This document shows, in pieces, positions 1 through 41,442 of a DNA stretch of 41,442 nt. Source of the stretch: a bacterium (GTDB lineage Bacteria > Zhuqueibacterota > Zhuqueibacteria > Oceanimicrobiales > Oceanimicrobiaceae); assembly GCA_046756745.1 (NCBI GenBank), contig JBHHWX010000002.1:1-41442 (forward strand). The letters run 5' to 3'. Under the pieces are notes generated by a model, which saw only the letters and a list, made by a program, of their open reading frames with translations, did not search any database and was not told the DNA's origin. Position 1 is the stretch's first letter. Each line of letters starts with the position of its first letter. The position numbers and the translations under genes are program-made.

Positions 1-547
1 GGTGGATGCAAATGGCAATAACGTTTCTGCAAGGGATGCCAACGGTCAGCCGACAGGCGCTATTCTGCAAAAGAAAATTGGCGATCCCAATCCCGCTTAT
101 ATCGCTTCCGTGACAAATGAGCTGAAATACCGAAACTGGTCTTTCCGGGCGCAATTTGATGCTGTGCAGGGAAATGATGTCTTGAGCTGGGATTCACGAA
201 TGTTCTTTCGATTTGGTGGTGGTGTACAAACTGGCAAGGAGTTAAAGGGAGAAGAACCAAAAGGTACCGGGCGGGCTAAATTCGGTATAGCCGAGGCCTA
301 TATTGAAGATGGTTCATTTGTCAAACTGCGTGAGTTATCACTTTCGTACCTGTGGAATAACCCGTTCAGGGGATTGAGTAGTTTGAGATTTACCGTCACC
401 GGTAGAAACCTTTTGTCATTTGATGACTACTCGAAGTGGGACCCCGAAGTAAACATGGAAGCCCAGAGTAATGGTGCAAGAGGTGGAATCATGGGATTAA
501 CTCCGATTCCGAGAGTTATCACATTTGGAATTAGTGTTAGCAATTGA
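1..547 (+). CDS. SusC/RagA-family TonB-dependent receptor, C-terminal part (5' truncated by window edge)
   Basis: Typical SusC C-terminal motifs IGDPNP, YIEDGSFVKLRELSLSY, GRNLLSF...DPE and a final beta-strand; directly upstream of a SusD gene. Confidence 0.93.
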   Translation, partial: VDANGNNVSARDANGQPTGAILQKKIGDPNPAYIASVTNELKYRNWSFRAQFDAVQGNDVLSWDSRMFFRFGGGVQTGKELKGEEPKGTGRAKFGIAEAYIEDGSFVKLRELSLSYLWNNPFRGLSSLRFTVTGRNLLSFDDYSKWDPEVNMEAQSNGARGGIMGLTPIPRVITFGISVSN

Positions 548-572
548 ACTACTTTAATAGGAGGTACAGGAA

Positions 573-1922
573 ATGAAGCATAGAGCAAAACAGACAATTG
601 TGGCAATCTTTGCCCTTTTCGTGCTGGCCTTAACCTCGTGCGATACTGACTTTGTTAATCCGAATAATCCTACTGAGGATGTCATATTTGAATCTAAGGA
701 AGGACTGTTTGCACTCAGCATTGGGTTAAACCAGTATTTTACAACTACGGTATTGCGTCAAGTCATAGAGGCTCCTGGCATCACGACCCGGGAATTAGGC
801 GTTACCAACACCTTTCTCAACATAAACGAGCTCGCCAGGGGAAGCACGGAACTGCCCCCTGAGAGTGGAGGGATAACCAATCCCTGGGTAACGCTTCTCA
901 GAGCCAAGGGGATGGCTGAATCGCTGATCGCCGGCGTGGACGCTATTGATTTGGCGCCCGGCACGCGTAGTGGACTTCTCGCTTACGGCAATTTTTACAA
1001 GGCGATATGTCTGGGATATCTGAGCGGTATGTGGGAACAGGCGGTCATAAATAATTCTCCGGATGGAGATGCGGCCTTCAGTGACCGGGCCACTGTTTTG
1101 GCGGAGGCCATTAATTTGCTAACAGAGGCGAGAGACGCCATCAATGCTAATCCAATATCGGACGATTTTAAGAGTAGCGTATTGGGAGATAACTTTAACA
1201 TGCTGAAGTCTGTCAATGCATTTCTCTCACGCTTCAGTCTCATGGCCGGAAACTATAACGATACAATTACTCATGCGGATGCCGTATTAAACGATGCGAG
1301 TGCGCCGGCAAGTTCCGTGTACAACTACGATGCAAACAATGTCAATCCCATATGGTTCCGAATCAATCCTGGAGCCTCTGACCTGAAGCCGCAAACGAAT
1401 TTTGGATTGCTGGGTCCTTTTGTTCCGGAGCCAGGGGACGGCAGGATTGCATTTTATCTGGGAGCAGATGCCGGTACCGCCAATATCGATGCCGGTGGAC
1501 AACCCTTAAGTCAAGCGCTTGGATTCTGGACCACCTCGACTTCCCCCATTCCAGTTTACCTCCAGGGTGAGATGCTGCTCAACAAGGCGGAAGCTTACGC
1601 CAGGCTGAATCAACTCCCGGATGCGGTCAGCAATTTAAATCTGGTCAGAGAAAAGACTGATGACCCACTCGGCGTTAATGCAGGTCTTGCAGCCTGGACC
1701 GGCGATGTAAACAGCCAGACAGATATCCTGGAAGAGATTTATAAGAACCGTGCTATCGAATTGTTTCTCAACGGTACGCGATTCGAAGACAGCAGGAGAT
1801 TTCATCCAAATTTGAATCCAGCGGTTGACAACCTGACAAACGAGCGTAACAGAAATTTTTATCCTTATCCTTCTATTGAACGGGATAACAATCCAAACAC
1901 TCCGGCGGATCCGGCAATTTAG
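573..1922 (+). CDS. RagB/SusD-family nutrient-binding outer-membrane lipoprotein
   Basis: Lipobox LTSC after a hydrophobic signal; SusD C-terminal motifs EMLLNKAEA, LNLVRE, RAIELFLNGTRFEDSRR, YPYPSIE; GGAGG RBS upstream. Confidence 0.92.
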   Translation: MKHRAKQTIVAIFALFVLALTSCDTDFVNPNNPTEDVIFESKEGLFALSIGLNQYFTTTVLRQVIEAPGITTRELGVTNTFLNINELARGSTELPPESGGITNPWVTLLRAKGMAESLIAGVDAIDLAPGTRSGLLAYGNFYKAICLGYLSGMWEQAVINNSPDGDAAFSDRATVLAEAINLLTEARDAINANPISDDFKSSVLGDNFNMLKSVNAFLSRFSLMAGNYNDTITHADAVLNDASAPASSVYNYDANNVNPIWFRINPGASDLKPQTNFGLLGPFVPEPGDGRIAFYLGADAGTANIDAGGQPLSQALGFWTTSTSPIPVYLQGEMLLNKAEAYARLNQLPDAVSNLNLVREKTDDPLGVNAGLAAWTGDVNSQTDILEEIYKNRAIELFLNGTRFEDSRRFHPNLNPAVDNLTNERNRNFYPYPSIERDNNPNTPADPAI

Positions 1923-1947
1923 ATCTATTATTAAGCAATTTAAAAAC

Positions 1948-1988
1948 AAAAGCCTTGCTTTGTTCTATAACTCAGCAAGGCTTTTTTT
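1948..1988 (+). terminator. Intrinsic terminator after susD
   Basis: AAAAGCCTTGCT...AGCAAGGCTTTTTTT hairpin followed by a T run. Confidence 0.75.
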
Positions 1989-1999
1989 CGGTAAGAAAC

Positions 2000-2049
2000 G
2001 CTCGGCGGGGATGCCTTCGCTAAGAGGCTTTTCGAGTTTTCGTTCAGAC
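2000..2049 (-). repeat. Partial reverse copy of the TGTCTGAACGAAAAC-ended miniature element
   Basis: Reverse complement reads GTCTGAACGAAAACTCGAAAAGCCTCTTAGCGAAGGCATCCCCGCCGAGC, matching the copies at 7846 and 30934. Confidence 0.8.
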
Positions 2050-2082
2050 CTTATCTTAAGGAGGATGTATTTAAACGTGACC

Positions 2083-3087
2083 ATGATCTTACGCTCCAAG
2101 TTGCTCATCCTGTCTGCGATTGCCCTATTTTCATGTGTTGGCAATGATGAATTTGAAATCCCTGATACATCGCACATGAGGTGGTTCAAAGGCAATACGC
2201 ACACACATACAACCAGGAGCGATGGCGACTCGTCACCGGAATACGTTGCAAACTGGTACAAGGAGCACGGCTATGATTTTCTGGTCATGTCCGATCACAA
2301 CTTCCTGACGGATGTTAAAGCGCTTGCTCACCTCGTTGATACAACCTTCTTATTGATTCCAGGTGAGGAGGTTACGACAAGCTTTCAAGAAAAGCCCGTT
2401 CATGTAAACGGCTTAAATATCGCAAAGCCGGTGAAGCCTGTCGTGGACACTTCACTTGTGGGCACCATTCAAAAAAATGTCAATGCAATTCGTCAGGTGA
2501 AAGGGGTTCCTCACATCAACCATCCAAATTTTAGATGGGCGTTCGGGCATAACGTGATTTTCAAAATACAGAACAATAGACTCCTGGAAATTTATAACGG
2601 TCATCCACTTGTCAATAATTTTGGCGGCGGCGGCTGGCCAGGAATGGAACAGGTTTGGGATCAATTGCTGACATCTGGCAAGCGCATTTATGGCATCGCC
2701 GTGGATGACGCGCATCATTTTCAAGGTGAGTTCTCACCAAAACGCTCCAATCCTGGTCGCGGCTGGATACATATGCGCGCGACCACATTAGAAGCCAATG
2801 AAATTATACGCAATCTCGAGGCCGGGCTTTTTTATGCAAGTACCGGAGTTGAGTTAGAAAACATCATCATTAAGCCCATAGCCATTGAAATTTACATTCG
2901 GCAGCACCGAGATTTTAAATACCGCACGGAGTTTATCGGTACGAGAGGGAAAGTGCTCTCTCGATCCGAATCCAATCCAGCGATTTTTGAACTGACGCAT
3001 CAGAAAAAATACGTTCGTGCGAAGGTTTACGATTCCGCCGGCTCTGTTGCCTGGGTTCAACCGGTGTTTATTCACAGAACCAGGTAA
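2083..3087 (+). CDS. PHP-domain (CehA/McbA-like) metallohydrolase, probable lipoprotein
   Basis: PHP motifs KGNTHTHT..SDG, SDHN, PGEE, HINHP, DDAH; lipobox LFSC. Start moved from 1876 because the upstream extension crosses the terminator and a repeat; 2077 (GTG) is an alternative start. Confidence 0.85.
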   Translation: MILRSKLLILSAIALFSCVGNDEFEIPDTSHMRWFKGNTHTHTTRSDGDSSPEYVANWYKEHGYDFLVMSDHNFLTDVKALAHLVDTTFLLIPGEEVTTSFQEKPVHVNGLNIAKPVKPVVDTSLVGTIQKNVNAIRQVKGVPHINHPNFRWAFGHNVIFKIQNNRLLEIYNGHPLVNNFGGGGWPGMEQVWDQLLTSGKRIYGIAVDDAHHFQGEFSPKRSNPGRGWIHMRATTLEANEIIRNLEAGLFYASTGVELENIIIKPIAIEIYIRQHRDFKYRTEFIGTRGKVLSRSESNPAIFELTHQKKYVRAKVYDSAGSVAWVQPVFIHRTR

Positions 3088-3099
3088 AGGACGAGAAAT

Positions 3100-4155
3100 A
3101 TGAAAAGAATCCCCCTTTTCTTGACTATCATTTATTTCGTATGTTATTATCCGTTCTCCATCTCAGCGCAAAATAACATTGAAAGCCTGTTTTACTATAT
3201 TAACCAGCAGCGAAGTTTTGAAAGCCTGCAAACCAATATAGGTAAAATCAGCATCATCGCGCCGGTTGCTTATAATGTCGATGAAGACGGCGTGGTCTGG
3301 GGCGGCGTTGATCCGCGTGTGCTTAAATTAGCCCGGGAGCATAAAGTAGATGTGATGCCGCTGATTCATAACCCCAAGTTTAACCAGGAAACGTTACATG
3401 GGTTACTCATGAGTGAAGAGGCTCGAAAACGGGCAGTTGACAGCCTGCTGGATGAATGTAAATCGTATCACTACCTGGGAATTCAGTTTGATTTTGAAAA
3501 CTTGAACATGAATGACAAAGACCTTTTCACTCAGTTTTTCAAAGAGACGGCGGATGCTTTGCACCGGGAAGACTTTCAGATCAGCGTTGCTGTTGTGCAC
3601 CGTCCGCAGAAATTTCCCGGGCCCACAAAATATTTCAAATGGTTATACAAAAACTGGCGCGCTGGCTATGACTTGAAAGCTTTAGCCCAAATTGGCGATT
3701 TCATATCTGTGATGACCTATTCTCAGCATACGAGAAGGACGCCGCCGGGCCCCAATGCGGGCATTCCTTGGGTTAGAAAAAATATCGAATTCTTTCTTAG
3801 GCACGTGCCTGCGGAAAAACTTTCTTTGGGGATTCCTGTTGTATCCCAGCACTGGAGAGCTGAGCAGGACGATGAGAAATATTTAGCCAATGCGCGCTCC
3901 TGGAGCAAAGCCTTGACCTACCCGGAAGCGATGGCTTTAACAGAACGCTTCGATGCCGAAATCACCTGGCTTGATAAGCAAAAGGTCCCATTTACCTTTT
4001 TCGAAAACGGCGGACTGTTCGAATACATCTTTTTCGAAAATGCCCGAACATTTCGGCACAAACTGGACTTGGCTAAAGAATACAAATTACGTGGGTTTTC
4101 AGTCTGGGTCATCGGTTACGAAGACCCGAATGTGTGGAAGGCTCTGCAAGAATGA
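3100..4155 (+). CDS. Secreted glycoside hydrolase family 18 (SleL/YdhD-like N-acetylglucosaminidase/chitinase fold)
   Basis: Signal peptide; GIQFDFEN catalytic motif (DxE kept), VMTYSQH, KLSLGIP, LRGFSVWVIG. Confidence 0.88.
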   Translation: MKRIPLFLTIIYFVCYYPFSISAQNNIESLFYYINQQRSFESLQTNIGKISIIAPVAYNVDEDGVVWGGVDPRVLKLAREHKVDVMPLIHNPKFNQETLHGLLMSEEARKRAVDSLLDECKSYHYLGIQFDFENLNMNDKDLFTQFFKETADALHREDFQISVAVVHRPQKFPGPTKYFKWLYKNWRAGYDLKALAQIGDFISVMTYSQHTRRTPPGPNAGIPWVRKNIEFFLRHVPAEKLSLGIPVVSQHWRAEQDDEKYLANARSWSKALTYPEAMALTERFDAEITWLDKQKVPFTFFENGGLFEYIFFENARTFRHKLDLAKEYKLRGFSVWVIGYEDPNVWKALQE

Positions 4156-4187
4156 GAGTAGCGTTTTGCAAAAAAGTGCAAAAAAAG

Positions 4188-4233
4188 AACGTGGATAACG
4201 CGGATTTAGCGGATCTGAACAGATTGGACGGAA
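4188..4233 (+). repeat. Short periodic repeat of 9-10 nt units
   Basis: AACGTGGAT AACGCGGAT TTAGCGGAT CTGAACAGAT TGGACGGAA between convergent genes. Confidence 0.6.
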
Positions 4234-4276
4234 AAGAGTGTTTCGAAGTTAGTGGATGCGGTAGGAATCATGCAGT

Positions 4277-5026
4277 CTATTTGAATTTCGGCAAAAGCCT
4301 GCCAACATAAAACCGCTCTTTGTCTACTAATCGGTTTGGCTCGATTGCATAATCATTGGGATAAAAATACTCCGTATCGGCGCCGATACCGTTTGTTTGC
4401 GGCTGGCTGCCCCAGTAGTGAAAGCCGATAATTTCACCTTCCTGGTCGTAGACCCAGTGCAGAAAAATGCAGGAGTGGCCGGAATTATCTTTGCGCCAAA
4501 ACTGCACAAAGTCGCCAGCGTTAGCATTCTCAAATGCGATTTTCTCCCCCAGCCCATGCGAGGTTAAGGCATAAACCGAACCCATTTCCTCGGGGGTTGA
4601 CAATGAGGAAAGCCCACCTTTTTCCAGCTTGATAAACCATTTATCCACGAACTTCTTCACATCTTCAACGGACATATTTATGATGGCGCCATCAGCGCTT
4701 TGCGAATGCGCCCAATTCTGCAAAACCGACATACCCACTTGCCAGCTCACCCCGACACAGTGCGTGCTGCGATTTTCTCGCGCCGTGCTTAAACGGGCGC
4801 CGAGATAATCGATGTTTTTTGCCGTGCCTAAATAGGTTGAATCATCTTCTGCATCCGGGTTGCCGGCTTTCGGCCAATAGTAACCGCCATTTTGTGGGAT
4901 GCTGTCTCCCATCACATATTGCAGAATTTTTTCTTGAAAAGGATACGTTTGAGGCGTTTTTGTGACGGTGCGGTGAGCGCAATTCAATGCAAACAGCCAA
5001 ACAAAAAATAATAGAATCCGAAGCAT
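4277..5026 (-). CDS. Hypothetical lipoprotein with a putative NlpC/P60 (papain-like) Cys-His dyad
   Basis: Start at 5026 gives MLRILLFFVWLFALNC with a GAGGAGAGG RBS; motifs STHCVG, AGDFVQFWR and SGHSCIF follow the NlpC/P60 order C...GD...H. Confidence 0.6.
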   Translation of the reverse strand: MLRILLFFVWLFALNCAHRTVTKTPQTYPFQEKILQYVMGDSIPQNGGYYWPKAGNPDAEDDSTYLGTAKNIDYLGARLSTARENRSTHCVGVSWQVGMSVLQNWAHSQSADGAIINMSVEDVKKFVDKWFIKLEKGGLSSLSTPEEMGSVYALTSHGLGEKIAFENANAGDFVQFWRKDNSGHSCIFLHWVYDQEGEIIGFHYWGSQPQTNGIGADTEYFYPNDYAIEPNRLVDKERFYVGRLLPKFK

Positions 5027-5065
5027 TTGAGTATGCAATTTTCCTCTCCTCGATGAATTCCGCAA

Positions 5066-5133
5066 AAATCCCAAATTCCAACAACCAAATCCCAACTTCA
5101 TTTAGGGATTTGGGATTTGTTAAATTAGGATTT
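5066..5133. repeat. Heptamer-based (AAATCCC/GGGATTT) imperfect palindrome
   Basis: AAATCCCAAATTCCAACAACCAAATCCCAA ... GGGATTTGGGATTTGTTAAATTAGGATTT; 5109-5131 matches 9141-9163 in reverse at 22/23 nt. Confidence 0.7.
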
Positions 5134-5190
5134 ACAGTAGCATGTTCAAAAGTTTGTAATTAAACAGGTTTATAAATTGGTTTACGTAAG

Positions 5191-7686
5191 CTACTCAGGC
5201 TGATAATTGACCCAAATCGGACTTGACCAGGCAACCGTGCCGTCGTTATACACAACTCGAAGATAGTAAAAATTCTTGCCAGGTGCAATGGTTTCATCTT
5301 TCAGTCCTTTATAAGCGGTGAGCGTGCCGCCGATTTTGCCCGAGACAAAAAGCTCTTTGTTGTTACGCAAAATATACGCATAAAGGATATCACGAGATCG
5401 GGCTTCGAATGAAATGACAGGAGACGAATCGATGTTGATAACGCTGCCCATCGGGTGGCCGTTGATGAAAAACTCCAGGTATTGTTTTTCACCTGCTGTT
5501 GCATAATTTCGCCGTTCTTTTAATGCCTGCCAAATGTTTTCCCGGGTTAACTCGCCTTTAAGCAACACCCCGGTCAATCCACCTTTGTAAGCATCTTCCC
5601 GCCACCCTTCGTTGGAATGATAGTATAGCCCATGAGAGTCCGAAGCGCCAACAAATCCAAAATGCTTACCCAAAGCAAGACCATCCTGGGCAAACGTGCC
5701 GGGCATGCCGCCGCGGTGACGGATGGGCAGGTTTCCCATGTATTCATTCGCTCCATGAATGGAGACGATTTCATAATTCGTCTGAATATCGGGATCGTGA
5801 TCTTCCCAGGTTATACCGCCCCAGGGAGGATGGTGGGGGAAGGCAATGGCATTAAAGTCGCGTAAAGTTCGAAATAGCGAAACGGCATCGTAAGCTATCT
5901 TACCATGGTGGTTGAAAAAAGGACTATCCTCGCCGCCCTTAAAATAGACATTTTTGTGTCCGATCTTAACGGTCGAATCCTGACTGCCGCTCCAGGTCGA
6001 GTGCGTCCACTCGTATCCGTTGATGGTCACGAACTTTCCGGGCTGATTATAGATTTCGTTTAACGCTTTGAGGTAAGCCCATTCACCCGGAGAACAATGA
6101 TTGTTCCCCAGTCGTAAGGCATCGTGATCTGTGATCGCTAAGAAGTCCAGACCATAGATATTTTTATATAAATTGTACAGTTCGTCAAAACTGCCGGATC
6201 CGTCAGAATAGGCCGTGTGCACATGAAGCTCACCATAGTAAACTTGGTAATGGCCCTGTTTGGTGGGACCGCGGTAGGAATCAGCCGCTGCCATTTCCAG
6301 ATTTTCCGGATACGATTTCTGCACATATTTCTTAAGCCGGACTTTCTGCTTTTTGGGATTTTTACGCGTCATTTTTTGTAAAAAGATGGTCTTACGATCG
6401 CGTCGCGCCATCCAGGCTTCGCGATCGGACATCCAGGCGAAATGAACGGTAAAACCCCGCAATCCCCATCCCAGCTCATCCAACAGCCAATTTTCACTCC
6501 AGGAGCCGTTTTCATAAAATGCTGCGCTAAACACATGATCATGCCGGTTAAAAAGATAAAGCCTTCCGAAGGGATCAAAAGTCAGGGTTGGATATTCATA
6601 CGATTGTGTCTCGCTTCGGCTGGTTAAATTGACACCCTTCATTTCCTGCAGCGGCTCATACCACAACTTGCCGTCGAATGCCCGGACAACGGGATAGCGA
6701 ATGATCCCCCAGCCGTTCTCTCCGCGCCGATTGGTGGTCCAGGCAATCCACAATTTCTTATCGTACCAGGCCAAGGTTGCTTTGCTATCGATAGCCGGGT
6801 GCGAGCTGACCCGAATTGGGTTTTGTAATAATTTATCTTTTTTGAAGCGATTGATGTAAACGTCTGTGTTGTGATTGGCTGTATAATCCCAGGCAAACCA
6901 AATGGCGCCATCAGGCGCTTCGAGAAGGGTAGGGCGATAGGCATAACCGGGCCGATTCTCCAGAATGATTTCCTCAGACCAGCGGCCGTGTCGAAAATAT
7001 TTGGCGACAATTTCTATGTTTTTTTCTGCAGTGCCGCGTTCCCAGGCAATCCAGACTCTTCCAGAGGCGTCCGCGAACACGACCGGCCTGAAATCATAAG
7101 ACTCAGTCGAAGTCATTTGCATTTCATTCCCCAAGTGACCTTCCGAATAAGTGCGTGCATAAATGTTCCATTGTTTTTGCCTTTTCGCGCACCAGACAAT
7201 CCAGACGACGTCATCCGGAGTCACGGCAATTCTTGGACGGTATTCTATCCCGGATTCGGCACTTACCTGTACCGGGGTTTTCCATTCGGGTTCTCCATCG
7301 AGTTTCAAATAGCGTTTTGGCGGAACGGTTTGAAGAACTTCTTTAAATTGCAACCCGGAATCCTTAAACGAGCTTAAAAAAATCGCTTCCTTGCCGGATT
7401 GCGAGGTAAAATTATAAGCAAGATAAACATTTTTTTTGCTGTCGATGGCAATGGATGGGTATTCCAATTTACCGTATTCAGCCTGACGATAACCAGGCAC
7501 ATGAAATTCTTCGGAAAAGACCAGGTCGCTTTCTAATTCAAACCAATATTTTGTTTCCCGGCTTGGAGGATAGTTTTTATCAACATGATGAGGAGTAGCG
7601 AATTGAAATGAAAGGATTGCAAACAACATGATGACAAGAAGTCCAATTTCAAAATGCCTTTTTCTGAGTTTCATGCTCTGCTTCAT
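5191..7686 (-). CDS. Secreted protein with an N-terminal beta-propeller-like repeat region and a C-terminal PHP/DUF3604-type metallohydrolase
   Basis: Repeated blades (RPxxAxxxDxxVWIxW); C-terminal YGELHVHTAYSDG, ITDHD, GYEWT, GHKNV, PHHP, ASDSH, AWSSPIWV. Confidence 0.8.
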   Translation of the reverse strand: MKQSMKLRKRHFEIGLLVIMLFAILSFQFATPHHVDKNYPPSRETKYWFELESDLVFSEEFHVPGYRQAEYGKLEYPSIAIDSKKNVYLAYNFTSQSGKEAIFLSSFKDSGLQFKEVLQTVPPKRYLKLDGEPEWKTPVQVSAESGIEYRPRIAVTPDDVVWIVWCAKRQKQWNIYARTYSEGHLGNEMQMTSTESYDFRPVVFADASGRVWIAWERGTAEKNIEIVAKYFRHGRWSEEIILENRPGYAYRPTLLEAPDGAIWFAWDYTANHNTDVYINRFKKDKLLQNPIRVSSHPAIDSKATLAWYDKKLWIAWTTNRRGENGWGIIRYPVVRAFDGKLWYEPLQEMKGVNLTSRSETQSYEYPTLTFDPFGRLYLFNRHDHVFSAAFYENGSWSENWLLDELGWGLRGFTVHFAWMSDREAWMARRDRKTIFLQKMTRKNPKKQKVRLKKYVQKSYPENLEMAAADSYRGPTKQGHYQVYYGELHVHTAYSDGSGSFDELYNLYKNIYGLDFLAITDHDALRLGNNHCSPGEWAYLKALNEIYNQPGKFVTINGYEWTHSTWSGSQDSTVKIGHKNVYFKGGEDSPFFNHHGKIAYDAVSLFRTLRDFNAIAFPHHPPWGGITWEDHDPDIQTNYEIVSIHGANEYMGNLPIRHRGGMPGTFAQDGLALGKHFGFVGASDSHGLYYHSNEGWREDAYKGGLTGVLLKGELTRENIWQALKERRNYATAGEKQYLEFFINGHPMGSVINIDSSPVISFEARSRDILYAYILRNNKELFVSGKIGGTLTAYKGLKDETIAPGKNFYYLRVVYNDGTVAWSSPIWVNYQPE

Positions 7687-7811
7687 TTTAAGAATGTCAG
7701 TTTGGAGGTCCGTCCTCTTAATTCCAATTTTTACAAAATAAGCAAAGTTACGTCAATAAAAAAGCAAAAAAGTATTAGCTTATAAATTGACAAATTCTTA
7801 AGATATAACAA

Positions 7812-7985
7812 TGAGTTTGGACTTTTCGGCAAAGCTCCTTGCCCGGTGTCTGGACGAAAACTTGGAAAAGGCGCAATTGAAAACCTCTTCGCGAAGGCGT
7901 CCCGCCGAGCAATGTTCTACCTTAAGTCTATGCCAGTCAGGCCTCGGCAAGAGGCCTTCGGGTAAGTGAGTTTGGACTTTTCGGC
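7812..7985 (+). mobile_element. Miniature repeat element (TGTCTG(A/G)ACGAAAAC end plus GAAGGCGTCCCGCCGAG hairpin) bracketed by a 19-bp direct repeat
   Basis: TGAGTTTGGACTTTTCGGC at 7812-7830 and 7967-7985; 7877-7912 is identical to 30965-31000 (36 nt). Confidence 0.8.
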
Positions 7986-8031
7986 CTTAGGTATCACTGA
8001 TGCAGATCTCAAAGAAAGGGAGGGAGTCGTT

Positions 8032-9135
8032 TTGAAAGACCGTCTTGTCTCACTGGATGCTTTTCGAGGTATAACCATAGCCGGGATGATCCTGGTGAAC
8101 AATCCCGGCAGTTGGAGTCACGTCTATCCACTATTACTGCATGCCAAGTGGCATGGCTGGACGCCAACGGATCTTATTTTTCCGTTTTTTCTTTTTATTG
8201 TCGGCGTGGCCATGGCTTTTTCTCTCTCTAAACATCTAGAGAATCCAGTGGCGAAACGGAAAATCTATCTCAAAATTTTCAGAAGAACCGTCATTATTTA
8301 TTTCCTCGGTCTTTTATTGAGTGGGTTTCCACATTTCAACCTTTCAACAATCAGAGTGGTCGGCGTTTTGCCAAGAATCGCCATGGTCTATCTTATCGCC
8401 TCCATCGTCACTTTGAATACGGGCATTAAAGGGCAGGCCGGGATCGCGGCCGGATTGCTGTTTTTATATTGGGGGCTGATGAAACTGGTACCTGTTCCGG
8501 GTTACGGCGCCGGCGATCTCAGTGTAGCAGGAAATCTGGCTGCGTTTATCGACAACATATTGCTGCAGGGCCACATGTGGAAAGAGACCTGGGATCCCGA
8601 AGGTTTGCTCAGCACCATCCCCGCGATTTCGACGACCTTGACAGGCGTGTTGACCGGCCATCTTTTACGCTCCGGGTTGGACAAAAGGGACATAGCAGGC
8701 TGGATGTTTGTTGTGGGTTGGTGTGCAATTATAGTCGGTCTATTCTGGCACATCGTTTTTCCTATCAACAAGAGCCTCTGGACGAGCTCGTATGTGGTTT
8801 TTACGTCCGGAGCGGCCTTGCAATTCCTCGGTTTTTGCTACTGGCTCATCGACGTAAAGGGACGCAAGAAATGGGCGCACTTTGCCATCATTTATGGTAT
8901 GAATTCCATTGCGGTTTTTGTTCTGTCAGGTCTCGTTGCCAGGATCATGCTACTCGTTAAGGTTGACGCGGTAAACGGCGCTTCGATTTCTTTTAAAACC
9001 TGGCTTTACCAAAACTTGTTTGCTTCCTGGGCAGGACCACTTAACGGTTCGCTGGCATTCGCATTGACGAATATCTTGTTCTGGCTGGCGATGATGGGGA
9101 TTTTATATCGAAAGAGAATTTTTATAAAAATATGA
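8032..9135 (+). CDS. NagX / heparan-alpha-glucosaminide N-acetyltransferase-like membrane protein (DUF5009/DUF1624)
   Basis: RLVSLDAFRG, MILVNNPG, HAKWHGWTPTDLIFPFFLF, DPEGLLS, PINKSLWTSSY; many TM helices. TTG start at 8032 after GGGAGGGAG. Confidence 0.9.
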   Translation: MKDRLVSLDAFRGITIAGMILVNNPGSWSHVYPLLLHAKWHGWTPTDLIFPFFLFIVGVAMAFSLSKHLENPVAKRKIYLKIFRRTVIIYFLGLLLSGFPHFNLSTIRVVGVLPRIAMVYLIASIVTLNTGIKGQAGIAAGLLFLYWGLMKLVPVPGYGAGDLSVAGNLAAFIDNILLQGHMWKETWDPEGLLSTIPAISTTLTGVLTGHLLRSGLDKRDIAGWMFVVGWCAIIVGLFWHIVFPINKSLWTSSYVVFTSGAALQFLGFCYWLIDVKGRKKWAHFAIIYGMNSIAVFVLSGLVARIMLLVKVDAVNGASISFKTWLYQNLFASWAGPLNGSLAFALTNILFWLAMMGILYRKRIFIKI

Positions 9136-9140
9136 AGAAC

Positions 9141-9184
9141 ATCCCAATTTAACAAATCCCAAACCTGTGGTGAGCGAAGTCGAA
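9141..9184 (+). repeat. Heptamer repeat arm joined to a CCTGTGGTGAGCGAAGTCGAA REP-like unit
   Basis: 9141-9163 matches the reverse complement of 5109-5131; followed by a GAGCGAAGTCGAA motif. Confidence 0.6.
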
Positions 9185-9195
9185 TCCACCCCTAT

Positions 9196-9508
9196 GCGGC
9201 TGTGCAAAATTGATTGGGTAATTATATCTGGCAAAGGTAACATTTGTTTCTTAACGCAGAGATACATACACTAAAAGGCAAAACGATTTGGGGCAAAATA
9301 ATTTGTAAAGAAAGCAGAAATACCCATCGAGCCTTTGCCCATCCGGCATCTGCCTGGAATCTGCCAGAGAAATCCCACTGAATTGAATTCAATAAGGTTT
9401 ATTTCTGCGGGATTTCTATTTCTGTGGGCGGATTTTTTTAATAGTTTTGCCCAAAATTGTTTTGCCTTTCTTCGTTAAGATTTACCAAGTTATTTTCGCA
9501 CACATCCC
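9196..9508. mobile_element. Nested inverted-repeat element
   Basis: Inner arms 9274-9298 and 9445-9469 are inverted at 23/25 nt; TCTTAACG/CGTTAAGA pair outside them; degenerate outer ends (GGCTGTGCAAAAT / ATTTTCGCACAC). Confidence 0.65.
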
Positions 9509-9528
9509 AAGTAAAACAATCGGAACCT

Positions 9529-10761
9529 ATGAATAATCCAAACCTGTCTGTATTGCTTTCTTTCCTGCTTCTTTCCGTCTGCCAAACTCGCCCTGTTGAA
9601 ACGGGCCTGGATCGTATTTCAGAGTATCAGCACCTCTTCGCAGGCAAACGGGTGGGCATCGTCACCAATCACACCGCGTACAACTCAAAAAACGAGCACA
9701 TTGTCGATGTTTTTGGACAATTAGAAAATGTGACGGTGACGGCGCTTTTCGCTCCTGAGCACGGCATACGCGGACATGAAGAGGCCGGTAAGCAAATTCA
9801 ATCAGAATCCGATCCGGTAAAAGACATTCCCATTTTTAGTTTGTACGGCAAAACCAGAAAGCCAACAGAGGACATGCTGACGAACTTCGATATACTGGTG
9901 TTCGATATTCAAGATATCGGGGCGCGTTTTTACACCTACATTTACACGATGGCGCTTGCGATGGAAGCTGCGGCTGAGCAAAATAAGCCATTTGTCGTCC
10001 TGGACCGGCCGAATCCAATCACCGGAGCTTACGTTGAAGGCAACATTCTTGAACCGGAGTTTGCCTCTTTTGTCGGTCTCTACCCGATTCCGGTGCGGCA
10101 CGGAATGACAGTCGGTGAGCTGGCAACCATGTTTAATAAGGAAGGATGGCTGAAGAACGGCGTCACAGCAGATCTAACCGTCGTACCTATGAATCATTGG
10201 CAGCGTTCGCTCTGGTATGACGAAACAGGGTTAAGATTCATCAAACCTTCTCCGAATATGCCCGATTTGGCTTCGGCGACACTCTACCCGGGCGCTTGTT
10301 TGCTGGAAGGAACCAATGTTTCAGAGGGCAGGGGCACACAAACACCGTTTGAGCTTTTCGGCGCTCCCTGGATTGATGCAAAGCTGCTCACTCAAAGACT
10401 GAATGAGCTCGAGGTACCAGGCGTTGCCTTTAGAGAGACTTCTTTCACCCCGGTTTCCATGCCAGGCGCCGCTGCAAATCCGAAGTACAAGAACAAAGAA
10501 TGTTACGGAAGCACAATCATGGTAACGGACCGTTTGCGATTCAGCCCTTATGTGATGGGTCTTCACATTGTACGCCTAATCCATGAAATGTATCCGGACA
10601 GCCTGCAATGGCATGTCGGGCATTTTGACCGGCTGTGTGGAAGTGCAAGAGTCAGGGAAACGATTTTACAGGAAGGCGGCGTCTCGGCCCTGCAACGACG
10701 CTGGCAGGAGCGACTTCAAGGTTTTATGAAAATGAGACAGAAGTATCTGATGTATGATTAA
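9529..10761 (+). CDS. namZ: Exo-beta-N-acetylmuramidase NamZ family (DUF1343)
   Basis: GKRVGIVTNHT, LFAPEHGIRG, FDIQDIGARFYTY, LDRPNP, RHGMTVGELA, PSPNMP, EGTNVSEGRGT. Confidence 0.92.
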   Translation: MNNPNLSVLLSFLLLSVCQTRPVETGLDRISEYQHLFAGKRVGIVTNHTAYNSKNEHIVDVFGQLENVTVTALFAPEHGIRGHEEAGKQIQSESDPVKDIPIFSLYGKTRKPTEDMLTNFDILVFDIQDIGARFYTYIYTMALAMEAAAEQNKPFVVLDRPNPITGAYVEGNILEPEFASFVGLYPIPVRHGMTVGELATMFNKEGWLKNGVTADLTVVPMNHWQRSLWYDETGLRFIKPSPNMPDLASATLYPGACLLEGTNVSEGRGTQTPFELFGAPWIDAKLLTQRLNELEVPGVAFRETSFTPVSMPGAAANPKYKNKECYGSTIMVTDRLRFSPYVMGLHIVRLIHEMYPDSLQWHVGHFDRLCGSARVRETILQEGGVSALQRRWQERLQGFMKMRQKYLMYD

Positions 10762-10850
10762 CGATCCTAAAGTCTTGTATCCATTGGTAGCCCTTATCCG
10801 TTGAGATTTTTCTATCAAATCTTCATTAATACCCTGTGATCGGTTACTAA

Positions 10851-11046
10851 CCTGAATAATTCATAGCCACCAAGACACGAAGACGCAAAGGGCTCGCAAA
10901 GCTTTAATTTATTGTGAGTTAGGCTGTCAATGTTGGAATCTTCAAATATTGGTTTGAAAACAAAGGTTAATAACTCATCATGGTTTAACTTAGTGATTTC
11001 TTTGTGACTTAGCGCCTTCGTGGCTAAAATTCATGAATAATCCAGG
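10851..11046. mobile_element. Miniature element with CCTG(A/G)AT(A/T)ATTCAT terminal inverted repeats enclosing an inverted AGCCAC(C/G)AAG 8-nt-period doublet
   Basis: CCTGAATAATTCAT (10851-10864) versus ATGAATAATCCAGG (11033-11046), 12/14; inner arms 10865-10890 and 11000-11025. Confidence 0.75.
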
Positions 11047-11068
11047 GTGAAAGAGTAATTTGTTTAAG

Positions 11069-11097
11069 TTGACTCTGATTATTCGATTCGTTAAATT
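11069..11097 (+). promoter_or_regulatory. Sigma70-type promoter of the DUF302-aro operon
   Basis: TTGACT-17 nt-TAAATT, 33 nt upstream of the ATG at 11131. Confidence 0.6.
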
Positions 11098-11130
11098 TTA
11101 TTCTATCGGCACAAATAGAAAGGTGTAAAA

Positions 11131-11514
11131 ATGAAGTACTATTTTAACAAAACCCTCGACATTTCATTTGACGAAGCGATTCAAAAAGTAACGAACGAGC
11201 TTCAGAAAGAAGGCTTCGGAATTTTGACTGTGATAGATGTGAAGGAGACCCTCAAGAAGAAGTTGGATGTAGAGTTTCGCCCTTACAAAATTTTGGGCGC
11301 TTGTAATCCTGGCTTTGCTTATCAAGCCTTGCAAACCGAACCCCATATCGGAACCATGCTTCCATGTAATGTCATCGTGCAGGACACCGGTTCCGTTGTT
11401 GAGGTCGCGGCTGTTGACCCCAAAGCTTCGATGGCGGCTGTGGAAAATCCTGAGCTCGAAGGCGTTGCGAATCAAGTGCAAGACTTGTTGAAAAAAATCA
11501 TCGAACGACTGTAA
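11131..11514 (+). CDS. DUF302 domain protein
   Basis: GFGILTVIDVKETLKKKL, YKILGACNP, IGTMLPCNV. Confidence 0.92.
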   Translation: MKYYFNKTLDISFDEAIQKVTNELQKEGFGILTVIDVKETLKKKLDVEFRPYKILGACNPGFAYQALQTEPHIGTMLPCNVIVQDTGSVVEVAAVDPKASMAAVENPELEGVANQVQDLLKKIIERL

Positions 11515-11525
11515 CCTTCTGGCAG

Positions 11526-12638
11526 ATGAATAGCACTTTGAAATTTCAAACCATAACCATCTTCGGACTTGGGTTGATTGGAGGCTCCATCGCCGCGGCT
11601 CTAAGGCACAAGCGGGTTCCGATGAAAATTATCGGTGTGGATAAGGGGCCGGTTATTCAAAAGGCCCTCAGCTTGAATTTGATTCACAGCGGTTTTTCTA
11701 TCACAGATGACTTTGGCCCGGGGTTAGCTGAAACAGAGCTGGTTATTTTGGCTGCCCCGATTAAACAAATCCTCGAGCTCCTCGAACGGATTCCATCGAA
11801 ATTGCAACCCGGTACTTTGGTCACCGACGTTGGCAGTACGAAAGAATGCATCGTCGAAACCGCTCATAACCACCTTCCACAAGACGTTTATTTTTTAGGC
11901 GCTCATCCCATGGCCGGCTCCGAAAAGAGCGGGGTTGAACACGCTGACCCTTTCCTTTTTGAAAACGCTGTTTACATTCTCACCGAAAGAGAAACTGTTC
12001 CTGAAGAGATTTTGGCATCTTTTGTTGAGTTCATTGACCTTCTCGGGGCAGCACCGCTGTTTTTGCCGGCGCAATTTCACGATGAGATCGCAGCCGCAGT
12101 CAGCCATTTACCGCAACTTCTGTCGGTGACTCTCATGCAGTGCGCGCGGAAACGCAGCGAGAACAATCCCGCTTTGCTAAAACTAGCGGGCGGCGGATTT
12201 CGCGATATGACAAGAATTGCTTCGAGTCCGTATTCGATGTGGGCGGATATTTTCGAGACCAATCGCGAAAACATCGAATCGGTTCTGTCTGAATTTCAAG
12301 CTGTTCTGGAAAAGATCAAACTCATGTTTCTCGAGAATAGGCTTCGTCCGATTTTTGAAGAAGCCGGCAGGAGTCGACTTTCGATTCCTCACGTCAACCG
12401 TGGATTTCTCAATCCCTATTTTGATGTCGTGGTCATTGTCGAAGATAAGCCGGGGGTGATTGCTGAAATTGCATCGAGTCTCGCTGAAAAAAACATCAAT
12501 ATTAAAGATATTGAGATATTAAAAGTACGGGAGGGGGAAGCCGGGACTCTCAGACTGGCTTTTGAAAGTCATCAGCAGCGAGAATCGGCGATAAAACTCT
12601 TGGCCCAAAAAGGATATCAAGCAACCTCCAGAGATTAG
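11526..12638 (+). CDS. tyrA: Prephenate/arogenate dehydrogenase with C-terminal ACT domain
   Basis: GLGLIGGS Rossmann motif, TDVGSTK, HPMAGSE, HD...SHLPQ, GFRDMTRIA; ACT motif DKPGVIAEI. Confidence 0.93.
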   Translation: MNSTLKFQTITIFGLGLIGGSIAAALRHKRVPMKIIGVDKGPVIQKALSLNLIHSGFSITDDFGPGLAETELVILAAPIKQILELLERIPSKLQPGTLVTDVGSTKECIVETAHNHLPQDVYFLGAHPMAGSEKSGVEHADPFLFENAVYILTERETVPEEILASFVEFIDLLGAAPLFLPAQFHDEIAAAVSHLPQLLSVTLMQCARKRSENNPALLKLAGGGFRDMTRIASSPYSMWADIFETNRENIESVLSEFQAVLEKIKLMFLENRLRPIFEEAGRSRLSIPHVNRGFLNPYFDVVVIVEDKPGVIAEIASSLAEKNINIKDIEILKVREGEAGTLRLAFESHQQRESAIKLLAQKGYQATSRD

Positions 12639-12706
12639 CCTGAATTTACACACAACAAAACAGATGAGTTCACAAAAGTCAAACCTGCATTCTTCAAGCG
12701 GTCACG

Positions 12707-12769
12707 TTGGGTGTTCAGCCTTTAGGCTGTCAGTCCCATAAAGATAGCACGCTAACGCGTGAACACCAA
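12707..12769. repeat. REP-like doublet between tyrA and aroA
   Basis: TTGGGTGTTCAGCCTTTAGGCTG ... CACGCTAACGCGTGAACACCAA: two small hairpins in inverted orientation with complementary GGTGTTCA/TGAACACC feet. Confidence 0.7.
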
Positions 12770-12790
12770 TTCACTAAAGCTGGAAAGATT

Positions 12791-14074
12791 ATGAAGTGGA
12801 TTCTTCATCCTGCTCGAAAAATATACGGGTCCATCACGCTCCCCGGAGATAAATCTATCTCTCATCGCGCATTAATGCTGAGCGCAATTGCAGACGGGAC
12901 ATCGACCATCGAAAATTTGTCAGACGGTCTTGATGTGGCAAACACGGCTTTGTGTCTACAAAACCTTGGCATTCAAGTCCACAAGACAACCGGGCGCGTT
13001 TCCGTGTTTGGACAGGGTTTGTGTGGTCTCGAACCGCCTCTGCAGCCGCTCGATGTGGGCAACTCCGGCACGACCATGCGGCTGCTCGCGGGCATTTTGG
13101 CGGGGCAGTCGTTTGAATCCGTTCTCACTGGTGACGCATCGATTCGAAGACGCCCGATGGCGCGAATCATCGAACCTTTGCAGAAAATGGGCGCCGGAAT
13201 TGCGACGACAAATGGAGAACATGCTCCGATTCATATTCATGGCCGAGCTCTGCAAGCAATCCGGTATCCTATGCCCGTGGCAAGCGCCCAAGTGAAATCG
13301 TGTGTTCTTTTTGCCGGGCTCTATGCTGATGGCACGACCGAGGTTATCGAACCTTGTGCCACCCGAGATCATACCGAGCGAATGCTTCATAGTTTTGGCG
13401 CCAATATTCGAAAAAAGGGCGATTGTAGTTCAGTTCAACAATGCGAGCAGTTAAAGGCACGCGACCTGTTTGTTCCCGGAGATTTGTCGTCAGCCGTATT
13501 TTTTATCGCAGCCGCGCTTATGCTTCCCGGCTCAGAATTGCACATAAAAGAAATCGGACTCAATCCGACACGAACAGCCTTTTTGAGCACCCTCATCGAC
13601 ATGGGAGCGAAGATTGAGATTATGAATGTGATTAATCGTAATGGCGAGCTGACAGGAGACCTGGTTGTCAAGCATTCGGACTTGACTGGAAAAAAAATAG
13701 ACGACCGCTTGATTCCTCAGTTGATCGACGAAATTCCTATCTTAGCGGTTTTGGCGTCACAGGCACAAGGGACGACCGAGCTCCGAAATGCGCAGGAGCT
13801 GCGATTTAAGGAGTCCGATAGACTCGATGCACTGAGCAGGAATTTGTCAAAAATGGGAGTTGAACTTCAAGAGCTTGAAGATGGTTTAATTATTCACGGT
13901 CCGGCGAAATTAAACGGCGCTGAAATCGATAGTTTTGGCGATCACCGCATCGCCATGGCTTTTTCGATTGCGGCGTTAATTTCGGAGAAGGAAACAACCT
14001 TAAAAGATGCGGAATGTGTCAGCGTCAGTTGTCCACGTTTTTTTAACCTATTAGAGAACGTGACCGTTGGGTGA
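12791..14074 (+). CDS. aroA: 3-phosphoshikimate 1-carboxyvinyltransferase (EPSP synthase, class II)
   Basis: PGDKSISHR, GNSGTTMR, ASAQVKS, RDHTERM, IDEIP, KESDR, DHRIAM; start moved to ATG 12791, past the repeat. Confidence 0.96.
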   Translation: MKWILHPARKIYGSITLPGDKSISHRALMLSAIADGTSTIENLSDGLDVANTALCLQNLGIQVHKTTGRVSVFGQGLCGLEPPLQPLDVGNSGTTMRLLAGILAGQSFESVLTGDASIRRRPMARIIEPLQKMGAGIATTNGEHAPIHIHGRALQAIRYPMPVASAQVKSCVLFAGLYADGTTEVIEPCATRDHTERMLHSFGANIRKKGDCSSVQQCEQLKARDLFVPGDLSSAVFFIAAALMLPGSELHIKEIGLNPTRTAFLSTLIDMGAKIEIMNVINRNGELTGDLVVKHSDLTGKKIDDRLIPQLIDEIPILAVLASQAQGTTELRNAQELRFKESDRLDALSRNLSKMGVELQELEDGLIIHGPAKLNGAEIDSFGDHRIAMAFSIAALISEKETTLKDAECVSVSCPRFFNLLENVTVG

Positions 14075-14942
14075 AGAAAACGAAAAGCTGTTCGGACTTA
14101 TCGGAACGCCACTCGGTCACTCCTTATCGTCATTTCTGCATCAGCAGATCTTTGTTGATCTCAAAATTTCCGGATGCTATCATGCATTTGAAATCTCCGA
14201 GGAGAGGGTGGAAGCAGCTTTAGAGGGAATGAGAGCGTTGGGTTTTACCGGCTTCAATGTGACTGTCCCGCATAAGCAACGAGTGATCCCGTACTTAGAT
14301 GAAAAGAGCCCGGAAGTTCAAGCCACCTGCGCTGTTAATACAGTTCGAATCCAAGCAGGAAGACTCTTAGGTTTCAATACAGACGTTTCCGGTTTTTCAC
14401 GTGCTTTAAGGAGCGGAAACATGTTTGTCAACGGAAGTTCGGCGATTATCCTCGGAGCGGGTGGCGCAGCGCGGGCTGTCACTTTTGCTTTGATTCAAGA
14501 TGGGGTGAAGGAAATTTATCTGTGTAACCGGTCACAAGATCGTGCAGATCAGTTGGTTTCGGAATACAGCCAGTCGACCGGCTTTAACAACTTTAAGGTT
14601 CGCGACCTTCGGCAGGACTCGATTTTGGCTCTCTTAGAGAGATCAGAATTTATTATCAACGCGACTTCAGTCGGAATGTGGCCGAATTCCGAGACGACGC
14701 CATTTGAGTTTTCCATAAAGGTAAAACATATGACCGCGATAGACTTGGTTTATAATCCATTGCAGACGAAATTTTTATTGAGCGCTAACAAAGCCGGCGC
14801 ACGCGTCATGGATGGATTAAACATGTTTCTTTTTCAAGGCATCGAATCCATGCAGATTTGGACGGCGCGAAAAATCGCACTCGACGTAAAAAAACTTCGC
14901 ACCAAAATGATCGAAAGGCTTGGGATTTATGAACAAAATTAA
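14067..14942 (+). CDS. aroE: Shikimate dehydrogenase
   Basis: HSLS, GFNVTVPHK, AVNT, NTD, GAGGAARA, INATSVGM, DLVYNP. Confidence 0.95.
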   Translation: MGEENEKLFGLIGTPLGHSLSSFLHQQIFVDLKISGCYHAFEISEERVEAALEGMRALGFTGFNVTVPHKQRVIPYLDEKSPEVQATCAVNTVRIQAGRLLGFNTDVSGFSRALRSGNMFVNGSSAIILGAGGAARAVTFALIQDGVKEIYLCNRSQDRADQLVSEYSQSTGFNNFKVRDLRQDSILALLERSEFIINATSVGMWPNSETTPFEFSIKVKHMTAIDLVYNPLQTKFLLSANKAGARVMDGLNMFLFQGIESMQIWTARKIALDVKKLRTKMIERLGIYEQN

Positions 14943-16128
14943 GTTTTTGACCGGAGGTGAATCTCACGGCCAGGGTTTGGTTGGAATTTTGGAAGGAATT
15001 CCAGCCGGCCTATCTTTGAGCGAAGAAGATATTTTCAAAGAGTTGCAACGCCGTCAAATGGGGTACGGTCGTGGCGGACGTATGAAGATCGAGACCGATC
15101 GCGCCCAAATCCTATCGGGCGTCCGGTTCGGAAAAACCTTAGGCAGCCCGATCTCGCTTTCAATAGAAAATAAAGATTGGAAGAATTGGCGCACAAAAAT
15201 GGCGGTCGAGGCCATCCCTGATAAGCCGGAAGAAGTTGTGGTGCCACGCCCCGGGCATGTGGATTTTGCCGGCGTCCTTAAATACGGTCATACCGATATC
15301 CGGAACGTATTAGAACGGGCCAGTGCACGGGAGACCGCCATGCGAGTTGCTCTGGGAGCGATTACGAAAAAATTTCTCACTGTTTTTGGCGTGACTATTG
15401 CCAGCCATGTGATTCAAATTCATACTCTCAAAAATACTTACACGGTCTCGGAAATCGGCAATCCGGATAAAGAGACTCTTGAGCAGCTCGCAAACATGAA
15501 CGAGCGAGCGGATTTGTCGCCTGTTCGCTGTTTGAACGACAAGCTCGAGCAAGAAATGGTTGCAAAAATCGATGAAGCCCATGCAAACCGGAATACAGTG
15601 GGAGGCGTGTTTGAAGTCATCGCGCTTAATGTGCCAATTGGCTTAGGCAGCCACGTTCACTGGGATCGGAAATTAGACGCCCGCATAGCCTATGCCATGA
15701 TGAGTATTCCAGCAATGAAAGGCGTCGAAATTGGAACGGGATTCGAATCCGCAGGACAATTCGGTTCTGAAGTTCACGACGAGATTTATTTCGATGATAG
15801 ACTGAAGAGTTACTACCGCAGCAGCAACCACGCCGGCGGGTGTGAAGGGGGAATCACCAACGGCCTGCCAGTCATTGTCCGTGTGGCGATGAAACCGATT
15901 TCCACATTGATGAGTCCGCTTGCTTCGGTAAATATGGCGACAAAAGAAAAAGTAACCGCGCATGTCGAACGAAGCGACGTATGCGCCGTCCCAGCGGCGT
16001 CGATCATCGGCGAAGCCATTCTCAGCTTAGTTCTGGCCGATGCTTTTATAGAGAAATTCGGGGGGGACTCTATAGCGGAAATAAAAAAATCGCATGAACA
16101 CTGGCAGGACACAATTGCCTCCCGATAA
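14929..16128 (+). CDS. aroC: Chorismate synthase
   Basis: GESHG, PRPGHVD, ERASARETA, MKPISTL, RSDVC. Confidence 0.97.
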   Translation: MNKIKFLTGGESHGQGLVGILEGIPAGLSLSEEDIFKELQRRQMGYGRGGRMKIETDRAQILSGVRFGKTLGSPISLSIENKDWKNWRTKMAVEAIPDKPEEVVVPRPGHVDFAGVLKYGHTDIRNVLERASARETAMRVALGAITKKFLTVFGVTIASHVIQIHTLKNTYTVSEIGNPDKETLEQLANMNERADLSPVRCLNDKLEQEMVAKIDEAHANRNTVGGVFEVIALNVPIGLGSHVHWDRKLDARIAYAMMSIPAMKGVEIGTGFESAGQFGSEVHDEIYFDDRLKSYYRSSNHAGGCEGGITNGLPVIVRVAMKPISTLMSPLASVNMATKEKVTAHVERSDVCAVPAASIIGEAILSLVLADAFIEKFGGDSIAEIKKSHEHWQDTIASR

Positions 16129-16642
16129 GAATATCTACCTCATCGGTTTTATGGCAGCCGGAAAGACAACCGTAGGTAAAATTCTTGCAGGAGAAATGCA
16201 GCGGCCGTTTTGGGATACGGATGATGTTGTTGAAGCTATGTGCCGGCAATCCATTCCGGAAATTTTTCAGCAACACGGTGAAAGCCGTTTCCGGGAATTG
16301 GAAACCGCAGCCCTGCGCCAGGTCGCTCAAAAGCAACCTGCTGTCGTGGCATTAGGAGGGGGTGCTGTGATGCATCCTGTCAACCGGGCGCTCATTCGAA
16401 ATTCCGGCATAAGTATCTATTTGAAGTGGCCTCTCCCGGTCCTTTTATCCAGGCTAAACTTGAATGGCTCGCGCCCACTTGTCACGGACTCCGGTCTTGA
16501 GAAAAAAGAACAACATCTCCGAGCACTTTATAACAATCGAGTCGCTCTGTACGAAATGGCAGACTATATTGTTGAGAATGAAAAAGGCGAGGCCCCGGAT
16601 CGAGTGGTTGAGCGCTTAATGAAATATTTTCAGAATGAATAA
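16094..16642 (+). CDS. aroK: Shikimate kinase
   Basis: GFMAAGKTT P-loop, DTD, GESRFRELE, GGG, SRPL. Confidence 0.95.
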   Translation: MNTGRTQLPPDKNIYLIGFMAAGKTTVGKILAGEMQRPFWDTDDVVEAMCRQSIPEIFQQHGESRFRELETAALRQVAQKQPAVVALGGGAVMHPVNRALIRNSGISIYLKWPLPVLLSRLNLNGSRPLVTDSGLEKKEQHLRALYNNRVALYEMADYIVENEKGEAPDRVVERLMKYFQNE

Positions 16643-17081
16643 ACGAAAAAACATTATCGTGATAAACGGCCCCAATCTCAATCTTTTAGGAGAACGGGAA
16701 CAGGATATTTACGGCCAGCAAACTTTACCGGAGATCAATGATTGGATAAGGAAATGTGCGGATGAAATGAACATTGCAGTCAAATTTTTTCAATCCAACC
16801 ATGAAGGCGAAATTATCGATTTTATACAAGAAATGCGAAAATGGGCTGATGGAATCGTCATCAATCCTGGGGCTTTGACCCACTACAGTTACGCACTCCG
16901 GGACGCACTATCCGCAGTCAATGTACCTGCGGTTGAAGTGCATCTCTCCGATATCACACGTCGCGAAAAGTTTCGAAAGATATCCGTTGTGAAAGATGTC
17001 TGTGTCAAACAGATTTTTGGATTGGGACCCAAAGGATATCTTGATGCATTGAAATATTTCACCTTGAATGAGTTACACTGA
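16635..17081 (+). CDS. aroQ: Type II 3-dehydroquinate dehydratase
   Basis: NGPNLNLLGERE, QSNHEG, INPGALTHYS, VEVHLS. Confidence 0.97.
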   Translation: MNKRKNIIVINGPNLNLLGEREQDIYGQQTLPEINDWIRKCADEMNIAVKFFQSNHEGEIIDFIQEMRKWADGIVINPGALTHYSYALRDALSAVNVPAVEVHLSDITRREKFRKISVVKDVCVKQIFGLGPKGYLDALKYFTLNELH

Positions 17082-17225
17082 TGATTCATGTCTGCCAATT
17101 TTACACAAAACCAGTCAATTTCCTGACATATAGGAATGTTTTGAATAGAAATCTTGGTAACGAGAAATCATGTTATCAAGCGTAATCCTCTAATTTATAA
17201 TAAACTAACTCAGGTGCCATATTTA

Positions 17226-17241
17226 TGGAACAGAAGTTGCT
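17226..17241 (+). promoter_or_regulatory. Sigma54 (-24/-12) promoter upstream of lon
   Basis: TGGAACAGAAGTTGCT = GG-N10-GC, one mismatch to TGGCAC-N5-TTGC, 38 nt upstream of the lon ATG. Confidence 0.6.
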
Positions 17242-17279
17242 CCAGCAAAGCCTCGGTAAAACAATACAAGGGAAAAAAC

Positions 17280-19697
17280 ATGAATAAAGATTATTCGCCA
17301 GACAGTCCGGATTTCGAGGACATAGAAATCGAACCTGAAATTATCGATGACATTGAGGAAGAGGTACATGAAGATGACGTGGACTTTAAGATTCCGCAAT
17401 TCCTTCCCATTTTACCTTTAAGAAACACAGTGGTGTTTCCTCAACAGATACTTCCCATTTCAGTCGGTCGTGAGAAATCTATCAAGTTAATCGAAGAAGC
17501 CGTAAACGATAACAAGTTAGTCGTTCTTGTTGCCCAAAGAGACGGCAAGGTAGACAAGCCGAAACCCAAAGATCTATACGATTGGGGGACGATTGCATCC
17601 ATAATGAAAGTCTTTAAAATGCCGGATGGCACAAAAAGCGTTATGGTTCAGGGAGTCAGCGCCGCGCAGATCATCAAATATACCCAAACCGAGCCGACGA
17701 TGAAAGCTCTGGTCCAAACTCATGTTGAGACGAATTTCACCGGAGTGGATATCGATGCCTTAGTGAGCAATATCCGAGCCCTTTTTGAAAAGGTGGTGCG
17801 TTTAGCGAATTACCTGACTCCGGAACACTTGATGTTGGTATCGAATACCGACGAACCGGCACGCATCGCCGATATCATCGTCTGGAATTTAAACATTGCG
17901 ACTGTTGACAAACAGTCCATTTTAGAGCTTACCGATGTCAAGGCGCGGCTGGAAAAATTAACTTACATCCTGACCAAAGAATTACAAATCTTGGAACTAG
18001 GAAGTAAAATCCAGTCCGAGGTTCAAGGCGAGATCAACAAAACCCAGCGTGAATATTACTTGCGAGAACAGCTCAAGGCGATCAAAAGAGAGCTGGGAGA
18101 GGAAGACGATGAAAGAACCGTCGAGATTAAAGAACTTCGGAAAAAAATAAAAGACGCTCAGATGCCGCTCGAAGTCCGAAAGGTTGCTGACAAAGAACTG
18201 GACAGATTGAGGAACATGCCTCCAGCCGCAGCGGAGTATACGGTATCAAGAACCTACATCGATTGGTTGATAGACGTGCCCTGGGCTAAGAGCACAAACG
18301 ATAATCTTGACGTTGAACAAGCGCAAAAGGTTCTGGATGAGGACCACTACGACTTACAAAAAGTCAAGACTCGGATTCTCGAATATCTGGCAGTCCGGAA
18401 ATTAAAAAGCGATATGAAGGGTCCGATTCTCTGTTTTGTCGGTCCTCCAGGGGTTGGCAAGACGTCTTTAGGGAAGTCGATTGCCCGAGCGCTTGGAAGA
18501 AAATTCATGCGCATTTCACTTGGAGGAGTAAGAGATGAAGCCGAGATCAGAGGGCACCGTCGAACCTATATCGGCGCGCTCCCTGGCAGGATTATTCAAG
18601 GCTTAAAAAAGGTAGACTCGAATAACCCTGTATTTATGCTTGATGAAATCGATAAAATCGGAATGGATTTTAGAGGGGATCCCGCTGCTGCCTTACTCGA
18701 AGTGTTAGACCCAGAGCAAAATTTCGCTTTTTCGGATCATTACTTGGAAGTGCCGTTTGACCTTTCGCAGGTTCTGTTTATCGCTACGGCGAATTTAGCA
18801 GACCCCATTATCCCGGCACTGAAAGATAGGATGGAACTTTTAGAGCTTCCGGGTTATACCGGGGAAGAAAAGCTGCACATTGCACAAAAGTATTTAATCC
18901 CTAAGCAAATCGAAGCGCACGGTTTGAAGGAGTCCCAGCTCACATTTAATGACGATGCGGTAATCGAAATCATTCATTCCTATACGAGAGAGGCTGGGGT
19001 CAGAAATTTAGAACGGGAGCTGGCTGGAATTTGTCGAGGAGTCGCCCGAGAAGTTGTCGAGGGAAAAACGACCGAGAAGACGATCGGAGCGCCTGAAGTT
19101 AGTCCCTATTTAGGACCGGTCAAATTCTTTTCTGAAATTGCAGAACGAACCAGCCGTCCTGGGGTTGCAACAGGTTTGGCCTGGACTCAAGCAGGAGGAG
19201 ACATTTTATTTATTGAAGCAACAAAAATGCCGGGCAAAGGCGAGTTGATCCTAACCGGCTCTCTGGGTGACGTGATGAAAGAGTCGGCAAAAGCCGCGCT
19301 CAGTTATATCCGCTCAAAGTCGGGCAAGCTAAAAATCGAAGATGTAATTTTTAGAAATTCTGACATCCACATTCATATCCCGGCAGGGGCCATTCCTAAG
19401 GATGGCCCATCGGCCGGAGTGACGATGTTAACTTCACTGGTGTCGCTTCTCACAAAACGGTTGGTCAAAAATAATGTTGCGATGACCGGGGAAATTACCT
19501 TGAGAGGGGCGGTTTTACCCGTTGGGGGTATTAAGGAAAAAGTCCTTGCTGCTAACAGAGCCGGGATTACGAGAGTAATTATGCCGGAGAAGAATGAAAA
19601 AGATTTAGAGGACATTCCTGAGTCTGTTCGTAGCAAAATAGAATTGAATTTTGTCAGCGATATGGATGATGTTTTAAATTATGCTCTTGCTGATTAA
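17280..19697 (+). CDS. lon: ATP-dependent protease La (Lon)
   Basis: N domain LPLRNTVVFP, Walker A GPPGVGKT, LDEIDK, catalytic PKDGPSAG and GGIKEK; acidic N-terminal extension. Confidence 0.98.
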   Translation: MNKDYSPDSPDFEDIEIEPEIIDDIEEEVHEDDVDFKIPQFLPILPLRNTVVFPQQILPISVGREKSIKLIEEAVNDNKLVVLVAQRDGKVDKPKPKDLYDWGTIASIMKVFKMPDGTKSVMVQGVSAAQIIKYTQTEPTMKALVQTHVETNFTGVDIDALVSNIRALFEKVVRLANYLTPEHLMLVSNTDEPARIADIIVWNLNIATVDKQSILELTDVKARLEKLTYILTKELQILELGSKIQSEVQGEINKTQREYYLREQLKAIKRELGEEDDERTVEIKELRKKIKDAQMPLEVRKVADKELDRLRNMPPAAAEYTVSRTYIDWLIDVPWAKSTNDNLDVEQAQKVLDEDHYDLQKVKTRILEYLAVRKLKSDMKGPILCFVGPPGVGKTSLGKSIARALGRKFMRISLGGVRDEAEIRGHRRTYIGALPGRIIQGLKKVDSNNPVFMLDEIDKIGMDFRGDPAAALLEVLDPEQNFAFSDHYLEVPFDLSQVLFIATANLADPIIPALKDRMELLELPGYTGEEKLHIAQKYLIPKQIEAHGLKESQLTFNDDAVIEIIHSYTREAGVRNLERELAGICRGVAREVVEGKTTEKTIGAPEVSPYLGPVKFFSEIAERTSRPGVATGLAWTQAGGDILFIEATKMPGKGELILTGSLGDVMKESAKAALSYIRSKSGKLKIEDVIFRNSDIHIHIPAGAIPKDGPSAGVTMLTSLVSLLTKRLVKNNVAMTGEITLRGAVLPVGGIKEKVLAANRAGITRVIMPEKNEKDLEDIPESVRSKIELNFVSDMDDVLNYALAD

Positions 19698-19834
19698 ATT
19701 GCCAAGAAGATTGTCTCAAGATAAGAAACATGGTTCAACAGAATACACGATGTTGGACAAATAAATGCACTTTAAAGTATTCTGAGCTTTAATAATAATA
19801 AATGGTTACCTGCATATTTACATAAAAACGTTCC

Positions 19835-19850
19835 TGGCACAGTGTTTGAT
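19835..19850 (+). promoter_or_regulatory. Sigma54-like promoter upstream of the hypothetical gene
   Basis: TGGCACAGTGTTTGAT: perfect -24 element and TTGA variant at -12, about 50 nt before the start codon. Confidence 0.55.
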
Positions 19851-19902
19851 TTATCTGATGAAAAATGTAATTTTTCTTCGTTAATCAAATTCGACGGTGC
19901 TT

Positions 19903-20403
19903 ATGAAGGAACTGCTCTACTTTTCTGCTTCTGACTTGATGATTCAGGTTGACTACAAATCAAATGACAATTCCATACACTACTTTTCCCATCGACAGTT
20001 AACTTTTGGTGAACGTGTTGTGGTTGAGCAATATCTTCTCGCAAATGTTGCTATTAAAACGGAGTACTACAAAAAGCATCCTGCGATACTGAATTATCTT
20101 GGTATCAACGGCAAACTGATTAAAGATTTGAATCAGTTTCATTTAAAAAATACCATAAAAAGCCTCAAGGGTAAAGAAAAGGAGGCAGAGGCTGCCGTAC
20201 AAGATTTGATTAATGAAGCATTATCAAAATACTATTTTGAGCAAATCGGCAATGTATTAATAGATTTGAAAAATGAGAAGCAACAAAATAGAACCTTTCT
20301 TAGAGATCAGCTCATCGAATTAATCGATGCCTATAACTTGTATTCAGATCGAAAAGTGCCCTATGAAGAGGTTCTTCCAAAAGCATTTATTACAAATAAC
20401 TAA
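19903..20403 (+). CDS. Hypothetical cytoplasmic protein (166 aa)
   Basis: Only long ORF in the gap, natural composition (beta-rich N half, helical C half), no recognisable motif; start 19897 or 19903. Confidence 0.8.
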   Translation: MKELLYFSASDLMIQVDYKSNDNSIHYFSHRQLTFGERVVVEQYLLANVAIKTEYYKKHPAILNYLGINGKLIKDLNQFHLKNTIKSLKGKEKEAEAAVQDLINEALSKYYFEQIGNVLIDLKNEKQQNRTFLRDQLIELIDAYNLYSDRKVPYEEVLPKAFITNN

Positions 20404-20431
20404 AAAAAGCTATTGTAAGGAGTTGAAGACA

Positions 20432-21688
20432 ATGAACTGGCGCAGCGCAACAATTGCAATTTCGACATGTTTCTTTTTTCTCACAACTGTTGTCTACTCT
20501 CAAGACACTTCAGGTGAATGGGAGCTTGGTTTAAATGCAGGTGCACAACGTTTTTATGGTGACCGGACTGCGGCTGGATTTGGACCTGGTTTTGAAGGAT
20601 TTGTGACTTATCGTATCTTAAAATTTGCTGATCTTGCTTTTTCAGCCGGTTACAGCGTTCTAAGGTATAATTTAGTCGCTGGAGGCACAAGCACCACAAA
20701 TTTGATCAATGCCGATATCAAAGGAAATTTCGAGCTGTTGTCGCAAGGAGTCGTGAGGCCTTTTATTAGTCTCGGGCTAGGCATTGTCAATTTTAAAGTA
20801 ACGTCTGCGGTTGGGGGACGGTTCTTCGATGCGTCCATTTTTGGAGGAGGCGGTTTTCGATTCCGTCTTAACCCTAAGATTGACTGGTTGATCGGCGCCG
20901 ATTACAGATTCTTAACCGGGGATACGATCGATAATTCCGGATTGCAAAAGGAGGGCAGCTCCGGAGATGGTTATCTCAATATACGGACGGGTTTTGCCTA
21001 TAGAATTGCGGGAGGAAAGGACGATTATCCGGACGTTATTGCCGATCAGCGAGACTTGCTTTACGAGGAGGAAGGTGACGACCTTGCCGCCCTGGATAAT
21101 GAAAACATACCTGTTGATTCCAAGCGAGAAAACCAGAATATGGAAGAGTACATTAAATTAAAATCAAAAATTGATCAGCTTTCGCAAAATTTGGACTCGC
21201 AGGAAAATCAAGTAACAAACCTGCAAAATCAATTGTCCGGCCGAAGGCAGGTTTTGACGTCGCTTGAAGGACAAACAGCTAATAGACGTCCCGTACGTCG
21301 CACAAGAAACTCTTCTCTTTCCGGCTTTTCTGACATCTACGAAGAGGCGCTCACAAACTATTATAATAAAAATTATGAGGAAGCGATATCTCTGTTTCGG
21401 GTTCTTATCGATAAATATCCGAATCACACACTTGCGAGCAATTATCAATATTGGCTCGGACAAAGCCTTTTAGCTCAAAACCGTTATCAGGAATCGATCG
21501 TTGCCTTTTATAAAGTTCTCAACTTTGAGCGCTCGTTTAAAAAAGACGATTCTTTGTTTTATTTGGGGAAAACATTCCTGAAAGTCGGTTCAGGCGATAG
21601 TGCAAGGGAATCTTTTGCGCGCTTAATTCGTGAATACCCCTCGAGTGAATTTGTAGAAGAGGCAAGAAACTATATTCAAAAACTGTAG
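20432..21688 (+). CDS. Outer-membrane beta-barrel fused to a coiled coil and CpoB/YbgF-like TPR domain
   Basis: AAGGAG RBS; signal peptide; amphipathic strands ending YLNIRTGFAYRI; heptad segment LKSKIDQLSQNLDSQENQVTNLQNQL; TPRs with YPNH...YQYWLGQ and YPSS. Confidence 0.8.
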   Translation: MNWRSATIAISTCFFFLTTVVYSQDTSGEWELGLNAGAQRFYGDRTAAGFGPGFEGFVTYRILKFADLAFSAGYSVLRYNLVAGGTSTTNLINADIKGNFELLSQGVVRPFISLGLGIVNFKVTSAVGGRFFDASIFGGGGFRFRLNPKIDWLIGADYRFLTGDTIDNSGLQKEGSSGDGYLNIRTGFAYRIAGGKDDYPDVIADQRDLLYEEEGDDLAALDNENIPVDSKRENQNMEEYIKLKSKIDQLSQNLDSQENQVTNLQNQLSGRRQVLTSLEGQTANRRPVRRTRNSSLSGFSDIYEEALTNYYNKNYEEAISLFRVLIDKYPNHTLASNYQYWLGQSLLAQNRYQESIVAFYKVLNFERSFKKDDSLFYLGKTFLKVGSGDSARESFARLIREYPSSEFVEEARNYIQKL

Positions 21689-21951
21689 TCTCTTGATATA
21701 ATATTCGTTTTTTTGTCATCTCAGTTGTTGTCGTTTTAATGGAGCCGTATTTTTTAAATCGTTGAAGCGATCATTTTCCGACATCCCGCCTTTAATTCTT
21801 GATCGCTGGCGATAGTTGATGTGGCCGTCCGCTCAGCTTTATTTATAGGGCTCTGGACTTGTCGTACGTATAATAAACTTGATTTTTTTACTTTATTTTA
21901 CAAGATTAATTTACTGAGATACGATATGTTTATCATCCTGGAGTTTGTTCG

Positions 21952-23967
21952 ATGAACAACCTAAGGATTCTTATCGCGGGCGTCAGTCATTCCTACCTCG
22001 AGATATCTAAAAGGATGCTCCAGTTTCATTACAGTCACTGTGATATAGACTTTGCTCTCTCAGGCCGGGAATGTATTGAAAAAGCGCTTAACGATTCATA
22101 CGACCTCGTGCTGCTCGATTATAACCTGGACGATATAACTGGGCTGGATGTTATCGAACAGCTTAGAAGAGAAAAGTTCAAGGCCCCTTTGGTCATTTTA
22201 ATCGATGAGGGACAGGACGAAATTGCCGTCCAATTGCTGGAAAAAGGCGCGTCGGATTACATCCTCAAAGTAAGAGGTTATTTAACAGCCCTGCCGATCA
22301 CAATCCGGAATATTTTAGAAAGAAAGAATTTGGTTCAGGCTGAAACCTCGATCATTCCGCGTCTCGATAAGAGCGATTTACGTGACCGAAGTAAAGGTTT
22401 TTTTATTTTGGATCGCAAGGGCCGGATCTTGTCAGCGAATCAAAATATGGAAAAGATCACTAATTATAGCGAAGACGAACTTCTCGAGCTCAATCTTTTG
22501 GATTTATTACCCAAAGAAAATGAGAGGTCTTTTTTTGATTGGCTCAATTCATTGACCAAAAACGGAAATTCCAACCAGACATTTAAAACAGAAATACTGG
22601 GTAAAACCGGTGATAAAATTTTTATCGACATCGCTCTCACCGCGATCAAAGACGAAAATCAGAAAATCGTCAGCTATCGCGGGAGGTTGGAGAGTCTGAA
22701 CCGGGATTCCTTGAAACATCAAGTTCCGGAAAATGCTATCGATCAATTGGGCATGCTAAGAAGACTCTCTCATCTTATCACAACGTCCTATCATGACCCT
22801 CTGAACACTTTACTGGAACGCATGGCTGAATTGGCTTGCCAAGCATTTAAGTTTCAGAGAGCGACAATTGCTTTGTTGGATAAGAGAAAAAAAGCTTTTA
22901 TCAAGCAAGTTATGATAGGCTATAAAACGAGACCCGCAGCCGACAGCAAAAATATTGAAGTTCCTGAAGAGGTAATTCGAAAGATTTTTTCAGGGCGATT
23001 TCGGGTAAAAGTCATCTACTATAATCAAGATTATCGAGACACCGCGAGTTATCTCAATTCCAGCTTTCCGGAAAGGCGCACTCAAAAGAGGAGGCCGCCA
23101 AGCCAATGGCACAAGCGGGACTTGATTTTAGTCAATTTAATGAATCGCGCAGGCAAGACATTCGGATACGTTTCACTCGATATCTCCGTTGGCAATAATA
23201 CACCGGCAAGAGATACTTTTCATAATTTAGAGCTTTTCGGGCAATTAGTATCCATGACCATTGAAAATTATTATCAATTTTCCGCTTTGGACAAACGTTC
23301 CAGGAGATTAAAACAGCTTCTGGTTACCAGCAATATCTTTAAACTATACTTGAGTCTAAACAATTTGCTAAAAGAGGTTGTCTGGTCGATAAAATTTTCA
23401 TTAGATTTCAACATGGTCGCTCTTGGTTTGATAAGCAAAAAGAGCGGTCATTTGGAAATTAAAGCCGTTGCCTGTGACGATAAGCTGAAAATGAGTCGAT
23501 TGCGAGAATTGACTTTTCCTCTTGAGCAATTTGCTGCACTTCTACGCAAGGAATACAATCGCGGCAGATCTTATTTTGTCTTGAAAAAGGAGGCGCTCTT
23601 CCACACATTGAAGCAGATTTATTTCGGCCCCAATATTCAGTCAAATGTCAATGGGAATTGGCCTGCCTGGGGAGTCCTTTTGGTGCCGATAAAATCGCGT
23701 GATGGGAAAGTCGTCGGCGTCCTCATGGTTGACGATCCTGAAAATCGACAGTTACCTAACAACGATACAATCCATACCTTAGAAATTTTAGCCAATCAAA
23801 TAGCTGTCGCGATAGACAACAGAATCCTGTACGTACAAGCGAAAAATAAAATTTCCGACCTGCAAGATTCTCAACAAAGTCATCGAGAACCCGTAAAGCC
23901 CGAAGCGAGCGTCATTGAGGACCCTTCGGTGGGAATAAAAAACTTCGTTGATAGACTATTTAAATGA
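21952..23967 (+). CDS. Signal-transduction protein REC-PAS-GAF-GAF with no recognisable output domain
   Basis: Receiver (YDLVLLDY, GASDYILK); PAS (ILDRKGRILSANQNMEKITNYSEDEL); two GAFs (GKTFGYVSLD..., GKVVGVLMVDDP...LEILANQIAVAIDN); only about 45 aa follow. Confidence 0.8.
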   Translation: MNNLRILIAGVSHSYLEISKRMLQFHYSHCDIDFALSGRECIEKALNDSYDLVLLDYNLDDITGLDVIEQLRREKFKAPLVILIDEGQDEIAVQLLEKGASDYILKVRGYLTALPITIRNILERKNLVQAETSIIPRLDKSDLRDRSKGFFILDRKGRILSANQNMEKITNYSEDELLELNLLDLLPKENERSFFDWLNSLTKNGNSNQTFKTEILGKTGDKIFIDIALTAIKDENQKIVSYRGRLESLNRDSLKHQVPENAIDQLGMLRRLSHLITTSYHDPLNTLLERMAELACQAFKFQRATIALLDKRKKAFIKQVMIGYKTRPAADSKNIEVPEEVIRKIFSGRFRVKVIYYNQDYRDTASYLNSSFPERRTQKRRPPSQWHKRDLILVNLMNRAGKTFGYVSLDISVGNNTPARDTFHNLELFGQLVSMTIENYYQFSALDKRSRRLKQLLVTSNIFKLYLSLNNLLKEVVWSIKFSLDFNMVALGLISKKSGHLEIKAVACDDKLKMSRLRELTFPLEQFAALLRKEYNRGRSYFVLKKEALFHTLKQIYFGPNIQSNVNGNWPAWGVLLVPIKSRDGKVVGVLMVDDPENRQLPNNDTIHTLEILANQIAVAIDNRILYVQAKNKISDLQDSQQSHREPVKPEASVIEDPSVGIKNFVDRLFK

Positions 23968-24053
23968 AGGTCTTTCACTGAGTGTTCCTTGCCTGATTGA
24001 ATTCTTCATTTTTAACAGACTTCTTTTGATTGGGCATCTCTCCTATAATGGGT

Positions 24054-24157
24054 GTAACCGGTCAGTTCTGTGAGGTGGTAATGCAGGCATCTTGCCTGCA
24101 AGATGCCTGCAGGCTGGAAGCCTGCTTTACATTTTTCCTTTGTAACTGACCGCTGAC
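24054..24157. mobile_element. Miniature element with GTAACCGGTCAGTT terminal inverted repeats enclosing a GCAGGC REP doublet
   Basis: GTAACCGGTCAGTT (24054-24067) versus AACTGACCGCTGAC (24144-24157); inner GTAATGCAGGCATCTTGCCTGC...GCAGGCTGGAAGCCTGCTTTAC at 24078-24130. Confidence 0.75.
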
Positions 24158-24176
24158 TAATCGGTGGTATTTTTTC

Positions 24177-24205
24177 TTGACTTCATAAAGCCAAATCATT
24201 ACTTT
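24177..24205 (+). promoter_or_regulatory. Sigma70-type promoter of the partner-switching genes
   Basis: TTGACT-17 nt-TACTTT, implying a leader of about 220 nt. Confidence 0.55.
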
Positions 24206-24431
24206 GTAGCTTCAAAACTTTAGGTTGTCCGATAATCTGAATTACTGGGTAGCGCTAAAAATAAACCCAGATGCAACACAATTCAACTATTCACGTTTCA
24301 TTTTGTTAGTGTACAATCGTTCGTCCTGAATTCGACGCAAGGGTGCGTTTAGGTGTCCGATTGCGCTCAAGTACACGGCATGATTGATGTTTAATATCAA
24401 TTTCATACAAATTTCAGGAGGAAAATACTAA

Positions 24432-24782
24432 ATGGAAGGGTTTGAAGTCACTTCAGGTGAAAACGGTGGGATTTCGATTCTATATATAAAAGGATATTTG
24501 GATGCTCACACGGCGCAGGATTTGGAGAATGAATTTCAACAGCTCGTTGACGCAAACAAATACAATATTGTTGTCAACTTCAAGGATCTGAATTATATAA
24601 GCAGTGCCGGGCTGGGAGTATTTATGGGTTTTATTGAGGACATTAGGAAGAACGGCGGAGATATCAAGCTGACGGATATGAAACCCAAGATCTACCGGGT
24701 TTTCGATCTTTTAGGTTTTCCAACCCTTTATGATATTTTAGACGAAGAGAACAAAGCTGTCGAGAAATTCAACAAATCCTAG
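24432..24782 (+). CDS. STAS-domain anti-sigma factor antagonist (RsbV/SpoIIAA family)
   Basis: GYLDAHTA and YISSAGLG with the phosphorylatable Ser; AGGAGG RBS. Confidence 0.95.
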   Translation: MEGFEVTSGENGGISILYIKGYLDAHTAQDLENEFQQLVDANKYNIVVNFKDLNYISSAGLGVFMGFIEDIRKNGGDIKLTDMKPKIYRVFDLLGFPTLYDILDEENKAVEKFNKS

Positions 24783-24848
24783 TTGGATAAAACGGATGCC
24801 GACACAGGTAACATTCATGATAATGCCCAAAAATAAGGTGGTGCAATT

Positions 24849-25304
24849 TTGTCTAGGATCCTAAGAAAATATCATTTAAAGGTGACTAGCCAATCCGACA
24901 ATCTTGCGATTGTACGAGAATTTGTTTCTAATGTAGCAACAAAAATCGGGTTCAATACGGATGACGTGAGCAAGATCGAATTGGCGGTTGATGAAGCATG
25001 CGCGAATGTGATAAAGCATGCTTACCATGGAAATTCTAAAAAACAAATCGAAATTTCGATCAAAATCGATAAAAGCAAAATGCTGGTGATCGTCACAGAT
25101 AAGGGGAAGGGTTTTAACCCTGAGAATCTCGAAGCACAGAATATGGATGAGTATTTGAACGAAATGCGAATCGGTGGATTAGGTCTGCATTTGATTAAGA
25201 CCCTTATGGACCAAGTGGATTTTGACATCAAGCCGGGTGTGAGAAACCAGGTTAAAATGGTCAAGTTTTTAAGTAAGGAATTGACTGACAAATTAATGAA
25301 CTAA
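24849..25304 (+). CDS. Anti-sigma factor / Ser kinase (RsbW/SpoIIAB family)
   Basis: ELAVDEACANVIKHAY N box, DKGKGF, GGLGLHLIKTLMD. Confidence 0.94.
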   Translation: MSRILRKYHLKVTSQSDNLAIVREFVSNVATKIGFNTDDVSKIELAVDEACANVIKHAYHGNSKKQIEISIKIDKSKMLVIVTDKGKGFNPENLEAQNMDEYLNEMRIGGLGLHLIKTLMDQVDFDIKPGVRNQVKMVKFLSKELTDKLMN

Positions 25305-25338
25305 AATAGAGTACCCTACTTTCATTCATCAAAAAACA

Positions 25339-27060
25339 GTGACTCAAGAATTAGATACCAAAATAATCGAACTTCAAGACCTGCACGAATTAAGCAGAAC
25401 CATTACCTCGTCTTTAAACTTGAAGGAGGTTCTCGATACCATACTGAGGACTCCCATGGGCAAGTTGCTCATAAGTAAGGGTGTGGTCTTAATCGAGCGA
25501 GACGCGCACAGTTTCACGATAGAGACGTTAAAAGGCTTGCCGAAGACTATTCTGGGAAGCAAAATTCAAATAGATGATTTACCCGGGGATCCCGAATTTA
25601 TCGATAAGTTGCCTCCATCACCCTGGCAAGCTTTTTTGAGAAAGAATAGTATCGAATTGGTTATCCCAATTATCCACAGCGATGATAAATTAGGACTCAT
25701 CGGTTTCGGTAAAAAGATTTTAGGATCTGATTACTCTGACTCGGATCTTGAATATCTAAACTCTTTATCAAATATCGCCGCTACAGCAATCCAAAACAGT
25801 TTGATTCACAATCAACTGAAGGAGGTAAACTGGAGTTTAGATAAAAAAAATCGCGAGCTGTACACTATTAAAGAAATAGGGGAGGAGCTCAATGCGAATC
25901 TTTTTGAGCCGGAAAAAGTCGTCAGTTTGTTGGCCTACTCCATTATGGGCGAGTTGATGGTCAATCGTTGTTTGATTTTTTTAAATGTGAACGGAAAGCT
26001 GGTTCTTAATCTCAATAAAGGATTCTCCAAAGATGAAATAGATAAGATTGAACAGGATAAAATATTATTGAAAGCGTTGTCAACTTTGGAAAGTCCCCTG
26101 AATATTCTTGAGGCCGATGATTCCGAGTTCGCCGCGCGATCTCAGGAATTGGGGGTCACGGTCTTAGTTCCCATGCGGATGCAGCAGAAAATGAAAGGCG
26201 TGATCGCCTTGGGAGAGAAAATAACCAAAGCGCCTTTCATTCAGGAGGAATTGGATTTCCTGACAACCCTGGGAAACTCGTCTATCATTTCCATCGAAAA
26301 CGCTCTCTTGTTCAAAGAAATGTTGGAGAAGAAAAGGCTTGAGGAGGAGCTGCAGATTGCAAGCGATATCCAAAAACAGCTCTTACCGGATTCCTCACCC
26401 CAGTTAGAAAGATACGAAATCGCAGCAGACAATGTATCTTCACTACATGTTGGGGGTGATTATTTTGACTGCATCAAAATTGAAGACAATCTCTATAGTT
26501 TTTGCATTGCAGATGTTTCAGGGAAAGGCGCCCCGGCAGCATTATTAATGTCAAATCTACAGGCGAGTTTACACGCATTGATCAATACAGGATTAAGAAT
26601 CGACGAAATTACGTTTCGAATTAATAATTTAATCTACAGAAACACAACCTATGATAAATTTATTACCTTTTTCTTAGGCGTGTTAAATTTGAGTGAACGG
26701 ACTTTCACATCGGTCAATGCGGGGCACAATCCCCCATATCTTTTTCATAAGGACGGGACATTTCAAAACTTTGAAGAAGGAGGTCTTATTCTCGGCATGA
26801 TGCCAAATATCCAATACGATACCGAAACAGTTAGCCTCGAATCCGGAGATTGTATTGTAATGTTCACTGACGGAGTTTCAGAGGCGATGAATAGTAAAGA
26901 GGAAGAATTCGAGGAAAAGCGTATTGAGGCATGCGTGCTCGACAATTACGATTTGTCCGCCGAAGGTATTTTACAAACATTGAAAAAAGCCGTTTACGAT
27001 TTTGCTCAAGATCAACCTCAAGCAGATGATATTACAATTCAAGTCATTAAAATCTTTTAA
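25339..27060 (+). CDS. GAF-GAF-PP2C (SpoIIE/RsbU-type) phosphatase
   Basis: Two GAF repeats, coiled coil EEELQIASDIQ, PP2C motifs GGDYFD, ADVSGKG, NAGH, TDG, DDIT. Confidence 0.93.
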   Translation: MTQELDTKIIELQDLHELSRTITSSLNLKEVLDTILRTPMGKLLISKGVVLIERDAHSFTIETLKGLPKTILGSKIQIDDLPGDPEFIDKLPPSPWQAFLRKNSIELVIPIIHSDDKLGLIGFGKKILGSDYSDSDLEYLNSLSNIAATAIQNSLIHNQLKEVNWSLDKKNRELYTIKEIGEELNANLFEPEKVVSLLAYSIMGELMVNRCLIFLNVNGKLVLNLNKGFSKDEIDKIEQDKILLKALSTLESPLNILEADDSEFAARSQELGVTVLVPMRMQQKMKGVIALGEKITKAPFIQEELDFLTTLGNSSIISIENALLFKEMLEKKRLEEELQIASDIQKQLLPDSSPQLERYEIAADNVSSLHVGGDYFDCIKIEDNLYSFCIADVSGKGAPAALLMSNLQASLHALINTGLRIDEITFRINNLIYRNTTYDKFITFFLGVLNLSERTFTSVNAGHNPPYLFHKDGTFQNFEEGGLILGMMPNIQYDTETVSLESGDCIVMFTDGVSEAMNSKEEEFEEKRIEACVLDNYDLSAEGILQTLKKAVYDFAQDQPQADDITIQVIKIF

Positions 27061-27220
27061 GTTGGGAATGAGCACACACATTCTTCATAATATACGGCCA
27101 TTTTTCCCTCTAAATTAAATTATTAAGGAAGATCGTTTTATTTTCAAAAGGAATTGAATGTTGAAATTCCAACCTTAAATAGACCTAACTTCAAACTCTT
27201 ATTAAAATTCGATTCGTGAA

Positions 27221-28366
27221 ATGGCTTCAATACTTGTGGTTGATGACGACAAATCCATTGCCTTCTTATTATCGGAAGTCTTGAAAAAGGACGGACATCA
27301 GGTCAAGGATGTGTTCGATGGCAAATTAGTTGCGGATGAGCTTAAAAATAACCAATATGACTTGGTTATTTCTGATTTACATATGCAGGAGGTAGGAGGA
27401 ATTGACGTCCTTAAAGTGGTGAAAGAAAGCGACGAAAGTACCGAAGTGCTCATCCTAACCGGTCACGGCTCAATCGCGACAGCCGTTGAAGCAATGAAAC
27501 TTGGGGCATTTGAATATCTTTCCAAGCCCGTGGATATGGAAGAATTTAGGCTCAAAGTTCAAAAAGCCTTGGAGCGACGATCATTACGGGAACAAATTGC
27601 CAAGCAGGAAAAGGAGCTGAAAGCAAATCAGGAAATGATAAAGAAGGACCTGCAGCTTGCCGGGCAAGTACAAAGAAGTTTGGTACCGCGGCCGATAAAC
27701 TTACCCAATATTGATGTCTTTGTTAACTATATGCCGATGATCGGAATCGGAGGAGATTTTGCCGACGCCTATTACGATGGTCACGAAAATGTCTATCTAA
27801 CATTGGTTGACGTGACTGGACATGGGATTACCGCAGCCTTGCTGGTGAACCGTATTTGCAGTGAAGTTCGTAAGTTAATCCGGGAAGAAAGGGCGCCAAG
27901 CTCAATCCTGTTTAATTTAAACAACTTTATTTTTGACGCTTTCGAGGGCATGGCGATGTTTCTGACGATGTTTTCCGGTGTTATCAACTTACGGAAGGGA
28001 TTGTTCACTTACTCCGGAAGTGCGCACCCGGCCATTATTTTGTGGAACAGCAGAGAAAATAAATTTGAAAAACTGGAATCGCAAAATGTCATTTTAGGCT
28101 ACGAAAAGTGTGAGGAAAAAAAATTCATTCAAGATGTGAGGGTCGTCGGTCATCAAGACCGTATTATTATGTATACTGATGGAATTATTGAAGCTGAAGA
28201 CACAAAGGGGAAACAGTTAGGAGTCGACGGCTTCATCCGTTTTTTTCGGTCCAGCATCTATTTACCGGTAAACGAAATTATCGATAACATTATCACTGGT
28301 ATCTCCCAATATAGCCCCAATCCATTAAAAGACGATGTGTATTTGATCGTCTCCGGCATGAAGTAG
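27221..28366 (+). CDS. Response-regulator receiver fused to a PP2C (SpoIIE-type) phosphatase
   Basis: Canonical receiver VVDDD, ISDL, LTGHG, SKP; PP2C motifs GGDF, DVTGHG, TDG, DD. Confidence 0.92.
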   Translation: MASILVVDDDKSIAFLLSEVLKKDGHQVKDVFDGKLVADELKNNQYDLVISDLHMQEVGGIDVLKVVKESDESTEVLILTGHGSIATAVEAMKLGAFEYLSKPVDMEEFRLKVQKALERRSLREQIAKQEKELKANQEMIKKDLQLAGQVQRSLVPRPINLPNIDVFVNYMPMIGIGGDFADAYYDGHENVYLTLVDVTGHGITAALLVNRICSEVRKLIREERAPSSILFNLNNFIFDAFEGMAMFLTMFSGVINLRKGLFTYSGSAHPAIILWNSRENKFEKLESQNVILGYEKCEEKKFIQDVRVVGHQDRIIMYTDGIIEAEDTKGKQLGVDGFIRFFRSSIYLPVNEIIDNIITGISQYSPNPLKDDVYLIVSGMK

Positions 28367-28375
28367 AGTCAAAGC

Positions 28376-28428
28376 CTTTTCGCAGGCAAGCTGCGAAAAG
28401 ATGGCTGACGCCGAAAGCTCAGCCAGAG
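28376..28428 (+). terminator. Double hairpin after the REC-PP2C gene, possible terminator
   Basis: CTTTTCGCAG-GCAAG-CTGCGAAAAG followed by TGGCTGA...TCAGCCA; no strong U tract on the + strand. Confidence 0.4.
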
Positions 28429-28461
28429 GTTAATTGTTAAAAAAAATTCCGAATATAGTAG

Positions 28462-28490
28462 TTGCTAGTTTAGCACGTTTTCTCTATACT
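28462..28490 (+). promoter_or_regulatory. Sigma70-type promoter for the site-2 protease gene
   Basis: TTGCTA-17 nt-TATACT. Confidence 0.55.
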
Positions 28491-28532
28491 GCTATAAGGA
28501 AATCTAATTCCAAATATCCGTTTAATAAATGA

Positions 28533-28957
28533 CTAACATTTCTCCATTTCTCACTTCGCCAGAATGACTTAAGTTACTATAAAACAAAGACGATGAGATG
28601 ATTTCATGATTTCATTCCCGAGTTCGCTTTTTTTATTTACGCCGAAGGCGTTAGACATCAAAGCCCAGGGTTCGTCGAAGACGTACCCTGGGTTGGAAAA
28701 AGAGCATGTCACACGAACCCTGAAAGGGTTCAACAAAAGCGGTCGAAATTAGAACGACATGCACACATACAATACCTACATCCGACGATAAAGAATCGTT
28801 TTTTGTGAAACCCCTTTGGGGTTTTGATTTTCAGTGTTTTCGTAAACCGAGGGTACGGCTATCGCCGAACCCTCGGCTGTGTTGTTTTAACCCCGATGGG
28901 ATGGGTCGGGGTAATAATCAATGCGAAACTTTCGCTCAATGAACTGAGAAATGTTAG
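28533..28957. mobile_element. 425-bp MITE-like element with 12-bp terminal inverted repeats, a 7-bp target-site duplication and an internal inverted pair of triple-hairpin repeats
   Basis: TAAATGA|CTAACATTTCTC ... GAGAAATGTTAG|TAAATGA; internal arms at about 28639-28738 and 28801-28902. Confidence 0.85.
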
Positions 28958-29003
28958 TAAATGAGTAAAGCAACAAGAATCATTTTCTACGACTGAGACG
29001 AAT

Positions 29004-29918
29004 ATGGAAGAGAAGATGTCTGAATTAACCGAACTTGCAAAACAGGACCCGTATTACCGATCCCAAAAGCGCTTCCGGATTTTCGATAAATTAAAATCCG
29101 GCAACCCGAAGTTAAATGTCATTTTATTTTTTTCGACCTACCTCACAACGTTTATGGCGATGTGGCTTCCATCGGGAAGTTGGCAGGACGGTTTATGGTA
29201 TAGCACAGGAATCATTTCCATTTTACTGGCTCATGAGATGGGTCACTATCTCATGTGTCAGAGACACGGAATCAAGGCGACTCTGCCTTTTTTTATTCCT
29301 TTTCCCCTGCCATTTTTGAATCCGTTTGGTACGATGGGCGCCGTGATAAAAATGGAATCCGGTATCCCCAGCAGAAAAGCTCTTTTTGATGTGGCGGTCG
29401 GCGGGCCGCTCGCCGGCCTGGTTGTCACGATCCCGTGTATCTATTATGGCGTTCAATTGTCAGATATTATAGAGGTTAGCTCGATTCAAGGTACCATTTT
29501 GGGAGAGTCCTTTCTTTATGCACAAATCTCAAATATGGCAATAGGGGATGTTGCCAGCGGTATGGATGTGATGCTGCATCCATTGGCTTTTGCAGGATGG
29601 GCAGGCCTGTTTGTCACGGCACTCAATTTACTGCCTATCGGTCAACTCGACGGAGGACATATTGTTTATGCTTTATTCGGGAAACAACATAAGTTGGTCG
29701 CCCGTACAGCACTGGTCGTTTTTGGCCTTATTTGCATCTTCATGTATCCCGGATGGATTTTACTCCTCCTGCTGATCATCTGGTTCGGTTACAGACATCC
29801 GCCAACCCTAGACGATACACCTATCGATAAGAAAAGATTCGTAATCGGTATCCTAACCTTGATTATTTTTGTTCTCTCGTTTACACCGGAGCCGTTTAAG
29901 TTTGTTGAACTTCAATAA
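29004..29918 (+). CDS. Site-2 protease family (peptidase M50) intramembrane metalloprotease
   Basis: HEMGH zinc motif, GGPLAG, LNLLPIGQLDGGH; multiple TM helices. Confidence 0.93.
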   Translation: MEEKMSELTELAKQDPYYRSQKRFRIFDKLKSGNPKLNVILFFSTYLTTFMAMWLPSGSWQDGLWYSTGIISILLAHEMGHYLMCQRHGIKATLPFFIPFPLPFLNPFGTMGAVIKMESGIPSRKALFDVAVGGPLAGLVVTIPCIYYGVQLSDIIEVSSIQGTILGESFLYAQISNMAIGDVASGMDVMLHPLAFAGWAGLFVTALNLLPIGQLDGGHIVYALFGKQHKLVARTALVVFGLICIFMYPGWILLLLLIIWFGYRHPPTLDDTPIDKKRFVIGILTLIIFVLSFTPEPFKFVELQ

Positions 29919-29942
29919 AAAAAATAAAAGGAGTCTTTGCAC

Positions 29943-30929
29943 ATGTCGTTTCAGTTACCTCAGTCTTTCGATTTGGCCAGACTGCCCACTCCCATCGAAA
30001 AATTGGAAAACACAACCCAGCTTTTCGAAGGGGCGGACATATATATCAAACGCGACGATTTTACCGGTTTAGCCACAACAGGGAATAAAATCAGAAAATT
30101 AGAATTCCTACTTTACGAAGCGGTAGAGCGGAATTGCGATTGTGTTATCACTTGTGGAGGCGTGCAGTCGAACCACGCGCGCGCTACAGCGGTCGCCGCC
30201 GCAAAGCTTGGACTTAAGCGCTATCTTATATTAAGAAACGGCATGGGGACAGCATTAGAAGGAAACTTATTTTTGGATCGCTTGGTGGGAGCTGAGATCG
30301 AATACATCTCGCATGAAGAATACTCCGAAGTCGATGAAATCATGCATACAAAGGCAAAAATGCTCAGTGACAGAGGAGAAACAGCTTACATCATTCCGGA
30401 AGGGGGGTCCAATGAGGTCGGATCCTGGGGGTATGTTAAAGCTGCCAAGGAGATCGACGAACAATTAAAAAACATGCAAATCAAAATTCATCATATTGTG
30501 ATCCCGGTTGGGTCGGGTGGCACGTACGCCGGCTTACTTATTGGAAAATATTTATACGATCTGCCTGCGCTGATTCATGGCATCAACGTGTGCGAAAATC
30601 AGACTTATTTTGTAAAAAAAATAGACATGCTCTTAAAGGCCATGAAACGACGTTATGACCTGCAACTTCCGATTCGCACCTCTGACATCCGTATCATCGA
30701 CGGATACGTCGGTAAAGGTTACGGGCTAAGCAGCCAGGTAGAGCTTGATCTGATCAAGCAGGTTGCACAGACCGAGGGAATCATCCTTGATCCGGTTTAT
30801 GCAAGCAAGGCATTTTTAGGAATGAAGGATCAGATCCGGAAGGGTAAGTTTAAAACCGGGGAAAATGTGTTGTTTATCCATACCGGAGGAATTTTTGGGC
30901 TTTTCCAGAAGAAGGAGTTATTTTTTTAA
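29943..30929 (+). CDS. D-cysteine desulfhydrase-family PLP enzyme
   Basis: PTPIE, KRDD, GNKIRKLE (PLP Lys), QSNHARA, GSGGT, LDPVY, HTGG; AAGGAG RBS before ATG 29943. Confidence 0.9.
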   Translation: MSFQLPQSFDLARLPTPIEKLENTTQLFEGADIYIKRDDFTGLATTGNKIRKLEFLLYEAVERNCDCVITCGGVQSNHARATAVAAAKLGLKRYLILRNGMGTALEGNLFLDRLVGAEIEYISHEEYSEVDEIMHTKAKMLSDRGETAYIIPEGGSNEVGSWGYVKAAKEIDEQLKNMQIKIHHIVIPVGSGGTYAGLLIGKYLYDLPALIHGINVCENQTYFVKKIDMLLKAMKRRYDLQLPIRTSDIRIIDGYVGKGYGLSSQVELDLIKQVAQTEGIILDPVYASKAFLGMKDQIRKGKFKTGENVLFIHTGGIFGLFQKKELFF

Positions 30930-30933
30930 CGAA

Positions 30934-31062
30934 TGTCTGAACGAAAACTCGAAGAATGCGCGATTTGAAAACCTCTTCGCGAAGGCGTCCCGCCGAGCAA
31001 AAGAAGGAATTCATCCTCGGCCAGGAGGCCTTCGGGAAGATATGGTCGTTTTCGTTCAGACA
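30934..31062. mobile_element. 129-bp MITE with perfect 15-bp terminal inverted repeats
   Basis: TGTCTGAACGAAAAC (30934-30948) and GTTTTCGTTCAGACA (31048-31062); internal GAAGGCGTCCCGCCGAG...CTCGGCCAGGAGGCCTTC hairpin; fills the gap between convergent stop codons. Confidence 0.88.
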
Positions 31063-31377
31063 CTAACTAACTGTCGTTTTTAGAGCGCCCCCCACCGCAT
31101 ATTCAATTTCCAGAACGTTCTTTTTTAAGCGATTCGTCATATCCTTCCGATCATCGATCATAATGCTTGTAGATAAACGGTCGGCGAAGTTCATGATTTC
31201 CTGGTGACATTTGCGGATAATCGCCATGATTTCATCCCAGTCGCCTTCGATGATCAATCCCATTGCTGTCAACTGGTAGTCGAGCTCGCTTTTATCGACG
31301 ATTGTCATGGCTTTGGCAAGCATTTCTTTGATTTCATCGCCCGTGCCAACCGGGACGAATTGAACATGTGCAAGCAT
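31063..31377 (-). CDS. MTH1187/YkoF-family thiamine-binding protein
   Basis: FVPVGTG, YQLTAMGLIIEGDWDE, IDDR; 104 aa. Confidence 0.88.
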   Translation of the reverse strand: MLAHVQFVPVGTGDEIKEMLAKAMTIVDKSELDYQLTAMGLIIEGDWDEIMAIIRKCHQEIMNFADRLSTSIMIDDRKDMTNRLKKNVLEIEYAVGGALKTTVS

Positions 31378-31427
31378 AGGACAAATCTTTTTAAGTTACT
31401 ATTATATTTTGGTTTAACGAATGGTTA

Positions 31428-31517
31428 AATATATGAAAATTCACACTAATGTCAAGTCAAAAAAGAGTCAAAATTTGCAAATTAAATGTTGACATTCCAT
31501 AAGTGAATTAATATATT
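31428..31517. promoter_or_regulatory. Back-to-back sigma70 promoters
   Basis: + strand TTGACA-17-TATATT (31489-31517); - strand TTGACA-16-TATATT (31455-31428). Confidence 0.6.
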
Positions 31518-31566
31518 TTCTTTTCACAAAAAGCCCTAATTTGCTGAGCCAACGGCCTCATCCATA

Positions 31567-32289
31567 TTGCTAAACAAAAAAAAATGCAGCGCTTATTGGA
31601 GCCTTACCCGAACCCCTGCGATTGGTGTTTTACTTACGTCCCCCTTGTGGATATTCTATGAATTTCTCGCGTTCCGATTGAATAACGGATGGGATGGTAA
31701 CTTTAGAACCGGAACGGACCTTCTTATCAAACAGACTCTTAAAGAAATAGGGCTTCATTTCGGTATTGTGTTATTTATAGTTGGTTTGTGTGTCGCCTGG
31801 CTGCTCAAGGACAACGGTAAAGAGGTCCGCACATGGCTACAAAATCCAATATTTATTGTGGGGAATGTCCTCGAAAGTTTACTGTACGGACTTTTATTGG
31901 GAGTCATTATCGGCGGCATAACCGGTTTTTTTTTATCGCAGCAGAGCTTGTCTGCAGAAACACGGGTGATAGAACTCGTCATGAACCTCGGAGCCGGTAT
32001 TTATGAGGAGTTCATTTTTCGCTTCATCCTGCTTTCCGGACTGGTGTCCTTTTTCAAAAAAACCATGCCTCGAAAATATATCATTGGCTACGGGGTCGCG
32101 GTTATCATCAGCTCACTCATTTTTGCGGCTTCGCATCATCTTCCGGTGTTTGTAGAACCCATGCTCTACGAAGCATTTTTATTCCGTTTTTTTGCCGGAA
32201 TTTGTTTTGCCGCGATTTTTATTTTTAGGGGTTATGGCGTCGCAGCCTACAGTCATTCGTTTTACAACCTGTTTTTAATGCTAAGGTGA
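31567..32289 (+). CDS. CPBP (CAAX/Abi) family intramembrane glutamic protease
   Basis: AGIYEEFIFR, SSLIFAASH, HSFYN; hydrophobic; start uncertain. Confidence 0.85.
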   Translation: MLNKKKCSAYWSLTRTPAIGVLLTSPLWIFYEFLAFRLNNGWDGNFRTGTDLLIKQTLKEIGLHFGIVLFIVGLCVAWLLKDNGKEVRTWLQNPIFIVGNVLESLLYGLLLGVIIGGITGFFLSQQSLSAETRVIELVMNLGAGIYEEFIFRFILLSGLVSFFKKTMPRKYIIGYGVAVIISSLIFAASHHLPVFVEPMLYEAFLFRFFAGICFAAIFIFRGYGVAAYSHSFYNLFLMLR

Positions 32290-33338
32290 AGAGACTCTCA
32301 ATGAAAAAAACGCTGTTCATTTTTTTGCTATTTTCGTTAACTTTGTTTCTGGTTGGACTGTGGTTTTTCCTTTCTCCCGTTGTCATCGGGGAGAACAAAG
32401 ATTCGCACACGCTCAAAATTAAACGGGGACTGTCGTTTGTGGCTATTCAAAATTTAATGCAAAAACAAGGCATCATCAAAAATAGTTACAAAATTGCGAT
32501 CGTTTCACGAATATTAGGATATCGAGACAGGATTAAAGCAGGAGAATATATCCTTTCTGGCGGGCTTTCAAGCTATGCTTTGCTAAAGAAATTAGTTGCA
32601 GGAAAAGTGACGCAGAAACTAGTGACGATTCCTGAGGGAAAAACCGCAAGACAAATTGCTTCTATTTTAGCAAAAAAAATTGAGATCGACTCCGCTCGTT
32701 TTGTTTCCTTAGTCACAAACTCTGTTTTGAGCAAGCAGCTCGGCATGACGACATCCTCCCTGGAAGGCTTCTTGTTTCCAAACTCCTATAACCTGCACTG
32801 GGGTATGACTGAGGAGAAGGTGATCAGAATCATGGTTGACGAATTTCAAAAACAAGTTGATGAGGAGGTACGTTACCGGGCCGAGCAATTCGGCTTCACC
32901 CTGGTGCAGGCGCTTACTTTGGCCTCGATCATTGAAGGCGAATCGGTCGTGGATTCAGAGCGGGAAATGATCTCTGCTGTTTATCATAATCGTTTAAAAA
33001 AGCGAATGTTGTTGCAAGCAGATCCAACCATTCAATATGTTATCCGAGATGGACCGCGCCGCCTGCTCAAATCCGATTTGAAAATCGACTCCCCGTATAA
33101 TACCTATCTCCATCCCGGCTTGCCCCCTGGACCCATTAATAATCCCGGGCTTGCGTCTATTAAGGCCAGTGTGAACCCTGCTGGCGGAGACAATCTTTAT
33201 TTTGTTGCGAACGGAGACGGGTCGCATACGTTCAGTCGTACTTTGCGCGAACATTTAAGAGCAAAAGCTAAGTTTGATCGATACCGCAAGCAAGTAAAAC
33301 AACAAAGGCAAAAAGGGGACAAAAATGGGACAGAGTGA
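32286..33338 (+). CDS. mltG: Endolytic transglycosylase MltG
   Basis: N-terminal TM, VTIPEG, LEGFLFP, LASIIEGE, NRL...LQADPT, SPYNTY...GLPPGPINNPG, LYFVA; start 32286 or 32301. Confidence 0.95.
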   Translation: MKRLSMKKTLFIFLLFSLTLFLVGLWFFLSPVVIGENKDSHTLKIKRGLSFVAIQNLMQKQGIIKNSYKIAIVSRILGYRDRIKAGEYILSGGLSSYALLKKLVAGKVTQKLVTIPEGKTARQIASILAKKIEIDSARFVSLVTNSVLSKQLGMTTSSLEGFLFPNSYNLHWGMTEEKVIRIMVDEFQKQVDEEVRYRAEQFGFTLVQALTLASIIEGESVVDSEREMISAVYHNRLKKRMLLQADPTIQYVIRDGPRRLLKSDLKIDSPYNTYLHPGLPPGPINNPGLASIKASVNPAGGDNLYFVANGDGSHTFSRTLREHLRAKAKFDRYRKQVKQQRQKGDKNGTE

Positions 33339-35520
33339 ATGGCACCACAACCTTGATTTTTTCGACTCTCTCAATCCTGTACAACGCAAGGCGGTTGAAA
33401 CAACAGAGGGACCGGTGCTCATCGTTGCCGGGGCTGGAAGCGGAAAAACCCGAGTTTTGACCTATCGTGTTGCACACTTGATTCAGAATCTACGCGTTCC
33501 TGCCAAGAAAATATTAGCAGTCACTTTTACCAATAAGGCAGCGCAGGAAATGCGTGAACGAATCGTCAAGCTCACGGGTGGACTCGGAAAGCAGGCCTGG
33601 CTTGGAACATTTCATGCCATGGGCGCCCGGCTTTTACGGGTTGACGGTCATCATTTAGGTTACAGTCGTAATTTTTCAATTTATGATCGTGAAGATCAGA
33701 TCCGGTTCGTCAGAAGCCTCATGAAGCAGTTAAACATCTCAACAGATCAATTCTCTCCCGAACAAGTCGTACGCCACATTAGCAAAGCCAAAAGCTCCTT
33801 TATGAATCCCGATGAATATAAGTCAAGTGCTCGAGAATCTCTCGAGCAAACCGTCGCTTACATTTACGGTCACTACCAGAAGGGACTTGTTGATAATAAC
33901 ACCATGGATTTTGACGATCTACTGGTTAACCCGATCTATATGTTCGAAAAAGCTCCCGATGTTTTGAAAAAATATCAGGAGAAATTTGCTTATATTTTGG
34001 TTGATGAGTTTCAAGATACCAACCGGGCCCAATATATTTTTCTTAAACGCTTAGCCTCAAAAAGCCGCAACCTATGTGTTGTTGGAGATGACGATCAATC
34101 GATCTATCGCTGGCGCGGAGCGGATATTCAAAACATTTTGAATATTGAAAAAGATTTTCCTGAGTGCCAAATATTCAATTTAGTGCAGAATTATCGTTCG
34201 ACGCAGCACATTTTAGATGCGGCCAATTCCGTTGTGGAGCATAATTTAAGTCGCCGGAAAAAAACGCTTTGGACTGAGAAGAACAAAGGGGAAAAGGTCA
34301 CGATTTTTGAAGTAGACGATGCCGCTCAAGAAACTTCAATGATTTTGCAGAGAATTAAAGAGGGCATGTCTAACGGCGCTCAGAATTTTTCCGAATTTGC
34401 CATACTTTATCGTACAAATTCTCAATCAAGAGCGCTCGAGGATGCTTTTCGTTTAGAGAATATACCTTATAAAATCATCGGCGGAATTCGATTTTATGAA
34501 CGCAAAGAAATAAAAGACGTTTTAGCTTATTTGCAACTGATTTGCAATCCTAAAGATTCCATCAGTTTTAAGAGGGTGATTAATTTTCCACTGCGAGGAA
34601 TTGGTGAAACATCCGTCGCCAAAATCGAGCACTTTGCACATGAACACTCTATCTCGTTATTCGAGGCCGCGCGTAGAGTCGAAGAAATTGCTTCAATTGC
34701 CACGCGAACGTGTAAAAATATTATTGAATTCGGCACACTTATCGAGAAATATGCTTCACTCAAAGAAGAATTCTCAGCAGGAGAATTAACCCGGGCGCTG
34801 ATCGATGAGATTGGCATGTTACGCTCATTCAAAGATATAGGAACGGAAGAAGCTTTGATGCGGGCGGAGAACGTCAAAGAACTGCTTTCGGCTATCAAAA
34901 TAACAACCTCTGACGGGAAGAGGTTAGAAGATTTTCTAGAGGAAGTTTCATTGATTACAGATATCGATTCTTGGGACCAGGCCTCGAATGCCGTGACCTT
35001 GATGACGCTTCACAGCGCCAAGGGTTTAGAATTTCCAACCGTCTTCATTGCCGGATTGGAAGAAGGGTTGTTTCCATTATCGAGAACCTACAATGATAAC
35101 GATGAGTTGGAAGAAGAAAGACGTTTGTTTTATGTTGGGGCCACTCGGGCGCAGGAAAAGCTGTATTTATCCTGGGCCTCGCAAAGAATGCGGTATGGCG
35201 AAAATTTTGAAAATTTACCTTCAAGATTTCTTAATGAAATTGGCAAAGAGTTTGTCGAACGAAAAAATCTCAAGAGGAACTATACAAAGCCTGCTCGGTA
35301 TAATCGACCTGACTATAACTATAACACAAGACGTTCTGACGAAGATTATTCACAAGAAGTGCTTACTGTTGGAACGGAGGTTTCTCATACAACTTTTGGA
35401 GTAGGGAGGGTGACAGCGATTGCGGGAAGAGGTGAAAACACAAAAGTGACCATAAAATTCTATGAACTCGGAGAAAAGAAATTAGTTGTAAAATATGCGA
35501 ATCTTAAGATTATCGGATAA
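33325..35520 (+). CDS. pcrA: PcrA/UvrD-family ATP-dependent DNA helicase
   Basis: AGAGSGKT, TFTNKAA, VDEFQDTN, GDDDQSIY, NYRST, TLHSAKGLEF, EERRLFYV and a C-terminal Tudor-like domain. Confidence 0.95.
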   Translation: MGQSEWHHNLDFFDSLNPVQRKAVETTEGPVLIVAGAGSGKTRVLTYRVAHLIQNLRVPAKKILAVTFTNKAAQEMRERIVKLTGGLGKQAWLGTFHAMGARLLRVDGHHLGYSRNFSIYDREDQIRFVRSLMKQLNISTDQFSPEQVVRHISKAKSSFMNPDEYKSSARESLEQTVAYIYGHYQKGLVDNNTMDFDDLLVNPIYMFEKAPDVLKKYQEKFAYILVDEFQDTNRAQYIFLKRLASKSRNLCVVGDDDQSIYRWRGADIQNILNIEKDFPECQIFNLVQNYRSTQHILDAANSVVEHNLSRRKKTLWTEKNKGEKVTIFEVDDAAQETSMILQRIKEGMSNGAQNFSEFAILYRTNSQSRALEDAFRLENIPYKIIGGIRFYERKEIKDVLAYLQLICNPKDSISFKRVINFPLRGIGETSVAKIEHFAHEHSISLFEAARRVEEIASIATRTCKNIIEFGTLIEKYASLKEEFSAGELTRALIDEIGMLRSFKDIGTEEALMRAENVKELLSAIKITTSDGKRLEDFLEEVSLITDIDSWDQASNAVTLMTLHSAKGLEFPTVFIAGLEEGLFPLSRTYNDNDELEEERRLFYVGATRAQEKLYLSWASQRMRYGENFENLPSRFLNEIGKEFVERKNLKRNYTKPARYNRPDYNYNTRRSDEDYSQEVLTVGTEVSHTTFGVGRVTAIAGRGENTKVTIKFYELGEKKLVVKYANLKIIG

Positions 35521-35527
35521 TCACTTC

Positions 35528-38500
35528 ATGAGCCACATTCTTATATCGAAGCTGAGGCGGATAGCAGCAGCCATGTTCCTCGTCGTTATCTTTTGTAGCA
35601 TGATTCCGTCTTTTGTGATATCACAAGAGTCACGCATCGACAAGGAATTTAATTTTGCCAAACAGTTGTTTGACGACAGTTTGTATGTTTTGTCGGCGCA
35701 GCAATTCACAGAATTTGCAAGCTCCTATCCGAATCATGAAAACGCGGATATGGCCTTATTTCTGAGCGGCGAAGCCTTCTATACTGCCGGTAAATACAAA
35801 AAAGCATTCACGGCCTACAAGAATTTGGAGATCCAGTATCCGCAATCCCCAAAGCTTGCACTCGGGAGATACCGGTTAGCCCAGTGCCAATTAAAGCAAA
35901 ATCATTATCTCGAAGCCGGACAGTTGTTTAAACGACTTGCCATTTTCCATCCGGAAAGCGATTTAGCCCCACAAGCCCAACTTGCAGCCGGAAGAGCCTT
36001 TGCAAAGTCGAACGCGCAAAAGAAAGCGTTAAATGAATATTTCCGGGTCGTACAATATTATCCGCATTCTCAGGAACAACTGGAAGCCCGGCTTGAAATT
36101 GTGCAGATTTATTTGCAGCAAAAGAGATACGGAGACGCCATCGCTCAGATCGATGGACTCTTTCGCATTTATGGCGCCGATATGCACGACCCGCGGGTTT
36201 TTTTAGTGCAAGCGCGAGTTTTCGAAGAACTGGGGCAGCACGATAAAGCCGAAAAGCTCTACACAAAGTTAATTGCTGATTTTCCCGACTCTTTTGAATC
36301 GCAGAAAGCGCTCTACTATCTCGGCTGTATTTTTGAGAAGAATGGTGACTTTGAACATGCTTTACTGCAATTCCAAAACATCTCTGATAATAGCGAACAA
36401 CGCGAGTTTTCTTCACAAGTTGCTCTAAAAAGAGGGGACATTTTAACAAAATTTGGACGTTTTGAAGACGCTTTGCAAAGCTATGAGCGGGTCCAATCGG
36501 GATCTCCGCAAATTCGATTTCACGCTGGGCTCAAAAGCGCTGAAATTTACTCGCGACAGAAGAACCCTGCGTTGGCTTCCGATATCCTCGAGAAAATCAT
36601 CAAAACTCTCGAGGGAACCGGTTCTCAAAAAAACCTTATGACGCCACTTCTCGAACAAGCTTATGTCGCCTGGGCGCACGCGTTAACAAAATTGGGTTCG
36701 CTTCGTGAAGCGCTGAACGTGATTGATGAATTTGAAGAAAAATTTCCAAAGAGCCAGCAGAGCCCGGTCATGATTTTTCTTAAAGCTGAAATTTATGAAA
36801 AGTCAAAAAAATTCGATCGGGCTGCCCGGGTCTATGAATCTTTTATAGAAAACTTTAACCAGGACATACGCATCGACGATGCACAGTTCGCTTTAGGCCG
36901 GTGTTACGAGCAGGAAGGCGAATATGGCGAAGCGGTCTTCGAATATGAGAAATACCTCAATAAGTACCCGGCTGGTGACCTTTTTGATGAGGTGAAAAAG
37001 AGAAAGAATATTATCGATGAGACTATTCAGCTCAAAGAAACGACTTCTATCAATTATCTTTCCCATATGCTTAAACAGTTTAGAGACGGAGCCGGTTCGT
37101 CAAATTGGCATTACGAGTTAGGTAAAGTTTATCATGGTCTCAAAGAATTCAAACGTGCAATACAGGAATTAAAACAGGCGCTAAGCGAGGCGCCTGCAGA
37201 CAGTACTAAAAAAGACGATCTCTATTTTTATTTAGCCGATTCATATTACAAAGTGGCATTAAAAAAGCAGCTTACGCAGGGAAAAGAAACCGACTCTGCT
37301 TATTTGGACAGCGCAAAAATCAGTTTATCTTTTTTGACTGAAAATCACCCGAATTCAAAGTGGTCCGAAAGGGCTTTTCTTTTGCTCACCCATATTCGGC
37401 TCGATACTCTCAATAATCCGGCCTACAAGCTTTCTGTCCTGAGTGACATTTACGATGCATGGGTAGCTCGTTTCCCGGACAGTCAAAGTTTAGATTATGT
37501 CATGGTCAAATTAGCGAATAGTCTCATTGCCGCACCCGACTCCGATACAACTCAATTTAAGGAAGCATTGTGGCGTTACCAACGCATCCTTGCTGATTTT
37601 CCCAAAAGCGCTTTTCGAGAAGAGGCGTTCTTTGGCGAGGCCATTGCTTTTGATTCATTACAGGCAGACTCCATGGCGATGTCGAAACTTCACGATTTTG
37701 CCAAAATGTATCCTCAGAGCCGCTTGACTCCGCAATGTTTATTTCGATTAGCGCAGTTACATTCCGAAACCGGAAACGAGAAGAAAGCTATCGAGTATTT
37801 ACAGCTCGTTCTCAGCCGGTTCTTTTATTCCGACGTCGCACGGAAAGCCAAAATTGCCTTAGCTGAGCTGTTTTACAAAATAGGGGATTATCAGTCCTCA
37901 GTTGAACATTTTAACGGTGAAAAACATTTCTCTCTAAACGAGGCGCGCGCGTATGAAGCGCTCGGGGACGATGCAAAAGCGCTTACGAGGTATATTGCCT
38001 TTATTCAAAGCAACCCAAGTCATGAAAATACAATCGACGCGATGCGGGCTGTAGCGCTCATTTCTCGTAAACGAAACAAAACAGCTTTTGCCAAAGAATA
38101 TTACGCCAGCATTATCAACGGAGGCGGTACTTCACTGGATAAATATCTGGCTTATTCCGATTTGGGCGATCTTTTTTTTGAGGAAGGTCTCTATCATGAA
38201 GCTCGTGAGCGCTATTTAAGTGCGATTTCATTATCTGAAACTCGCGCGCGAGAGCGAGTCCCGTGGAGACAAGCGATTCGATGTTTGTACAAACTGAAGA
38301 AATTTACTGCTGCGGAAGCCGATATCAAGAAATTTAAACGCACGTATAAAGATACGAAGAATGAGGAGGGACAGTTTTTAGTTGATAAAGCTCAGGCATA
38401 TCGCGATGAAAAACAATTTGAGCTTGCAATAAAAACCTACAAAAAACTGAAAGGCCGTTTTCAGAAAACAGATTATGGAGCGCTGGGAGAGTTTGGTCTC

Positions 38501-39223
38501 GGCGCCGTTTATCTTATCACGAATCACACGGAAGATGCGCTAAAAATTCTGACTGCCATCCCTTCGAAATATCCCAATAGTGAAGTGACCCCATTAACCT
38601 ATCTTAATTTAGGGGATTTTTATTATAAGTCGCAGCAAATTGAAAATGCCATTCCTGCGTTTAAACAAGTTATCGCTCATCCACAAGCCGGTAAACATGT
38701 CCAAAGCGCTTTACGTTATTTGATTAAGTGCTATAATGATTTAAAGCTGTGGGATCAAGCTATCGTTTACACACGCGAATATTTAGCGAAATACCCACAT
38801 GCTGACGACGGTTTCAGTAAGCAGATCGAAATCGCGAGAAATCTTATGAATTTACGCGAGTACGACCGGGCGCTCGACCGCTTTCAGGCTTTGAAGTTGC
38901 ATGCGGACGCTGAAAGTGAAGCTGAGATACAGTTTTACCTCGGTCAATGTTACAAGGAGATGGGAGATTTTGAGCGAGCGGTATCGGAATATTTAAAAGT
39001 GAAATATTTAACCAAACCAACGAAACTACCTTGGCATGTGACCGCCTTATTTGAGGCAGGCGACTCTTTGCTCCGCCTTGGAGAGGCCGTTCAAGCCAAA
39101 AAAATATTCCAGCGTATTTTAGATGAACAAGGTTTGGAAAGCAATTGGGGACGGTTTGCGCAGCAAAAACTAAACGATCTCACAGATTCGAAGCTGTCTT
39201 ACGAACCAAAAGAACCGTTTTAA
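35528..39223 (+). CDS. Large exported tetratricopeptide-repeat protein
   Basis: Signal peptide followed by TPR pairs over the whole length with recurrent YPxS/FPxS turns (BamD/YbgF-like); start 35528 or 35573. Confidence 0.85.
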   Translation: MSHILISKLRRIAAAMFLVVIFCSMIPSFVISQESRIDKEFNFAKQLFDDSLYVLSAQQFTEFASSYPNHENADMALFLSGEAFYTAGKYKKAFTAYKNLEIQYPQSPKLALGRYRLAQCQLKQNHYLEAGQLFKRLAIFHPESDLAPQAQLAAGRAFAKSNAQKKALNEYFRVVQYYPHSQEQLEARLEIVQIYLQQKRYGDAIAQIDGLFRIYGADMHDPRVFLVQARVFEELGQHDKAEKLYTKLIADFPDSFESQKALYYLGCIFEKNGDFEHALLQFQNISDNSEQREFSSQVALKRGDILTKFGRFEDALQSYERVQSGSPQIRFHAGLKSAEIYSRQKNPALASDILEKIIKTLEGTGSQKNLMTPLLEQAYVAWAHALTKLGSLREALNVIDEFEEKFPKSQQSPVMIFLKAEIYEKSKKFDRAARVYESFIENFNQDIRIDDAQFALGRCYEQEGEYGEAVFEYEKYLNKYPAGDLFDEVKKRKNIIDETIQLKETTSINYLSHMLKQFRDGAGSSNWHYELGKVYHGLKEFKRAIQELKQALSEAPADSTKKDDLYFYLADSYYKVALKKQLTQGKETDSAYLDSAKISLSFLTENHPNSKWSERAFLLLTHIRLDTLNNPAYKLSVLSDIYDAWVARFPDSQSLDYVMVKLANSLIAAPDSDTTQFKEALWRYQRILADFPKSAFREEAFFGEAIAFDSLQADSMAMSKLHDFAKMYPQSRLTPQCLFRLAQLHSETGNEKKAIEYLQLVLSRFFYSDVARKAKIALAELFYKIGDYQSSVEHFNGEKHFSLNEARAYEALGDDAKALTRYIAFIQSNPSHENTIDAMRAVALISRKRNKTAFAKEYYASIINGGGTSLDKYLAYSDLGDLFFEEGLYHEARERYLSAISLSETRARERVPWRQAIRCLYKLKKFTAAEADIKKFKRTYKDTKNEEGQFLVDKAQAYRDEKQFELAIKTYKKLKGRFQKTDYGALGEFGLGAVYLITNHTEDALKILTAIPSKYPNSEVTPLTYLNLGDFYYKSQQIENAIPAFKQVIAHPQAGKHVQSALRYLIKCYNDLKLWDQAIVYTREYLAKYPHADDGFSKQIEIARNLMNLREYDRALDRFQALKLHADAESEAEIQFYLGQCYKEMGDFERAVSEYLKVKYLTKPTKLPWHVTALFEAGDSLLRLGEAVQAKKIFQRILDEQGLESNWGRFAQQKLNDLTDSKLSYEPKEPF

Positions 39224-39333
39224 GTTCTGCCTTTTTTGGTGTATTGAAACTCCCGCGATAAAATCTTTCCTAAAGAGGGAATAACTTCGAGAAAGTAAAG
39301 TATCTTTAAATAACATCATTGGCGTCAATTTTG

Positions 39334-39447
39334 GTAACTATTCAGGCGGTGAGAAGCTTCGGAGTGCAAAACTTTAGTTTTGTACTGTTTCAATAAAAAC
39401 GACAACGCTATAACGTTGCACTCCAATTCTAACGGCTGAATAGTTAA
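39334..39447. mobile_element. Miniature element with TAACTATTCAG terminal inverted repeats enclosing a GGAGTGCAA REP doublet
   Basis: TAACTATTCAG (39335-39345) and CTGAATAGTTA (39436-39446); inner GGAGTGCAAAACTTTAGTTTTGT...ACAACGCTATAACGTTGCACTCC at 39361-39424. Confidence 0.8.
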
Positions 39448-39455
39448 AAACTGCC

Positions 39456-40055
39456 GTGCAGCAGATGAATTCGAAGAACGAGAAGAGTGTCGAGCAGAAC
39501 ATTCAGAAGTCTCTATCGGGCGATCCCAGGGCTTTTGCGTGGATTATCGATAAGTATCAAAAACGTATTTATTTCAGTATCTATCAGATCGTTATGAATC
39601 ATGACGATACGGATGATGTTGTGCAAGAAACGTTTATTAAAGCTTATACGAAGCTGGATACATACGACAGGAGTTATCCGTTTTACCCCTGGCTATACCG
39701 GATAGCGATTAATACATCGATAAATTATCAAAAAAAGAAAATGCGGCATCGAGCGTTATCTCTTGACGAACTGGATAGCAATAACCACCATCGTGACATC
39801 GCGGAGTCTCCCAGCCAGCTTTTCGAATCGGAGAGCAGTGAATTAGTTCTCAGATTGAAAGAAGCTCTTACAAAATTGCCGGCAGAACAACGAGCTGTCT
39901 TTCTTTTAAGAGTACGTGAAGAATTAAGCTATAAAGAAATAAGCGATACTTTAGAAATATCTATCGGAACCGTTATGTCGCGTCTTTCGCGGGCCAGAGA
40001 AAAGTTAAGGATCCATTTACACGGATATTTCGAAACAAAAGATAGTGAGGTCTAA
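39456..40055 (+). CDS. ECF-family RNA polymerase sigma factor
   Basis: DDVVQETFIKAY, WLYRIAIN (region 2), LSYKEISDTLEISIGTVMSRLSRAR (region 4); start 39456 or 39465. Confidence 0.95.
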   Translation: MQQMNSKNEKSVEQNIQKSLSGDPRAFAWIIDKYQKRIYFSIYQIVMNHDDTDDVVQETFIKAYTKLDTYDRSYPFYPWLYRIAINTSINYQKKKMRHRALSLDELDSNNHHRDIAESPSQLFESESSELVLRLKEALTKLPAEQRAVFLLRVREELSYKEISDTLEISIGTVMSRLSRAREKLRIHLHGYFETKDSEV

Positions 40056-40059
40056 TTTC

Positions 40060-41207
40060 ATGAATTGTTTTGATACAGAGCAAAAGCTGGGGAGCTATGT
40101 AGAGCGTGTCTGTTCAGAAGCAGAACGGCATGAAATCGAAGCGCATCTCCAAACGTGTGGGCATTGTACTCAACAGGTAAAAGCTCTTCATCAAATAGAC
40201 ATTTTGCTGAAAAACGAAACCTTTCCGCAACCATCTGAAGAATACTGGCTTGAGTTACCGAAAACCATTATCCGCCGGCTTGGCTTAAGTCAACCTCTCA
40301 CATTTCAGAACAAGGTCTCACAATTTGTTAACGCTCTGGCGGTTCCAAAGCATATTGCGTGGAGCATGACCGGCGCAGTTGCGGTCATGGTGACACTTTT
40401 TTTGATAATGCATAGAGAGCGGCCTATTTCCGGATCCCCGCCGATTGCCGAACAACAGGTTACGCTCGAAGCGTCCGCCTCATCAGGAGAAAATACGAGC
40501 CCGAACAACCCACCCCAGGCGAATTCGATCGCACAGAAGCCCGCCAAGATACCTGGGGCCGTTCCCCAGTTACCGGAAGTGGACAAAGGAACGAACTCGA
40601 AAGAAAAGAGTCGCAAAGCTTCCAATGAGAGCCCCTCGGATTTGGCAATGGAAACCAGGCCCGAGGGACTTCGGAACAAGACTTTTTCAGCGCCTTTGCA
40701 GGGTGTTGCAATCTTGCCGGTTCGACATGATAAACTCATGAAGCCCAAATATGAGCGAGTTGTCTATCCGGTACCTTACATGATGTTCACGACGACAACG
40801 GATTTCGTTCAAGAGGATGACGACAGCCGGCGCCGGGAGATTCAGACTTATTCTTTCGATCACGGGCGCCAGACACCGCGAACACGCCGCCCCGATAAAG
40901 TCAACGACCTCAAAGTCCAAGAAAGCGAATTTTACGAAATTCTGTGGATTGCGCAAGAATCTTATCAGAAAAACGCAATATTTGGTTGTCTTATTTAAGC
41001 CGCGAAACACATCCGACGTTCCGTACATTGGCGATTTTCAATTTAGCCGGGGTCCTCTCGAGAATTGTCGAAGAATCCCAGGAACCTGAAATGGCGCAAG
41101 AAGCGTTAAGCTTTTACAAGAAACATGAGGAATCGTTACGGGTCCAGATGAAACGACGCTATGAAGAGAAAATAGCCTTTTTTAAATCCCTTCTAAAAAG
41201 GGAATAA
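40060..41207 (+). pseudogene. Zinc-finger (zf-HC2/ZAS) transmembrane anti-sigma factor, apparently frameshifted near 40960-40975
   Basis: C...HLQTCGHC motif, TM segment and low-complexity linker in ORF 40060-40998; a protein-like helical C terminus continues in the -1 frame to 41207, just before the terminator. Confidence 0.7.
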
Positions 41208-41250
41208 CGTTTCGAATAGAGACCTTCGGAATCCCCCTCCTCCTTTAGCC

Positions 41251-41288
41251 AAAGAAGGCCGTTGATTTATGAGCGGCCTTCTTTTTTT
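41251..41288 (+). terminator. Intrinsic terminator after the ECF/anti-sigma pair
   Basis: AAAGAAGGCCGTT...AGCGGCCTTCTTTTTTT. Confidence 0.85.
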
Positions 41289-41333
41289 GATTTTGATTTG
41301 ATTGCGATATTTTATAAGGGAGTCAATCAATCA

Positions 41334-41442
41334 TGTTTGAACGAAAACTCGACCCTGATTGTCATACCGCAATCTCCCCGCTTAAAGAATGCGAGGGCAG
41401 GTTTAAGCAGGAATCTCATCCTTTCAAGCACGAGATTCCCAA
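41334..41442 (+). mobile_element. Left end of another TGT(C/T)TGAACGAAAAC element with a different (GTCATACCGC...GGAATCTC...GAGATTCC) cargo, truncated by window edge
   Basis: TGTTTGAACGAAAACTCGA matches 30934-30952 at 18/19 nt, then diverges. Confidence 0.7.

Follow-up and report, generated by a model that had tools for sequence, protein, structure and literature searches.

Intergenic elements of the window

Scattered between the genes of this vent bacterium, whose genome is 6.6 Mb in size, are hundreds of very small transposons that carry no gene and contain paired hairpin repeats. We analysed such elements in one stretch of 41,442 nucleotides (the window) and across the genome, the assembly of which is fragmented (946 contigs, all of at least 1.5 kb). 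A first-pass annotation of the window had listed seven intergenic elements with outer terminal inverted repeats (TIRs, the shell) around an inverted pair of inner repeats (the cargo, or core). All seven are present, with their repeats in the places given for them, and each is multi-copy in the genome rather than single-copy. Most of the listed coordinates held; 9196-9508 proved to be a mosaic in which a clear TIR pair spans only the part given in Table 1, and the list had missed further copies at 1994-2051, 7812-7986 (a hybrid) and 12684-12767.

Table 1. Elements and element parts located in the window
Position	Strand	Feature	Composition and relatives
1994-2051	.	Half element	One REP arm (CTCGGCGGGGATGCCTTCG), spacer and T5-type right TIR (2036-2051)
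7812-7837	.	Solo S1-type shell right end	CTTTTCGGCAAAGCTC
7846-7986	.	Hybrid composite	Left TIR of T5 type; pair of REP arms, the first at 7892-7909; shortened S1-type right end
9274-9469	.	Mosaic element	TIR pair 9274-9303/9440-9469 (30 nt, 87%); inner inverted pair 9368-9387/9398-9417
10851-11046	.	T2-type MITE, 196 bp	15-bp ends CCTGAATAATTCATA, the ends of a 1.73-kb IS1380-family IS on contig C885
12684-12767	.	Hairpin repeat module	GTGAACACC family; also in cores of T3-type elements
24054-24157	.	T3-type MITE (GTAACCGGTCAG...)	GCAGGC hairpin core (core 6); 8-bp target-site duplication in the family
28532-28958	.	T4-type MITE shell (ACTAACATTTCTC) with nested cargo	Target-site duplication of about 5 bp, AAATG on both sides here
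28631-28885	.	Nested cargo	Inverted pair of three-hairpin clusters, which also flank IS200-like genes on C279 and C432
30933-31063	.	T5-type composite (GTGTCTGAACGAAAAC ends), core 0	Occupies the whole gap between two convergent genes
30980-31034	.	Core-0 REP arm pair	CGAAGGCGTCCCGCCGAG (30980-30997) and CTCGGCCAGGAGGCCTTCG (31016-31034)
39334-39447	.	T6-type MITE (GTAACTATTCAG...)	GGAGTGCAA hairpin pair (core 3); family duplication 8 bp, decayed here
41333-41442	.	Left end of T5 type; hairpin core differs and has a TGTC tag	Cut by the window end; about five relatives in the genome

Genome searches gave 37 full-length matches to the 30934 element (129 bp) and 32 to the 39334 element (114 bp), nine full copies of the 24054 element, three full and further partial copies of the 10851 element, about five copies of the 41334 element and, for 28533-28957, one second near-full copy together with module matches elsewhere; the modules of the 9274-9469 mosaic recur separately across the genome. 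The outer inverted repeat at 30934-30948/31048-31062 covers 15 nt with 100% complementarity and that at 28521-28544/28946-28969 covers 24 nt, while inner inverted pairs lie at 39361-39390/39395-39424 and 24082-24095/24098-24111. The 15-mer TGTCTGAACGAAAAC has 206 exact occurrences in the genome, where our own arithmetic gives a chance expectation of about 0.01, and in the TGTCTG family the true end is one base longer (GTGTCTG...CAGACAC).

In size (small), coding capacity (none), copy number (many) and TIR length (about 15-30 bp), the elements correspond to MITEs. Copies within a family differ by 7-19%, which argues against a very recent burst; mean pairwise identity per family is 81-92% over the full length, shell and core alike, with conservation even along the element. 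None of 32 ORFs scanned in the window matched a Pfam transposase family, bearing out the earlier statement that these 41 kb contain no transposase, and Rfam and tRNA searches of the window gave no matches.

Shell ends and their cores

Target-site duplications are present at five end types, which we therefore regard as true miniature transposons; on this point the first-pass reading of the shells as transposon ends is supported. T5 elements are flanked by TANNTA on both sides, with the same NN left and right in 77 of 115 elements and the same whole 6-mer in 35 of 115. Exact duplicated 8-mers flank 12 of 33 T3 and 10 of 21 T6 elements, and a duplication of about 5 bp is found in three or four of the five T4 elements. 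The flanks of S1 and S2 show only a fixed CTAG, which is ambiguous as a duplication. T3 and T6 (GTAAC... shells) are candidate IS66-derived MITEs, their ends and 8-bp duplication fitting the GTAA start and 8-bp duplication of IS66 in ISfinder. Empty shells are very rare, amounting to four short pairs in 340 (T3 of 30 and 44 bp, S2 of 42 bp and T5 of 54 bp); the 30-bp T3 shell has a perfect 8-bp duplication.

A genome-wide table of 320 TIR-bounded elements confirms that shells and cargoes occur in different combinations. The TGTCTGAACGAAAAC end encloses at least five unrelated cores of about 100 bp: T5/T5b ends contain cores 0, 1, 2, 4 and 7, and the short T5 pairs (n = 117) fall into core clusters of 34, 33, 29, 16, 2, 1, 1 and 1. 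T3 ends contain core 5 and core 6 (the latter in 10 copies), and the shell GGGGCTGTCCAAAAAG (25 pairs) has at least two cores. Core 0, an inverted pair of CGAAGGCGTC..GCCGAG arms, lies behind four end variants in this genome (S1 33, S2 21, T5 33, T5b 13), which resemble one another at 7-11 of 16 positions, and in 10 elements with unlike ends. Its arms form '+-' pairs 136 times and a '-+' pair once across 320 loci, the orientation of REPINs; a shell is recognised on both sides of 72 of the 136 pairs, on one side of 44 and on neither side of 20. Seventeen of these 20 lie away from contig ends, and most have decayed S1-like ends by eye. Cores 1 and 4 have a TGTC tag and an 8-bp stem starting AT and are arranged as head-to-head dimers, and the ATTTCGA family follows the same plan. 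TGTC-ATTGCGAG dimers (n = 51) lie in T5/T5b shells (33), in the GGGGCTGTCC shell (9), in mixed ends (5) or in no shell (4), and 9 of 10 TGTC-ATTTCGA dimers are without a shell.

We consider it probable that these intergenic elements are composite miniature transposons, in which a TIR shell moved by a DDE-type transposase carries a REP-pair cargo, the two reassorting over time. The shell would be the outer TIRs of 16-20 bp, recognised by a cut-and-paste (DDE-type) transposase supplied from elsewhere, and insertion of the whole unit of about 110-430 bp would produce the target-site duplication. The cargo would typically be a head-to-head pair of REP-like hairpin repeats (a REPIN-like doublet), and for two cargo types the same repeats flank Y1 (RAYT or IS200-like) tyrosine-transposase genes. 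A nested REP pair would become abundant because the shell copies it; the location of nearly all main-type REP pairs inside shells may thus reflect amplification by the shell, and not necessarily an insertion preference. Reassortment could take place in two ways. First, small hairpin elements insert into other elements, as is shown at 28.5 kb and by several loop insertions. Second, elements with a common core or shell may recombine, as hybrids such as 7846-7986 suggest.

Transposase genes in this genome and its relatives

A search for autonomous copies, proposed at first pass, succeeded in part. An IS on contig C885 (IS1380 family at 376 bits) has 15-bp ends in common with the T2 element at 10851-11046, and Y1 genes with REP flanks were found. 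No IS bounded by T5, T5b, S1, S2, T3 or T6 ends was found in this assembly, in which no 700-3500-bp pair of ends encloses a transposase. The transposase loci searched in this genome comprised 17 matches to PF01609, 5 to PF03050, 1 weak match to PF13586 and 6 to PF00665; the check for ends covered all eight types on the PF01609 and PF03050 contigs and all but T2 at the PF00665 loci. Apart from the C885 element, none of these loci has shell ends, and T3 or T6 ends (at most two mismatches) occur at none of the five PF03050 matches. None of 22 PF01609 and 8 PF00665 loci from six relatives has these ends, and an IS partner for T4 was found neither in this fragmented assembly nor at the loci from the six relatives.

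As to the cargo, two types are repeats that flank Y1/RAYT-like genes. The first is core 0. A gene on contig C217 encodes 188 aa that match NCBIfam REP_Tyr_transpos at 67.7 bits (E 1e-18), under the cut-off of 80, and core-0 arms lie on both sides of this RAYT-like gene in the same +/- polarity as in the elements. The two segments flanking the gene gave 177 and 128 matches in the genome. In a comparison of 31 genomes, high numbers of the arm motif occurred only here (283) and in G025 (198), a bacterium of another family; 23 of the other 29 have none and six have 1-24. G025 alone has a close homologue of the gene (49% identity, E 1e-58), likewise with arms on both sides. Two genomes underlie this co-occurrence of gene and arms, and related genomes do not count as independent. 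In G025, all of the 13 unique arm pairs examined lie in one further shell (ACGTGAGTTCGAT...), forming an element of 163 bp whose TA-rich flanking 6-mers are identical in 7 of 15 cases and agree at 5 of 6 positions in four more. The G025 shell is related to the four core-0 TIR variants, and the 6-bp TA-rich duplication is also common to both.

These relatives bear on a quite unlikely reading, in which the elements are ordinary MITE families with a common transposase, each a single diverged unit whose palindrome is the usual foldback and whose likeness to RAYT flanks is historical, with no present role. Full-length copying at the even identity given above is consistent with it, as are the same units of T5 with core 0, core 1 or core 4 in other genera (G013, G007 and G016) and the large numbers of T5-type ends (at least 10 sites) in 8 of the 18 genomes from the same family, the majority of these having neither the arm motif nor a close RAYT homologue. 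However, five dissimilar cores behind one 16-19-bp end cannot all derive from one IS by internal deletion, and high numbers of the arm motif coincide exactly with the presence of its cognate RAYT-like gene. G013 has no close homologue of this gene, and many of its arms carry interruptions or have decayed. The comparison of filled and empty T4 shells (below) also reveals real nesting.

The flanks of the Y1 genes consist of REPs only, with no shells. This speaks against a second, very improbable alternative, that the shell is not a transposon end but a palindromic target of REP dimers or part of a tyrosine-transposase unit, as do the success of T5 ends in genomes without arms or a close RAYT homologue, the duplication around the 30-bp T3 shell, and the variable sequence of the direct duplications at shells (8 bp in T3/T6, the NN of TANNTA in T5). 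To our knowledge, Y1 transposases (IS200/IS605) do not make such direct duplications. Di Nocera et al. 2013 (PMC3733652) imply the palindrome-target reading, and their TIR-associated tyrosine transposases may be compared. In the parts of that paper cited here, REP dimers are regularly 'inserted within' longer palindromes in three species, REP-free palindrome copies were not found in two of the three (A. variabilis and H. neapolitanus), and the H. neapolitanus palindrome GGGaaGCTT-GAAAaACC resembles the S1 end AAGCTTGGCCGAAAAG. Empty shells are rare in the present genome too, and our searches gave no DDE partner for the main shells. We nevertheless favour composite transposons. The enzyme class that moves each shell, except that of 10851-11046 with its IS1380 partner, is inferred, as are whatever activity the RAYT-like proteins have and how many captures took place and in which direction.

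Nesting of REP pairs and comparison with known systems

The second cargo tied to a Y1 gene lies at 28.5 kb, where the hairpin cluster is the one that flanks an IS200-like transposase gene on C279 and C432. T4 elements on contigs C54 and C360 share their ends and about 100 nt with 28532-28958 but lack the cluster pair; because these related T4 shells are without the cargo, the nesting is shown directly. Empty sites were bridged by none of the public contigs, which break at the repeats. Nesting is not universal, as the shell-less TGTC-ATTTCGA dimers illustrate.

The first-pass annotation had further proposed that REP doublets preferentially enter MITE shells or are captured and spread by them. 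In the strong form of this proposal, doublets moved by their RAYT would enter preferentially, for example through the single-stranded loop of an extruded hairpin, so that nesting would follow a targeting rule instead of reflecting sampling. Several nestings do look independent. One is the Y3-type cluster pair in T4, whose junction lies at TTTACGCCGAA, a sequence that the empty shell has in common with the end of the cluster; another is the Y7-type REP pair, spaced by about 103 nt, inside T3/core-5 elements on C158, C344 and C104. Small insertions also lie in the hairpin loops of a 184-bp element on C219, a 110-bp element on C356 and a 167-bp element on C210, and 155-bp variants in G013 have 24 nt inserted within one arm. 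Yet copies of the Y3-type pair at C69, C794, C358, C277 and C555 coincide with none of the five T4-bounded elements, an S2 element on C121 is nested the other way round, within a REP-pair spacer, the ATTTCGA dimers mostly do without shells, and the rarity of empty shells means that no pool of targets is seen. The same picture would be expected if the shell alone drove amplification, and we consider preferential entry rather unlikely; nesting by chance, rare in itself, with the resulting composite then amplified, fits the data equally. For the largest group, an old composite with diverged TIRs also fits, because the TIR variants are partly alike and composites occur in other genera. As the four variants and the G025 shell are related, the core-0 row would be explained by a single ancient capture after which the TIRs diverged, with no need for repeated capture. 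The observation of shells around REP pairs was confirmed, and its interpretation is partly supported.

The further claim that such nesting is undescribed was too strong, because REP dimers lying within longer palindromes are already mentioned in passing by Di Nocera et al. 2013 (PMC3733652); the embedding is left uninvestigated in the parts cited here, which give neither duplications nor a shell-by-core table. That paper lists Correia/NEMIS, RUP, ERIC and Nezha as bacterial MITEs. As described there in part, they share with our elements a size of 70-300 bp, 15-30-bp TIRs, non-coding, multi-copy and intergenic character, folding into long hairpins and target-site duplications, and for the 10851-11046 family there is likewise a partner IS whose ends are the same. 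Unlike such MITEs, the elements here combine one TIR with several unrelated cores and one core with several TIR variants. Their cores consist of REP dimers, of which one type is linked to a RAYT-like gene, and the searches made gave no partner IS for the main shells.

Enterobacterial BIMEs and the neisserial mosaics of dRS3 and RS are arrays not known to have bounding TIRs or duplications. Our elements resemble them as intergenic mosaics of REP-like hairpins and short modules in varying combinations, but are discrete, TIR-bounded units with duplications. REPIN-RAYT systems, reportedly the subject of work by Bertels and Rainey (PMC3116915 and PMC3337134), offer a second comparison. As in the systems outlined in bioRxiv 10.1101/2021.07.10.451892, the RAYT-like gene here lies between copies of the same REPs, the abundance of which follows the presence of the gene (in two genomes). 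REPINs described in the portion cited are naked, with no outer TIRs or duplication, whereas here a shell is recognised on one or both sides of 116 of 136 pairs. The RAYT-like protein here is also under the NCBIfam cut-off, and the REP is not GTAG-tagged.

Section 6 of PMC3733652 names dRS3, and the same paper, as far as cited here, describes CGTC REP families with a CGTC/TGTC tag, an 8-9-bp stem starting AT, a short loop of 4-5 nt and head-to-head dimers, also found in Bacteroidetes and not associated with transposase genes. Cores 1 and 4 share this plan, with TGTC as the tag and an 8-bp stem, but the loops here exceed that length, and the palindromes that embed them behave as transposon ends. 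Palindromes acting in this way could offer TGTC/CGTC REPs a route for spreading.

Repeated elements of the window and their genome-wide census

The assembly that holds the window, as contig C2, spans 6.6 Mb in 946 contigs (C-numbers below) with 47% G+C. The genes of the window (SusD, GH18, a shikimate operon, Lon and UvrD) serve housekeeping functions in an organism that resembles Bacteroidota. A first-pass annotation had described intergenic elements made of an outer shell of terminal inverted repeats (TIRs) around a core of paired hairpins, with shells and cores in different combinations, in a window free of transposases. An inverted-repeat search of the window returned repeats where it had placed them, and the 32 ORFs scanned gave no match to a transposase family, as it had claimed; a search of the window for Rfam families and tRNAs gave no match either. 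The TIRs and arms are not single-copy, as all seven listed elements recur across the genome, and the window's repeat profile exposed further copies that had been overlooked, at 1994-2051, 7812-7986 and 12684-12767.

Elements of the window, their shells and their occurrence in the genome
Position	Shell	Occurrence in the genome
9196-9508		mosaic; parts recur separately
10851-11046	T2	3 full copies and partial ones
24054-24157	T3	9 full copies
28533-28957	T4	one near-full second copy and module matches
30934-31062	T5	37 full-length matches
39334-39447	T6	32 full-length matches
41333-41442	T5	

A de novo census of 11-mer inverted repeats proved too noisy and was replaced by one based on eight curated end types (T2, T3, T4, T5, T5b, T6, S1 and S2). 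This yielded 340 TIR-bounded elements, 320 of them with a core of at least 30 nt, and these cores form clusters of 110, 59, 48, 21, 21, 18, 10 and 3 members plus 30 singletons. Core 0, the core of the 30.9-kb window element, is held by S1 (33), S2 (21), T5 (33) and T5b (13) shells and by unlike ends (10); T5/T5b shells also contain cores 1, 2, 4 and 7, T3 shells contain cores 5 and 6, and T6 shells contain core 3. Rather than having one fixed cargo, T5 holds several unrelated cores, its 117 short pairs falling into unrelated clusters of 34, 33, 29, 16, 2, 1, 1 and 1. A ninth end, GGGGCTGTCCAAAAAG, forms 25 pairs around at least two cores, one of which is a TGTC-ATTGCGAG dimer that T5 shells also hold (51 dimers: T5/T5b 33, GGGGCTGTCCAAAAAG end 9, no shell 4, mixed 5). 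Thus, on the strength of these genome-wide counts of shells against cores, the central pattern proposed for the window is valid well past it. Elements with unlike ends, such as window positions 7846-7986 (T5 left, S1 right), point to recombination between composites.

Taken as 14-mers that occur at least 8 times, repeats cover ~181 kb (2.7% of the genome) in 3715 loci, the longest at most 487 bp. Gene context showed no clear bias among 319 elements: the neighbouring genes are in tandem for 159, convergent for 38 and divergent for 37, another 55 elements are at contig edges, and 30 fall inside open frames of at least 110 aa. At 30929-31063 of the window, a 131-bp composite makes up the entire spacer, from stop codon to stop codon, of a convergent gene pair that encodes a PLP-dependent enzyme (PALP) and a thiamine-binding protein. 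The 270-bp leader 5' of the STAS/anti-sigma-antagonist gene (24160-24430) has no repeat copies and no Rfam matches.

Shells as transposon ends and the search for their transposases

The T5 end, a 15-mer (TGTCTGAACGAAAAC), has 206 exact sites in the genome and 460 with at most two mismatches; these sites form 120 adjacent +/- pairs, 117 of which measure 120-184 bp. T5 elements are flanked as TANNTA-G...C-TANNTA; the left and right NN agree in 77 of 115 cases and the entire 6-mers in 35 of 115. Such agreement is a direct duplication. T3 and T6, with GTAAC-type ends, are flanked by duplications of 8 bp whose sequence is arbitrary (exact 8-mers in 12/33 T3 and 10/21 T6 elements), and the T4 end, ACTAACATTTCTC, has a duplication of ~5 bp. 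S1 (AAGCTTGGCCGAAAAG) and S2 (AAACGCGGTCGGAAAG), two additional ends, have CTAG at their flanks. T5, T5b, S1 and S2 are related to one another, with 7-11 of 16 positions alike, and all finish in C[CG]GAAAA[CG]. The GTAA ends and 8-bp duplications of T3 and T6 may point to IS66, and the CTAG flanks of S1 and S2 may point to an IS630- or IS5-type enzyme.

Autonomous copies, with TIRs around a transposase, had been envisaged for these shells, and one was found for T2 and for no other shell at the loci searched. The T2 end of the 10851-11046 element, CCTGAATAATTCAT, is common to a 1.73-kb IS on C885, which encodes a 464-aa transposase of the IS1380 family (376 bits; cut-off 180); a repeated stretch lies directly upstream of the IS end on C885. 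This partner apart, the fragmented assembly, which lacks contigs below 1.5 kb, yielded no IS with such ends. The transposase matches searched were 17 to PF01609, 5 to PF03050, 1 weak match to PF13586 and 6 to PF00665, and none except that on C885 had shell ends; nor did any of 30 PF01609/PF00665 loci from six relatives. Transposase contigs and MITEs have no sequence in common, save C885 and a T5 MITE on C477. End pairs with a spacing of 700-3500 bp belong to separate MITEs: a 1320-bp T5 pair on C182, considered as a candidate IS, proved to be two MITEs around a short-chain dehydrogenase gene, and long ORFs adjacent to solo TIRs were host genes only. Many contigs of 1.6-2.9 kb among C700-C935 (for example C864, C716, C835 and C823) carry a single transposase gene and nothing else; they are either this organism's or contaminant (assembly contamination 5.55%).

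REP cores, linked Y1 genes and nesting

Every core consists of two inverted arms that make up an imperfect palindrome. In alignment-based consensus folds, TIR pairs with TIR in 8/8 families, together with arm-arm pairing in 4/8 (S2 with core 0, core 1, core 2 and core 6) and with arms mostly self-folded or unpaired in the remaining four; compensatory base changes (0-3 pairs per family) are too few to speak for or against a selected fold. The core-0 arm, CGAAGGCGTC-N1-4-GCCGAG, has 320 loci, and its pairs are head-to-head ('+-') in 136 cases vs 1 in the '-+' order. Among seven matches to Y1 (tyrosine) transposases in the genome, a 188-aa gene on C217 has 'REP-associated tyrosine transposase' as its top NCBIfam family (67.7 bits, under the cut-off of 80). 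As the first-pass annotation had envisaged, inner arms flank this RAYT-like gene: core-0 arms stand on both sides, with the +/- polarity seen in pairs and without a shell. Three-hairpin clusters, which are the inner arms of window positions 28631-28885, flank two IS200-like genes, one on C279 and one on C432.

A further abundant family is represented by unitig TGACGTTGTTGAAAAACTCTGTCAGGGTTAGAGTCTTAC (k-mer counts up to 126; for example C300:7493-7532). The palindrome of this family, CTCTGACAGGGTT..AACCCTGTCAGAG, overlaps the 3' end of another RAYT-like gene (171 aa; 69 bits to NCBIfam REP_Tyr_transpos, under the cut-off), and the family may be the REP family of that gene.

Nesting is borne out at the 28.5-kb element, where the filled form (window and C22) can be set against pair-less T4 relatives (C54 and C360). 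The latter (168 bp on C54) have their ends and ~100 subterminal bases in common with the window element and are without its cluster pair of 255 bp, the junction being at TTTACGCCGAA. The T4 composite on C22 is a second copy, 95.7% identical, and copies of the cluster pair on C69, C794, C358, C277 and C555 are distinct from the five T4-bounded elements. T3/core-5 elements on C158, C344 and C104 enclose a core-0-type REP pair with a spacer of 103 nt, and on C121 an S2 element sits within a REP-pair spacer of this type; nesting therefore runs in both directions. A remnant of the RAYT gene in the 103-nt spacer was considered and set aside, as one of five sequences gave a single weak tblastn match (E 0.049).

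A recognised shell lies on both sides of 72 of the 136 arm pairs, on one side of 44 and on neither side of 20; 17 of these last are away from contig ends, and most have decayed S1-like ends by eye. Near-empty short pairs number 4/340 (T3, 30 and 44 bp; S2, 42 bp; T5, 54 bp), and the 30-bp T3 pair carries a perfect 8-bp duplication. Counting against universal nesting, TGTC-ATTTCGA dimers are shell-less in 9 of 10 cases.

The best-supported reading is that the element is a composite, a DDE-type shell around a REP-dimer core, which in two cases belongs to a Y1 system. The DDE-type shell would copy the whole unit, REP core included, and nesting and recombination would reshuffle the layers of shell and core. 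Nested pairs would then dominate because the shell amplifies them, and the preference of REP doublets for inserting into shells, suggested earlier, is not needed to account for this. For core 0, a single old capture followed by divergence of the TIRs would explain the pattern no less well than repeated capture.

Relatives, precedents and mobility of the composites

The T5 end (at most one mismatch) has 344 sites in the genome studied and at least 10 in 8/18 genomes of the same family (maximum 130); several other genomes have 1-3 sites, no more than a reversed-pattern control. In three genera, 19 unique T5-bounded elements hold cores 0, 1 and 4, as here. The 131-bp copies of one relative, G013, have a mean identity of 85.8-88.2% to 32 copies of the studied genome, within which the value is 88.3%. 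Between genera, T5 copies with core 0 are 86-88% identical and those with core 1 85-89%, and within the genome both families give 83-88%; a housekeeping protein is 61-69% identical across ten other genera of the family, a set without G013. Horizontal spread or constraint is a possible cause of this closeness of composites between genera. A standing partnership of two enzymes, which we consider rather unlikely, would also explain why composites are as alike between genera as within a genome when a housekeeping protein is so much less so. In such a partnership the Y1 (RAYT-like) enzyme would make, renew or swap the foldback core and the DDE transposase would spread the unit, a general route of multiplication for REP classes without their own transposase, such as the CGTC/TGTC-tagged ones known from several phyla.

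The arm motif is abundant only in the genome studied (283) and in G025 (198), from another family of the same class; the remaining 29 of 31 genomes have none (23) or 1-24 (6). The C217 gene has a close homologue in G025 only (49% identity, E 1e-58; every other homologue at most 33%), where single arms likewise flank it. Of the arm pairs of G025, the 13 unique ones seen all sit in one further shell, ACGTGAGTTCGAT..., forming a 163-bp element with TA-rich flanking 6-mers that are identical in 7/15 cases, alike at 5/6 positions in another 4 and offset by a single base in the remaining ones. Matches to the arm motif in other species' genomes were single among the matches listed, and many, in actinomycetes and proteobacteria, are probably chance.

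REPs and MITEs are treated as two classes of small bacterial repeat, distinct in enzyme and in dynamics. In the genome studied the two are joined in one composite whose ends and cores make up a combinatorial set, and the REP class with a tie to a RAYT-like gene is nevertheless copied with duplications of the transposon kind. If general, this arrangement would give REP classes without a known transposase a spreading route, REPIN population models may count copies that another enzyme made, and there would be a natural system in which to ask whether a foldback core aids the movement of very short transposons.

The nesting had been thought undescribed, which holds in part. Our literature search, of sources other than subscription journals, found no paper with duplication-flanked shells and interchangeable REP cores; dimers in palindromes are known. 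The accessible text of Di Nocera et al. 2013 (PMC3733652) describes REP dimers within longer palindromes in three species, REP-free palindromes being missing in two of the three; in that text the embedding is left uninvestigated and CGTC REPs are stated to have no association with a transposase gene. Cores 1 and 4 fit its TGTC/CGTC-tagged REP class, and our S1 end resembles one of its palindromes. REPINs and MITEs are handled as distinct classes in the accessible part of a preprint by Bertels & Rainey (bioRxiv 10.1101/2021.07.10.451892).

No empty site was bridged in four public runs from one study, which hold the window as short contigs terminating at repeats; the joints listed lie inside repeat copies. 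At the site of the 30.9-kb element, 8 of 13 relatives have ~0.8-1.2 kb between the PALP gene and the thiamine-binding gene, and in the other 5 the latter had no match in the fetched stretch. The orthologous site is thus not syntenic and cannot be compared, and the greater distance in the eight indicates that the locus is rearranged in the genome studied. Divergence of 7-19% within families argues against a very recent burst.

Small insertions in hairpin loops occur on C219, C356 and C210 and in 155-bp variants of G013. In the latter, T5 elements with core 0 (L024, L037, L041, L043 and L049), a 24-nt, TTCGACAAAGCTCAGGACAGGCCC-like insertion lies exactly within the small loop of one REP arm, and has the look of a very small element with hairpin loops as its targets.
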